Numbered from the stretch's first letter, positions 1 to 57,143 are shown. The stretch is 57,143 nucleotides of DNA from a bacterium (GCA_024275095.1 JAJRZV010000130.1:1-57143); one strand, 5' to 3'. Program-made: numbers and translations. The notes: generated by a model not told the origin, from the letters alone.

Positions 1-780
1 AACGCCGAATGAGAAATATATCCATAGAACCCCGATAATAAGAGCACCGAACGAGCCGTAAATAATGTTAACACGTGTAATGTGGGTCATGTACCAGTTG
101 AAGATGGCGCGCCCTACTTCCCATACCACAGCAGCGCTGGCGCCCCCGACGATAGCGGCGTTTTTTTCCACCCTTCTGGAAGGGAGGGTATAGTAGATAA
201 ATGCTGAAAAAATCGCGTAAACAAAAGGTGGCAAGACGTGATTGGCCACGAACCCCTGGCTGTTTACGTGAAGTCCTTTTCCAATAAGCAAACCCTTCAA
301 GTACGCGCGAAATATGTTTCCACCGATGACAAAGAGCATGAGAGAGAAGCTGAGTATGAAAACCAGGGTGAGAGAAATGAGATGCCTTCTCAGTCCCTTG
401 CTTTCTCCTGTTTTGAAGATTTTATCGAGGGCGTTCCCCATGGACGAGAATACGAGCGTGGAAGCCCACAGCAAAATAGCGACTCCGATGTAACCCAGTG
501 CTGAACGATGCGGAAACACGTAAGATATGCTGCTTTCGAGACCAGAGGGGAGTTCCGGAAAAAAACGATGAATGTAATCGAGAAACGCGTTGAATGTGTT
601 GGGACTGTATCCATACCAGTACCCAAGGCCCGCGGTGGCAATGATAGCGATGGGTATAAGCGAGAGTATGGCATAATAGGAGACAGCAGCAGTGAGAAAG
701 AAACCCTCGTCCGAGAAAAAGCGACGCAGCGCAGACAGGAACAGGCGAAACAGGTTCCAGAGGGCGTGTAGGTATTTCAT
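1..780 (-). CDS. YihY/virulence factor BrkB family membrane protein (3' end runs off window)
   Basis: Not in the ORF track; translated by hand. Starts MKYLHALWNLFRLFLSALRRFFSDEGFFLTAAVSYYAILSLIP and reaches WEVGRAIFNWY...IYGSFGALIIGVLWIYFS, typical YihY motifs. ATG overlaps the der stop (ATGA). Confidence 0.85.
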   Translation of the reverse strand, partial: MKYLHALWNLFRLFLSALRRFFSDEGFFLTAAVSYYAILSLIPIAIIATAGLGYWYGYSPNTFNAFLDYIHRFFPELPSGLESSISYVFPHRSALGYIGVAILLWASTLVFSSMGNALDKIFKTGESKGLRRHLISLTLVFILSFSLMLFVIGGNIFRAYLKGLLIGKGLHVNSQGFVANHVLPPFVYAIFSAFIYYTLPSRRVEKNAAIVGGASAAVVWEVGRAIFNWYMTHITRVNIIYGSFGALIIGVLWIYFSFGV

Positions 781-2105
781 CGGCTCAACCTCACGTCCAC
801 CAGAATTTCTGTTCCTGTAAAATGAAAGTGTTCCCGGAGTCTGTTCTTGAGGAAGCGTATGTAAGAGCCTGGGATGTCTTCCGCGTTGGCAAAAAGAACA
901 AAGTGGGGAGGCCGCGTGGACACCTGGGTCATGTACCGTACCTTCACAGGCTTTTTGCCTCTCGCAACTGGAGGGGAGTTTTCCAGTATTTCCTGAAGCA
1001 CCCGATTGACCTGAGCTGTTGGCACTCGCATGCTCCAGGATGAGACTGCTTTCTGCAAAGCACTTATAAGCTTATTGAGTCCAAAACGGTCTTTTGCAGA
1101 TATGGGTACTACAGGGACAAAGGCAAACGGCTTCATCCGGAGGCTCAACGTTTTATCAAGATGCACCTTCGCCCGCTTTGAAGATTCTACCAGATCCCAC
1201 TTGTTGAGTGCCAACACGGCGGCACGGCCTTTGCGCAGTGCCAGTGATAGTAACCGTATATCTTGGGCCACCAGCCCTTCGGCCGCGTCGGCAACAACAA
1301 TGACTGCATCCGCACGTTCTATTACTTCAAGGCTGCGCCCGGCCGAGAAGAATTCTATTCCGTACCGCACTTTAGAAGGACGGCGCACGCCTGCTGTGTC
1401 CACCAGGGTGAGAGTGATTTTCCCTTTGCGCACTGTTTCAATGATGGGATCGCGTGTGGTGCCGGGAATGTCCGTGACGATTGCTCTTTCCTGACCGGTC
1501 AATGCATTGAGAAGCGTGGATTTTCCCACATTCGGGCGGCCTGCAATGGCCACGAAAACCCCCTTGTCCGCCTCTTCTTCTCGATGGATGCTCCGGAGGT
1601 GCTTTTGTCCTGTCGATAGCAAGGTGTTCAGCAGTTCGTAGATGCCGAGTCCGCTTTGTGCGGATACGGCAAGTACTTTTTCAAAGCCCAATGAGTGAAA
1701 TTCTGCTGTTAAATATTCCATGTCAGCACTGTCTATTTTATTGACTGCTACCGTCACTTTCTCACTCAAGGGGCGCAGCAAAGCGGCAATTTCTTCATCT
1801 GAAGGAGTTACACCTGCACGCCCGTCCACAACAAATAATACTACATCACAATTTTTGATTCGTTCCTGTATTTTCACATTTACCGCTTTTTCTATGTCGT
1901 TCCCCGGCTTGGGGATAAAACCTCCTGTGTCCCAGAGTACAAGAGTTGTACCCTCGTGTTCTACTTCTCCACGCACGGGATCGCGGGTTACCCGTGGGGT
2001 TTTGTCTACGATGGCGAGTCTCCGGCCGAGCAAACGGTTGAACAGGGTTGATTTGCCCACATTGATCCGTCCCACAATGGCAACTTCTATTGCCGGTTTT
2101 TTCAT
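777..2105 (-). CDS. der: Ribosome biogenesis GTPase Der (EngA)
   Basis: Two tandem G domains (GRINVGKST/DTGG/NKID and GRPNVGKST/DTAG/NKWD) plus a C-terminal KH-like domain. Confidence 0.97.
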   Translation of the reverse strand: MKKPAIEVAIVGRINVGKSTLFNRLLGRRLAIVDKTPRVTRDPVRGEVEHEGTTLVLWDTGGFIPKPGNDIEKAVNVKIQERIKNCDVVLFVVDGRAGVTPSDEEIAALLRPLSEKVTVAVNKIDSADMEYLTAEFHSLGFEKVLAVSAQSGLGIYELLNTLLSTGQKHLRSIHREEEADKGVFVAIAGRPNVGKSTLLNALTGQERAIVTDIPGTTRDPIIETVRKGKITLTLVDTAGVRRPSKVRYGIEFFSAGRSLEVIERADAVIVVADAAEGLVAQDIRLLSLALRKGRAAVLALNKWDLVESSKRAKVHLDKTLSLRMKPFAFVPVVPISAKDRFGLNKLISALQKAVSSWSMRVPTAQVNRVLQEILENSPPVARGKKPVKVRYMTQVSTRPPHFVLFANAEDIPGSYIRFLKNRLREHFHFTGTEILVDVRLSR

Positions 2106-2107
2106 TT

Positions 2108-2998
2108 TTAACGGAGCCCCAGCTGGCGCAAAAAATGTTCAGAACGAGTCCAGTTCTTGGTAACTTTTACCCATAAATCGAGATACACTTTTCGGCCAAA
2201 GTTTGCTTCCAGGTCTTCTCTCGCCAGTGTTCCAATGCGTTTGATCATGCTGCCGTCACGGCCGATAATAATACCTTTTTGAGAAGATTTCTCCACGTGG
2301 ATTTCTGCCCGTATGTAGATTTTATTGTCACTTTCACGAAATTCCTCGATGGTTACAGCAGTGGAATAAGGGATTTCTTCGCCTGTGTTGTTGATGATTT
2401 TTTCCCGGATGATTTCTGCAGCAACGAACCTTTCTGTAATATCAGAGGCATCTTCCGGGGGATAAAACGGTGGACCCTCAGGAAGCATTTCTCTGAGTAC
2501 ATCCAGGAGCCTGTCCACGTTCTCACCGGTGAGGGCGGAAATAGGAACGTAATGCTGATAAGCACCAAAGCGAGAGAAGTGATCAATAAGGGGTAAAACC
2601 TTACTTTTTTTCAGGGTGTCTATTTTATTGAGAGCCAACACGGCGGACCTTTTCAGAGAACAAATGCGCCGGGCCACATCCTCGTCGGTAAGAGAGGGTT
2701 CTTTGGTTGCATCAATTAAATGCAGAATAACGTCAACGTCTGCCATGACTTTTTCCACAATATCAGCCATGATTTTGTAGATCAGGCCCTTTCGATGCTG
2801 AATCCCTGGTGTGTCTACAAAAACCATCTGACATTCATCGGTGGTATGAATTCCCGCGATTTTGTTGCGTGTTGTTTGAGGTTTGGGAGTGACAATGGCG
2901 ATTTTGCGACCCACAATTCGATTGAGGAGTGTGGATTTGCCGGTATTGGGCAGCCCGATGATTCCCACATACCCTGATTTGAAGTGTTCTTTTATCAT
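2108..2998 (-). CDS. era: GTPase Era
   Basis: GLPNTGKST, PQTTR, DTPG, NKID, EIPY and KH-domain GIIIG motifs; adjacent to rnc. Confidence 0.97.
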   Translation of the reverse strand: MIKEHFKSGYVGIIGLPNTGKSTLLNRIVGRKIAIVTPKPQTTRNKIAGIHTTDECQMVFVDTPGIQHRKGLIYKIMADIVEKVMADVDVILHLIDATKEPSLTDEDVARRICSLKRSAVLALNKIDTLKKSKVLPLIDHFSRFGAYQHYVPISALTGENVDRLLDVLREMLPEGPPFYPPEDASDITERFVAAEIIREKIINNTGEEIPYSTAVTIEEFRESDNKIYIRAEIHVEKSSQKGIIIGRDGSMIKRIGTLAREDLEANFGRKVYLDLWVKVTKNWTRSEHFLRQLGLR

Positions 2999-3798
2999 TG
3001 ATGATTCAGTGGAAAACGCTGGAGTGCGTTTTTCGCAGCCTCTTGTTGTGCTTCCTTTTTGCTTTTTCCTGTACCTGTGCCGTACTCAATTCCGTTGATT
3101 TGAACTTTCATTGTAAAACGTTTGCTATGATCAGGCCCCTCTTCTCCTACCAGTATGTAAACAGGTTTTGTTTTCATGATTTGCTGGGCAAGTTCCTGAA
3201 GCCTGCTTTTGTAGTCTGTCAGTTCATCAATGTTTTCAATGGTGTTCAGACAATCTTCAAAGAACGGTTTAAGAAGTTGATATGTGGCGTCGAACCCTTT
3301 TTGAAGAAAAAACGCTCCTGTAATTGCTTCAAAAGTTGATGCAAGAATGTTCTCGTTTTCCCGTGCTCCTGATTGCTCTGCACTTTTGGATAGAAGTATA
3401 TAGTCTCCCAGATTGATGCTCCGTGCAATTTGTGCAAGGGTTCGGGTGCTCACGAGAAAGCTTTTGGCTTTGGAGAGAGTTCCTTCCCGAACCCTGGGAT
3501 ACCGGTCATAAAGAAGTTTAGACACACACGCGTTAAGCACTGCGTCTCCGAGAAACTCCAGCCGTTCATTGTTGTCCACGTTGGACCGTCTTCGTGACAG
3601 GGAACTGTGTCTGAGAGCCAGGTTGTACAGTGTCACATCCTCGAACACTTCGCCTGTAATCTTCTCCCACGTGCGGAGAAAGCTGGCGACTCTACGCGGG
3701 AGCCGGAGATACGATTTCTCCGAGGCAGATTTTTCCCTTCGTTTTTGTGAGTTTGACAGAAACGATTTGATTCGGTTGAGGAGACCACCCTTTTTCAT
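2995..3798 (-). CDS. rnc: Ribonuclease III (start uncertain; longest ORF overlaps mtaB by 107 bp)
   Basis: NERLEFLGDAVL signature and C-terminal dsRBD (DYKSRLQE...GPDH...SKKEAQQEAA). Confidence 0.95.
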   Translation of the reverse strand: MKKGGLLNRIKSFLSNSQKRREKSASEKSYLRLPRRVASFLRTWEKITGEVFEDVTLYNLALRHSSLSRRRSNVDNNERLEFLGDAVLNACVSKLLYDRYPRVREGTLSKAKSFLVSTRTLAQIARSINLGDYILLSKSAEQSGARENENILASTFEAITGAFFLQKGFDATYQLLKPFFEDCLNTIENIDELTDYKSRLQELAQQIMKTKPVYILVGEEGPDHSKRFTMKVQINGIEYGTGTGKSKKEAQQEAAKNALQRFPLNHQ

Positions 3799-4945
3799 AC
3801 CAAGCCCTGACCTTAATGTAATTGGAAGTAATTCCTTTCACTTCACCATTATCCACCTTTTCTACCAGCAATTCCAATACCCGGGAGAGGAAAGCAGAGA
3901 TGTATCTGTGGCGCAGCTCAGCATCTATTCTGCGAAGCATCTGGACGCGTTCTCTTACCACCCTGGCGGGAATTTGAGGTTGCATTTCTGCAGCCGGTGT
4001 GAGCGGTCGCGGGGAGAACGGAAATATGTGCAAATAATTGACTACCGCATTACGAACAACTTCAACAGTCGCAGAAAAGTCTTTTTCGGTTTCCCCGGGA
4101 AATCCCACAATCACATCTGCTCCCACGTTGGTTTCGGGAAGTATGCGGTGGATTTTGTGGACGATCCGGACGAATTCGTCAGGCTTTGTTCTCCGGCCCA
4201 TACGGTGAAGGATGCGTTATGAACCGCTTTGTAGAGGAATGTGAAAATGCCTGCAGATGCGTCTGGTTGAAGATGCGAGGTCCAGAAGTCCAGGTGTGAT
4301 CTCGTCAGGGTCAAGTGATGATAGTCGAAAATGTACACTGTGCGTATTGCTGAGCAGTGCTTCGAGTAACCGTTCAAGCCCGTTGTTCCATCCCCGGTCC
4401 CGCCCGTAAAGCGCAAGGTGGGTTCCGGTAACGACGATTTCTTTGGCACCCTCAGCTTCAAATTTTTGGGCCTCTTCGATCACCCGTTCGAGTGGTTTGC
4501 TCCTGGGTGTGCCCCGGACGTAAGGCACAATACAGAAAGCACACATTCTGTCGCAGCCTTCCTGAACTTTGAGGAGGGGCCGCGTTCTGTAGTGAAGTCC
4601 GCTCGGTTTATCCTCTGGCTGTGCACGTGCGGTGAAAAGACTTTTTAATTCTTCCAGAGGCATTGTGCGTATGCGCGGTGGCAGAGACTGGCGGATGCGA
4701 GTGGCAAGGTATGCCGGACATCCCGTGATGATGATGTGAGCAGAGGAGTGCTTTTTTGCGAGCTTACGCGCTTCTTTCACCACGTCTCGTGCTGCACGTT
4801 CAGTGACCACGCATCCATTGATAATGACGAGGTCTGGAATTCCTTTTTCAACAGGCGTAATTCCCAGACTGCTTAAAAACTGCAAAAGTTCCTGGGTATC
4901 CGCCTGGTTGACGCGACAGCCGAATGTTTTTACAAGCACTTTCAT
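3692..4945 (-). pseudogene. mtaB: MtaB/MiaB-like tRNA methylthiotransferase interrupted by one in-frame TAA at 4217-4219 (real nonsense allele or consensus error)
   Basis: TFGCRVNQ, radical-SAM motif QEGCDRMCAFC; reads HIPLQSGS*RILHRMGR in frame, continuing to ADVIVGFPGET and a TRAM-like C-terminus. Confidence 0.85.
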
Positions 4946-5997
4946 TTCTTCGCAATCTCTCCACCTGCAACAATAATGTCGCCGTGATAGAACACTGCTG
5001 CCTGACCGGGTGTGACCGCCCGCTGAGCTTCCAGAAATTTGACTTCAATCACTTTATCAGATACACGCGTTATTTCGCACGGTGCAGCGGGATGGCGATG
5101 CCTGATCTGAACGCTGAGTCTTGTACCAGGTTTGAGTTGATCCCCATGCAGTACGACTCTTTCTACTTTCATTGATTCACTGTAAATATCATTTTCATAG
5201 CCCAGAACCACGATGTTTTCACCGGCACGTATTTCTTTTACATACATCTTGCGATTTGCACTTACACGGAGTCCTTTTCTTTGACCCACAGTGTAGAACC
5301 AGTAACCGCGGTGTTCTCCGAGAGGGTTGTTGTCTGGACCTATAAATGCCCCGGGTTGTTCGCCAAGGCGGCGTCGCAAAAATTCTACATGCCCCTTTTC
5401 CGGCAGGAAACAGGCTTGCTGACTTTCACGCTTGCGGGATACGGGCAATCCTGATTCACGGGCGATTTTTCGAACTTCTTCTTTGGTTGTTTCTGCAAGA
5501 GGAAATAGGACCTTCCGCAGGATGGTGTGGTCAATGGTGTAAAGGAAATAGGACTGATCCTTGCTTCGATCCTTTGCTCGTGCAGGAGCGAACTTTCCAT
5601 TCAGGCGGACGATTTGAGCGTAATGCCCTGTAGCAACCTTGTCTGCTCCCAGCATTTCTGCAATTTCCAGGAGAAAACGAAATTTAATTTCCCGATTACA
5701 CCATGTGCACGGGTTGGGTGTGAGTCCACGCCTGTAGTAATCCAGATAACGCTGTATGATAGCCTTGTGGAAGAGTTCCCTTCTGTCGATGATGTAATGG
5801 GGTATGTTGAGAGCATCTGCCACTCGTGCAGCGTCAAAAAGGTCTTCAGGTGAACAACAGGAACGATGATGTACGTCTTCAGCGTCCAGGAGCCGCAGGC
5901 TCACTGCAATAACGTTGTATCCTTCTGCGAGCAATTTCAGCGCTGCCACTGCGCTATCAACGCCGCCGCTTAATCCGAGGACTACAACGGGTTTCAT
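4942..5997 (-). CDS. mnmA: tRNA 2-thiouridylase MnmA
   Basis: SGGVDS, TPNPCTWCN, ATGHY, KDQSYFL, TVGQRKG and PGQAAVFY motifs. Confidence 0.97.
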   Translation of the reverse strand: MKPVVVLGLSGGVDSAVAALKLLAEGYNVIAVSLRLLDAEDVHHRSCCSPEDLFDAARVADALNIPHYIIDRRELFHKAIIQRYLDYYRRGLTPNPCTWCNREIKFRFLLEIAEMLGADKVATGHYAQIVRLNGKFAPARAKDRSKDQSYFLYTIDHTILRKVLFPLAETTKEEVRKIARESGLPVSRKRESQQACFLPEKGHVEFLRRRLGEQPGAFIGPDNNPLGEHRGYWFYTVGQRKGLRVSANRKMYVKEIRAGENIVVLGYENDIYSESMKVERVVLHGDQLKPGTRLSVQIRHRHPAAPCEITRVSDKVIEVKFLEAQRAVTPGQAAVFYHGDIIVAGGEIAKK

Positions 5998-7160
5998 GGC
6001 ACCGGTTGCTTTTTCCTGAGTTTGTCGACAATGCGTGCGATTGTAGCAGAGGCCTCTTCCACGTCCTCGCGGGTGGTAAACCTTCCAATACTGATGCGGA
6101 TGGCACTTGCAGCATCTTTACGGGACAGACCCATGGCAATAAGCACACGTGATGGTTCAGGTGTGCCGGAGGCACAGGCAGAGCCTGTTGAAATCATTAC
6201 CCCTGCGAGGTCAAGGGCCATTGTCAGTGCTTCACCGTCAACACCTTCAAAGGAGATGTTAATAACACCGGGGAAACGGGTGGGAGAATCGCCGTTAATA
6301 CGACTTCCGGGAATTTGAAGAAGCTTTCCCGCCATGAGGCGGCCCAGGCTTTCCACGTGATGTCTTACTTCTTCCATATCCCGTAGTGCAATTTCACATG
6401 CTTTGCCCAGTCCCACTATCGCTGGCACGGCAAGAGTCCCTGCTCGCAGTCCTCTTTCCTGGTGACCTCCGTGAAGCAGCGGCTCAAGCAGAGTCCCCTT
6501 CTTGATATAGAGCGCACCTGCTCCCTTGAGGGCGTAGAGCTTGTGCCCGGAGATGCTGATAAAATGCGCCCGTATTTTTCGAACGCTGATCGGAATTTTC
6601 CCTGCAGATTGAACTGCATCAACGTGAAATAAAATCCCGAATTTTTGAAGGGCTTTGCCGATGCGTTCAACAGGATAGACCACTCCTGTTTCATTGTTCA
6701 CGTGCATGACCGAGACCAGTGCTGTGTTTTCACGAATGGAAGAAAGGATTTTTTCTTCGTCTATGTAGCCGTCCCGATAAGGGGTTATGTAGGTGACCTC
6801 GAAACCTTCTTTTTCCAGATAACGACATGTCTCGTATACGGAAGCATGTTCAACAGCGGTGGTTACAATGTGTTTCTTGCCCTCACGGCGCAGAATTTTC
6901 AATGCTCCTTTTACAGCCATGTTGTTGGCTTCGGTTCCGGAGGATGTGAATACAACCTCGGACGGCATGCAGCCCAGCAACGCTGCAACCTGTTCCCTTG
7001 CAATCTCGACGGCTTTGCGGGCCACCCTTCCGGCAATATGCACGCTTGAGGGGTTACCGTACTCCTCCTGCAGGTACGGCATTACTGCTTCTTTCACTTC
7101 AGGGTGTACCGGAGTGGTTGCGTTGTAATCCAGATAAATTTTCTTTTTGGCACGCTCCAT
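5994..7160 (-). CDS. iscS: Cysteine desulfurase (IscS/NifS type)
   Basis: YLDYNATTP, GNPSS, HVDAVQ, SGHK (PLP lysine), STGSAC; ATG at 7160 preferred over the upstream TTG. Confidence 0.93.
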   Translation of the reverse strand: MERAKKKIYLDYNATTPVHPEVKEAVMPYLQEEYGNPSSVHIAGRVARKAVEIAREQVAALLGCMPSEVVFTSSGTEANNMAVKGALKILRREGKKHIVTTAVEHASVYETCRYLEKEGFEVTYITPYRDGYIDEEKILSSIRENTALVSVMHVNNETGVVYPVERIGKALQKFGILFHVDAVQSAGKIPISVRKIRAHFISISGHKLYALKGAGALYIKKGTLLEPLLHGGHQERGLRAGTLAVPAIVGLGKACEIALRDMEEVRHHVESLGRLMAGKLLQIPGSRINGDSPTRFPGVINISFEGVDGEALTMALDLAGVMISTGSACASGTPEPSRVLIAMGLSRKDAASAIRISIGRFTTREDVEEASATIARIVDKLRKKQPVP

Positions 7161-7270
7161 CTTTCTCGTGTGGCCGTCTTTTGTTGAATCCGTCTTTACT
7201 TTATTCAAAATAGGATTTTATCCCACGCCCAGCTGGTTCTCTACCCGCCTGAAAGAAAATAAACTTATCC

Positions 7271-7299
7271 TTGACAATAAGGCCGTTGCTCATTAAAAC
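7271..7299 (+). promoter_or_regulatory. Putative sigma70 promoter of the gcvH-like gene
   Basis: TTGACA-17 nt-TAAAAC upstream of a GGAGTGAGG RBS. Confidence 0.45.
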
Positions 7300-7335
7300 T
7301 CCTGTGTTCAACGTAAAAACGGAGTGAGGTGAAGC

Positions 7336-7734
7336 ATGAGCGATCGGATTCTCTATTCACCAGACCATTTGTGGGTTCGAATTCTGGGTGAACGTGCCCG
7401 CATCGGCATAACTCCTCAGAAAGTAGAGAGGTTTGAAGAGGTGACTTATATAGAACTGCCCGACGAAGGAGACAGCATCGAAAAGGGTGAACCCTTTGGT
7501 GAAGTGGAAACAGGAGAGGAGGTGTTTGAACTGGTCGCTCCTGTTACAGGTGTGGTTGTTAATGTAAACGAAGAGATTATCGAAGAGCCCGAACTTCTAC
7601 TGGATGACCCTGTGGAAGATGGATGGTTACTGGAAGTGAGCATCGAAGATCCTACCGAACTGGACGAATTTCTTACAGAAGAAGAATACGAAGCCCTCAG
7701 TGAAGAGGAGCTCGAGAGAGAGGAAGAAGAATAA
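7336..7734 (+). CDS. Glycine cleavage H-protein paralog lacking the lipoyl-lysine
   Basis: GcvH motifs (YSPDHLWV, IGIT, APVTGVV, DPVEDGWL), but the VESVK-equivalent position reads VETGE. Confidence 0.85.
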   Translation: MSDRILYSPDHLWVRILGERARIGITPQKVERFEEVTYIELPDEGDSIEKGEPFGEVETGEEVFELVAPVTGVVVNVNEEIIEEPELLLDDPVEDGWLLEVSIEDPTELDEFLTEEEYEALSEEELEREEEE

Positions 7735-7807
7735 CAAACAAAAAAGAAGAATAGCAAACAAAATATTATTTTTTATTTATTTTCCTTTAAAGGTTGGACG
7801 GGGACAA

Positions 7808-8605
7808 TCAGGTTTTTTGTTCAGGCGGGGTGGTTTTTAAAACTCTGTATCCGTAGAAAAGCCGCTGGAGGGCTGTGTAATTGGCAAAAACAGCAATGAG
7901 CAGTAGTGCAAACAGGTACAGATACTCTGGTGGATTGTGCATGTAGAAGCTGAGAGCATATGTGAGCAGAGGACTGAGGGCTGAACAGATTCCGAGGTAA
8001 ACAATACGTTCAGGGCGTTGCATGATTCCGTGCGTGATGCTTACTCCAAGCGCTTCTCCTCGTGCGCGGGTGTAAGAGACCATGAAGGAGCCGATGATCA
8101 TCAGCAGAACAACGTAGAAGAAAATGCCTTCGCGGTGATGAAGAAGAATACCAGTGTACGTAAAAAACTCCGAGTATCTGTCCAGTACAGAGTCGAGAAA
8201 CGCCCCTGATCGGGTTGCCTGTCCTGTTTCTCGTGCAACCCTCCCATCAATAAGGTCAAGGGTTCCGTATATCAGGGTAATCCAGCCGCCCAGCGCGATT
8301 TCTCCATAATAGTACGCCACACCCGCTGCCACAGCGAGGATCACCGAGGCGGTGGTTATCACATCAGGATTGATGCGGTTTCTGATAAAAAAGTTTGTTA
8401 TCGGGCGTATTACCCAGAGCCACCATTGCCGCATCCACATCCCGATAAAGGCGCTGTCTCCTCTTTTCAGCAGTTCTTCGTCATCCTTTACGCGGCCCCG
8501 GCGCCTGAGAATTATGTAGACGAACAGAGATATGACAAACATGAAATTGAACAGTGCCAGTGGCACGATGGCTACGAGAAAATGGTGATATTGAGAGCTG
8601 CTCAT
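7808..8605 (-). CDS. CDP-alcohol phosphatidyltransferase family protein
   Basis: DLIDGRVAR...GAFLDSVLDR signature, SYTRARGE, multiple TM segments. Confidence 0.92.
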   Translation of the reverse strand: MSSSQYHHFLVAIVPLALFNFMFVISLFVYIILRRRGRVKDDEELLKRGDSAFIGMWMRQWWLWVIRPITNFFIRNRINPDVITTASVILAVAAGVAYYYGEIALGGWITLIYGTLDLIDGRVARETGQATRSGAFLDSVLDRYSEFFTYTGILLHHREGIFFYVVLLMIIGSFMVSYTRARGEALGVSITHGIMQRPERIVYLGICSALSPLLTYALSFYMHNPPEYLYLFALLLIAVFANYTALQRLFYGYRVLKTTPPEQKT

Positions 8606-9147
8606 TTGTGATGACGGAGTTTGTTCACTTTATTTCTGAGTTTTTTCAGCAATCCGGTGAATCCGTCACGCTCGATAATGCGTGAAAATTGGGAATGAAA
8701 ATTTTCTGTGATCCGAGTGCCATCTACTTCCATATAGTAAATTTTCCAGAGTTTGTTTTTTTTATGAAGAAAGTATATTACTTCCACTTTCTCTCCGCGA
8801 TAATAAATGACAGCTTTTACAGTGGCGCTGGTGTTGTTTGTTTTTACTGCTGGATATATGCGTGTGTGGTCAGATTTTTTCCCCAGGATTTTTCTTACGG
8901 AAGACTGTACAAATAACGTGTGAAACAGGCGGTGATATTCCTTTACTTCGCCGGCCCGTGCTTTGCGCTTTAAATCGCCCAGGGCCATTGAAGCAAGGCT
9001 TTTCACGTCAACCGCTTCTTCAATAATAGCCGTGACTTTCTTCTCATCCTGAACGTGCTGGACTTCACGCGTGAGAACCTTTACAAGCTCTACAGGGTTG
9101 TTGGGAAGTGCAAAAAATACCAGAGCGACGCTGATGAGTAATCTCAC
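8602..9147 (-). CDS. MlaC/Ttg2D-like periplasmic lipid-binding protein
   Basis: Signal peptide; LASMALG, WKIYYMEVDG..ITENFHSQF and GFTGLLKKL match the MlaC family pattern. Confidence 0.8.
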   Translation of the reverse strand: MRLLISVALVFFALPNNPVELVKVLTREVQHVQDEKKVTAIIEEAVDVKSLASMALGDLKRKARAGEVKEYHRLFHTLFVQSSVRKILGKKSDHTRIYPAVKTNNTSATVKAVIYYRGEKVEVIYFLHKKNKLWKIYYMEVDGTRITENFHSQFSRIIERDGFTGLLKKLRNKVNKLRHHK

Positions 9148-10478
9148 GGGAGGTACTCCTGTCCGTCGTAAAAAGACATTTCAGTAAGCCCTGCAGCAAG
9201 ATTGTATTTTTCTTTCAGATATTCCCATTTTACATTCAAATATTGAGAATAGGCATCTATTACGTCTTTAAGCTCAGCCACACCCATGTCAAAGTTCAAT
9301 AGAGCTGTAGACACATTGCTTCGTGCGTACTTCAGGGCGCTGTCGAGCTCAGAAAGAATTTTCCACGAGGCCAGGGTTTTGGAAAAGGCATTCAACCATT
9401 CGGTTCTGAGTTTTTCCTGCAAAGCCTCTAACGCCGCCCGTGCGGCTTCCCATCGAGCTTTCGCTCTGGCCACATCGAGCCGGGTCTCCAGATAGTTGAG
9501 ATTGAGCCTGACCCCGAGACCACCCCCATAGCTGAAGCAGTTGGGATTGAGCGTGCATGAGACCATTTTCATGGGCCACAGCGGCGCGTAGGAATATTTC
9601 ACCTGTCCGGAAAGAAAAATGTCAGGATAATATTTTGCTCGAGCGGCCATATAGGCTTCTTCTAAAGCCCGCACCTTGAACTCCATCTCGCGGATTTCAG
9701 GGTGGTTTTCAAGGTCAGGTTGGTTTTTTCTTAACCAGCGTCCAGTGGTCTCCTCCGGATAGAAGTCCAGTAATTTTATCTTCACATCGGGGGTGTTAAG
9801 CAGTATGCCCAAGGCCTGAGTTATCCCTGTTCTTTGGGATTTGATTTTTTCAATGCGGCCGTGAGTGTAGTGGATAAAAAGTTTCAATTTGTTAAGTTCG
9901 GTCGTGGTGACTTCAGGTCCTTCGCCTGATTGTATTTTTTCGAGGAGGTTTTTACTCTTCTGGTAGGCATCGGTGAGCATTTGTTCTGCTTCCTGCAGAA
10001 GTGATGCCTGGACCACTGCGTATCTCAGTCGCTGGGTCAATTCTCTTTTAAGTTTTTCCACGTTCTCTTTTTCAGAAGAAACCAGTGCTTTAAAAGATCG
10101 AGAGACATGAGATATTTTTCCAAAAGTGTAGAGAGGCTGAACGATGTTGAGCTCGGTTCTCACAATTGGGCCGATTTCTCCATAATCGAGCTCATAGGCC
10201 CAGGGAGGTATTTCAGAATCTGCAGGTGCGTTTTTTACTCCCGGGGCGGCTACTGCGAATATTCGAAGGTCAAAACGCTGTAAAAATTTTTTCGAGTGGT
10301 AATAATCTGCATTTTTTTGGGCTGCTTCAACCCGGGCAAGCCCTGCACGCACAGCGACAAACTGTTCCACAAGTTGAGGAGAATTTTCATAGGAAAGAGT
10401 AAGAGAAAGCGCACTCAATACTATGAATAGAGATACAGACACGTCCCAAATTGTATTTGAGGCAGACCTTACTGACAA
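9144..10478 (-). CDS. TolC family outer membrane protein (start uncertain)
   Basis: QPLYTFGKI, HPEI, AKYYPDIFL and amphipathic helical repeats typical of the OEP family. Confidence 0.8.
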   Translation of the reverse strand: MSVRSASNTIWDVSVSLFIVLSALSLTLSYENSPQLVEQFVAVRAGLARVEAAQKNADYYHSKKFLQRFDLRIFAVAAPGVKNAPADSEIPPWAYELDYGEIGPIVRTELNIVQPLYTFGKISHVSRSFKALVSSEKENVEKLKRELTQRLRYAVVQASLLQEAEQMLTDAYQKSKNLLEKIQSGEGPEVTTTELNKLKLFIHYTHGRIEKIKSQRTGITQALGILLNTPDVKIKLLDFYPEETTGRWLRKNQPDLENHPEIREMEFKVRALEEAYMAARAKYYPDIFLSGQVKYSYAPLWPMKMVSCTLNPNCFSYGGGLGVRLNLNYLETRLDVARAKARWEAARAALEALQEKLRTEWLNAFSKTLASWKILSELDSALKYARSNVSTALLNFDMGVAELKDVIDAYSQYLNVKWEYLKEKYNLAAGLTEMSFYDGQEYLP

Positions 10479-10639
10479 GGCTCAAGCACGGCTAAAAAAA
10501 AGTTATGAAATAATGAGGTCTTACTATATACCCTTGGGATGGGCCGGTCATCCTGTCAAAGCCCAGGTGGACTGCAAAAAGCCTTTTATACAGGCTCTCG
10601 GGCTGCTCGGTAAAAATTTCTTGGTCACGTAAATTGCCA

Positions 10640-10655
10640 TTGCTATATATTGCAT
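10640..10655. promoter_or_regulatory. Putative NrdR box
   Basis: ttgCTATATATTGcat matches the NrdR core CwATATATwG, about 50 bp upstream of nrdJ. Confidence 0.6.
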
Positions 10656-10706
10656 GTTTGTGTGGGGTGAAATTCCCTGGAAAGTGTTATGTGGTGGAGG
10701 TGAAGG

Positions 10707-13061
10707 ATGATTGATAAAATAGTAGAGGAAATTTTTCAAGATCCTGAGGGCCTTGAGAAAATGAAAAAGCTGGAAGAGGGCAGGGTGACCATTCGACTTT
10801 CAGAAAATGCGATCAGGGTGCTGGAGAAGAGGTATCTCCGGCGCAACGAAAAGGGAGAAATTGTAGAAAATCCTGAGCAGATGTTTGAACGTGTTGCCAG
10901 GGCTATTGCCGAGGTGGAGAGAGAGTATAAAGGAGATGTCGAGTACTGGGCGGAGGTGTTTTACAACCTGATGGTAACAGCGCGCTTTCTTCCCAACTCT
11001 CCCACGTTGATGAATGCGGGCACTGAACTTGGCCAGCTCTCCGCGTGTTTTGTACTTCCTGTTGAGGATTCCATGGAACAGATTTTTGAAACCATCAAGC
11101 ACACGGCCATTATTCACAAAACGGGCGGGGGTACAGGGTTTTCTTTTTCACGCTTGAGACCAAAGGACGATGTGGTTCAGACCACAGGAGGAATTGCTTC
11201 GGGTCCCATCTCCTTTATGACGGTATTTGATGCGGCAACAGAGGTTATCAAACAGGGCGGCAAGAGACGTGGCGCAAACATGGGTATCCTGCGAGTTGAC
11301 CATCCGGATATCATGGACTTTATCACCGCAAAAGACGAAGAAAGCCGACTCAATAATTTCAACATTTCCGTTGCTGTAACTGATGCTTTTATGGAGGCGT
11401 TGAAAAAGGACGGCGAGTACGACCTCATCAATCCGCGTACAAAGAAGGTCGCTGGCCGGCTCAAGGCAAGAGACGTGTTCACAAAGATGGTGGAGCAGGC
11501 ATGGAAGAATGGCGAGCCAGGGGTAATATACATTGACACTGTGAACCGGTACAATCCCACTCCCCATGTGGGAGAAATCGAAGCGACCAATCCCTGCGGC
11601 GAGCAACCACTGCTTCCGTACGAGTCATGTAATCTTGGCTCAATTAATCTGGCTCGGTTTGTAAAAGAGAAGTCGGGGGAGATGGTAGTTGACTTTGAGG
11701 AACTTGGTGAGACAGTGGAACACGCGGTTCGATTCCTGGACAACGTAATAGATGCCAACAGATTCCCCATTCCACAGATCAAAGAAAAAACGCTTGCCAA
11801 CAGGAAGATCGGATTGGGTGTGATGGGATTCGCCGATTTGCTCATCAAGATGGGTATTCCTTATGATAGTGAAAAGGCGCGCGATATTGCAGAGCAGGTT
11901 ATGGCATTTATTCAGCATAAGGGGCATGAAACGTCTGCGCGTCTTGCTGAAGAGAGGGGAGTTTTCCCAAATTTCGAAGGGAGTGTGTGGGATAGAAAAG
12001 GCCAGCCCATGCGTAATGCCACTGTGACCACCATTGCACCCACGGGGTCAATCAGTATTGTGGCTGGGTGTTCCAGTGGAGTAGAACCTCTTTTCGCTCT
12101 CGCTTATTTCAGGCAGGTGCTTGATAATGAGAAACTGCAGGAGGTTCATCCCCTTTTCGTGGAGGTGGCTGAAAAAGAAGGCTTTTATTCAGAGAGTCTT
12201 ATGGATGAAGTGAAGGAGAAAGGACGTGTTGGTGACTTGAGGGCCGTACCGGAAAAGTGGCGAAGGGTTTTCAAAACAGCACTTGAAATAGAACCTGAAG
12301 CTCACGTGCGCATGCAGGCTGCTTTTCAAAAGTACACAGACAATGCTGTCAGCAAGACCATTAATTTTCCCAACAGTGCCACTGTAGAGGATGTGGCAAA
12401 GTCGTACCTCCTGGCCTATCGCTTGGGGTGTAAAGGTATAACTGTATACCGGGATGGTTCCCGGAGTGTTCAGGTGCTTAACGTGGGTACAGTCGAGAAA
12501 AAGGGTGAAGCCGACTCCGGTGAAGGTCTTGTCCGTTCAGAAAGGAGTTCTGCGGTACATCTGACACCGCGGCCGCGACCTGAGGTGATTTCTGGTAAAA
12601 CCCTCCGCATGAAGACTGGATGTGGGAATCTTTATGTGACCATTAATGAAGATGAACACGGCCTCTTCGAGGTTTTCGCTGCCATGGGTAAAGCTGGTGG
12701 ATGCGCTGCTTCCCAGAGCGAAGCCATTTGTCGGTTGATATCTCTTTCCCTGAGGGCAGGCGTGGATACTGCTTCCATTCTCAAACAACTCAAGGGTATC
12801 CGCTGCCCCGTGCCCACCTGGGATGCCGGTGGAGACATGATCCTTTCATGTGCTGATGCTATCGCCAAGGCGATGGAGAGGTATCTGGAAGAAAAAGGAG
12901 AACTGGATGCGGAAACGTTTGATACCAGCATGAAGGCAATCCGCAGTGAACTCTACGGTGCCGATAGGGTGGTGGCAACCTGCCCTGAATGTGGAAGCAC
13001 CATGGAGCCCGAAGAAGGATGCTTTATATGCCGTGCATGCGGATTTTCCAAGTGTAGCTGA
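10707..13061 (+). CDS. nrdJ: Class II adenosylcobalamin-dependent ribonucleotide reductase with C-terminal TSCPD-like and zinc-ribbon domains
   Basis: [47 protein letters not shown]-terminal SCAD and CPECG..CRACG. Confidence 0.95.
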
Positions 13062-13068
13062 AGACGCA

Positions 13069-13476
13069 ATGGACTTACACAATGACATGCCTGTTTTCGC
13101 AGGTGTATGGCTTTTACCCCAGGATGTAAAAGGTTTTGTTGCTTTCCTGGAGAAAGCCCTGGGTAAACTGGAGATGGAGACGTACGTGTGGTCTGAAAAG
13201 TTGAGGGAGAGAAGATGCTTTTTAAAAGACCACAAACACTTTGTCAGCGTTATAGAAAAAGAGAGTGATGCTTTTTCTGATGCAGTGTTTGAGGATAATG
13301 GACTACCGGTGTTTTACTACCGTGGTGACCCGGTAAAGTGGGCCGAAAGGAATGGACTGCATGTAATTGGTACCTGGACATCTCCCGATGCGCAGCAGTG
13401 TTATATGGTAAAAACCCAGGGTGGAATTTTCACGTTTCTTTTGCTTTGTGAAGCTGATAGAGCACATTCTTCCTGA
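13069..13476 (+). CDS. Hypothetical protein, possible VOC/glyoxalase-like fold
   Basis: ATG 8 bp after the nrdJ stop; F..KALG and ..G.HV....TSPD..CYMVKTQGG pattern loosely resembles VOC. Confidence 0.5.
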   Translation: MDLHNDMPVFAGVWLLPQDVKGFVAFLEKALGKLEMETYVWSEKLRERRCFLKDHKHFVSVIEKESDAFSDAVFEDNGLPVFYYRGDPVKWAERNGLHVIGTWTSPDAQQCYMVKTQGGIFTFLLLCEADRAHSS

Positions 13477-14461
13477 TGTGGAAAACATACCGCGTGTCCC
13501 CATTTTAGAGGGACCCACGCCGGTAAAATTTCTGGAAGGTATCAGTAAATTCACGGGTGTTGAAATATGGATGAAGGATGATGGAGTAACTTCTTCCCTT
13601 TATGGAGGCAACAAAGCGCGTAAGTTCGAGTTTATTATTGGAGAAGCACTTGTTAAGAAGGCTCAAACTCTCGTTACATCCGGTGGTACGGGCACAAATC
13701 ACGGTGTGGCTGCTGTTGTGTTTGGACGCAAGTGGGGATTGAGAGTGGTGCTTCATCTTTTTGAACAGTATCTTACCGAGTACAGTCGGATGAATTATCA
13801 GGCGCTTTTAAAACTGGCGGATGAAGTTCACGTCCATGCTCGCCCGGAAAAAGCGTTTATAAAGGCATACGTGGATGCTCGCAGGCGCGCCCACGCATTT
13901 TATGTGCCTCCGGGGGGTTCAACTCCTGTGGCAAATCTTGGGTACGTGCTCGCAGCACTGGAATTGTGGGCACAAATCGACGCTGGAGAAGCCCCTTTCC
14001 CTGAAAAGATTTTTGTGCCAGCAGGTTCCCTGGGCACTGCGTGTGGGCTTATTGTGGGAAGTGCTCTGATTCCGCAACCCTTTGAAATTGTGCTTGTAAG
14101 GGTTGTGGACAGGATGGCGGTGAATTCTCTCGTGGTTCACTATTATCTCTGGAGATTAAAGAGGCTTGTAACGGCCTTGGGAGGTAAGATTGTATCCCAG
14201 CCGGTGTGGCATGTTGAGCACACGTGTTTTGGACGTGCTTACGGTGAACCCACACCAGAAGGGCTTCGTGCCATGGAGTTGTTTCATCGTTATGACAATG
14301 TACGATTGGAACCTGTCTATACAGCCAAAAGCGCAGCTGCTTTGTTGAAATATGCGAGGAGAAACACTAAAGGGCCTCTACTGTTGTGGAAAACCAACTC
14401 AGGCGTATCAGCAGATGAGCTTCTCAGGCGTACGAGTGAAGACCGGATAGAAAGAGATTGA
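13448..14461 (+). CDS. PLP-dependent D-cysteine desulfhydrase/ACC deaminase family protein
   Basis: PTPV, YGGNKARK, TNHG, PPGGS, GSLGT and LEPVYTAK motifs. Confidence 0.9.
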   Translation: MKLIEHILPDVENIPRVPILEGPTPVKFLEGISKFTGVEIWMKDDGVTSSLYGGNKARKFEFIIGEALVKKAQTLVTSGGTGTNHGVAAVVFGRKWGLRVVLHLFEQYLTEYSRMNYQALLKLADEVHVHARPEKAFIKAYVDARRRAHAFYVPPGGSTPVANLGYVLAALELWAQIDAGEAPFPEKIFVPAGSLGTACGLIVGSALIPQPFEIVLVRVVDRMAVNSLVVHYYLWRLKRLVTALGGKIVSQPVWHVEHTCFGRAYGEPTPEGLRAMELFHRYDNVRLEPVYTAKSAAALLKYARRNTKGPLLLWKTNSGVSADELLRRTSEDRIERD

Positions 14462-15227
14462 CTCCGAGAAAACAAAAAAGTGTTACAACAAAGCCGATGA
14501 TTGCCATGATAGCTGTTCTATGGCCTTTCCATCCTGCACGGAAGCGGGCATGGAGAAGTGCACCGTAGACGAGCCATGTGATGAGGGACCACGTTTCCTT
14601 GGGATCCCATGACCAGTAAGACCCCCAGGCATAATTGGCCCATACGGCACCAGTGATAATGCCCAGAGTAAGAGTAATAAAACCGAATCCCACCGCCACG
14701 TAGATGGTGTTATCAACAGCGTCAAGAAGTGACTGCTCTGCCCGCTTTTCCTGGAAAAGGTAGAAAATACCTGCTCCAAAAGCCACGGCAAACCCTGCGT
14801 AACCGAGAAAGCTGGTAATGACATGTACCGTAAGCCAGTTGCTCTGCAGCGCTGGCACGAGAGGTTCTATTTCGTTGTTGAGGAAGGACGTGTATCCGAG
14901 AGTGAGAAAGACTACAGGCATTACAAATGTACCTATCCATTTGAGGCGGAAACGGTATTCTATGACCAGAAATATGAGAGTGATGACCATGGCGAAAAAT
15001 ACAAGTGCCTCGTAAAGATTCGCAGCCGGAAAGTGTCCTGCTCCCACCTGATAGGATTCGTACCACCTGAGAAAAAAGCCAATAACCTGAAGGGCACCTC
15101 CTGTAGCAGCAGTGTAAAGTGCAACTCTATTAATCTGTTCGCTCTTGCGCAGGTAAGATATGGTATATATGAGCCATGCAATAAAATAAACAGCAAGGGC
15201 AGCAGTGGTGAATTTTTCATTCATCAT
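14424..15227 (-). CDS. ccsA: System II cytochrome c biogenesis heme lyase CcsA/ResC
   Basis: PAANLYE, LVPALQSNWLTVHV, WGSYWSWDPKETW (WWD motif), GLHSY. Confidence 0.95.
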   Translation of the reverse strand: MMNEKFTTAALAVYFIAWLIYTISYLRKSEQINRVALYTAATGGALQVIGFFLRWYESYQVGAGHFPAANLYEALVFFAMVITLIFLVIEYRFRLKWIGTFVMPVVFLTLGYTSFLNNEIEPLVPALQSNWLTVHVITSFLGYAGFAVAFGAGIFYLFQEKRAEQSLLDAVDNTIYVAVGFGFITLTLGIITGAVWANYAWGSYWSWDPKETWSLITWLVYGALLHARFRAGWKGHRTAIMAIIGFVVTLFCFLGVNLFLSGLHSYA

Positions 15228-15314
15228 TGGTTCCTCTCCTGTGTTTTATAGTTTTGGTGGCTTTCATTATGACAGGTTCCCCTCGTGGCACACAAGAGGG
15301 ACGCGAACAAGAGG

Positions 15315-15352
15315 AAAACAAAAACCCCACCCGCTTTGCGACAGGTGGGGTT
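15315..15352 (-). terminator. Rho-independent terminator after a cytochrome c3 gene
   Basis: Stem AACCCCACC/GGTGGGGTT followed by a U-rich tract on the minus strand. Confidence 0.7.
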
Positions 15353-15383
15353 GAGTTTTTGATGTTTGCAGATAACTGAGCTA

Positions 15384-15749
15384 TTACTTATGGCAGCCCT
15401 TACAGGACGTGGGTGCACCTTTGGCTTTGTTTTTCTTGTGACAGTCCTTGCAGTTTTTGTGGAAAGCTGATTTGATGGACGGGGTATTCCCTTCTTTTTT
15501 TGCCTTGTGGCAGTCACCGCACTTTTGTGGTTCCTTGCCGGAGGCTTTATCCCACTTGTGGTGGCACTCGATGCAGTTATTGTTTACAATTTCTGCATGT
15601 TTTTTGTGATCGAGTTTTACTGCGGGCTTGGCTTTCTTGTAAGCATCAAGCACAATCTGGTCAGGTGGGGCAGCAAGGGCATGAGAGAAAAGTGCGAGGG
15701 TCCCTCCCGTTGCTAGCAGGAGGACAAGTTTCACGATTTTAGACTTCAT
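15384..15749 (-). CDS. Periplasmic tetraheme cytochrome c3 (class III)
   Basis: Signal peptide; HKKH, CIECHH, CGDCH, CKDCH, CKGCH; lysine-rich. Confidence 0.93.
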   Translation of the reverse strand: MKSKIVKLVLLLATGGTLALFSHALAAPPDQIVLDAYKKAKPAVKLDHKKHAEIVNNNCIECHHKWDKASGKEPQKCGDCHKAKKEGNTPSIKSAFHKNCKDCHKKNKAKGAPTSCKGCHK

Positions 15750-15882
15750 GCTTCACCTCCCTTCTTCGGTATAGTTATGTTATGCACATATTTTTTTCGC
15801 TCTTTGCACCAGTGTCACGTTAAACAGAGAGGCAAAAAATACCTGCTGAATTTTGAAGGGCAATTTTGCTGAAACACAGAAG

Positions 15883-15916
15883 AAAAAAATAAAAACCCCC
15901 ATCAGGAAGATGGGGG
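15883..15916 (-). terminator. Rho-independent terminator
   Basis: CCCCCATC/GATGGGGG stem followed by a long U tract on the minus strand. Confidence 0.8.
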
Positions 15917-15957
15917 CCAGGAATGAAATGCTCGCTTGAGAAGGGAAGGGTGCTTAA

Positions 15958-16329
15958 TTATTTCTTGTGGCAGCCCTTACAGGAAGTGGGTGCACCTTTG
16001 GCCTTGTTTTTCTTGTGACAGTCCTTGCACTTTTTGTGGAATATGGTTTTAGCTGCAGGGGTATTACCTTCTTTCTTTGCCTTGTGACATGTCGTGCACT
16101 TTCGTGGCTCTTTGCCGGAGGCCTTATCCCACTTGTGGTGGCACTCGGCACAGTTGCCTTTTGCAATATCTTTCGCGTGCTTGCCGTGATTCAGTACCAC
16201 AGCGGGCTTGACCTTTTTGACGGCATCAATGGTCACTTTTTCGGGTGCTGCCGAAAACCCCTTGAGGGTAATAACCATAGTGGTTGCGAAGGCAACCGCT
16301 GCGACCAATGCTATCCCTCTTACCCTCAT
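15958..16329 (-). CDS. Periplasmic tetraheme cytochrome c3, paralog of 15384-15749
   Basis: Signal peptide; HGKH, CAECHH, CTTCH, CKDCH, CKGCH. Confidence 0.93.
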   Translation of the reverse strand: MRVRGIALVAAVAFATTMVITLKGFSAAPEKVTIDAVKKVKPAVVLNHGKHAKDIAKGNCAECHHKWDKASGKEPRKCTTCHKAKKEGNTPAAKTIFHKKCKDCHKKNKAKGAPTSCKGCHKK

Positions 16330-17722
16330 GCCTCACCTCCTGAATGTGTTGGAATTTCTATGCCATATTTTTTCATACGGTACTTGAGTGTGTCACGTGA
16401 AATCGACAACAACTGCGCAGCGCGAGTTTTGTTCCACTGTGCGCGCTGCAACGCCTGGATAATAAGTGATTTTTCCAGGTCTTCGAGACAAATACCTTCC
16501 GGCGGTAGGGTAAATGGAATTTCTCCGGACGAGGGTGGGGCCGGGTTCTGGGAAAAGATGAAAGCGATATCTTCTTTATCAATAACATTGCCCTCGTTCA
16601 AAATTACCGCGCGTTCAATCACGTTTTTGAGCTCCCTCACGTTACCGGGCCAGTGGTAGTCCATGAGTATTTTCAAGGCTTCACGCGAGCATCCTTTGAT
16701 ATTTTTTTGAATTCCTGGTTGAATTCTTTGATGAAGTGCTCTACGAGAATGGGAATTTCTTCCTGTCGTTCTCGGAGAGGTGGTATGCGCAGTTGAATCA
16801 CGTTGAGCCGGTAAAAGAGGTCTTCTCTGAAATTTCCCTTTTGTACCTCTTCTACAAGATTTCTGTTTGTGGTGGCAATGGTTCTTACGTCAACAGTAAT
16901 GTCTTTTGTCCCGCCCAGGCGTTTAAACGTTTTGTTTTCAAGTACTCTCAGGAGTTTGGCCTGCGAGAGAAGGGGCATTTCCGAGACCTCATCCAACAAA
17001 ATGCTTCCTCCATCTGCCAGTTCAAAGAGCCCCTTCTTGGTTACCTTGGCATCCGTGAAGGCACCTTTTTCAAATCCAAAGAGTTCGCTTTCAAGGAGTG
17101 TTTCCGGAATGGCAGCACAGTTGATTTCCATAAAGGGTTGCTCCCGCCGGGGACTGCTGTAGTGGATGGCCCTTGAGAGAAGATCCTTCCCTGTGCCGCT
17201 TTCACCTTCGATGAGTACGGTTTGAGCATTGCTTTCAGCCACTTTCCGGGCTATTCGAATCAAATTTTTCATGCTTTCAGACGCGTGAATGATGCGTGAG
17301 AAGTCGTATGTTTGATATTCTTTTTCTTTAATAGAAAAGTATTCCTGCTGGATTCGTGATTGGTTGAGTGATTTCTTTATGACAATTTTTACTTCATCGA
17401 AGTTAAAAGGCTTTGGCAGGTAATCGAATGCGTTCATTTTCATGGCTTCTACCGCTGTGTCCACGTCTGCAAAGGCTGTGATCATGATCACAGGTACGTG
17501 AGGATCTTCGTTTTTGATTTCCTTGAGCACATCAAGCCCGCTGATTCCGGGCAGCCTGATATCAAGGATTACCAAATCCGGCCGTTCTCTTTCAAAAGTA
17601 TCAATGCCTTCTTCACCTGAAGAGGCCGTGATTACTTCGTATCCTTCTCTGGTCAATTCCTTTTCGAAGGACCACCGGATGAGCTGTTCATCATCCACTA
17701 TGAGTATTTTGCCCTTGCTCAT
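16326..17722 (-). pseudogene. NtrC-family sigma54-dependent response regulator with a 1-nt frameshift in an A7 run (16702-16708)
   Basis: Receiver domain, GESGTGK, GAFTDA and FREDLFYRLNV. Adding one A gives [29 protein letters not shown] and a Fis-type HTH. Confidence 0.88.
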
Positions 17723-19122
17723 GATGCGTTCCAGTGCCTCACGGGCAGGATGATGGTTACTGTTGTTCCTTTACCCGTTTCACTTTCCAGGTGAATGGAG
17801 CCTCCGTGAAGTTCAACAATGCGTTTCGCTGTAAACAAGCCCAATCCTGTGCCCTGAGGTTTGGTGGTGAAAAAGGGCTCGAAGATGCGTTCCATCATTT
17901 CTTCGCGTATTCCGCAACCTGTGTCAGTTATTTTAATCTTTACCTTTTCCTTTTCAAGGAGAAGCATCTCTGTTTCTAATGTGAGCCTGCCTCCCGAGGG
18001 CATGGCCTGAACGGCATTGAGAATGATGTTGAGCAGTACCTGCTGAAGCTGTTCCGGGTCTGCCATGATGAATCCCACATCCGGGTCCAGCTTTTGTATC
18101 ACCTCTATACCGTGTTTCTGTGCCTGTTGTTCCAGCAGTGTGATGATCCGGTTCAGCAGTTGATGAAGGTCGACCTCTTCGAATCGAGGGCTGACCTCCT
18201 TCGCCATGGAGAGAAGGTCATTCACCGTCTTGGCAACCCGGCTGATCTGCCGGATGATTTCGTCAAAGATTTCCTGGTTTTTTGTATCGAGGGTAAGGTC
18301 TTCTTTGAGTACTTGGATTGCACCACTGATACCGGCAAGGGGATTTTTTATTTCATGCGCAATGGCAGAGGCCAACTGCCCCACTGTGGCGAGCCTGTCT
18401 GCCCGCTGAATCTGGCGGGAGTATTCCTCTTCCCTTTGCTTTATAAGAGCTTCCAGGGTTGTCAGGGTGTTGTTGAGATCCTTCATAAGGCGGGAAAATT
18501 CGGCTGCTTCTGCATGTGTGGTGTCCAGACGTGCGGAAAGGTTGCCTCTTTTTACCTCATTGAGTACTGTTACAACTTCTTTAATGGGACGGTCCACATA
18601 GCGGTCGAAGTAAAAGTACACCATGCCGAAGGCCCCTGTTACGGCAATCAACCCGAGGAGCAGGATAAGGTATCGTGCATGCGTAATCAGGGCGGAGAAG
18701 GAGGTGTTGTCCACGGTAATTTCAACAGTGGCGATTTTTTCACCACTGGTGTGGCATTTCACACACTCACCGTGTGAATACACCTTGAGTGTTTTGTGAA
18801 TTTTCAGATTGCTTACAGCAAGTTCTGGCGAAGGAGGTGTTGTTTCCCGAGGGAAGATACGAACATGAACATTACTCGAGATTCTTTCCAGTGATTTGAT
18901 ATGTTCTCTCAGTTCGCTCCCGTGTCCGGACAGCATGAGCATACGGATATCCCTTTCCAGCATGGCCATGTAATGCCGGGACAGATTTTCGGAGACAATA
19001 GCGAGTGCATCCACCACTGCCCGCTGGGTTAAATAGAATGCTCCACCGAGTACCATCACCAGAGCGATACCCAGGGCAGCTCCAAATTTAACCTTTAGAG
19101 AGAGACCTTTTTTCTCATTCAT
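17719..19122 (-). CDS. Sensor histidine kinase with periplasmic CxxCH, HAMP, HisKA and HATPase domains
   Basis: Two TM segments flank a region containing CVKCH; AHEIKNPL, NAVQAM, DTGCGI, FFTTK, GTGLGL; ATG at 19122 preferred. Confidence 0.92.
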   Translation of the reverse strand: MNEKKGLSLKVKFGAALGIALVMVLGGAFYLTQRAVVDALAIVSENLSRHYMAMLERDIRMLMLSGHGSELREHIKSLERISSNVHVRIFPRETTPPSPELAVSNLKIHKTLKVYSHGECVKCHTSGEKIATVEITVDNTSFSALITHARYLILLLGLIAVTGAFGMVYFYFDRYVDRPIKEVVTVLNEVKRGNLSARLDTTHAEAAEFSRLMKDLNNTLTTLEALIKQREEEYSRQIQRADRLATVGQLASAIAHEIKNPLAGISGAIQVLKEDLTLDTKNQEIFDEIIRQISRVAKTVNDLLSMAKEVSPRFEEVDLHQLLNRIITLLEQQAQKHGIEVIQKLDPDVGFIMADPEQLQQVLLNIILNAVQAMPSGGRLTLETEMLLLEKEKVKIKITDTGCGIREEMMERIFEPFFTTKPQGTGLGLFTAKRIVELHGGSIHLESETGKGTTVTIILPVRHWNAS

Positions 19123-19195
19123 CCCAAACTTCAGTATATAACATGTATGTTTCTGTTCATGAAAAGATTTTTTTGAGGACCTGGTGTGCCTTAAG

Positions 19196-19211
19196 AGGCA
19201 TGTTTTTTGCT
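19196..19211 (+). promoter_or_regulatory. sigma54 (-24/-12) promoter
   Basis: aGGCATGTTTTTTGCt = GG-N10-GC, 38 bp upstream of the receiver gene. Confidence 0.65.
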
Positions 19212-19248
19212 TTCTTGTGCCCTTTGACTTCATGGAGTTTTAAAAAGG

Positions 19249-19611
19249 ATGAAGATTTTTATTCTTGAAGATGAGGGTTTGGTCAGGTGGTCCCTTAGCA
19301 TCACCTTCGAAAAGCGGGGCCACTGCGTTGTGGCAGCTTCTACTGTCGGGGAAGCACGAACACTGGTAAAAAAGGATCGGTTTGATATATATCTGGTAGA
19401 TATATTTCTTCCCGATTGTTCGGGACTGGAGTTTATTGACTTTTTAAAAAAACATCATCCGGAGGCGCGAATATTCATTTTGACCGCGTACGATGATTTT
19501 CAGGCTGTCAGGCGAAAATACCTTGCAGGTTCCGTAAATGGTCTGATAAAAAAACCTTTCAATGTGGCCGAGATTATCAGTGTTGTGGAAAGTGGTTGCT
19601 CTCGATGCTAA
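19249..19611 (+). CDS. Single-domain response regulator receiver
   Basis: ILEDE, DIFLPDCSG, LTAY, KPF. Confidence 0.9.
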   Translation: MKIFILEDEGLVRWSLSITFEKRGHCVVAASTVGEARTLVKKDRFDIYLVDIFLPDCSGLEFIDFLKKHHPEARIFILTAYDDFQAVRRKYLAGSVNGLIKKPFNVAEIISVVESGCSRC

Positions 19612-20635
19612 GTGGTACCAGAAGGGTACGCTTTTAGTAGGAATTGTATTTTTTCTTTTCCCTTTTTCGTTTTTTTCAGGAGGAAGTGATTTTTATATAA
19701 CCTCGGTTGCAGCGGCTCGAGACTGGTCCAACTGCCTTGCCAGTGGATGCCATGGTCCCATGCTCAAAAGGAAAAAGGTACACCCGGCGCTTGAGGAAGG
19801 AGAGTGTACCGATTGTCATGAAAAGACGGGCAAACACAAGTTTCGGTTATCAGGAGAGGGTAATGATCTCTGTCTTTCCTGTCACGAGAATCCGGTTAAA
19901 GAGGGTGAAAATGCCCATCCGGCACTTGAGGAAGGAGCATGTACCGATTGTCACGATCCGCATGCTTCCACGCACAAAAAGCTGCTCAAGGAGGGGATCC
20001 CCGAGCTGTGCTATTCATGCCATGAAAGAAAAGACGAGACGAAGTATGTTCACGGGGCTGTGCTTCTCGGCCGCTGCTTGAAGTGTCACAAGCCCCACAG
20101 TTCCCCGTACGAGCACCTGCTTACGAAACCCAGTAGTACAGAGACGTGTTTTATATGTCATTACGATGATCTCACGGGCAGGAAAAGCGTCCATCCTGCC
20201 ATTACTGAAGGCTCATGTACCGACTGTCACAATCCCCACGGAAGTGATTTTAAAAACAACCTCGTGGCACAAGTGCCTGAACTGTGTTATAATTGTCATG
20301 AATCCAAGACAGAAGGTAAGGTTGTACACGGCGCTATTGAAGAAAAAGGGTGCTTGGGGTGCCATAATCCTCATGGATCCGATTATGTGGCCATGCTGTA
20401 CAGGGACATTTATTCATTATGCACGGGTTGTCATCCGGACCAGAAGGACGGCAGCCACATTATTACAGGCTTCAGAAGAAAGTTTCACCCTGTAAAAGGG
20501 GAAAAGGATCCGAAGCGGGAAGGTCGAGCTTTTTCATGTACATCCTGTCACAATCCCCATTCCAGCGATCATCCCTTCCTTTTTTACGAGGGCGATAGCA
20601 AGATGGAGATGTGCAAGCGATGTCATTCATTTTGA
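19562..20635 (+). CDS. Periplasmic multiheme cytochrome c (12 CxxCH + 1 CX4CH) with paired-CxxCH repeats; start uncertain
   Basis: Repeated H-P/G-A..G.CxxCH.PH.S...L....LCxxCH units; N-terminal hydrophobic segment. Confidence 0.92.
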   Translation: MWPRLSVLWKVVALDAKWYQKGTLLVGIVFFLFPFSFFSGGSDFYITSVAAARDWSNCLASGCHGPMLKRKKVHPALEEGECTDCHEKTGKHKFRLSGEGNDLCLSCHENPVKEGENAHPALEEGACTDCHDPHASTHKKLLKEGIPELCYSCHERKDETKYVHGAVLLGRCLKCHKPHSSPYEHLLTKPSSTETCFICHYDDLTGRKSVHPAITEGSCTDCHNPHGSDFKNNLVAQVPELCYNCHESKTEGKVVHGAIEEKGCLGCHNPHGSDYVAMLYRDIYSLCTGCHPDQKDGSHIITGFRRKFHPVKGEKDPKREGRAFSCTSCHNPHSSDHPFLFYEGDSKMEMCKRCHSF

Positions 20636-21093
20636 GAATTTTGAAGTCAGCGTTAATTGTTTTGATAATTGGAGCTGGATGGGGGGTGTTCTATGAGCAT
20701 GCCATAGGAGGAGATGCCTCATCTACCTCCGGTAAAACCGAACGTGTTACCCTGAGAAAACTCGAAGACAAAAAAGACATTCTCGTTATTTTCCATGTAA
20801 AGGATCCCGGAGATGTGGTTTTCAGTCATCGCAAGCACGTGCTTGGCACACGGGTGCCATGCGACATGTGTCATGGAACCCTTGGGGATAAATATCGTAA
20901 AAAAGCAGAGACGGAGGGTAAAACGTTTTACGAAGTCATAGATAAGGATTACTGCGCGCATTGCCATAAGGGAGGAGTGATTTTCAGCGTTGAGGATGAT
21001 AAGAAATGCTCGGTGTGTCATCATAGTAAAAAAGAAGAAGTGAAACCTGTTCAGCAGCACCAAAACCAGGAAAAAGAACACGGCGAGCAATGA
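20620..21093 (+). CDS. Triheme c7-type cytochrome c
   Basis: Signal/TM segment; VVFSHRKH, CDMCH, CAHCH, CSVCH. Confidence 0.85.
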   Translation: MSFILRILKSALIVLIIGAGWGVFYEHAIGGDASSTSGKTERVTLRKLEDKKDILVIFHVKDPGDVVFSHRKHVLGTRVPCDMCHGTLGDKYRKKAETEGKTFYEVIDKDYCAHCHKGGVIFSVEDDKKCSVCHHSKKEEVKPVQQHQNQEKEHGEQ

Positions 21094-22127
21094 GGAACAA
21101 AAAGTATATATGGGCAGGCGTGTTGGGTGTTTTTTTGTTTTCCGCGTGTGCCGCCACAATGCCCCGGCAGCGTGTTAACCTTGTATGGCCGCCTCCACCT
21201 GACGAGCCGCGGATCAGGTGGGAGGCCCAGTACAGGAGTATTGATGACCTTATCGGGCCGCCGAACTGGTTTTTGCGCCTCATTCTGGGCGTAAAAGCAC
21301 CGCGGCCGCCACGCCTTCTTAAGCCCTGGGGTGTGGCGGCAGATGAGGGTGGCCGGATTTTCGTTACGGATACCGTACGGGGAGATGTAGTGGTGTTTGA
21401 TACTGTGGAAAAAAAGATATACTTCATTGGACACCGCGGGCAGTTCACCACGGCCTTGCCCACCGGAATTGCTGTAACGGGAGACGGTCGGGTTTACGTG
21501 AGTGACGGCGTCAAAATGATGATTCTTGTCTATACCACGGAAGGGAACTACATAACCGCTTTCGGCAGGCGAGAGGACTTGGTAAAGCCCGCGGGGCTTG
21601 CTGTGGACGAGGAAAGGCAGCGCCTTTATGTTGTAGATATTAAAGGACACAAAATATGCGTATATGACCTTGAGGGACGCCTTCTCAAGACCATTGGCAA
21701 AAGGGGTACGGGGCCCGGGGAGTTCAACTTTCCGGTGGATATTGCGGTGGACAGAGAGGGACGCATCTATGTGACGGATTTTGGAAATTTTCGAGTGCAG
21801 GTTCTGGACAGTGACGGTAATTTCATCCGGGCTTTCGGTAAACCCGGAGATGCACCTGGCAATTTCCACAGGCCCAAAGGTATTGGAGTGGATTCCGAGG
21901 GCCACATATACGTGGCTGATGCCGCGTACAATAACTTTCAGATATTTGACAGTGAAGGTCGAATCCTTACCTTTGTAGGGGAAGCTGGTGTTGGTCCCGG
22001 CAAATTTCGGCTGCCGGCAGACCTTTACATAGACCGGCACGACCGTATCTATGTGGTGGATCAGCTCAACGCCAGGGTGCAGGTGTTTCAGTATCTTGGT
22101 ACTCCCCGGGGGGCTTCAACTGAGTGA
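21090..22127 (+). CDS. NHL-repeat beta-propeller lipoprotein
   Basis: Lipobox FSAC; WPPPPDEPRI; repeated F..P.GIAVD..G.IYV.D..N.RVQVF. Confidence 0.92.
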   Translation: MRNKKYIWAGVLGVFLFSACAATMPRQRVNLVWPPPPDEPRIRWEAQYRSIDDLIGPPNWFLRLILGVKAPRPPRLLKPWGVAADEGGRIFVTDTVRGDVVVFDTVEKKIYFIGHRGQFTTALPTGIAVTGDGRVYVSDGVKMMILVYTTEGNYITAFGRREDLVKPAGLAVDEERQRLYVVDIKGHKICVYDLEGRLLKTIGKRGTGPGEFNFPVDIAVDREGRIYVTDFGNFRVQVLDSDGNFIRAFGKPGDAPGNFHRPKGIGVDSEGHIYVADAAYNNFQIFDSEGRILTFVGEAGVGPGKFRLPADLYIDRHDRIYVVDQLNARVQVFQYLGTPRGASTE

Positions 22128-22189
22128 TATGACCCAGAAATGGAGGATAGCACCCAGTGGTGTCGGGGCATATAAGAAAAGATGTGAAT

Positions 22190-22231
22190 AATCAGGAGGT
22201 TAAATTGGTATTTTTTGGCATGTTTTGTGCT
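22190..22231 (+). promoter_or_regulatory. IHF site plus sigma54 promoter upstream of the OmcE-like gene
   Basis: AATCAGGAGGTTA (WATCARN4TTR) at 22190-22202; TGGCATGTTTTGTGCT (GG-N10-GC) at 22216-22231. Confidence 0.75.
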
Positions 22232-22303
22232 TCTCCCCAAAGAAATAAAAATCAGTCCCACGGGGGTCTAGAATGACCCTACTAAACGAAGGAGGGGGGT
22301 AAC

Positions 22304-23068
22304 ATGAGAAAGGTTATTACCGCCGCAGCAGCAGGTACAATGGTTCTGGGGATGGCGTATTCCGCGCTGGCGACCATTGCAGGCACGCCTCACGACCTGA
22401 GCGTGGGGAGTGGTGGCGTCGAGTTCAACACTGATCGGGTGTGCGTGTTCTGCCACTATCCCCACAATGCAAATCCTGCGGTGCCTCTCTGGAACCACAC
22501 GTTGTCTACTTCCACCTATGATCTTTACACCTCTTCGACCATTGATTCTGATTATGCCGCAGGAATCACCCCACCGACGGGTGTTTCCTTGAGCAACACC
22601 TCCAGCGGGCTTTGCCTGTCGTGTCATGATGGTACTGTGGCTGTAAATTCCGTGAACACAGGACCATCCGGAATCACGGAAGTTGTGAGTACGGGTGGTG
22701 GTGTAATAGACGCTACCACTTATGCGATATCCAGTACTGTAAGTGTGTATATTGGCACTGACCTTACCAATGACCACCCTGTGGATATTATTTACCGGGG
22801 AAGCAGCGATGATCCTGACCTGAACGACCCTTCCACGGTGATCTGTACCAATGCTGCCACCGGTCAGGATATTACGGTTCAGGATCTTCTTCGCCCGGGC
22901 AATAATGGTCTGCAGAACACGGTGCAGTGCACTTCCTGTCACGAGCCTCATAAAAGTTTAACGGCTGATACGGATATTTGTGGTAATTCCTACACTGGCG
23001 CCAGCAAGAACTTTATGAGGATTGATTTGGCAGGTAGCTTGCTTTGTTATGGTTGTCATAACAAGTAA
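22304..23068 (+). CDS. OmcE-like secreted tetraheme cytochrome c (candidate nanowire subunit)
   Basis: Signal peptide; HDLS..CVFCHYPHNA..PLWN..Y..Y.SS..CLSCHDG..GTDLTNDHPV..CTSCH..F.R..GS.LC.GCH.K follows the Geobacter OmcE motif order as I recall it. Confidence 0.85.
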   Translation: MRKVITAAAAGTMVLGMAYSALATIAGTPHDLSVGSGGVEFNTDRVCVFCHYPHNANPAVPLWNHTLSTSTYDLYTSSTIDSDYAAGITPPTGVSLSNTSSGLCLSCHDGTVAVNSVNTGPSGITEVVSTGGGVIDATTYAISSTVSVYIGTDLTNDHPVDIIYRGSSDDPDLNDPSTVICTNAATGQDITVQDLLRPGNNGLQNTVQCTSCHEPHKSLTADTDICGNSYTGASKNFMRIDLAGSLLCYGCHNK

Positions 23069-23158
23069 TACTCCTTCTATGTACTGGGTGTGAGCGTGCG
23101 CACCCCCGTGGGACGAAAATTTTTATATAATGGAAGGGACGGATGAGACGGGAAGAAG

Positions 23159-24115
23159 ATGCGCAAAGAAGAAATCCAGTTGGGATGGAAGATATGGGTT
23201 GTACTTGGATGGATGTGCGCTGTCCAGGCGAGTGCATCCCTTTCCCCGCTGGGGACCTCTGGAAGTCGGTTTACGCTCAGCGCTCAGGGCGCGTCCCAGT
23301 ACGGGTATACACTCGTTATTTCTTTGAAAGGGCAATCACGGGGAAGCTTCTTTCAGCCGGGTCCGTTTGGTCTGGGCATAGACTTTTCTTCCCGTACCGG
23401 ATTTTTTTTGTTCGGCGATGTGCCATCCCGTGCCGGCCCTTTTGATACATCTACCGAACTTTCCTTAGGCTTTGGCACCCGGATTTTAATCTCCCGCGAA
23501 AAACAGAAGGTCCCTGCTGTAGGAATAGGGGCCTACATAAAAAAAATAGGCGGCAACACAGATGGGGAAATTCGCACCATTGTTTCCAAAATAATAAAAA
23601 CGAATGAATTAATTGGAAACCTCGGCTACTCTTACGAGAGAGACTCGGCGCTTTCTGCGCACCATTTCCTTTTTTTATCAATGCTATGGCGAAGGTTCAT
23701 CACCTCTCGCTGGGAGGTGTTGGGTGAAGGTGCATTCTGGATTTCAAAAAATTTGGTCTTTGCCCTCAGCACAGGTGGCCAGTTTTTCCTGACCAAGCGC
23801 TTTTCCATAATGCTTTCCGCAGAAGCCCACTACGGAGGCAACGCGGTGGATGGCTCCACGGTGATTTCGTTGGCATATCGCACGTACGATGAACGCAGGC
23901 GTGACAGTGACGGAGACGGGATCTTTAACTTTCAAGACCGGTGCCCTTTTCAGCCGGAGGATAGAGACGGATTCGAAGACAGTGACGGCTGCCCGGATCC
24001 TGATAATGATGGTGATGGAATTCCCGATGCTCTTGACCCCACTCCCAACGGCGAGAGTCCCCAGAACCGGCATTTTGAAAAATCCTATCCCACTTTTAAG
24101 TTGCGGATTCTGTGA
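23159..24115 (+). CDS. Putative outer-membrane beta-barrel with C-terminal thrombospondin type-3-like Ca-binding repeats
   Basis: Signal peptide, alternating aromatic/Gly strands, then DSDGDGI..D.CP..PED.DGFED.DGCPDPDNDGDGI. Confidence 0.7.
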   Translation: MRKEEIQLGWKIWVVLGWMCAVQASASLSPLGTSGSRFTLSAQGASQYGYTLVISLKGQSRGSFFQPGPFGLGIDFSSRTGFFLFGDVPSRAGPFDTSTELSLGFGTRILISREKQKVPAVGIGAYIKKIGGNTDGEIRTIVSKIIKTNELIGNLGYSYERDSALSAHHFLFLSMLWRRFITSRWEVLGEGAFWISKNLVFALSTGGQFFLTKRFSIMLSAEAHYGGNAVDGSTVISLAYRTYDERRRDSDGDGIFNFQDRCPFQPEDRDGFEDSDGCPDPDNDGDGIPDALDPTPNGESPQNRHFEKSYPTFKLRIL

Positions 24116-25809
24116 TGCAGATACAACGATGCCTCTGGCCGATTGTTGCAGCGGCGGTGATCTGCGGGTTCCATTCTGAAACACGGGCTTTTTATTATTC
24201 TTTAAATGGACACGGTGCCCTGAATTTTTACCAGTATGGTATTCGTGCAAGTCACAGCCGGTCGCTTTTGGAGGAAGAACTCAGTACCAGCAGCGAATCT
24301 TTCTTTTATTCTCCAGAAGTAGAACGAACCTATCTCAATCTGGCTCTTCGCAACATCAATAATTTGGCATCAAAATCAACCCCGGGTAACTTCGCGTGGG
24401 GTGGTTATCTGCGTTCTTCTTTCTTTAGACGTCGTATGTTTCCCTTTTCATTTTCTCTTTATCGGAACGATACGTTTACCACTACCGAAGGTATTGGCTA
24501 CCGCGCGTTGGGGCAGGGATATGGAGTTGTATTAAATTCAAATATACCGCGGCTCCCTCTTTTGCGCGTTTCATGGAATGATGACTATCACAAGCAACTT
24601 CGAGACCGGGAAGGAACGGACGGGATGCTTGTTTTGTCCCGCGGGAGACATCGTCGTTTGAATCTGGAAGGTTTTCTGACTTCGTGGGAACAACGCACAA
24701 ATTTTATATTTAATTATTCCATTTTCGATGATTTTTTGAGAAATTCTAAGAAATCCAGCTGGTCTTTTGGATTTTACAATTATCTCACCCCCCTCAAAAG
24801 ATTAAATATGCGAAACCAGTTCAGCGTGAACAGGGTGAACTCGAGCGCAGGGGGTTCTTATACCAATCAATCCATCAGATTTTCTCACGTGACCTCCTTC
24901 AGGTTTTCAAATACGCAACGCATGGGGGTGTATTTCAATACAGGACAATCGAAAAGTGACGGGATAGAAAATCGCAGTGATGCACTGAATATCAGTTTTT
25001 TCTGGCGGCCGCGTTCAACCTATCAGCTCAGCGGAGGCGCGAGCTTTCGGTATTTCCGTTATGCTGATGGACTCACCGGCGGGAGCTTTATTTACACCAA
25101 CCACGGTGGCATAAAGGCCCAAATGAATTTTTTGAAAATACCCCTCATTCTGGGATACGACATTGGCATGGGAGTCCTGATACCCGAACAGGGCAGGGAA
25201 GGATTTTACATGTCCAATGCAGGCGGTATGTCTTTCGGAGTGGCCTGGCCCCGCTATTCACTCAAACACAGGGTGTCTCTTTCTGCGAGCAACACTTTCA
25301 ATACCTCATCCAATTCTTTGCGCACAGACGGGTTTCAGGCTCGTTATGATATTTTTTCGAGGGAGTTCGCCGGGCTTTTGAGGTTTTTAGGGAGAAGCTC
25401 GTACTTTTACAAAGATGTTGTTCAGGCACACAAAAAGAGTATTTCACGGGTCGGTAATGTGGAGATACAGATGTATTGTCGCTACAACGCTTATCTTTCT
25501 GGCAATGTGGTGACGGGGTTTCGCCGAAATTCTTCTGAATCCGGGGTTAATCGCTCAGTATTCGTACGAATGAGTGCAAAAGTAAAACCCCGATACGATA
25601 TTGAAGGCAATGTGTATGTATCCAGCTCATGGGCTTTCGTGCAATCGCAGCCAGCCCGCAGAACAACGAATACAGGCTTCAGAATTTCATGGATTCTGGG
25701 ACGTTTATTCATGAATTTTTCTGCCAATTTTGTGTTTCGCGATAGAGGGGTGGGTTACAACGTGTTCTTCTCACTCCGTCGCACTTTCTCTGTAAGGACC
25801 TGGACATGA
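24112..25809 (+). CDS. Putative large outer-membrane beta-barrel (porin-cytochrome type conduit or secretion pore)
   Basis: Signal peptide; S/N/R/F/Y-rich alternating strands throughout; FFSLRRTF near the C-terminus. Confidence 0.7.
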   Translation: MMQIQRCLWPIVAAAVICGFHSETRAFYYSLNGHGALNFYQYGIRASHSRSLLEEELSTSSESFFYSPEVERTYLNLALRNINNLASKSTPGNFAWGGYLRSSFFRRRMFPFSFSLYRNDTFTTTEGIGYRALGQGYGVVLNSNIPRLPLLRVSWNDDYHKQLRDREGTDGMLVLSRGRHRRLNLEGFLTSWEQRTNFIFNYSIFDDFLRNSKKSSWSFGFYNYLTPLKRLNMRNQFSVNRVNSSAGGSYTNQSIRFSHVTSFRFSNTQRMGVYFNTGQSKSDGIENRSDALNISFFWRPRSTYQLSGGASFRYFRYADGLTGGSFIYTNHGGIKAQMNFLKIPLILGYDIGMGVLIPEQGREGFYMSNAGGMSFGVAWPRYSLKHRVSLSASNTFNTSSNSLRTDGFQARYDIFSREFAGLLRFLGRSSYFYKDVVQAHKKSISRVGNVEIQMYCRYNAYLSGNVVTGFRRNSSESGVNRSVFVRMSAKVKPRYDIEGNVYVSSSWAFVQSQPARRTTNTGFRISWILGRLFMNFSANFVFRDRGVGYNVFFSLRRTFSVRTWT

Positions 25810-26828
25810 TAAAGGCTTTTTACAGAATTCATCCAATGGTAACAGTACTGTTTTTCGGGCTCCCCTTTTCGTGTGCAGCAGTAAAAACCGTGTCAATTTT
25901 TGAAAAAAGCGTAACACACCAGCGGGGTGTTGATTTGAAGGTCACCGGCATTCAGTACATTGGAGCAGCCTCATCCTTTACCGAGCTGGGCGCGAAAAAG
26001 AAGTTAGCAATGCGATTTGTTGAGTTGCTCACGGGCCTGAAGCCTGACAGAATTGAAAGACCCCTGGGGATATGGGCTGAAAATAACGTGATTGCAGTTG
26101 TGGAGCCCGTGAAAAAACGGGTGGCTGTGGTGGACCTGCGTGAAAAAAGGGGACGGGCTGTGGGAGGATTTTACTACCCGGTAGATGTGGCGGTTGTGTG
26201 GAACAGGGTGTTTGTCTCAGATGCAGATGCAGGACAGGTGTTCGTGTTTGATATGGATTTAAAACTCCTTGATACTGTTGGCCTGGGCTTTAAGCGACCG
26301 GTGGGACTCTGCGGTTCTGAAGGTGCAGGGCATTTGTTTGTTGTGGATACCTGGGCGCACACGGTTTATGGATACAACCGAATGCTGAAGAGGGTTCTGG
26401 AGATAGGTGGGAGAGGAGATGCCCCCGGACAGTTTAATTTTCCAACTTTCTGCGATGTAGACTCGAGAGGTTTGCTTTACGTGGTTGATTCCATGAACTT
26501 CCGTGTCCAGATTTTCAATGCGTACGATGGAGCTGTTGTCGGGACCTTCGGGTGTCATGCGATGGTGAGTGGTTGCATGGCTCAGCCCAAGGGGATAGGT
26601 GTTGACTCCCGGGGACACATATACCTGGCGGATGCGATTTTCGATGCTGTCCAGGTGTTCGATCGTGATGGGACACTGCTGGCTGTGATAGGACGACGTG
26701 GACGGGCTCCAGCGCAGTTCTGGTCACCCGCTGATGTTGACGTGGACGAAAAAGATCGGGTGTTTATAAGTGACATGTTCAACGATCGCATTCAGGTGTT
26801 TCAATATTACCCGGAAGCTCTCACGTGA
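25806..26828 (+). CDS. NHL-repeat beta-propeller lipoprotein
   Basis: PFSC lipobox-like motif; FNFPT..VDS.G.LYV.DSMNFRVQIF repeats. Confidence 0.9.
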   Translation: MIKAFYRIHPMVTVLFFGLPFSCAAVKTVSIFEKSVTHQRGVDLKVTGIQYIGAASSFTELGAKKKLAMRFVELLTGLKPDRIERPLGIWAENNVIAVVEPVKKRVAVVDLREKRGRAVGGFYYPVDVAVVWNRVFVSDADAGQVFVFDMDLKLLDTVGLGFKRPVGLCGSEGAGHLFVVDTWAHTVYGYNRMLKRVLEIGGRGDAPGQFNFPTFCDVDSRGLLYVVDSMNFRVQIFNAYDGAVVGTFGCHAMVSGCMAQPKGIGVDSRGHIYLADAIFDAVQVFDRDGTLLAVIGRRGRAPAQFWSPADVDVDEKDRVFISDMFNDRIQVFQYYPEALT

Positions 26829-26841
26829 GGGAGGTGGCACG

Positions 26842-27561
26842 GTGAGCGGGGGTGTTTTATCACAGGGCAGGAAGGGTTGGTGGAAATGGCTGGTGTGTGT
26901 GATCTCGGTGTGTGGTTTTTCCGCTTCTGCAACGGCTGACATCGCTTCAACAAAGCACAACCTTTCCACTTCCGGTCCTGGCCCTGTCAAGGCAGTATCT
27001 GAGACCCGGATTTGTGTGTTTTGTCACACGCCTCACGGAGCCAATCCCTCAATACCTCTGTGGAATCGTGATGTTTCTTACCAGAGTGGAATCGTTTACG
27101 TACCCTATTCCTCCGCGACACTTAATGCTTCCCCGGGCCAGCCTACAGGAGCAACAAAGTTGTGCCTTTCGTGTCATGACGGTACAGTCGCGGTGGGACA
27201 GCTGCTGAGAAACCCTGCTGTTTCCATGACCGATTCGGGTACAGGGAGGCTGACCCCTGAGGGCAAACTTTCTCCCTCGGCTCCGGGTTATATCGGGACG
27301 GACCTCAGCGGTTCCCATCCTGTGTCCTTTCAGGTGACAGAGGCCCTTATTGCAGCCAACAACTCCAGCGGTGATACCCCGCTCAATCCACTTTCTGCAA
27401 TGACCTCCGATCCTGACGGGGTGCGACTGGATGCAAACAACGAGCTTCAGTGCACGGCATGCCATGACCCTCACGACGACTCCAACCGTGCCACATCCGG
27501 CGCTCCCTTCTGGCGCAAGCCGGGATGGAGCGACGTGTGCCGGGTGTGTCACGGGATATAG
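26842..27561 (+). CDS. Second OmcE-like tetraheme cytochrome c
   Basis: GTG start with GGAGGT RBS; IASTKHNLS, CVFCHTPH, PLWNR, CLSCHDG, GTDLSGSHPV, CTACH, CRVCH. Confidence 0.85.
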   Translation: MSGGVLSQGRKGWWKWLVCVISVCGFSASATADIASTKHNLSTSGPGPVKAVSETRICVFCHTPHGANPSIPLWNRDVSYQSGIVYVPYSSATLNASPGQPTGATKLCLSCHDGTVAVGQLLRNPAVSMTDSGTGRLTPEGKLSPSAPGYIGTDLSGSHPVSFQVTEALIAANNSSGDTPLNPLSAMTSDPDGVRLDANNELQCTACHDPHDDSNRATSGAPFWRKPGWSDVCRVCHGI

Positions 27562-27627
27562 GTTAATGGGGGCGTGGTGGTAATAGCGGTGATAGTGGGG
27601 GGGAGCTCCATCCGCGTGAGCAGGGCA

Positions 27628-27646
27628 TTCCCGCCGGAGGCGGGAA
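27628..27646. other. Intergenic hairpin TTCCCGCC-GGA-GGCGGGAA
   Basis: Perfect 8-bp stem with no U tract. Confidence 0.5.
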
Positions 27647-27719
27647 GTATATATCAGGCGCGGTTGGAGCATGTGGTGAGTGAGAGAAGCATGAGAAGTG
27701 CACAAAGAAAGGAGACACG

Positions 27720-28739
27720 ATGAGTAAAAACGTGGTGAAGGTATTGTTACCCTTATTTTTTGTTTTGGTATTTCCTCTTTCACAGGCTTTTACAGGCATG
27801 GGCACCAATCCTCACATGAGGGGTCCCTTTAAAAAACGCGGCTGTGGTGTGTGTCACGTGGGACACGGAGCACCCCGGACCCCAATGCTTCCCGAGCCTG
27901 AAGAGAAGGCGTGTTACAGGTGCCATGGTGAGGAATGGTCCAAAACAAAGGAGATCCTGAACATTGAGCTGCCCGAGGACGAGGAACCCGTAAATGTGGA
28001 AAGGTCGTTCGAGAAACCGTACAGGCACCCTGTGGAGTTGAAGAAGGGTAAAAACGAAAGGGGTGCTGAGTGTACGGATTGTCATAATCCTCATGAAATG
28101 CGGTCCATGAGGAAAAAGCGTGCTCCAGGGACCAGAAAGGAAAACCCGTATAATGGCCAGGGGTATGAGTATGAACTGTGTTTTAAGTGCCACGCAGACG
28201 TAGCTGACCTTCCGCCCACTGAGAAAGATAAAAAGATGGAATTTGAAGGAATGCGGTCATCACACCCGGTTGTCTACGCGAAACGCTCTGGTCCTGTGCC
28301 CAGCTTAAAACCGGCTCTGTGGGAGGGTGCTTTTATCAACTGTACTGATTGCCACGGAAGCGACGATTTGGCAGACAGGGGGGTTCACGGGTCAATCTAT
28401 CCTCATATCCTCAGGTACAATTATCAGGAAGAAGACGGTACTGCTGAGAGTGAGTACACATATGCCCTTTGCTATTCGTGCCACGACAGAATGAGTATTT
28501 TGAGGGACGAGTCTTTCCGGTACCATTCGCTTCACGTGAGTGAGAATCAGATTTCCTGTCATTCTTGCCATGATCCTCACGGTTCTAACAATCCATATCT
28601 TATCAGGTTTTCTTCCGAGGGATTAACAGAAGTAGAACCTTCTTCGTCCGGAAAGCTGGAGTATGAAAGTTATGGCCCCAGGAGCGGAGCGTGTTTTGTC
28701 TCCTGCCATGGGAAAGACCATGACCCTGCGAGGTATTAA
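27720..28739 (+). CDS. Multiheme cytochrome c (7 CxxCH + 1 CX3CH)
   Basis: Signal peptide; CGVCH, CYRCH, CTDCH, CFKCH, CTDCH, CYSCH, CHSCH, CFVSCH. Confidence 0.92.
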   Translation: MSKNVVKVLLPLFFVLVFPLSQAFTGMGTNPHMRGPFKKRGCGVCHVGHGAPRTPMLPEPEEKACYRCHGEEWSKTKEILNIELPEDEEPVNVERSFEKPYRHPVELKKGKNERGAECTDCHNPHEMRSMRKKRAPGTRKENPYNGQGYEYELCFKCHADVADLPPTEKDKKMEFEGMRSSHPVVYAKRSGPVPSLKPALWEGAFINCTDCHGSDDLADRGVHGSIYPHILRYNYQEEDGTAESEYTYALCYSCHDRMSILRDESFRYHSLHVSENQISCHSCHDPHGSNNPYLIRFSSEGLTEVEPSSSGKLEYESYGPRSGACFVSCHGKDHDPARY

Positions 28740-28772
28740 ATTTTTGTATAGAGAAAGCGAGGGGTTGTGGTG

Positions 28773-28980
28773 TGTCAAATAATTGACAGGAAAAGGGCAA
28801 ATAACTCACAAAGTGGAGTAAAATACTCAGCAGGGTGAAGTATTAAACGAGATGCTCAGAATCGAAGAGAAAAACACTTCAAAAATTTTTAATAAATTCA
28901 ATGGGTTAGGGAGTACGCCTTTTCTCAAATACAGAGGGCGGTCTTCTGGTTCTGTTTCCGGTTATGGCATTTTTATTGCC
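28773..28980 (+). promoter_or_regulatory. sigma54 promoter with IHF-like site and upstream palindromes
   Basis: TGGCATTTTTATTGC at 28965-28979; ATTCAATGGGTTA at 28896-28908; palindromes TGTCAA-N4-TTGACA (28773-28788) and GAGTA-AAA-TACTC (28816-28828). Confidence 0.8.
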
Positions 28981-29032
28981 TTCTCCTTAGGAGAAGATAA
29001 AAAGGAGAGGTGTGTAATCGCCTGAAGGGGGG

Positions 29033-32000
29033 ATGGTGAGGAGGGGCCTGTTCATAATTGTTCTGCTGGTAAGTGCGCACGCATATGCCAACCTTGCACC
29101 TGTGGTGGATAATATCACTGTGAATCCGGGATTAAGAGTAAGACCGGGTACGGAAGTCACCATCACGATTAATGCCCACGACCCTGATTGCCCGGATGTG
29201 TGTGTGCCAACGCCGGGAATTAACACCTGTGGCCTTTATATCAGAAACGATACCACCACCTGGAGCGCCACAGGGGGAACGTTCTCTTACATTGATGCAG
29301 GGGATGCTGCATCTCCCTATGTTACCAGGGCAACCTGGATAGCACCGGATACAACAGGGGCCTACACTATCGAGGTGTATCTGGCCGACAGCGGGAGCTG
29401 GCTCTGCGGTGGGCGACAGAGCACAACTGCAAGCATTTCTATCTCCGTAGCAACAGGTCAGCCACCCTAGGTAAAGTCCGTTATTGTACAACCGGGCCTG
29501 GTACCTCCGGGTGGCACCTCGAAGATTATAGTAAGGGCGGTAGACCCTGATTATTCTGGACCGATGACCTACACCTTCACCGCTTCAGGTGGAAGCATCA
29601 GCGTTCCTGACTCATCGCGTCCTGACGAGGCTGTATGGCGTGCGCCTCAACGAGACGGCACCTACACCATTACCGTTACCGTTACCGACCCGGAAGGAAA
29701 TGCAACGCAGGTTCAGCGTACGGTGAAGGTTAAATTGCTCCAGCCCGTGGGAAATGTACAGGCGGGTTCGAGGTTGATCAGACCGGTGGATGTGAGTGTT
29801 GACGGTGTTGGGCGTATTTACGTGGTTGACGGTCGTACGAGAGATGTGCTGATCTTTCAGGCTTCCGGGATGCTGGAAAGAAGGGTGGGCTTGCGCAGGG
29901 CACTTTCTGCAGATCCTTCACCTGACGGCTTATTATGGATTACCACTTCAGATCATTGCCTGCTGGCACTGAATACGAGTGCTGGCGATAAGGTGGTTGT
30001 GGAAAACTGTGACGTGCTTAAACTTCCAGTGGATGTAAAGTGTGCGTTCTCACGCGGTTACGTGTACGTGGCCGATGTGAAAGCCCAGGAAGTAAAAATT
30101 TTTGATTTGCAGGGCGCTTATCTTTTCCCCATCACGGGGCTTGTGGCTCCGGTGGGCGTTGATTTTCTGGAAGGTTCAGGTGAAGTCGCGGTTGTGGACG
30201 AAGCGGGTAAAAAAGTCGCCTTCTACACTCCAGAGGGAGCTTTTATCGACAGCTGGGGTGTTGCGGGCAATAACGAGGGGGAGTTTGTCAGACCTCACGG
30301 CGTTGCACACGATGCGGCCGGTAGAATTTACGTGACAGACGCTTACCTTGACACTCTCCAGGTTTTCACTAGGAGCGGCGGGTTCGTGGGCTCTGCAGGT
30401 GGACACTGTACCTCGAAAGGTTGTTTGGTTCTTCCTCGAGATGTAACTCTGGATGTTTTCGGCCGGGTACTCGTTGCTTCTGCCGGAACCGGCCGTGTGG
30501 AAATCTATTCCCCGTGCATCAACGATTCAGATTGCGATGGAATGGATGATGCTTATGAACGCGATCAGGGATTTAATCCCTTTGATCCCCGGGATGCAGC
30601 TGCGGATGCCGACGGGGACGGACTTTCCAACCTCCGGGAATATTTGCTTGGAACGTCTCCGCTGAACCCTGATACGGATGGAGACGGACTTGCGGACGGC
30701 AGGGAGGTGGCTATTGGTACCAATCCACTTTCACCGTATGATTATTTACCCGTTGCCGTGGCTACCACCCCCTATTCCATTGTAGAGCCGACAGTAATTA
30801 CTCTTTATGGTACCGGCTCGTACGATCCCGCAGGAGAGAGCATCATCAGCTATGTATGGAGACAGATAAAAGGACCGGAAAATGTGATGGAGGAGGCCAC
30901 CGGGGATGCTGTCCAGGTGCTTCTGAGACGCGCAGGTAAATATACTTTCGGTCTCAGAGTGTTTGACGGGCGGCTGTGGAGTGACGAGGCTTTGGTAGAT
31001 GTGTATGTGGAAAACGTATTGCCCTCGGTAGAAGTTCCATCAACAGTGTTTGCGCGTGCTGGAGAGGAGGTGCACGTACCCGTATCTGCCGAGGATGCAA
31101 ACGGAGACTTCGTGCGGTGCTGGTGGGAGCGGAAGTCTGCTGCAGCTCCTGAACCCGTGCAATCAGGGGATTGTAGTGCGTATATCAGGACAGATAAGCC
31201 TGGTGTTTATGAATACACGATCAAGGCCTCCGATGGTACGGGAGTTACCGAAAAGGAAACAAGATTGTACGTATGGTCCGATGAAGAGAAGCCTCCCGTT
31301 GTGAAGGCATCAGGTCGTTATCTGGAGGAAATTAATACGATTGAATTGAGCAGTAATGTTTTCTTTAAGAGAGATTCTTCAAAAGTAGTGCGATGGCTGC
31401 AAAAGGGAGGTCCTGATGTTGTGTTGCCTCCGGGAGGGATTGTTGGAGACACCGTTCGAATAAGAGTTCAAAAGCCCGGACAGTACACCTTTGCAGCTCT
31501 TCTCGATGGTTATCCAGAGGCATTGTCCCACAAGGTGAGCGTGAACGTTTGTCCGGATGGGGATGTTCTTGAAGTAAGCGGTGGTTCTGACAGGGTGGTG
31601 AAGGTGGGAGACCTTGTGGAGATGTTCCCTCAGACAAACACCATCCGTGGAGCTACTGTTGTGTATCAGTGGAGGCAGGTTGCAGGACCCCACGCGTTTT
31701 TGATGAAAACCGGCGAAGGCGTGGATTTTTATCCTGTGCTCCCGGGTGTATATGAATTTGAGGTGATTGCGACAGAGGCTGCTTCCGGATGTTCAGCCCG
31801 GTCACGGGTGAAAGTGTTTGTAGAGGGCTCGATGCCGCTTCCGCGGGTTTCGGTAGATGATGGGCGATGTGTGGACTGTGACACGGTCGCGGTGCTGGCC
31901 ACTCCCGTACCCTCAAGTGCAGATGTGACCTGGGAACCCGAAGAGCCCGAACCTGCACTCCCGTTCAATTCAACGGAAGAACTTTTGAAGGTTTGGGCTC

Positions 32001-33850
32001 CGGAGCCCGGCGTGTATGTGTTTCGTGCACGCCCGTTTGATGCTCCAGTTGCAGGGGTGGAGACGGGGGCTATGGCAACATTCGAAAAAGGAGAGAATGT
32101 TGTTCCGCAGGTCGACGTGGTGCACGGCATGTTTATAAAACCCGGGGAGACGGCGAGGATTAACGTGAAAATGAAAGGTTCAGGCGAGGGAGATCTTTCC
32201 CTCCAGTGGGAATACATGGGTGGTTACATTCCGGAAAAGTGGGATGTAAATGATTCGATCCTTGAAATTGCAGGTGGATTACCCGGAGACTTTTACCGTT
32301 TCAGAGTGGTTGCGTATAAGGGTCACTACAGGAGTGTACCCGAAAGTGTGTGGATTGCGATAGCGCAGAGACCTCTCACGGTCACTGTGCCGGATGCAAA
32401 CGGCGAGGAGGTTTCGGCCACAGTTGAAGATGAGGTGTTGAAGAAGATTACGGTAACGTTTTCGCAGATAGAAGAGAAGGCTGTCGGGCTCGGGCTCAAC
32501 GAGTATACAGGAGCGGTTCCGGAAGGCTATCGTGTTGCCGGAGGAGAAATATTTATTGCCCCCGGTGGGGTCCCTGTCGAGGCTTCTTTGAGAATAGAGC
32601 TGAATGTACCAATTGATGATGCAAAGGTGTTTTACCTTGTTTCGTCACAGGCATACCCCGTGAGAGATGTCACAGTAGAGGACAACGCTGTTGTAGCGAA
32701 AATCAGAGCTACAGGACGATATGTAATACTGGTAAAGGAGAGGAAGGTTGTGTTGCCTGTTGCATCCCGGACCAGGAGTTTCTGTTTGATCGCGGGCGTT
32801 TCGAAAGGATTTTATGGAACTTCGTTTGTGCAGGCGTTGAGGCATTTCCGGGATCAATTCCTCCGCAAGAGCCATGTTGGCAGAAAAATAGTAAGTGTGT
32901 ACTATGCTGTCAGTACAAAATATTATAAACATGTGATGAAACACTCAGCTGTAAAAACAGGACTGCGGGCCCTTCTTTTACCTGCATACCTGGGGAGTGT
33001 TCTGGCCAGACACGGTGGCCTGGCAGGTATGCTGGCAATGATAGTACTCGGCTTTATTTTAATGTTTCGGGTCGTTCAGATAAGTGGCGGCAGGTGGACA
33101 CTTTTGCTTTGTATAATAAGCGCTGCTGTAATGATGGGTTATCAGTTCGCGCATGCACTGGATTCCCCCCACGACCTGTTGAACTGCAACGATTGCCATA
33201 CGGTTCACAGCGCCCCGGGGCTTGCACTGACCTCTTCGTGGGGCAACTGGTATCTGTGCACTTCCTGCCATTCGTCCGGCAACATGGCGTCCAACTACGC
33301 TTTCAGCATCGGAGACCAGGCCGTTCCCGGCCAGCAGGGATATTCTCACAGGTGGGACGCGTATGCGAATAATACCACCTATCAGACCGTTACCCCAACC
33401 AACAGCGAGCTCTCTGTCCGGCTGGACGGCGGTAAAATAATGTGCTCCACGTGCCATGACCAGCACAGCCAGGCCGACACACCGTTTGACCCTTCTGCTC
33501 CTGCATCGGGAGCAGGTCGGCATTTTCAGCGCATTTCCAACGATGCCAATCAGATGTGTTTGGACTGCCATTCTGCGAGAAACGTAACCGATGTAAGAAC
33601 CTACACCGGAGAAAAGCTCAGCCATCCTGTGGGAGTCGCCTATGACCCTGCGACCTATGAAAACCTCAATGCAGCAATAAAGGATATTAACGGTGCTGCG
33701 CAGAGCGGCACGCGGTATGAAGTGGATGCGCCCGGTGATACGAATCCCACCAATAATTTAATTCTGGATGGTACAGGTGCTGTGAACTGCATGACGTGTC
33801 ACTGGGTACATTACACAGATGGCAATCCCTACACCATAGATAAAAGGTGA
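29033..33850 (+). CDS. Giant exported protein (Ig/PKD, NHL, Ca-binding repeats, PKD array, CFI-box-CTERM-like segment, TM, second signal peptide, pentaheme cytochrome) with one in-frame TAG at 29468-29470
   Basis: ORFs 29033-29470 and 29564-33850 share a frame joined by open codons (QPP*VKSVIVQPGLVPPGG..VDPD); C-terminal CNDCH, CTSCH, CSTCH, CLDCH, CMTCH. Confidence 0.85.
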
Positions 33851-35919
33851 GGACCATGAGGAAAGAGACAGGAGCAGTAAAAATTCTTTTATTTGCACTC
33901 GCTGTAACAGCCTTTTTCTTCGCTGTTCAAACCTGGGCGACGACACTGACCCTCCGCTCGAGCGGCAAGGACGCCTCTGATCCCGGGGACTGGACATGGA
34001 CGGGTTCGGAACTCGGTGACAACTCGGATGCCACCTACGCCAGTGCTGCGGGTAGCGGTCTCTGGTTGAGGTCGGATATTCAGCGTCCGTTTATACCGTC
34101 GGATGCTGTGATCAACTCGGTGGTCGTGTACGTGAGGGCCCGACAAACCGGGAATGAATACATAGAATTTGGCGTTTACTGTGCAGCATCGGGAACCGAT
34201 TCAACGGGCTCCAACGTTCCGAGACCCGGAAGTTCCTTTACCGACTATTCCAACTCTTTTGTCACCAATCCCTGCACGAATTCGTCCTGGACGATCACGG
34301 ATATAGAGAACCTTGTTGTCTCCATTGGAACGATCCGGAGCGGTCGCTGGTGGAGCGGAGAAATGCAGGTATCTGAGGTATGGGTGGTGGTTGATTACAG
34401 CCGGAGTTCTCTCCAGGTATTACAGAACAGGGCTGCGGTGGACTCGGATGTCCAGATCACTGTTTCTGCATTTTTCTCAGACGATGCCAATGGTAACAGT
34501 TCCACGGATTTTGAGCTCTGTTACGATTCCGGCTGCGTTTCTTCTGTTCCTGTGTGCTCTGGTGTTACAGGTTCTTCTCCGCGAAGTTGCGTATTTTCCG
34601 GACTTGCCCAGAATACGAGTTACTGGTTTCGCGTGACTCACTCGGATCCTGACGGGGTGAACGGCTCCAATCCCCAGATTATCGGGCCTTACAGGACATC
34701 CAATAACCGTGTTATTCCCGACCCTGCTGAGGCCGCTGTTGAAAGCAGTACAACGATTACCGTATCCGCTCCTTTCACCGGTGATGCAAACGGCGACTCT
34801 TCCACCACGGTTGAGCGGTGTACTGACAGTTCCTGTTCCTCTCCGGTGACCATTTGTTCCGATCTTGCCGGGTCTTCACCCCGCACGTGCGTGGACAATT
34901 CACTCAGTTCCCAAACTTCTTACTGGTTTCGTATTACATTTTCCGACCCCGACGGTGTGAACACGAGCAATGCTTCCAACCCGCAGATTATCGGGCCCTA
35001 TACAACTCCTGCTCCTGATACAACCCCTCCCGTGTTCGGTGGAATAGCGCTTGCGGAGGACATGGGCAGGGGAAGGCGCGTCAGGCTGGAATTTGATGCA
35101 GCCACGGACGAGTCTCCACCGATTAAATACAATGTCTATTACAACCTCGCTTCCAGCTGGAATGATGCTGACTGGTCACAAAATAATGTGTTGAGAGACG
35201 TGAACACGCGGCCCGGGAAAACGTACCAGTTGAAGACGTATCTGGATGGCCTGGAAGAAGGTGAAGAATATGTCGTGGGCGTAAGAGCAGAGGATGCAAG
35301 GGGCAATGAAGATACGAACAGTGTTACTCTTACGGTAATTCCCTATCCACGAATGATGAAATCAGAAGGGTATTATCTCGTTGCAGATGGACTTGCACCG
35401 GCGTCGGGCTTTAACAGGCCGTCTCAGGTGTTTGGAGACGATGTTGGTGGTACTCTGCTGGTTTATACCTGGGTTTCTTCAGGACTTGGTTTCAATGCAC
35501 CTTTTCAGGGACGCTATGAGGTTCCTTCTGTGATCACCCCTGGCAAGGCTTACTGGGTGTACAACTGGCAGCCCGGCAACCTTCTGGACGATGATTACGG
35601 ATCCCGAAACACCAGTTCACAAACCATTGTGGACCTTTTGCCCGGGTGGAACATGATCGCAAATCCATACCACAAGAACGTGCGTTTGAGAGACGTGGTG
35701 GTCACCAAGGTGAACAATCCAGGGGCCGGAGATTATACATTTGAAGAAGCCGTGCTTAACGGCTGGCTTGTAAATGCAGTGTACTGGTGGAATGGTTCGG
35801 GATACAACTGGGCAGCCTACAACGACAATCCACCTGCTAAACTGGTTCCCTGGCGGGGTTACTGGATTTATCAGAGCGATGACAGTGTGCAACTCCAGCT
35901 GAAGTTTACCAGACCGTAA
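33847..35919 (+). CDS. Secreted protein with two Cys-containing FN3-like repeats, an FN3 domain and a C-terminal PGWN/PWRGYW module
   Basis: Signal peptide; repeat ITVSA.F..DANG.SST..E.C.DS.C.S...C....GSSPR.C...YWFR.T.SDPDGVN occurs twice. Confidence 0.8.
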   Translation: MRTMRKETGAVKILLFALAVTAFFFAVQTWATTLTLRSSGKDASDPGDWTWTGSELGDNSDATYASAAGSGLWLRSDIQRPFIPSDAVINSVVVYVRARQTGNEYIEFGVYCAASGTDSTGSNVPRPGSSFTDYSNSFVTNPCTNSSWTITDIENLVVSIGTIRSGRWWSGEMQVSEVWVVVDYSRSSLQVLQNRAAVDSDVQITVSAFFSDDANGNSSTDFELCYDSGCVSSVPVCSGVTGSSPRSCVFSGLAQNTSYWFRVTHSDPDGVNGSNPQIIGPYRTSNNRVIPDPAEAAVESSTTITVSAPFTGDANGDSSTTVERCTDSSCSSPVTICSDLAGSSPRTCVDNSLSSQTSYWFRITFSDPDGVNTSNASNPQIIGPYTTPAPDTTPPVFGGIALAEDMGRGRRVRLEFDAATDESPPIKYNVYYNLASSWNDADWSQNNVLRDVNTRPGKTYQLKTYLDGLEEGEEYVVGVRAEDARGNEDTNSVTLTVIPYPRMMKSEGYYLVADGLAPASGFNRPSQVFGDDVGGTLLVYTWVSSGLGFNAPFQGRYEVPSVITPGKAYWVYNWQPGNLLDDDYGSRNTSSQTIVDLLPGWNMIANPYHKNVRLRDVVVTKVNNPGAGDYTFEEAVLNGWLVNAVYWWNGSGYNWAAYNDNPPAKLVPWRGYWIYQSDDSVQLQLKFTRP

Positions 35920-35928
35920 GGGAGGCAA

Positions 35929-36720
35929 ATGATGAAACCTGTGAACACCTTAAAATTTTTGATCGCCGTGGGAGGTGTGGTGGAGGTGCTCCTCTTTTAC
36001 AGGAGTTCCGCAACCGCATTGGAAATTCAGATGCAGGTGAATGTTGGAGAATATTCTCAGCGTCTCGTGCTTGGTGCCACCCCTTATGCACATTCAGGAT
36101 ATGATGCGCTTTTTGATGTTCCGGCCATGAAGGACGGTGGAGAGCCTTTTTTTGTGTATATCGAGAACCCCGATTCGGGTTTTGAGGTGGATGCATTCTG
36201 GAGAGATTTCGTGGACTACCTTCCACACACGTGGAAAATTGTGCTGGAAGGGGCGGCGGGTCAGGACGTGGTGTTTTCCTGGAAGGTGGACAGCGGTCCA
36301 TCATTTCGCCTCAACCGTTGCTTCCGGTCACAGGTGTTTTTCGTCGATCCTGCATCGGGCCTCAAGGTTTCCATGACAGGGCAGTCCGGTTATGCGGGAG
36401 CCGTCACTGCGGACCCCGCTGTTTTTTATGTGGAGGCTACGGATAGAAAAGTTAAACGGGTTTTACCACCGGAATGGATAAAGGTGGAAGATCGCGGAGA
36501 TTACTATCTTGTAAGGTGGGGGACAGCACGCTCCCAAGACATGGAAATAGAAGGTTACCTTCTTTATGTGGAGGAAGGGGGCAGGCTCAAGCGCGTTACC
36601 CGAGAACTCTTGAAGGGAAATGCGTACATCATCAAAAAGGAGAAGGGTGCTTCAGCTCGTTTCGGTGTACAGGCGGTTGCTGGAGGGATTTGTAGAAGTA
36701 ACATTAAATTGTCTCCGTAA
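35929..36720 (+). CDS. Exported hypothetical protein with FN3-like C-terminus
   Basis: GGAGG RBS, operon position, N-terminal hydrophobic region ending ATA. Confidence 0.7.
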   Translation: MMKPVNTLKFLIAVGGVVEVLLFYRSSATALEIQMQVNVGEYSQRLVLGATPYAHSGYDALFDVPAMKDGGEPFFVYIENPDSGFEVDAFWRDFVDYLPHTWKIVLEGAAGQDVVFSWKVDSGPSFRLNRCFRSQVFFVDPASGLKVSMTGQSGYAGAVTADPAVFYVEATDRKVKRVLPPEWIKVEDRGDYYLVRWGTARSQDMEIEGYLLYVEEGGRLKRVTRELLKGNAYIIKKEKGASARFGVQAVAGGICRSNIKLSP

Positions 36721-36741
36721 GGAGAGGGTGCTGGAGAGAAG

Positions 36742-39700
36742 ATGAAAAAGATTTTTGCCAGGCTTGGTTCTATTAGATGGAAATTTGTGCTTCTTGCGGG
36801 AGGCGTGATATTAGGATTAATGGTATGGACGCTCAAGGGATATGCGCCGCCTCCCCCACCATCCACCGTAACCATGTACCCCCTCAACGTGGCTCCTGCA
36901 AGTATTGAGGAAGGGAGCACGGACGATTTCATTCGTTTTTATTTTCTCACGGACCAGGGCCAGGCATACGTAACCAGCATTACCGTGACAAAGGCAGGAA
37001 CAATTGCAGAAGGTGACGTGCAGGTGTCTCTTTACAAATCCACCAATAATGTGTGGGACGCCTCGGATACACTTCTTGCGGGACCCCAGTCCTTTGTGGG
37101 TGGTGTCACCACCTTCACCGGCTTGAGCGAGGCTGTGACAGATACCATCCAGGCCTATTATTTCATCGTGCTTTCCGTTGCCCCCGGTACAGCGGGGACT
37201 ACAGCAGGGGTAAATCTCGTTGACCCGTGCTTCAGCGTGGATGTGGGAGCACCCATATGTACCACAACCGATTACGCGCCTGTTCCTGTCCTCGCCGCAG
37301 GTCAGGTTCCGGACGTTCTTGTGGTGGAGCCTTACGATATCGCACCTTTTTACGCTGCACCAGGGGAAACGGATGTTCCCGTGCTTAAACTGGACATGTA
37401 TGCACTTTCCAATACGGTGGTGTGGACTGCCCTGACAGTGTATCTCTCCGGCACAAATGCAGCGGATACTGATGTCGCCAGCGTGAAAATCTACAAGGAA
37501 AGCGGGGTCACCCCCGGATTCCAGTCCTCGGAGGACACGTTGATTTCCTCGGGGACAGATGTTTTTTCCGGCGGCGTTACCACTGTTGATATCCTCACAT
37601 CTGAGGTGATCGGAGGCACACCTGAAACATACTACCTTGTTTATGACGTGGCCTCCGGCGCCAATACGAATGCGAACATAGGGGCCACTGTCCTGAGCGA
37701 TTCGTTTGCGGTGGCTTCTCCGGACGTGGTATCCTCCCTGAATCTGCCTTTCTCCAGCAAAGAGATTGACATTATTGTGCCCGATTCCACTATCGGCACG
37801 CTGGACTACGTGGTTTCCTCCTGCAACCAGGTGGTCCTTTCCTGGTTTTTTACAGGGGATGAGAACAATAATAGCTACACGTATTTTGAATCAAGTACGG
37901 ATGCAACGTGGGGTAATGCAGATGACGTGGTTGTTTGTGCAGAGGTTTCTAGTGTGCCTCCGAGAAATTGCACGGTGGTCGGCATAGACCTGTCGACGAC
38001 TCCACTCTACTTTCGTGCGGTCCACTATGATCCCGATGGTACGTCAGGCGGGACTTTTGTCACTGCCCAAACGGCATACGTTGATGTGGGGCCGGTGGAT
38101 TGCACAGTTGTCACCGGCAATCCACCGGTGGTGAACATTCTTAACCCCGCAGATGGTACAGTTGTGGCCGGCAACGCGGCATATCCTGTAACCGTCCAGG
38201 TATCGGTGTGGGACCTTGAAACAGCTCCTTCAAACCTCACTGTGGAGATTTCCGTTGATGGCGGTGCATGGGATTCCACAGGATGGCTTTACAATCCCAA
38301 CTGGGAAAACGTGGATATCAATCTTTACGTGTACGAGTGGCCTTGGAGACCCACGACACCGGGTCTGCATACACTCGCTGTGAGGGCACGCGATGGGGAT
38401 GGCAATGCGGGGTATGCTTACTACAACGTGCGTGTGTATGTGAACGCAGTTACCACCGTGTCCGTGGGTGATTATGAAATGTTCCCCGGGAGCGGCCTGT
38501 TGCTCGTGAGGGGTGGAGCGAGCATCATGTGCATGTCGTGTCATAATGTATCCACCCATGGCGGTTACGTGTGGTCCAGTACAAAGTACGGTAACTGGGC
38601 AATTAACTGTCGCATCTGTCACGTGCCTCACGGCACGCGGAATATTTACCTTATCACGGAGAACATAAAGACACCCTCCAGCGGTGTGAAGAGTGTGGAT
38701 TTCCGGGCCATTACCGGAGACCCCGCTGTGGATCTGGGGCTCATGGGTAACATGCAGGACGGTGTGGATTCCAACGTGTGCGAGGTCTGTCATACGAAAA
38801 CCACGCATTATAAGAACACCAACCTCGGTGATGACCACGGAGGAAAGGACGGCATCGACTGCACGGCGTGCCACCCTCACGCACAGGGATTCAAGCCGGA
38901 ACCCGAAGGGCGTGGTGGGTACAACTGTGCCATCTGCCACCCCGATCTTTTCCAGCCCATTAACACCTCAACCACCACCTATCACCACTATCTGAACAAT
39001 GCAGAACCCATTTATCCCGAAATTCTCACACCGTCAGAATTGCCCACCGACACCACGGATAGGAACTGTCTTATATGTCACGCAGACCATGATATATTCA
39101 GGCCTGATCTCAATCCCGACAACACCATCGGTCGCGCCGCCAACCTGAGGGTGGACATATCGACGGCTCCAACAACCACCTCGGGATTTACCAACACAGA
39201 TTTTGACTCGTCCACAGGAACGAGCATATGCATTTCATGCCCCAAAGACGTGATGAACAAGAACACGACCACCCGGAACAGCAGCGATGGAGTGACTCAG
39301 ACAATCGTTATAGATGGCACGGCATTCCTCTCCAGCATTCACAATTACACCATACCCATGACCATTGCCACGGATGGTTCTATATTCAATGCCAACTGCA
39401 TCAAGTGTCATAACGACACCATGTCTCCCAAGAGTTCAGTCAATGCCTATACGGGCTCTCCCTTCGAGCTTGCGCCTCATGACTCAGCTCTTCGCTGGAT
39501 TCTCAACCCCTTTGATTTGATTGCCAGTGACCCGCTGGAGGAGGATTTCTGTTACAAATGTCATTCTGGAGATGTGGCCGGGAAGGACTATTTTGGGGTT
39601 GCTTCTATGACTGCAAGGGCGAGAGGCATCCAGTCACAGTTTGCAAAAACATACATTCACCCCATCACTGCATCAGGCAGGCACAAGACCATCGAGGGCT

Positions 39701-41031
39701 CATCGTACGGCTGGTTGCCTGCTGATTCACGCCATGTGGAATGCACGGACTGTCACAATCCTCACAAGACCGCCCAGGGAAACCACACCCCGGGAAGCGG
39801 GGGCTTGGGCGCTGCCAATCAGGGTGTATGGGGCGTGCAGATTACGTCCGAGGGCGACGTGTATTCGGCAGGAACCGCGGATTTCACCAATGGTTCCTGT
39901 ACGGTCACTGGAACCGGCACGGCGTGGACCACCATACCCAATCCCACAGAATGTAACATCCACTGCACCACGGATACCAAGAAGATCAACTATCCGATAG
40001 CTTCGGTTGACAGCGACACCCAACTCACCATTCTGGACCTGAGGGGTTCGGGGGCATGTTACGAGGGATCCTGTGGTGCCGGGTCCAGCTACGAAATCGT
40101 ATGCCCGCGTAATCTCCAGTACGCGCGCGTGGAATCAGTGAACAACCAGTACGAAATCTGCTTTAAGTGTCACACCCCCTATGCTTGGGACCTTACGCCT
40201 CCGGTGACCCTTTCGGGTGGTCCCAACGGGCAGGTGTGGGCGGAAACCGATGTCGCTCAGGACTTCAGCACGCATAATCTTGCATACCATCCACTATTTG
40301 CCCCGGGCCTTTTTCAGCCCCCGGATGACGCCAATCCGTATTGGGATGGCAGTGCCGCCTATGGCAACAAGGCAACGACAGCTACCGCCTGTCCCAATGC
40401 CAATCCCAACGCAGGCTATGACAACACCTTTGTGGATTGCTGGGGCAAGCAGTCACTGGTTACGTGTTCCGACTGTCACTCCACGGATGCTCCCGGGAAT
40501 GACATCCCCGAGGGACCCCACGGGTCCGCGTTCAAGTGGTTGCTCAGGGGTGTTGACCCGAATGTTACTGTTACGCTGGCGGACGGTACTGTAATTTACC
40601 TTAACCAGGATGCCAATGTACAAACATATCCCCGGATGTTCTGCGTGAACTGCCACCGTGCAGACGTGTATTTCCCATTGTATTCTTCAAGTACGTTTTA
40701 CTGGGATCTTTCTCGCTACCAGCACGACGACCCCAACTCCAGTTGTTTCGGTACAGACCTTGTGGATGGAGAGGGTACGCGATTTGAAAACCCGTGCATG
40801 AACTGTCACGGCGGGCGCTCGCCCGGTCAGATCCACGGCTCCAACTTGGGAGTGGGCTCCCTGGGTTCCTCGCCCCAAGGATTCCGCTTCATGAACGGTT
40901 CTTCGTGGGTGGGGCACACCACGGGCCTCACGGGCGGGACGTGTTATACTCTCAGCGCGGCGAACGATTTGAGCACGTGTACCCAGCATTCCACAGGAAG
41001 GAGTTATACGGGCATGAACTTTTCGTATTGA
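36742..41031 (+). CDS. Large extracellular multiheme cytochrome with N-terminal Ig-like domains (13 CxxCH + degenerate CISCP)
   Basis: Signal/TM segment, about 590 aa of T/V/S/D-rich beta domains, then a CxxCH array. Confidence 0.92.
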   Translation: MKKIFARLGSIRWKFVLLAGGVILGLMVWTLKGYAPPPPPSTVTMYPLNVAPASIEEGSTDDFIRFYFLTDQGQAYVTSITVTKAGTIAEGDVQVSLYKSTNNVWDASDTLLAGPQSFVGGVTTFTGLSEAVTDTIQAYYFIVLSVAPGTAGTTAGVNLVDPCFSVDVGAPICTTTDYAPVPVLAAGQVPDVLVVEPYDIAPFYAAPGETDVPVLKLDMYALSNTVVWTALTVYLSGTNAADTDVASVKIYKESGVTPGFQSSEDTLISSGTDVFSGGVTTVDILTSEVIGGTPETYYLVYDVASGANTNANIGATVLSDSFAVASPDVVSSLNLPFSSKEIDIIVPDSTIGTLDYVVSSCNQVVLSWFFTGDENNNSYTYFESSTDATWGNADDVVVCAEVSSVPPRNCTVVGIDLSTTPLYFRAVHYDPDGTSGGTFVTAQTAYVDVGPVDCTVVTGNPPVVNILNPADGTVVAGNAAYPVTVQVSVWDLETAPSNLTVEISVDGGAWDSTGWLYNPNWENVDINLYVYEWPWRPTTPGLHTLAVRARDGDGNAGYAYYNVRVYVNAVTTVSVGDYEMFPGSGLLLVRGGASIMCMSCHNVSTHGGYVWSSTKYGNWAINCRICHVPHGTRNIYLITENIKTPSSGVKSVDFRAITGDPAVDLGLMGNMQDGVDSNVCEVCHTKTTHYKNTNLGDDHGGKDGIDCTACHPHAQGFKPEPEGRGGYNCAICHPDLFQPINTSTTTYHHYLNNAEPIYPEILTPSELPTDTTDRNCLICHADHDIFRPDLNPDNTIGRAANLRVDISTAPTTTSGFTNTDFDSSTGTSICISCPKDVMNKNTTTRNSSDGVTQTIVIDGTAFLSSIHNYTIPMTIATDGSIFNANCIKCHNDTMSPKSSVNAYTGSPFELAPHDSALRWILNPFDLIASDPLEEDFCYKCHSGDVAGKDYFGVASMTARARGIQSQFAKTYIHPITASGRHKTIEGSSYGWLPADSRHVECTDCHNPHKTAQGNHTPGSGGLGAANQGVWGVQITSEGDVYSAGTADFTNGSCTVTGTGTAWTTIPNPTECNIHCTTDTKKINYPIASVDSDTQLTILDLRGSGACYEGSCGAGSSYEIVCPRNLQYARVESVNNQYEICFKCHTPYAWDLTPPVTLSGGPNGQVWAETDVAQDFSTHNLAYHPLFAPGLFQPPDDANPYWDGSAAYGNKATTATACPNANPNAGYDNTFVDCWGKQSLVTCSDCHSTDAPGNDIPEGPHGSAFKWLLRGVDPNVTVTLADGTVIYLNQDANVQTYPRMFCVNCHRADVYFPLYSSSTFYWDLSRYQHDDPNSSCFGTDLVDGEGTRFENPCMNCHGGRSPGQIHGSNLGVGSLGSSPQGFRFMNGSSWVGHTTGLTGGTCYTLSAANDLSTCTQHSTGRSYTGMNFSY

Positions 41032-41052
41032 TTTTCCCGCAACCGAGGGGAA

Positions 41053-42083
41053 GGGGTCAGGTCTTGACATTTGACATTTTTGGTTGAATAAAAATTTTCT
41101 GTCTTTTAAAATACTTTTCATGGCGCGTCCTTTAAGAGTCCAGTTTGAAGGTGCTTTTTATCACGTATTTGCCAGAGGTAATCGTAAGGAGCATATTTTC
41201 TATTCTTACAGGGATTATTCAGTGTTTCTTGAGAAACTTGCAGAAGCAGCGAAAAAATACAGCCTTCTTATTTATGCCTATGCACTCATGCCCAATCACT
41301 ATCATCTGGCGGTTGAGACTCCATTTGCCAATTTGAGCGAAGCCATACATTTTCTTAACAGTGCTTATACAAACTGGTTTAGAGAAAAACACCAGATTGT
41401 GGGACCAATTTTTCAGGGCAGATTTAAGTCCGTTATCGTGGATAAGGATTCTTACCTGCTTTCTCTTGTTGCCTACATTCATTTGAATCCAGTTAAAGGT
41501 CGCCTAGCCGAGTCGCCTGAAAAATATCTCTGGAGCAGTCACAGATTTTATGTGAAAGAGAAAAGGGCTCCTGAATGGCTTGCTGTGGGTCCGGTTCTTT
41601 CAATGTTTTCTTCTGGATCAGGAAAAGGGAGAAAGGCTTTTCATCGTTTCGTTACAGGGTTCCGAATAGATCTTGAGCAAGAGATAAAAAAGGGTTTTAT
41701 TCTGGGGGATGAAAGTTTTGTAAATATGATTCAGGAGAGGGTGAAATCATCCAGGTTGTCTCCGGAAATTCCTGAGGCAAAGAGGTTGATGTGGAAAGTG
41801 GATGCTCCTGAAAGAGCTGTGGAGCTCATACGTAAAATTGAAGGGTGGAGCGAGAAAGAGGTGTTTTCTCCGAGAAGTGATGCTCATAAAATCACTGTCT
41901 ACCTTCTTAAGAAATTTTCACCCTTTTCCCTTCAGGAAATTGCTGAGTTATTTAAAACCCATTACTCCAGTCTAACGGTAAAGGTAAAGAGATTTGAAAA
42001 GAGAATGGCCAACGACCGGAAACTGCGAGAGAAAGTTGAGGAAATAAAAAAGAGGTATTTGTCAAATGTCAAGACCTGACCCC
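41053..42083. mobile_element. TIR-flanked Y1 tyrosine transposase element (TIRYT/RAYT-type)
   Basis: Perfect 24-bp inverted repeats GGGGTCAGGTCTTGACATTTGACA at 41053-41076 and 42060-42083, AA on both outer sides; interior visibly more AT-rich than the flanks. Confidence 0.85.
41120..42079 (+). CDS. HUH Y1 (IS200-like/REP-associated) tyrosine transposase with C-terminal HTH
   Basis: MARPLR..YHV..RGN, LMPNHYHL (HUH), FQGRFKS, YIHLNP, Y.WSS; stop codon lies inside the right IR. Confidence 0.92.
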   Translation: MARPLRVQFEGAFYHVFARGNRKEHIFYSYRDYSVFLEKLAEAAKKYSLLIYAYALMPNHYHLAVETPFANLSEAIHFLNSAYTNWFREKHQIVGPIFQGRFKSVIVDKDSYLLSLVAYIHLNPVKGRLAESPEKYLWSSHRFYVKEKRAPEWLAVGPVLSMFSSGSGKGRKAFHRFVTGFRIDLEQEIKKGFILGDESFVNMIQERVKSSRLSPEIPEAKRLMWKVDAPERAVELIRKIEGWSEKEVFSPRSDAHKITVYLLKKFSPFSLQEIAELFKTHYSSLTVKVKRFEKRMANDRKLREKVEEIKKRYLSNVKT

Positions 42084-43544
42084 AAGGGGGTTGTTGTATG
42101 GGTTGTGTGGGTTTTGGTAATTGTGTGTGGATGTGCAGAGGGAAAGCAGGCCTGGAAGCTCGATTCTTTTCTGGGACGCACGATTTTTGAGACCGATGCC
42201 ACAGGTTACTTTCGGGTGGAGCAAAGGAATAGAACGTGGTGGATCATAACACCGGAAGGTCACCCATTTTTTTCCACCGGTGTCAATGCTGTGCATCCCT
42301 ACGGCTATTACGTGAAGGCACTGGGATATTCCCCGTACCGGGAAGCGGTGAAGTCAAAATACGGGGATGAAGATGCATGGGCTTCTGCCACCCTTCAAAG
42401 ATTGTTAAGCTGGAATTTCAACACCCTTGGAGCATGGAGCGCTTATGACCTTTTCAATAAGGTGGGAATCCATTCGCCTTCTGTGGACGAGCTGGAGGAG
42501 CAGGCATATTCAACACCGGCAACATTCCGAATGCCGTACACGGTGATTCTCTACACCTCGGGTGCCTCATGGCTGAGAGGAACGATTGTGGATTTCTTTT
42601 CCCAGGAATTCAGAGACCACGCCTATAAGGTGGCAGAAAGTTATTGCAAGCCGTTGAGTACAGACCCCTATCTCCTTGGTTATTTTCTGGATAACGAGAT
42701 GAGGTGGGGAGTCGACTGGCGTGGAGCTAAAACATTCTTTCAGGAATATTTTTCACTGCCTGCAACAGCTCCCGGGAAGCAAAAGCTGGTGTCATTTCTC
42801 AGGTCCCGATACAGAAACGATGTGAATTCTTTGAACTCTGCATGGTGTGTGTCTGTAAACGATTTTGATGACCTGCTCTCGATGACCGAACTTCAGGGTT
42901 GCCGACCGGAGACACCGGAGGCAAAGGAAGACCGCTCGGAATTCCTCTACCTTGCTGCAGGCGAATATTTCCGTGTGAGTGCTGAAGCCATTCATGCCTA
43001 CGATCCCAATCATTTAATCCTGGGTGCTCGCATACAGGCACTCGTTGCTCCTCCGGAGGTGGTGAGAGCGTGTGGAGAACATTCGGATGTTGTGAGCATC
43101 AATTTCTACGAACTGGAAGGATTGCTCGAGGAATATATCCAGCGTGCAGGAGAGGCATTCGGATATCCTTCGGGCTATCTTTCTGCAGAGGACAACTTCA
43201 GGCTTTTTTATGAAATTACGGGCAAGCCGATTCTCATCAGCGAATTTGGTTACCGGGCCGCGGATTCTGGACTTCCCAATTCGTATCCTCCCGGCTTTCT
43301 CACTCTTCCGAATCAGTATGAACGTGCCGCTGCCTTTGAGCGTTTTGCTGTTCGTGTGGCTTCGGCACCGTGGATTGTGGGGTATCACTGGTTTTCCTGG
43401 GTGGATGAGCCGGAGGAGGGCCGCTTTGACGGTGAAGATTCTAACTGGGGAATTGTCAATGAAGACGACGAGCCTTACCTTCCACTTGTGGATAAAATGA
43501 CAGAAGTGAACAATTCTGTGTGGGAAATCCATAAAGATCACTGA
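42066..43544 (+). CDS. Clan GH-A glycoside hydrolase lipoprotein (beta-agarase/GH50-like); start uncertain
   Basis: VCGC lipobox-like motif, WWIITPEG..FFS.GVN, WNFNTLGAWS, LGYFLDNE, DPNHLILG.R, ISEFG, GYHWF.W.DE. Confidence 0.8.
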   Translation: MSRPDPKGVVVWVVWVLVIVCGCAEGKQAWKLDSFLGRTIFETDATGYFRVEQRNRTWWIITPEGHPFFSTGVNAVHPYGYYVKALGYSPYREAVKSKYGDEDAWASATLQRLLSWNFNTLGAWSAYDLFNKVGIHSPSVDELEEQAYSTPATFRMPYTVILYTSGASWLRGTIVDFFSQEFRDHAYKVAESYCKPLSTDPYLLGYFLDNEMRWGVDWRGAKTFFQEYFSLPATAPGKQKLVSFLRSRYRNDVNSLNSAWCVSVNDFDDLLSMTELQGCRPETPEAKEDRSEFLYLAAGEYFRVSAEAIHAYDPNHLILGARIQALVAPPEVVRACGEHSDVVSINFYELEGLLEEYIQRAGEAFGYPSGYLSAEDNFRLFYEITGKPILISEFGYRAADSGLPNSYPPGFLTLPNQYERAAAFERFAVRVASAPWIVGYHWFSWVDEPEEGRFDGEDSNWGIVNEDDEPYLPLVDKMTEVNNSVWEIHKDH

Positions 43545-43564
43545 AAGCCCAGCTTTTGCGTGAA

Positions 43565-43575
43565 TGTGGTATAAT
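43565..43575 (+). promoter_or_regulatory. Extended -10 sigma70 promoter
   Basis: TGTGGTATAAT 35 bp upstream of the ATG at 43610. Confidence 0.6.
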
Positions 43576-43609
43576 GAAATATTCAAAATAATAAAGGTGT
43601 ATCTTTCTC

Positions 43610-45424
43610 ATGGTTGAAATCAACCCCGGAAAGCCTCTCCTTGATGCGTTGCTTGCGCACGTGATGATTTTCCAGGATATTCCCCGACCGGAAGGTTTGT
43701 TTGGAGGAGAGATCGTTCAGAAACATGTTGACTACCTTCTTGGGCAGGGACTTGTAAAAGAAGAGGGCGGTAAAATTCTCATCGCCGAAAAAAAACATCG
43801 TGTGTTGGATTTCCTTCCGTGGGTTGGTCATACGACCGCGTTTCTTTCCCGCTCCGCTCTTAACATGCCGCCGGAGGCAATACGCATGATGATAAACACC
43901 GCGATGAACGCGGAGGAGGTTCGTTCCGCTTTTGATAAAATCCCTGAACGTTTCCGCGGAATTATTCTCTCTGCCGAGTACAGAAGAAAGGTTTTGTTCA
44001 CACGGGGTGAAGCGGAGGAAATCGCGCGTGTTTGTCCACCACCGTTCCTCTTTTTTCTCAGGTGCCGCGGTCACTTTCGTGTTGTTGTTCCCCTGGAGGT
44101 AGAGAACGTGTTTGCTGGACATACGCTTCGCTATCACGAGGGATTCCCTCTTTTCTCGTTCGCCCTCAGTGGTATTCACCAGGATGGCCCCTCTCAGCTG
44201 GCACCGGTGGATTTGCTTGTTTCGCGGTTGATCAGTGACGGGCTCAGATGTCACCGGCACACTGGAAGAATCCTCATTTCCGAAATTCGTTCCCTGATAG
44301 ATGTCGCTGACTATTCTAAGGAAGTACTCGAGAAAGCAGGAAAATTTGTATCTGCACACCTTGCAGAAAAGAACAATAATTGTCTGTATATTCCACAGGA
44401 TACATTTTTGCTTGTTACAGATGATCGGGGCTGGGAAAGAGCTCTCGCGGAATACCTGCAACGAGTATATCCCGAAGTGTCGTGGTTCTTTTTTCTCCTG
44501 CCGAAGGACGGAGCTTTTCATTTGCCCGCCGCGGGAACCGTTACCGGAGCCCCTGAACGTGTAAAGGAAGCAGTGGATTGGCTGGAAGAAATGGGTGCAG
44601 GCACCAGGCAATCGAGCGATGTATTTGTTCTTTACGCGAGAAGGTCTTATCAACACACCCGGGTGTATGCCCAATCTAATGGAGAAATTCATGTTACCGG
44701 TCCCCCGGATCGGGTTCGAGTGTTCGCGTTGTCAGCATTTGCGAGACTCGCGAGGGCGGGCCAGTATCACACTGTTTTGGTGCTTCGCAGGGACGTTGTT
44801 CTCAGGAATGCGTGGAGATTTGGAACGTCAGAGCAGGCTTTAAAGGTTTTCCGTAAAGAAACCGGTGACACTGTACTTCTTCATCGTCTCAAAAACTTGC
44901 TGAAGTATTAACGCCCCATAAGAGAGTGGTCTGATAAACTGGAACGGAGGAGTGGAAATGATTCTAAGGTTTCTTTACTTGACCCAGACTATCATGCAAG
45001 GGTTGCTGCGTGCCTTCGACTCTTGAGACACCTGGCTGCTGACTCAAACCTGGAAGAAGAATTGCGCAGGCTTGAAGAGAAAGCAACGATGTTCGTGCCC
45101 AACATGGAGGATATAGAAAGTCACTATTACCTGCTTCTTCAATATTTTGGCATGTTATCACAGCGTGCAGTGAAGAATTCCCGGATTGCCAGAAATGGAA
45201 GATCAGTCAAGTCTCAACTGCAAAAAGCTTTCAAAAAAGGGAAGCCGCTGGATCTTGTGGTAGAAGAACCGTGTATGAATGGAAAACGTCGGCGACTGAT
45301 TACTGCAGAGATCGTTGAGCTTCAGGATGGTGTGGTTGATGTGTGGAGGCGCGATAAGCATTACCTTGTAAGAATACCCTTGGAATACATCATGGGTGTG
45401 GTTGAGAAGTCACTTTCGAAATGA
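43610..45424 (+). pseudogene. XPB-partner protein (helicase-associated domain plus C-terminal WYL-like domain) interrupted by an in-frame TAA at 44909-44911
   Basis: ORFs 43610-44911 and 45023-45424 share a frame with 37 open codons between them; VYAQSNGEIHV..LSAFARL resembles Helicase_C_3 and the C-terminus is WYL-like; directly upstream of XPB. Confidence 0.65.
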
Positions 45425-47100
45425 AAGACGGTCCCATTATTGTTCAGGGTGACCTCACTGTACTTGCAGAGGCCCGGCATCCTGATTATTCGAAGGTAAG
45501 AACATATTTATCACGATTTGCAGAGTTAATTCGTTCTCCCGAGTATATTCACACATACACCATCAGCGATGTGTCGATATGGAATGCCATTTCTTCCGGC
45601 ATGAGCGTCGAAGAGATTATCCACGTACTCCACACGTACAGTCGTTATCCCGTACCCCCCCAGGTAGAAGAATTTATCACAGATATGGCCAGTCGCTACG
45701 GCCTTCTTTCCATTCTCCCGTGTGAAGAGGATCTGCTTCTGCTGAAAAGCCGGGAGCCCTCGGTGCTCGACATGGTAATGAATATCCGCGAGATAAAACA
45801 GATGGGCCTGCGTCGCCTGAGTCCCACGGAAGCGGTGTTTCCAAAACAGTATCGGGGAGAAGTGAAAAGGCGCCTCACAGAGGAACGTTTGCCTCCTCTC
45901 GATGAAGCAGGATACGAACCGGGAGCTCCTCTGAAAGTACGACTTCGAAGACGTTCAACGCGTGGTGAAAATTTTGAGTTGAGGTGGTACCAGCGAGAGG
46001 CGGTGGATTCATTCTGGAAAGACGGAGGCTTGCGGGGAGGTCACGGTATCATCGTACTCCCCTGTGGCGCGGGCAAGACCATTGTAGGCCTTGCAGTGAT
46101 GGAGAAGGTCTCAGCAGAAACCCTCATTGTTGTTACCAGCCGCACGGCCATACACCAGTGGATAGAAGAAATCCTTGACAAGACCGACCTCCAGGCGCAC
46201 CAGGTAAAAGAGTACAAAGGAAATGCTTCTGAACTCGCCCCGGTGACACTTACAACCTATCAGATGCTGACATACCGTCGTAGCAGGGATGAGGATTTCA
46301 GGCATTTTTCTGTTTTTCAAAATCGACAGTGGGGACTGATCATTTACGATGAGGTCCATGTGCTCCCTGCACCGGTGTTCAGGGTTACGGCTTTGATTCA
46401 GTCACGCAGGAGATTGGGTCTCACCGCGACCCTTATCAGAGAAGATGGTAGAGAGTACGACGTTTTCAGCCTTGTGGGTCCCAAGGTTTACGATGCTGCC
46501 TGGCGGGGCCTGGAATCTGAGGGTTTTATCGCACCGGTAAGATGTTTTGAGGTGCGCGTACCAATGACTTCCCGGACGTGGCACAGCTACATTAATGCGG
46601 GGAAGAGGCAGAAGTTTCGCATCGCCTCGGAAAATCCTCTCAAGGACGATGTTGCAGCGTTAATTGTTGAACAGCATCGTAACGATGGTGTGCTGGTGAT
46701 CGGTCACTACATTACCCAGCTCAAGCGGATGGCTCAAAGACTTGGTGCACCCATTATCACCGGTTCTACCCCTCAAAAGGAAAGGGATGAACTTTACAGG
46801 AGGTTTCGAGAGGGCAGGATGCGCGTATTAATTGTTTCGCGGGTTGCTAATTTCGCTGTAAACCTGCCTGATGCCACCGTGGCCGTTCAGATTTCGGGCA
46901 CGTTCGGTTCTCGCCAGGAAGAGGCCCAGCGGCTCGGCCGCATACTCAGGCCCAAGCGTGATGGGCGTGTGGCCCGGTTCTACTCCCTCGTTTCCGACGG
47001 GACCGTGGAGGTGGAATTTGCAGAAAAGCGCCAGCTGTTTCTTGCGGAACAAGGTTACATGTATGAAATCGTCAGGATGGAAGATTTAGTTGAACCATAA
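45421..47100 (+). CDS. Bacterial XPB/Ssl2-type DNA helicase
   Basis: PIIVQGD, LPCGAGKT, DEVH, GLTAT, FGSRQEEAQRLGRILRPK. Confidence 0.93.
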   Translation: MKDGPIIVQGDLTVLAEARHPDYSKVRTYLSRFAELIRSPEYIHTYTISDVSIWNAISSGMSVEEIIHVLHTYSRYPVPPQVEEFITDMASRYGLLSILPCEEDLLLLKSREPSVLDMVMNIREIKQMGLRRLSPTEAVFPKQYRGEVKRRLTEERLPPLDEAGYEPGAPLKVRLRRRSTRGENFELRWYQREAVDSFWKDGGLRGGHGIIVLPCGAGKTIVGLAVMEKVSAETLIVVTSRTAIHQWIEEILDKTDLQAHQVKEYKGNASELAPVTLTTYQMLTYRRSRDEDFRHFSVFQNRQWGLIIYDEVHVLPAPVFRVTALIQSRRRLGLTATLIREDGREYDVFSLVGPKVYDAAWRGLESEGFIAPVRCFEVRVPMTSRTWHSYINAGKRQKFRIASENPLKDDVAALIVEQHRNDGVLVIGHYITQLKRMAQRLGAPIITGSTPQKERDELYRRFREGRMRVLIVSRVANFAVNLPDATVAVQISGTFGSRQEEAQRLGRILRPKRDGRVARFYSLVSDGTVEVEFAEKRQLFLAEQGYMYEIVRMEDLVEP

Positions 47101-47178
47101 AAAAAGCATGATAAACTTCTGACTTGGGAGTTGTGAAGGAGGGTTGACTCTCTCAGATTTTATGAGTGGGGGTAAAAT

Positions 47179-48165
47179 ATGAAGCGAGTAATAGTGTTAT
47201 TCCTGCTGCTTGTTGTACCTCTGGCTGCCGGGGCGCAGAAAAAAATTATTATCAAACTGGGTACTGTTGCGCCAGAGGGCTCGACCTACATGGACGTGGC
47301 ACACCAGCTCGAAAAGGCTGTTGAAGCCCGCAGTGGCGGCCGTGTGGATGTAAGGTGGTATGCCGGAGGCGTCCTGGGTGATGAGCCTGACATGATAAGG
47401 CTCATGAAGTTGGGACAGCTTCACGGCGCAGGACTTACAGGAATGGGGCTCGGGCAGATTGATATCGCCATCAGGGCGGTGGAGCTTCCTTTTCTCATGA
47501 AAAATTACAGTGAAGTGGACAAGGTGCTGAACGGTTTGTTTCCTGTGTTCAAATCGCGAATCCTGGAGAGGGGATTTGTGATTATAGGAATAGCAGAAAA
47601 CGGGTTTGTGTACTTTTTTGGCAAACGGCCGATTCGAACAGTCGATGATATCAGGGGTTACAAGATGTGGGTCTGGGCTGCTGACTCATTTGCAATTGAA
47701 GCTTTTAAATCTATCCCGGGAGTCCTCAGCATTCCCCTTCCTCTGACAGATGTGCTGACAGCTCTTGCAACAGGAATCATAGAAGGTTTTTACAACACCC
47801 CTCTGGCTGCCGTGGCCCTTCAATGGACCACGCGTGTAAAGTACATGCTGGACATTCCCGTGGTTTACGGGAGTGCGTGGTTCATCATGGAAAAACGCTT
47901 TTTTGATTCACTTCCTGCAGACATTCAGAGGATCATCGTAGAGGTGGGGAACCATTACTTCAATATCATTCGCAAAAGTGCCCGCGAGGATAACAAGAAG
48001 GCCCTCAAGGCCATTGCCGAGTCGGGTATTGAAATCATAAAACCCTCACCCGAGGAGGAGAAGAGATTTGGACAGATAGGACTTGAGGCAAGAAAGAAGG
48101 TGATTAAAAAGTTCATTCCGCCGGAAATCATGCAGAGAATAGAGAAAATATTAGGACACCGTTGA
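47179..48165 (+). CDS. TRAP transporter substrate-binding protein DctP
   Basis: Signal peptide, KLGTVAPEGS, GGVLGDEPDM, DVLTALATG. Confidence 0.9.
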   Translation: MKRVIVLFLLLVVPLAAGAQKKIIIKLGTVAPEGSTYMDVAHQLEKAVEARSGGRVDVRWYAGGVLGDEPDMIRLMKLGQLHGAGLTGMGLGQIDIAIRAVELPFLMKNYSEVDKVLNGLFPVFKSRILERGFVIIGIAENGFVYFFGKRPIRTVDDIRGYKMWVWAADSFAIEAFKSIPGVLSIPLPLTDVLTALATGIIEGFYNTPLAAVALQWTTRVKYMLDIPVVYGSAWFIMEKRFFDSLPADIQRIIVEVGNHYFNIIRKSAREDNKKALKAIAESGIEIIKPSPEEEKRFGQIGLEARKKVIKKFIPPEIMQRIEKILGHR

Positions 48166-48178
48166 TAGGAGGCCGTCA

Positions 48179-49003
48179 ATGAGTGAAAAGGTTTCTTTTG
48201 GACCATGGGAAGTTACTCAGGAGAGTATTCTCAAGTATGCAGAAGGTATATCTGATACCAACCCCCGGCATACTGACCCTTCGAGAGAGGATTTCTGTGC
48301 ACCTCCCATGTACTCCGCCGTGTTCATCATTCCTGGCACTGCCAAGATCCTTTTTGAAAAAGACCTCGGCCTCAACGTGAGCAAGCTCGTTCACGGAGGC
48401 ATTGATATTCGGTTTGAGCGGCTTTTGCATCCTGGGGATTCGGTGACACTTTACGCCCGGCTTGACTCTGTTGAAGATAAAGGTAGTGGTAAGCTTGTCA
48501 ATATCACCTTTAGCGGAGTGGATTCTGAGGGTACAGAGGTGGTTTCAGGAATCACCAGGTATTTTGTTCGCGGAGATAAAAAGGGACAAAAAAGCGGAAC
48601 AAAAGAGGCAGCCGAGCAAGAGCGAGAGCCTGATCTCACGGGGACGCTTGTCGTGGCCGAGGATCAGCCACTCAAATATGCCGATGGTTCAGGAGACCGG
48701 TTCCCCATTCACACCGATGATAATTTTGCCCGCTCGGTTGGTCTTCCCGGCATTATTCTTCACGGAATGTGCACCCTTGCATTCGCAAGCAGAATATTTA
48801 TTGATAAATACCTGAAGGGTGACTCGTCACGTTTCAAGCGTATCGGCGTGCGTTTTTCGAGATACGTGCTTCCACGCGATGAATTAACACTGAAGGCTTG
48901 GAAAACAGGAGAGGAAGAAGGAAAGGAGCGGTTTTCATATATCATGGTCAACCAGAAGGGCGAGAAGGTTCTGGACGAGGGAGTGGCAGAGGTGGTCCCT
49001 TGA
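48179..49003 (+). CDS. MaoC-like double hot-dog dehydratase
   Basis: YA.GSGDRFPIHTD..FA..GLPGIILHGMCT hydratase motif. Confidence 0.88.
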   Translation: MSEKVSFGPWEVTQESILKYAEGISDTNPRHTDPSREDFCAPPMYSAVFIIPGTAKILFEKDLGLNVSKLVHGGIDIRFERLLHPGDSVTLYARLDSVEDKGSGKLVNITFSGVDSEGTEVVSGITRYFVRGDKKGQKSGTKEAAEQEREPDLTGTLVVAEDQPLKYADGSGDRFPIHTDDNFARSVGLPGIILHGMCTLAFASRIFIDKYLKGDSSRFKRIGVRFSRYVLPRDELTLKAWKTGEEEGKERFSYIMVNQKGEKVLDEGVAEVVP

Positions 49004-49056
49004 CTTGAGAACCCCACTTCCCAATAATTACAGGATTCTGGATGCGGGAGGATGGT

Positions 49057-49365
49057 ATGGTAGATTCAAAACGTCCTGATGATGAATATTTTGTAAAGCT
49101 TGATCAGAAGAAACTTCAGGAGTTGCGTCGCAAGCTTAATGAGGAGCGAGAACGTTTAAAGAGACAAATGGAAAAGGAACTTCACTGGATGAAGTGTCCC
49201 AAGTGCGGTGCTGATCTGCAGGAGGAACTTCTCAGGGGTATTGTTGTGGATGTGTGCACGTCGTGTGGTGGTATATGGTTTGACAAGGGAGAACTGGACC
49301 TGCTTCTGGGCAGGGAATCCGCTTTTGTAGAATCCTTGATGGCCATGCTGAGGAAGAAGAGATGA
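49057..49365 (+). CDS. zf-TFIIB-type zinc-ribbon protein
   Basis: CPKCG...VDVCTSCGGIWFDKGEL. Confidence 0.85.
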   Translation: MVDSKRPDDEYFVKLDQKKLQELRRKLNEERERLKRQMEKELHWMKCPKCGADLQEELLRGIVVDVCTSCGGIWFDKGELDLLLGRESAFVESLMAMLRKKR

Positions 49366-49652
49366 AGGAACTTTCGCGCGAAGAGGTTTTGAAGATTGCC
49401 CGGCTGGCTCGACTGGAACTTGAGGACAAGGAGATAGAGACCCTTCGGCGCGAGCTCGGGGCCATTCTTGGTTATGTGGCACGATTGGGCGAGGCTGGTG
49501 CGGATAATCTTGACCCCACATTTCAGACCCTGGCGAAACCCACCCCCATGCGAGAGGATGAGCCGGACGAACCGCTCGGAGCAGACGGGGTTCTTGCCAA
49601 TGCTCCGCGTAAAAAGGACGGCTTTTTTGTTGTTCCCAAGGTCATTGAGTAA
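49362..49652 (+). CDS. gatC: Asp/Glu-tRNA amidotransferase subunit C
   Basis: [23 protein letters not shown]. Confidence 0.95.
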
Positions 49653-49660
49653 GGAAGGAG

Positions 49661-51121
49661 ATGGATCTTTATCGCTTAGGCGCATGGCAGTTGAGGGAAT
49701 TGTTGAAAAAGAGGGAAGTCTCACCCCTTGAGGTGGTAAAAGCTCTGCTTCAGCGCATAAAGGAAAAAGACGGGCGGATCAACGCGTTTCTTACCGTTGA
49801 CGAAGAGGGTGCTCTGGAACAGGCCCGCCGGTCAGAGGCACTGATTCAGGACGTGGAGCAGTATCCACTCGCCGGTGTACCTGTGGGAATTAAGGATGTT
49901 CTGGTGACATGGGGACTGCGTACAACCGCAGGTTCGCGTATGCTTGAAAATTTTGTTCCTCCGTATGATGCCACTGCAGTAAAGCGTCTCAAAGAAGCCG
50001 GTGCCATTATCATCGGTAAGCTCAACATGGACGAGTTCGCCATGGGCTCGTCGAATGAGAATTCTGCCTTTGGACCGGTGCACAATCCGTATGACCTGCA
50101 AAGAGTTCCAGGGGGCTCCAGCGGTGGTTCTGCTGCTGCTGTTGCAGCAGGACTTGTGCCGGTGGCACTGGGTAGTGACACGGGAGGTTCAATCCGCCAG
50201 CCAGCTGCTTTTTGCGGTATTGTGGGATTGAAGCCCACGTACGGTCGAGTGTCACGATTCGGGCTCATCGCCTTTGCATCTTCACTGGATCAGGTGGGTC
50301 CGATGACGCGGAACGTGCGTGATGCAGCACTGCTGTATCGCGTTATTTCCGGACATGACCCTGCCGATTCCACTTCAGCACAGCTGCCTCCCCACGATGT
50401 GCTGGATGTGGTTGAGAACAGTCAATCGCTTAAAGGCCTTAAAATCGCCGTGCCATGGAAGGAGCTGGAAGGTGCTGACGAAATTGTGAAGGACCGATTC
50501 GAACGTGTTGTGGAGACTCTTCGTTCCCTCGGTGCAGAGGTGGGGGAAGTTGAGATGCCGTCCTTCAGGTATGCGGTTGCTGTTTACTACATCATTGCCC
50601 CTTCTGAGGCGAGCAGCAATCTTGCCCGTTACGATGGCGTAAAGTACGGCCTGCGGATAGAGGGAGAAGACCTGGTGGATACGTATTTTAAAACCCGTGG
50701 CAGGGGTTTTGGGCGTGAGGTCAAACGACGCATAATGCTGGGTACGTACGCACTTTCGGCCGGTTATTACGATGCGTACTATTTGAAGGCCCAACGCGTG
50801 AGAACGTTGATTAAACAGGACTTCGAAAATGTATTTGCCGAACATGACCTTGTCATCATGCCCACTTCACCCACTCCAGCGTTCAAGATCGGAGAGAAAA
50901 TTCAGGATCCCCTGACCATGTATTTAAATGATATTTTTACCATTCCCGCCAACCTTGCCGGTGTTCCCGCCATTTCCCTTCCGTGCGGATTTTCACCCGA
51001 GGGTTTGCCCGTGGGTTTCCAGTTCATGGGACCGCTTTTTAAAGAAGATGTGCTTTTTGCAGCTGCAGCAGCTTATGAAAAAGCTCGCGGCGAATATTTC
51101 AACCGGGTAGCAGAAATATGA
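49661..51121 (+). CDS. gatA: Asp/Glu-tRNA amidotransferase subunit A
   Basis: Amidase signature [27 protein letters not shown]. Confidence 0.97.
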
Positions 51122-52563
51122 AAGGCGATTACGAAGCAGTTATAGGACTTGAAATTCACGTGCAGATGTCCACCCGGACAAAGATGTTTTGTTCGTGTCC
51201 TGTTGAGTTCGGTGCTCCACCCAATCAGAACACGTGTCCTGTGTGCACGGGAATGCCGGGGGTGCTTCCCGTGATAAACGCCAGGGCTGTGGAATATGCA
51301 GTGAAAGCAGCGCTTGCGCTCGGTGCAAAAGTTAATCTTAAAAGTGTAATGGCCAGAAAAAATTACTTCTACCCGGATTTGCCCAAAGGGTACCAGATTT
51401 CACAATATGAACTCCCTCTTGCAGAAGGGGGGCAGGTGGTAATTGAAACAGAGAACGGTGAGAAGGTTATTCGTCTTGTCAGGCTTCATATTGAAGAGGA
51501 TGCCGGCAAACTCATTCATGATGAGAAGGGTGAGAGTCTTGTGGATCTCAATCGTGCGGGCACTCCGCTGATGGAAATTGTAACCATGCCGGACCTTTCC
51601 AGTCCTCAAGAAGCCAGTGCTTTTATGCGGGAAGTCAGGAAAATCATGAGGTACCTGGGCATTTCCGAGGGTGATATGGAAAAAGGACATTTGAGGTGTG
51701 ACGCCAATGTTTCTGTCCGACGCAGGGGAGAGGCACAGCTGGGCACGAAGACGGAAGTAAAAAACATGAACTCCTTTCGGTTCGTTGAGAAGGCGCTGGA
51801 ATACGAAATACGGAGACAAGTTCAGATTCTGGAGGAGGGTGGGGAAGTTGTTCAGGAAACGCGTCTTTTCGACCCTTCAACAGGGACGACCAGGTCAATG
51901 CGGTCCAAAGAGGAAGCGCACGATTATCGCTACTTTCCCGATCCAGACCTCATACCCCTTGTTCTTGATAAGAACTGGGTGGACCGCATTGAAGAAAATT
52001 TACCCGAACTCCCGCGTGCCAAGAAAGAGCGTTACATCAAAGAGTTGAACCTTCCTCCTTACGATGCAGGCGTTCTCACTGAAACAAAGGAAATTGCAGA
52101 GTTTTTTGAAAAGGTGGTTGCCGAGGGGGTCAGTCCCAAGAAGGCAAGCAACTGGGTGATGGTGGAAGTGATGCGGATTATTAAGGAAAAAGAATTAAAT
52201 ATCAGGCATCTCGCATTGAGTCCATCCAGTCTTGCAAAACTCATACGCATGGTAGAAGAGGGGAAACTCACGGGGAATATGGCAAAAGACGTTCTGGATG
52301 TGTGTGCTTCTACTGGGAAAGACCCTGAAGAAGTGGCACAGGAGAAGGGTTATGAGGTGCTTTCGGATGAAGGTGAGCTGGAAAGTGTGGTTAGAAAAAT
52401 TGTGGATGAGCATCCGGACGAGGTGCAAAAGTACCTTTCGGGCAAAGATAAAATCATCGGGTGGTTTGTGGGGCAGGTGATGAGAGAGCTGAAAGGGAAG
52501 GCTGATCCGCGAAAGGCCGGTGAGCTTGTGCGTCGAATCCTCAACGAAAAGAAAGGGTCTTGA
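51118..52563 (+). CDS. gatB: Asp/Glu-tRNA amidotransferase subunit B
   Basis: [40 protein letters not shown]. Confidence 0.97.
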
Positions 52564-53600
52564 AAGAACAGGCATTTTTTACCATTTCCTGGAAAGATGA
52601 AAAAATAATTGTTCTGGACCAGCGGCTGCTGCCGACCGAAGAGAAATATGTTGAGCTCGGATGCGTGGAGGAAGTGCATCGGGCCATTCGCAATATGGTC
52701 GTTCGTGGTGCCCCCCTTATCGGTGTTACAGCCGCCTATGGCGTTGCCCTTGCTGCCGTGAAGGCTTCGCGTGGAAGGGTGCGCTCAGATGTAAAAGCAG
52801 CCGTTGAGTTTTTGAAAACCTCTCGTCCCACCGCTGTCAATCTTTTCTGGGCTTTAGAACGCATGGAAAGAGTCCTGCAAAAGGATTGCACTGAAGAGGA
52901 CCTTGTAAAATGTCTTGTAGAAGAAGCACGGCTTATTGAAAAAGAAGATGTTGAGTCCAATCAGTGCATCGGTGAATTCGGCGCCGAACTTCTAAAAGAT
53001 GGGTTTCGTGTTCTCACTCATTGCAATGCCGGTGCTCTTGCAACTGCAGGCTGGGGAACAGCACTGGGTGTGGTGAGAAGCGCAGTTGCATCAGGCAAAC
53101 GGGTACATGTGTATGCAGATGAAACCAGACCTGTCCTTCAGGGTGCAAGGCTTACCGCCTGGGAACTCATGAAGGATGGAATACCTGTGACCCTCATTCC
53201 CGACAATGCCGCGGCTTTTCTCATGGAAAAGGGCCGCGTGGACTGCGTGATTGTGGGGGCCGACCGCATCGCCGCCAACGGGGACGTGGCCAACAAAATA
53301 GGCACATTGAAACTCGCCATAGCTGCCAGGTACTACGATATTCCCTTTTATGTGGCAGCCCCTCGCAGCACGATTGATTATGAAGTTTCGTGTGGAGAGG
53401 AAATCCCCATTGAAGAACGCTCCCCGGATGAGGTGAAGAACATCGCAACGTGCAAAATTGCCCCTTGTGATGTAGGTGTATGGAATCCTGCTTTTGACGT
53501 AACGCCTGCAGAACTCGTTACAGCGATCGTAACCGATTATGGTGTGCTCGCCCCACCGTTTGAAAAGAGCATTGAGAGGATCAGATACCTGGAGCGGTGA
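52560..53600 (+). CDS. mtnA: Methylthioribose-1-phosphate isomerase
   Basis: VRGAPLIG, RPTAVNL, LTHCNAGALAT, ETRP.LQGARLT, NPAFDVTP. Confidence 0.96.
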   Translation: MKEQAFFTISWKDEKIIVLDQRLLPTEEKYVELGCVEEVHRAIRNMVVRGAPLIGVTAAYGVALAAVKASRGRVRSDVKAAVEFLKTSRPTAVNLFWALERMERVLQKDCTEEDLVKCLVEEARLIEKEDVESNQCIGEFGAELLKDGFRVLTHCNAGALATAGWGTALGVVRSAVASGKRVHVYADETRPVLQGARLTAWELMKDGIPVTLIPDNAAAFLMEKGRVDCVIVGADRIAANGDVANKIGTLKLAIAARYYDIPFYVAAPRSTIDYEVSCGEEIPIEERSPDEVKNIATCKIAPCDVGVWNPAFDVTPAELVTAIVTDYGVLAPPFEKSIERIRYLER

Positions 53601-54205
53601 ACGCTTTTGCAAATAACAGTGTGCTGATTCTGTCTGTCGTTGCAGCGGGAACGCTTCATATTTTTATACCCATTCACTGGGTGGCATTCGTCAGCGAAGG
53701 TAAACGCAGGAATATGAGCTCCTCTCGGGTGCTGTTTTATTCTACTTTTTCTGCGTGTGTGCACGTGTCATCCACCTCATTTCTCGCTGTACTGGGTTTC
53801 GTGGCGGGAAGGGGTACGGTGGATATTGCTGGCAGATATGCAAACATTGTCACAGCTTTGCTCCTCTGTCTGCTGGCCGTGTGGATCATGTGGTCCCGGA
53901 ATCGTCCAGCGCATGAACACAAAGTGGCATCCAGAACCATGTGGGGCATCACTTTTGCTGCAGGACTGCATCCCAGTATAGAAGTGGCGGTCCTGTTCAT
54001 GTCCTTTCCATCGGTTGATGCGGCTGTGGCTGGATGGTTTTTTTACGCTGTTTCAGTGCTTCTTGTCCAGGCTGTACTTGTTACTGCATCGCTGCGTCTT
54101 GCTGAACTTTCCCTTACCTGGATGGTGAAACGGGGGAAATTGATCACCAGTGTCGTGCTCCTCGCCGTAGCAGTGTACGTGGTTACAGGAGGTCATTCAG
54201 GTTGA
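53597..54205 (+). CDS. Integral membrane protein, possible Ni/Co transporter-like
   Basis: About 6 TM segments, LH..IP.HW motif in TM1, His-containing loop. Confidence 0.6.
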   Translation: MNAFANNSVLILSVVAAGTLHIFIPIHWVAFVSEGKRRNMSSSRVLFYSTFSACVHVSSTSFLAVLGFVAGRGTVDIAGRYANIVTALLLCLLAVWIMWSRNRPAHEHKVASRTMWGITFAAGLHPSIEVAVLFMSFPSVDAAVAGWFFYAVSVLLVQAVLVTASLRLAELSLTWMVKRGKLITSVVLLAVAVYVVTGGHSG

Positions 54206-55077
54206 AAATTATCGGGGTGGACGAGAACGGTTACGGTCCGGTAATGGGCCCCCTGGTGGTGACGGGGGTTTGTGTGGAAATAAAACGCCCGGAGGCAGAC
54301 CGTGTTAAAAACGATGTGTTTCACCTTCGAAAATTCGCATTCGGAGATTTGAAGGAGAGCAAATCCACCTTTTCAAAAACCGGCGCGCGTGAGAAAGCCG
54401 CTCACCTCTTGTTTGAAGCCTCAAATAACCTTGCGCATTTTGTTGTGCTTCCCTCACCTTCGTTGAAAAATTGCTCTCGAGAAGAAGCTTCCTTTTGCAT
54501 TTCTCCACAGGAACTGTGCAGTCGCGTTTGGGACCTTTTCAGATCCACACGCATGGTCGCGAGTATTGATGACTGTTTCAGCTACCGGGGTGTTGTTTGT
54601 GCTCTTGTGTGTCCCCGGGATTTTAATGCGTATCTTCGCCAGGAAGGCAAAAAGTCACGTGTGCTTGTAAGGGTTCTTGATGAAATCGTTTCAAGTTTTG
54701 AACTGGACGGTGAAACCCTTGTTGTGTGTGACAACCTTGGTGGAACGAAACATTATTCCAGGGTTTTCCCCGAAAAATTCTGTGACGAACATCTAGGACA
54801 GGGGTATGTACAAACGCAAATGATCCTCAGCACCGGAAGAACTGTGCCTGTACTGTTTGCCGTAAGGGGGGATCAGCAGTTTCCGATTGTGGCTCTTGCT
54901 TCTAACATAGGAAAACTGATGAGAGAAATTGCCATGGACGCGCTTAATGAAGGTTTGGCCCGCGATGGATGGAAGGGGAAGCGCGTTAGCGGTTACCGCG
55001 ACATCTTTACGCGCGGTGCAGTAAGGTTCTTGCGCGAGCGTCCTTTTTCTACTGAATGCCTGTTCCGCGCCAGGTAA
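54202..55077 (+). CDS. Ribonuclease HII-like protein
   Basis: IGVDENGYGPVMGPLVV, ESK, CD, GD..FPIVALAS..GK..R, SGY. Confidence 0.75.
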   Translation: MKIIGVDENGYGPVMGPLVVTGVCVEIKRPEADRVKNDVFHLRKFAFGDLKESKSTFSKTGAREKAAHLLFEASNNLAHFVVLPSPSLKNCSREEASFCISPQELCSRVWDLFRSTRMVASIDDCFSYRGVVCALVCPRDFNAYLRQEGKKSRVLVRVLDEIVSSFELDGETLVVCDNLGGTKHYSRVFPEKFCDEHLGQGYVQTQMILSTGRTVPVLFAVRGDQQFPIVALASNIGKLMREIAMDALNEGLARDGWKGKRVSGYRDIFTRGAVRFLRERPFSTECLFRAR

Positions 55078-55288
55078 CAGGATCAATCGCTTGCCGGTAC
55101 AGGAGCGGAAAAAGAAGTGAAGCGCTTTTGACTCCTAAGAAGATTGTTTCTTTCACGGAGTGCCGGGTTCCCGGGGCGGAGAGGGAGCAGCAGGCAGGTG
55201 CTTTTCTATGGCACCCGTGCAGGGCTTGATATGATCGTGATGTAAGTGGTAAAAATTGGCCCGTTATTTTCTTTCTCAGGAGGCAGAA

Positions 55289-55816
55289 ATGACGGTGGAA
55301 GAGCTCAAGGCGAAAATCAGGGAAATTCCTGACTTTCCCAAAAAGGGAATTCTATTTTATGACATCACCACCCTTATCCGTGACGGTAAATACTTCAAAG
55401 AAGCGATTGACATGATGTGCCAGCAATACAAGGGCCAGAAAATAGACGGGATACTGGCCATAGAGGCGCGGGGACTTATCATCGGCTCGGCCATGGCATA
55501 TAGGCTCGGGTGCGGTGTGATCCCCATGCGTAAGAAAGGAAAACTGCCCTTTCGCACGATTGTCGCTACCTATGAACTGGAATACGGGACGGACGAGGCG
55601 GAGATTCACGAAGACGCAATTTCGAAAGGCGAAAACATTTTGATAGTTGATGACCTGCTGGCCACGGGGGGTACGGCCTCTGCTGCCGTGCAGCTTGTTG
55701 AAAAAGCCGGCGGCAACCCCCTCGGATGCTGCTTCCTCGTGGAACTGACAAATTTAAAGGGACGGGAAAAGCTGTTTCCCGTCCCTGTATTTTCCCTCAT
55801 TCAGTACGAAGAATAG
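55289..55816 (+). CDS. apt: Adenine phosphoribosyltransferase
   Basis: IPDFPKKGILFYDIT, EARG, RKKGKLP, YELEYG, VDDLLATGGT; AGGAGG RBS. Confidence 0.97.
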   Translation: MTVEELKAKIREIPDFPKKGILFYDITTLIRDGKYFKEAIDMMCQQYKGQKIDGILAIEARGLIIGSAMAYRLGCGVIPMRKKGKLPFRTIVATYELEYGTDEAEIHEDAISKGENILIVDDLLATGGTASAAVQLVEKAGGNPLGCCFLVELTNLKGREKLFPVPVFSLIQYEE

Positions 55817-55823
55817 CTTTTTA

Positions 55824-57143
55824 TCAGAACTGACTGCACACGTCGTCCGAAGATGTGGCGCTTTCAAAATCGTTCACAGGTATTATTCTGGAGATGCGTC
55901 CTGAAGAATCGACTTCGAATTCTATCACCCGCCATACGTCGTTGGAGGTGCTGTCGGGATTGAATGACGGCACATTGTAAGTGTAAAGCCAGGAAGAATT
56001 CAGGTCGAGAAATGTCACTTTCGCTTCAGAGTTTTCAATAGGCCACTCGTCCTGCCCCGAGTAATTGTGTATACAGTATACATATTTTCCAGGGGTCAGT
56101 TTTGTAATGGTAATGATTTCAGGCCCGTAACTGGAAGTATCGTCAGTGTCCAGTGCGGCGAAGGGGCTGCTGCTGAGGCTGCCCATATCACCGTAATATA
56201 CGTGATACGTATTGCCGGAACCATCTGGCAGAGGTCCTCTCAGATGACTGTCAAGATCGGAAGGTTTTTCTCCCCAGGTGAGTGTGATCTGCACCAGCGG
56301 CACTGCGTCAATGATCAGGTCTCCAATGTCTATTTCTTCTCCAGGTGCAGGTGTATCAACTGTGACGGTGGAACTGATTGTAGAGCCCTTTCTCGCCCAT
56401 ACTTTCGCCCGGGCGTTTGCCTTCACAGGAATGCGAAATGTTCCGTCCGAACGTGTGTACACATTGCTTGAACCGCTGTAATTGACGCCTTCGTGGAGCA
56501 CCTGTGCCCAGGCCACCGGCTCTCCGTCTGCAGTAATTACCCTGCCCGTTATATAGGCCGTATCATAGGGCATGTCCACGTTCCAGTAGGTAAAATGAGC
56601 CACAGTTGCTTTGTAGGAGTCAGTATTTGCATCGTATGTTGCAGTGCCTTCCTGGTGCCAGACCCCGTCAGCCTGGTCGTAATACCAGAGAGGAATTTCA
56701 GCAGGAGGTGTGCCTCCAAGGGAATTTGCAGGAATAACGATTTCTGCAGTCTGACCCGGGGCGAGCTGAAGTGGCTCGTCACCCTGCCAGAGTTCTACGT
56801 TGATGAATCCGAACGTTTCAAAGCGCACGACATTGCCGGATGCATCAATGCCTTTGAAATCTCCAGGAAACGCCTGGAGGTTTTCGGAGGATGTCGGATC
56901 GAAATAGGTAAGGTTAACCTCCACATCCCCTGTCACCGTATTACCGCTTGAGTCCACAATTCCGTTTGCTGGAATCTGGACCGAAGCTCCTCCGGTACTT
57001 AGCGTACCACCTGAGGTCGCACTGATTGTCGTCGATATACCGGTTTCTATAAGGGTGGCACTGAGGTACACAGAGGTCCCGGTCGGTATTTCAACGAGCC
57101 GATACGTGCGGTTGTACCCTTCCTTGGAGAACGAAACCACCAC
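55824..57143 (-). CDS. Extracellular/lipoprotein-type protein with Ig-like and YfaP-like C-terminal domain (5' end outside window)
   Basis: PLWYYD..G.W..EG, HFTYWNVD, LTWGEKPSDLDSHL, LDTDDTSSYGPEIITI. Confidence 0.75.
   Translation of the reverse strand: MVVSFSKEGYNRTYRLVEIPTGTSVYLSATLIETGISTTISATSGGTLSTGGASVQIPANGIVDSSGNTVTGDVEVNLTYFDPTSSENLQAFPGDFKGIDASGNVVRFETFGFINVELWQGDEPLQLAPGQTAEIVIPANSLGGTPPAEIPLWYYDQADGVWHQEGTATYDANTDSYKATVAHFTYWNVDMPYDTAYITGRVITADGEPVAWAQVLHEGVNYSGSSNVYTRSDGTFRIPVKANARAKVWARKGSTISSTVTVDTPAPGEEIDIGDLIIDAVPLVQITLTWGEKPSDLDSHLRGPLPDGSGNTYHVYYGDMGSLSSSPFAALDTDDTSSYGPEIITITKLTPGKYVYCIHNYSGQDEWPIENSEAKVTFLDLNSSWLYTYNVPSFNPDSTSNDVWRVIEFEVDSSGRISRIIPVNDFESATSSDDVCSQF

Follow-up and report, generated by a model that had tools for sequence, protein, structure and literature searches.

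An unusual version of a widespread OmcE-type cytochrome machinery in an uncultured deep-branching bacterium

Organisation of the locus

The locus occupies about 27 kb (positions 14424-41031) of the window, i.e. the whole stretch of 57,143 nucleotides that was analysed, which comes from an uncultured deep-branching bacterium. It is preceded by genes for a ribonucleotide reductase and a PALP enzyme, and followed by an IS200-like transposase. An ORF motif count gave exactly 57 CxxCH motifs in 10 ORFs of the locus, the same figures as in the initial annotation, and none in the 30 ORFs listed outside 14424-41031; genome-wide there are 23 ORFs with at least two motifs (167 motifs), nine of them, with 56 motifs, in the locus. 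The features are the following, with motif counts where present (the five motifs of E3 are those counted for the ORF 29564-33850).

14424-15227 (-): CcsA/ResC-type cytochrome c heme lyase subunit (PF01578, E 7.8e-54)
15384-15749 (-): tetraheme cytochrome c3 paralogue A, with signal peptide (PF02085, E 8.1e-15; 4 CxxCH)
15958-16329 (-): tetraheme cytochrome c3 paralogue B (PF02085, E 1.8e-13; 4 CxxCH)
16326-17722 (-): sigma54-dependent response regulator (receiver, AAA+ and Fis HTH domains), in two frames
17719-19233 (-): sensor histidine kinase (HisKA, HATPase_c, weak HAMP; 1 CxxCH)
19249-19611 (+): single-domain response-regulator receiver (PF00072, E 2.6e-19)
19562-20635 (+): 12-heme periplasmic cytochrome (six paired-CxxCH stretches; 12 CxxCH)
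20611-21093 (+): triheme c7-type cytochrome with N-terminal hydrophobic anchor (Cytochrome_C7, TIGR04257; 3 CxxCH)
21090-22127 (+): first NHL beta-propeller, probable lipoprotein (…LFSAC; NHL E 3.6e-37)
22216-22230 (+): sigma54-type -24/-12 promoter TGGCATGTTTTGTGC, before E1 (motif scan)
22304-23068 (+): E1, stand-alone OmcE-family tetraheme cytochrome, A-type (phmmer against 7TFS and 9YUQ; 4 CxxCH)
23159-24115 (+): secreted 318 aa protein, beta-rich N-terminal part followed by calcium-binding TSP3 repeats (TSP_3)
24112-25809 (+): large outer-membrane beta-barrel, 565 aa, about 24-28 strands (AF2 model, hhalign, fold matches)
25806-26828 (+): second NHL beta-propeller, probable lipoprotein (…LPFSC; NHL E 1.2e-17)
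26770-27561 (+): E2, OmcE-family tetraheme cytochrome, J-type, separate gene (7TFS E 7.2e-29; 4 CxxCH)
27720-28739 (+): 7-heme cytochrome with its own signal peptide (7 CxxCH)
28965-28979 (+): sigma54-type -24/-12 promoter TGGCATTTTTATTGC, before the adhesin-like gene (motif scan)
29033-33061 (+): adhesin-like surface protein (domain matches)
33062-33850 (+): E3, 5-heme OmcE-like module with signal-peptide-like N-terminus (hhalign against alignment A1; 5 CxxCH)
33847-35919 (+): secreted 690 aa fn3/Ig-like protein (fn3)
35929-36720 (+): secreted 263 aa protein, no family match
36742-41031 (+): 1429 aa protein with N-terminal hydrophobic segment, poly-Pro linker, Ig-like region and 13 hemes (13 CxxCH)

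The locus is a version of a widespread outer-membrane machinery centred on OmcE-type "nanowire" cytochromes, unusual in having three OmcE-like modules, one of which continues the ORF of a large surface protein resembling an adhesin. The same core layout was found in 80 loci under 15 phylum labels, with the recurring order A-type cytochrome, NHL propeller, small cytochrome, heme-free barrel of ~700 aa with an aromatic last residue, NHL propeller and J-type cytochrome, and it resembles the uet (undecaheme electron transfer) cluster described for Tenderiales and Gallionella (10.1101/2022.05.06.490989; PMC10734462). The core is thus not the new variant that had been suspected; only the accessory parts and the split or fused forms are unusual. 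Beyond the core, the locus carries the 13-heme giant and two c3 cytochromes.

OmcE-family modules and the heptaheme protein

OmcE-type cytochromes had been proposed from the outset, and E1 and E2 are true homologues of the OmcE proteins of the solved filaments: phmmer gave E 1.7e-25 (7TFS) and 3e-19 (9YUQ) for E1, and 7.2e-29 and 1.2e-17, respectively, for E2. Both contain four CxxCH motifs and four conserved distal histidines, including the N-terminal His motif (the histidine count is 9 in E1 and 8 in E2). H63, H86, H89, H136, H183, H232, H235 and H261 (E2 numbering) are invariant in 23 sequences, and the eight heme-ligand histidines are also invariant in alignments A4 and A5. In the tree, E1 is placed on the A-type side and E2 falls inside the starred J-type set; the profiles of A-type and J-type relatives both match 7TFS at ~166 bits. 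The true start of E2 probably lies ~35 codons downstream of the annotated one. E1 sits in a UetA-like position, before the barrel gene.

E2 and the 7-heme protein are the N-terminal and the C-terminal module, respectively, of an 11-heme protein of the relatives, i.e. a split form of it. In 79 of the 80 related loci the E2-type module is immediately followed by a homologue of the 7-heme protein, the two being fused in 71 and split in 7. The 71 fusions of a J-type module to a heptaheme domain fit awkwardly with E2 as a simple filament subunit. Polymerisation of OmcE is described as depending on a histidine of one subunit that ligates a heme of the next (PMC9473688). Judging from its sequence, E1 is the best candidate for a filament subunit and the module likeliest to polymerise.

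Probable periplasmic cytochromes, propellers and the predicted outer-membrane barrel

The 12-heme protein is MtrA/DmsE-like, with scores below the family cut-offs (157 bits for the NCBIfam GSU2203 family, whose cut-off is 325, and 130 bits for the DmsE family, whose cut-off is 192); it is a candidate for a wire that is either inserted into the barrel or periplasmic, and a homologue is present in 70 of the 80 related loci. The triheme protein scores 42.8 bits against TIGR04257 (nanowire_3heme, cut-off 40). The three NHL propellers noted initially were all recovered, namely the two probable lipoproteins, the second being 37% identical to the first, and residues ~70-316 of the ORF 29564-33850. 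Homologues of the first are present in 78 of the 80 loci.

Two beta-barrels had been suggested, of which the 565 aa protein is supported. Its AF2 model has ~24 long strands and a mean pLDDT of 65.6, with residues 318-417 below 50, and the closest structures are MtrB (Z 20.6, rmsd 4.8, 421 aligned) and PapC (Z 20.4); ushers and TonB receptors give Z 18-20, the TonB type being nearly equal to MtrB. A beta-barrel fold is therefore supported by these matches, even though the model is only moderate. Only one homologue was found among 1.84 billion representatives, and comparison with 32 barrels of the related loci (hhalign, prob 85.9%, E 5.2e-6) marks the protein as a highly diverged relative within the family of heme-free barrels that these clusters share. 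The second candidate barrel, the 318 aa protein, gave a mean pLDDT of 54.5; its homologues match the repeats only (15-53% of the query covered), and the Atlas lead is OMP_b-brl/TSP_3. It occupies the position of a PPIase in the relatives, L008 having the PPIase there.

The similarity to MtrB, the barrel's best structural match, could mean that the locus encodes a porin-cytochrome complex without filaments, in which E1, E2 and E3 would be monomeric proteins associated with the surface or the barrel as in MtrCAB. The MtrA/DmsE-like character of the 12-heme protein agrees with this, as does the inclusion of the J-type module in one 11-heme protein in 71 of 80 relatives, a protein that has been described as a bar-shaped heme wire (10.1101/2022.05.06.490989). 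However, none of the heme ligands of the two solved OmcE filaments, the N-terminal His motif among them, is lost in E1 or E2. The two OmcE-family structures that have been solved are both filamentous, and pilus ushers fit the barrel just as well (Z 20.4). We therefore consider a complex without filaments rather unlikely.

Host genome and the direction of electron flow

The host lies far from Geobacteraceae, as had been suggested, and the genome set compared contains no other member of its phylum. Its genome, a 136-contig MAG that is 97% complete, encodes a NiFe hydrogenase with a Tat small subunit. DsrA above cut-off, COX1 (heme-copper oxidase) and ACS were not found in it; the search comprised four marker families only, so that other reductases may exist. 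The two c3 paralogues are 62% identical to each other.

Electron export, e.g. from periplasmic H2 oxidation via c3, is the direction we favour. Multiheme wires are reversible, as for Mtr/Mto. In the opposite direction, the locus would be a conduit through which Fe(II), minerals, a cathode or a partner cell supply electrons to the periplasm, with c3 handing them on to a reductase. Such a role has been proposed for the similarly organised uet cluster in Tenderiales and Gallionella (10.1101/2022.05.06.490989; PMC10734462), and the NHL/cytochrome clusters of Desulfovibrio ferrophilus are described as rising under electron-donor starvation (PMC5815863). Nevertheless, no obvious sink for imported electrons was seen, because heme-copper oxidase, DsrA above cut-off and ACS were not found among the families searched, and a periplasmic uptake hydrogenase together with c3 suits an electron source inside the cell. 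Uptake thus appears unlikely.

Heme maturation and regulation

The annotated heme lyase was confirmed and is of the CcsA type; the genome encodes three CcsA paralogues, this one included. No ResB/CcsB was detected in the window, the ResB matches of the genome being on contigs C86 and C61 only, and no inner-membrane quinol oxidase is recognisable within the locus. The locus had been called self-contained, a description that fails because it lacks CcsB and a recognisable quinol oxidase, its sigma54 activator contains a frameshift and a stop interrupts one large gene.

The two-component system was confirmed, as both kinase and response-regulator families were found. The coding sequence of the sigma54 activator shifts frame at an A7 run near 16712 (junction sequence inspected) and so falls into two parts: 16673-17722 matches Sigma54_activat (E 2.2e-68) and Response_reg, and 16326-16676 matches AAA_lid and HTH_8. 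Homologues in related loci are single ORFs. The kinase has its one CxxCH (C157) in a periplasmic loop between TM-like windows ~43-70 and ~178-210, and a CxxCH near the N-terminus also occurs in 4 of 21 homologous kinases of related loci; on these sequence features it is a candidate heme-c redox sensor. Three sigma54 promoters had been listed; a TGGCAY-N5-KTGC scan of the 57 kb recovered two (22216 and 28965), both intergenic and 74 and 54 nt, respectively, upstream of start codons, and did not find the third. The chance expectation is 0.53 in 57 kb, and two occurrences were reached in 12 of 100 shuffles.

Putative surface proteins

Very large Ig-domain cytochromes had been noted. The 1429 aa protein has an Ig-like region and 13 hemes; the 1428 aa ORF (29564-33850) is a composite of a CFI-box-CTERM adhesin-like protein and the 5-heme OmcE-like module E3. 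The adhesin-like protein contains a signal peptide, Ig/PKD-like domains, an NHL propeller, bacterial TSP3, K319L-PKD and the CFI-box-CTERM domain (nt ~32783-32983). An in-frame TAG (29468-29470) divides the 145 aa ORF with the signal peptide from the 1428 aa ORF, and the adhesin part has no stop codon of its own and reads into E3. The homologue in L052 is a single uninterrupted ORF. E3 is linked to OmcE at the profile level only: against the OmcE-family alignment A1 hhalign gave prob 96.4% and E 1.2e-9 with all four motif regions aligned, and phmmer gave no direct match to 7TFS. A stand-alone homologue of E3 occurs in L060 (7939-8640; 233 aa, 5 hemes, 36.7% identity), and natural adhesin-E3 fusions occur in L070 and L042.

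Both L060 (245 bits) and L052 (155 bits) have a homologue of the 13-heme protein behind an E3-like gene, and in L052 the part homologous to the 690 aa protein is fused to the 13-heme protein. The 263 aa protein has no Pfam or NCBIfam match, and its best Atlas score (0.79) is a lead only.

Three genes of the locus appear disrupted. The frameshifted activator and the in-frame TAG mean that the locus may be partly inactive, or that the MAG contains errors. In the hydrogenase small subunit, elsewhere in the genome, a TAA stands at a position where other small subunits have a conserved Glu. That the locus is decaying or mis-assembled and does not function as read, to which the frameshift, the TAG, the adhesin-E3 junction without a stop and this TAA would point, is unlikely, given that no defect affects the ten cytochrome ORFs, the two NHL genes or the barrel, whose conserved residues are kept, that natural adhesin-E3 fusions exist, and that scattered single-base defects in a 136-contig MAG are equally likely to be sequencing or consensus errors.

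Proposed function

The locus probably encodes an OmcE/Uet-type extracellular electron-transfer system. Electrons would be passed on outside the cell through the OmcE-family cytochromes, with E1 as the likeliest polymerising subunit, while E2 and the 7-heme protein together would represent the undecaheme "UetJ-type" protein divided over two genes. Surface accessories would be E3, the adhesin-like protein and the 13-heme giant, and the two NHL lipoproteins probably help assembly or stabilise the complex. The heme-c sensor kinase and the sigma54 activator would drive the two sigma54 promoters, one ahead of E1 and the other ahead of the adhesin gene.

We also speculate, with little confidence, that the three OmcE-like modules share the labour of one wire and that omcE and uet are two faces of a single ancient machinery. 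E1 may polymerise into the filament, and E2 with the 7-heme protein may be its base adaptor, the OmcE-like module docking on the filament end via the normal subunit interface and the heptaheme part spanning the barrel to the periplasmic 12-heme protein. E3 and the adhesin, with its NHL/PKD domains and surface-sorting signal, may form a distal tip that binds minerals or cells. If true, this would provide candidates for an anchor and a tip, proteins that were not found within the omcE operons as described by Petersen et al. 2026 (PMC13712944), and would unite omcE and uet in one ancient machinery present under at least 15 phylum labels.

Comparison with known systems

MtrCAB (PDB 6R2Q) pairs a large barrel, the best structural match here (Z 20.6, with ushers and TonB receptors at 18-20), with a periplasmic multiheme cytochrome to which the 12-heme protein is similar below the DmsE-family cut-off. 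In contrast, the barrel described here is not homologous to MtrB in sequence, OmcE-family proteins take the place of MtrC/OmcA as outer cytochromes, and NHL lipoproteins are present.

Likened by description only, the clusters DFE_0448-0451 and DFE_0461-0465 of Desulfovibrio ferrophilus IS5 (PMC5815863; PMC9769857; FeGenie, PMC7005843) have seven multiheme cytochromes and two NHL propellers close together, some of the cytochromes being predicted as extracellular, and share the c3-type periplasmic chemistry. The account in PMC9769857 reports no porin, whereas the present locus has one; according to the same account, Fe(III) oxide reduction continued after deletion of probably related cytochrome genes.

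The minimal omcE cluster is described as two multiheme cytochromes, two beta-propeller lipoproteins, OmcE and a large beta-barrel (Petersen et al. 2026, PMC13712944), and all of these have counterparts here: the 12-heme and 3-heme proteins, E1, the 565 aa barrel, and two NHL proteins whose N-termini are lipobox-like. The neighbourhood predicted from the omcE region is likewise present, as NHL lipoproteins, multiheme cytochromes, a large barrel and CcsA adjoin E1 and E2. With the clusters of Desulfuromonadia (G. sulfurreducens OmcE, 7TFS; D. soudanensis OmcE, 9YUQ) the locus shares an OmcE-family tetraheme cytochrome with all heme ligands and an adjoining cytochrome-maturation gene; the comparison with GSU0615-0620 of G. 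sulfurreducens is by published description. The differences are several. Firstly, there are three OmcE-like modules here and one there. Secondly, c3 takes the place of PpcA-type carriers. Thirdly, the glycosylation gene block is missing, and from the synteny of Desulfuromonadia (purHDE/resB-ccsB to tRNA(Val) modification/ffh) only ccsA adjoins. Finally, the host phylum differs and the barrels are barely related in sequence.

In the one paper found that mentions both Uet and OmcE, the two are not connected. As far as uet is described, it has in common with the locus an extracellular tetraheme cytochrome, a large beta-barrel, a triheme c7, two NHL proteins, an 11-heme unit and CcsA; by architecture alone, E1 corresponds to UetA, the 565 aa barrel to UetC and the two NHL proteins to UetH/UetI. 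It differs in that the undecaheme UetJ is split here into 4 + 7 hemes, there is a single triheme protein instead of three, CcsB is missing from the locus and the gene order is different; none of the locus proteins matches the UetB PPIase or UetF cupredoxin families. The related loci themselves resemble uet, with a fused 11-heme protein in 71 of 80 and a PPIase in L008.

OmcE family proteins and the composition of the locus

The cytochrome locus (14424-41031) contains exactly 57 CxxCH motifs in 10 ORFs, so that the hand count of the initial annotation is borne out, while the 30 ORFs listed outside it contain none. Of the 23 ORFs with two or more CxxCH motifs in the host genome, nine lie within the locus. 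Pfam searches found two class III tetraheme c3 cytochromes, and agreed with the earlier reading in respect of the three NHL propellers and a CcsA-type heme lyase subunit. The proteins discussed below are:

14424-15227, CcsA-type heme lyase subunit
22304-23068, E1, stand-alone tetraheme of the OmcE family (A-type)
23159-24115 (+), 318 aa protein proposed as a barrel
24112-25809 (+), 565 aa protein proposed as a barrel
26770-27561, E2, tetraheme of the OmcE family (J-type), before the 7-heme gene (27720-28739)
29564-33850, adhesin-like ORF of 1428 aa, including E3, a 5-heme OmcE-like module (33062-33850)
35929-36720 (+), 263 aa protein

The tetrahemes had correctly been named OmcE-type: E1 and E2 match the OmcE filament subunit of G. 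sulfurreducens (7TFS) at E 1.7e-25 and 7.2e-29, and the OmcE bundle of D. soudanensis (9YUQ) at 3e-19 and 1.2e-17, respectively. Across 23 aligned family members all four CxxCH motifs are invariant, and so are four other histidines, one of which belongs to an N-terminal H-[ND]-L-S motif. OmcE filaments are described as having one heme ligated by a histidine of the neighbouring subunit (PMC9473688). A complex prediction with two mature copies of E1 and four hemes scored 0.02 against a mark of 0.42, and weighs neither way.

Proteins related to E2 are very common: of 8000 candidates scored, at least 7290 reach E <= 1e-5. When a single genome was scanned for each species, at least 581 loci were confirmed, and the best 80 of these were kept for comparison. 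Judged by record titles and tree labels, the 80 represent 15 phylum labels, among them Planctomycetota, Pseudomonadota and Zixiibacteriota. The recurring gene order is a 12-heme protein, a stand-alone OmcE-like tetraheme, an NHL protein, a small 4-5-heme cytochrome, a gap of about 2 kb, a further NHL protein, a second OmcE-like module and a 7-heme part. By tblastn (E <= 1e-5) the 7-heme protein was found in 79, the NHL propeller in 78 and the 12-heme protein in 70 of the best 80 loci, the kinase and the sigma54 activator in 22 and 20, respectively, and neither the c3 cytochromes nor the triheme in any. Two or more OmcE-like ORFs are present in 52 of these 80 loci. In 71, the 7-heme part and the module preceding it form a single, fused 11-heme ORF of about 500-570 aa; a separate tetraheme, as in the window, was seen in 7 (other cases, 2).

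The two OmcE-like positions were compared in a module tree of 136 rows (quick IQ-TREE search, SH-aLRT support only; 14 out of 147 matches were left out for too few motifs or odd module lengths). A branch with 95% support has on one side 77 of the 80 J-position modules, a single A-position row and E2, and on the other E1 with 50 of the 51 stand-alone A-position proteins; the rows nearest to E1 come from two Acidobacteriota loci (L008 and L051). Profiles were built from the window's own module plus a random 24 of 45 (A-type) or 24 of 79 (J-type) modules. 7TFS scores nearly equally with both (166.6 and 166.0 bits), 9YUQ leans to the A-type (150.9 versus 129.7 bits). A-type and J-type are two ancient paralogues, both belonging to the OmcE family, and the OmcE of Geobacter may be of either type.

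Barrel candidates

Two beta-barrels had been proposed for the locus, and one of the two stands. The 565 aa protein has no Pfam family and a single homologue (33% identity) among 1.84 billion representatives. Its AlphaFold2 model (mean pLDDT 65.6; residues 50-300 mostly above 80, residues 318-417 below 50) contains about 24 long antiparallel strands. A Foldseek search gave 204 PDB matches at E <= 0.001, with large outer-membrane barrels throughout the matches listed; on re-alignment MtrB of the Mtr complex came first (Z 20.6, rmsd 4.8 Å, 421 residues), tied with the PapC usher (Z 20.4), and TonB-type receptors scored 16-18.6. On the strength of strands, structural matches and re-alignment scores taken together, we predict with moderate confidence that this protein is a large outer-membrane barrel. 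The 318 aa protein, with its signal peptide and confidently assigned TSP3 repeats for calcium binding, is not called a barrel here: its database relatives have these repeats alone in common, and its model is poor (mean pLDDT 54.5, with an N-terminal part that folds poorly). For the 263 aa protein all scores of an Atlas search were below 0.8.

Neither of the two proposed barrels was found by tblastn in the best 80 of the at least 581 loci, nor by phmmer among the ORFs of the related loci. In 38 inspected loci the inter-gene gap contains a heme-free ORF, mostly 650-720 aa long and usually ending in ...RRxF. An alignment of 32 of them (6 of the 38 were left out for wrong-frame overlaps or lengths outside 500-760 aa) matches the 565 aa protein with a probability of 85.9% (E 5.2e-6, 260 columns), and it was this profile comparison alone that linked the window protein to the cluster barrels. 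Three out of three cluster barrels scanned have no Pfam family. Together with the profile match, this suggests that the window barrel is a very divergent member of a conserved, as yet unmodelled family, which looks to be specific to OmcE/Uet-type clusters. Examples of these heme-free outer-membrane proteins, which are about 590-790 aa long, are:

L014:6835-8940
L060:1354-3717
L008:7267-9045

In most of the heme-free cluster proteins listed, the last residue is aromatic and is preceded by an RRx motif.

The adhesin-like ORF and its OmcE-like module

The ORF at 29564-33850 is composite. Its first part contains PKD/Ig-like domains, an NHL propeller, bacterial TSP3 and K319L-type PKD, followed at residues 1074-1140 by a CFI-box-CTERM domain (50.8 bits, cut-off 40). 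This domain is normally found at the end of a protein. Here it is followed by a hydrophobic stretch, a signal-peptide-like segment starting from M1167 (ATG at 33062) and then the OmcE-like module of E3. Profile comparison aligns the four CxxCH regions and the distal histidines of E3 with the OmcE family (probability 96.4%, E 1.2e-9), a fifth heme motif comes after them, and phmmer gave no direct match of E3 to 7TFS. A TAATG stop/start overlap at 33060-33064 does not account for the fusion as a frameshifted adhesin end, since a few codons upstream the other frame is already closed by stops.

The E3 homologue of the Zixibacteria locus L060 is a separate gene (233 aa, 5 hemes); the NHL protein directly before it has a sorting tail for type IX secretion, and a 13-heme giant comes directly after it. 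In two other related loci (L070 and L042) natural fusions join E3-like modules to Ig-like or NHL domains, with no internal signal peptide. These neighbours and fusions indicate that E3-type modules keep company with adhesin-like proteins, and the fusion in the window may be either real or due to a lost stop. The 13-heme protein of the window has clear homologues only in L060 and in the Thermoanaerobaculia locus L052, among the best 80 of at least 581 loci.

An in-frame TAG (29468-29470) cuts a signal-peptide-bearing piece of 145 aa off the 1428 aa ORF; in L052 the two parts form one uninterrupted ORF. Recoding of TAG was rejected, as a single in-frame TAG was seen and 131 of the 1474 long ORFs end in TAG.

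Regulation, heme maturation and edges of the locus

Pfam confirmed the two-component system of the initial annotation, i.e. a histidine kinase and a sigma54 activator, and added a lone receiver domain. The one CxxCH of the kinase is located in a loop flanked by two hydrophobic segments, a predicted layout that is the one of a periplasmic heme-c sensor. The activator is split over two frames by a frameshift at an A7 run near 16712. The motif TGGCAY-N5-KTGC occurs only twice in 57 kb, both times intergenic and on the coding strand, upstream of E1 (by 74 nt) and of the adhesin-like gene (by 54 nt) (two observed versus 0.53 expected by chance; two were reached in 12 of 100 shuffles). Two of the three sigma54 promoters proposed are thus retained. 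For the third, the search gave only a weak TGGCAT-N5-TTCC within the 3' end of the activator gene, which does not confirm it.

A 9-mer, ACGTGACAC, occurs three times in the window (0.44 expected; three copies reached in 2 of 100 shuffles), twice upstream of the c3 genes on their coding strand:

15812-15820 (-), upstream of a c3 gene
16390-16398 (-), upstream of the other c3 gene
27851-27859 (-), third copy

The 9-mer may be an operator site common to both c3 genes.

CcsB is absent from the locus, and ResB matches lie on other contigs of the host genome. There are three CcsA paralogues, including the one in the window, versus only two ResB matches (those outside the window lie on contigs C61, C85 and C86), and the two types of gene adjoin each other only on C61. 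Among the best 80 of at least 581 related loci, 14 have CcsA less than 10 kb from an OmcE-like gene (tblastn, E <= 1e-5), which hints at a dedicated maturation subunit. Downstream, the locus is bounded by an IS200-like Y1 transposase (41084-42079; PF01797, E 2.3e-10), directly 3' of the last cytochrome gene. Further on, two long ORFs overlap on opposite strands:

43583-44692 (-), long ORF
43610-44911 (+), 433 aa, without Pfam match

The host and the working model

The window is the entire contig C108 of a genome of 2.45 Mb (136 contigs, 97% complete). A phylum-limited search in a set with one genome per species returned the host alone, and all 40 relatives offered showed kinship at the domain level only; we conclude that it is the sole member of its phylum in that set, which makes the locus also a first clue to its lifestyle. 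Placement by GatB, which had been proposed as a check, gave 56-58% identity to named proteins of Thermodesulfatator, Thermodesulfovibrionaceae, Nitrospirota and Sulfurihydrogenibium. The suspected position outside Geobacteraceae is correct. Two further contigs carry GatB proteins that are 66-67% identical to that of the host.

The host has a NiFe hydrogenase whose small subunit carries a twin-arginine signal (SRREFL):

C7:17290-18201, hydrogenase small subunit, interrupted by an in-frame TAA within …VCVV*GAIP…

The TAA is at what we take to be a conserved Glu position of other small subunits. Along with the TAG at 29468 and the A7 frameshift, it suggests that single-base errors or variants are scattered through the host MAG.

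The analysis itself shows the family of E1 and E2, the barrel fold (with moderate confidence), the domains and the synteny. Beyond these we infer a path in which c3, reduced by periplasmic donors, would pass electrons to the c7 triheme and the 12-heme protein, these to barrel-associated cytochromes, and the OmcE family proteins would carry them out of the cell. Switching of the system would fall to the kinase, the sigma54 activator and the two promoters. The periplasmic hydrogenase of Desulfovibrio classically donates its electrons to tetraheme c3. With the hydrogenase of this periplasmic type, and no DsrA above cut-off, heme-copper oxidase or acetyl-CoA synthase found among the families searched in the host genome, export is the favoured direction. 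Electron uptake in the Uet sense is a live rival, and so is a porin-cytochrome complex without filaments. The locus and its relatives provide concrete candidates for nanowire secretion, anchoring or termination: the conserved Pfam-less barrel family, the paired NHL lipoproteins, the OmcE-like module within the 11-heme protein and the 5-heme OmcE-like module tied to adhesin-like proteins.

Comparison with known clusters

The locus had been suggested to be a new variant. Its core is no new system and belongs to a kind that is known and very widespread, but there are new elements: its lineage, the splitting of the undecaheme, a 5-heme OmcE-like module linked to an adhesin, and a barrel that is very divergent. 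According to Petersen et al. 2026 (PMC13712944), two multiheme cytochromes and two beta-propeller lipoproteins, besides OmcE and a large beta-barrel, are always encoded in the smallest omcE clusters, and OmcE homologues with such neighbours are found in five phyla. The same paper mentions 5-heme OmcE-like proteins and states that OmcE operons contain no candidate for an anchor or tip, and its discussion treats secretion, cell anchoring and termination of cytochrome nanowires as an open question.

The undecaheme electron transfer (uet) cluster of Tenderiales is described in a preprint (10.1101/2022.05.06.490989) as uetA-J, with a tetraheme, a PPIase, a 28-strand barrel, three c7 trihemes, a cupredoxin, two NHL proteins and an undecaheme, then ccsAB. 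The related loci fit this parts list. L008 even shares the PPIase, whose gene comes after the A-type gene and before the barrel; in this position the window has the 318 aa TSP3 protein. With the c7 'nanowire_3heme' model, the 3-heme protein of the window scores 42.8 bits, above the cut-off of 40. The clusters of D. ferrophilus (seven cytochromes, two NHL proteins) look related by their description only (PMC5815863, PMC9769857). Among the papers searched, a single one names both Uet and OmcE, and it draws no connection between them; the supplementary tables of PMC13712944 (OmcE homologues) and of the preprint (Uet orthogroups) may already contain some of these links. Our comparison suggests that the omcE clusters of metal reducers and the uet clusters of electron-uptake bacteria are one family, with one origin and a very wide distribution. 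If they do share an origin, the annotation of extracellular electron transfer in metagenomes should change.
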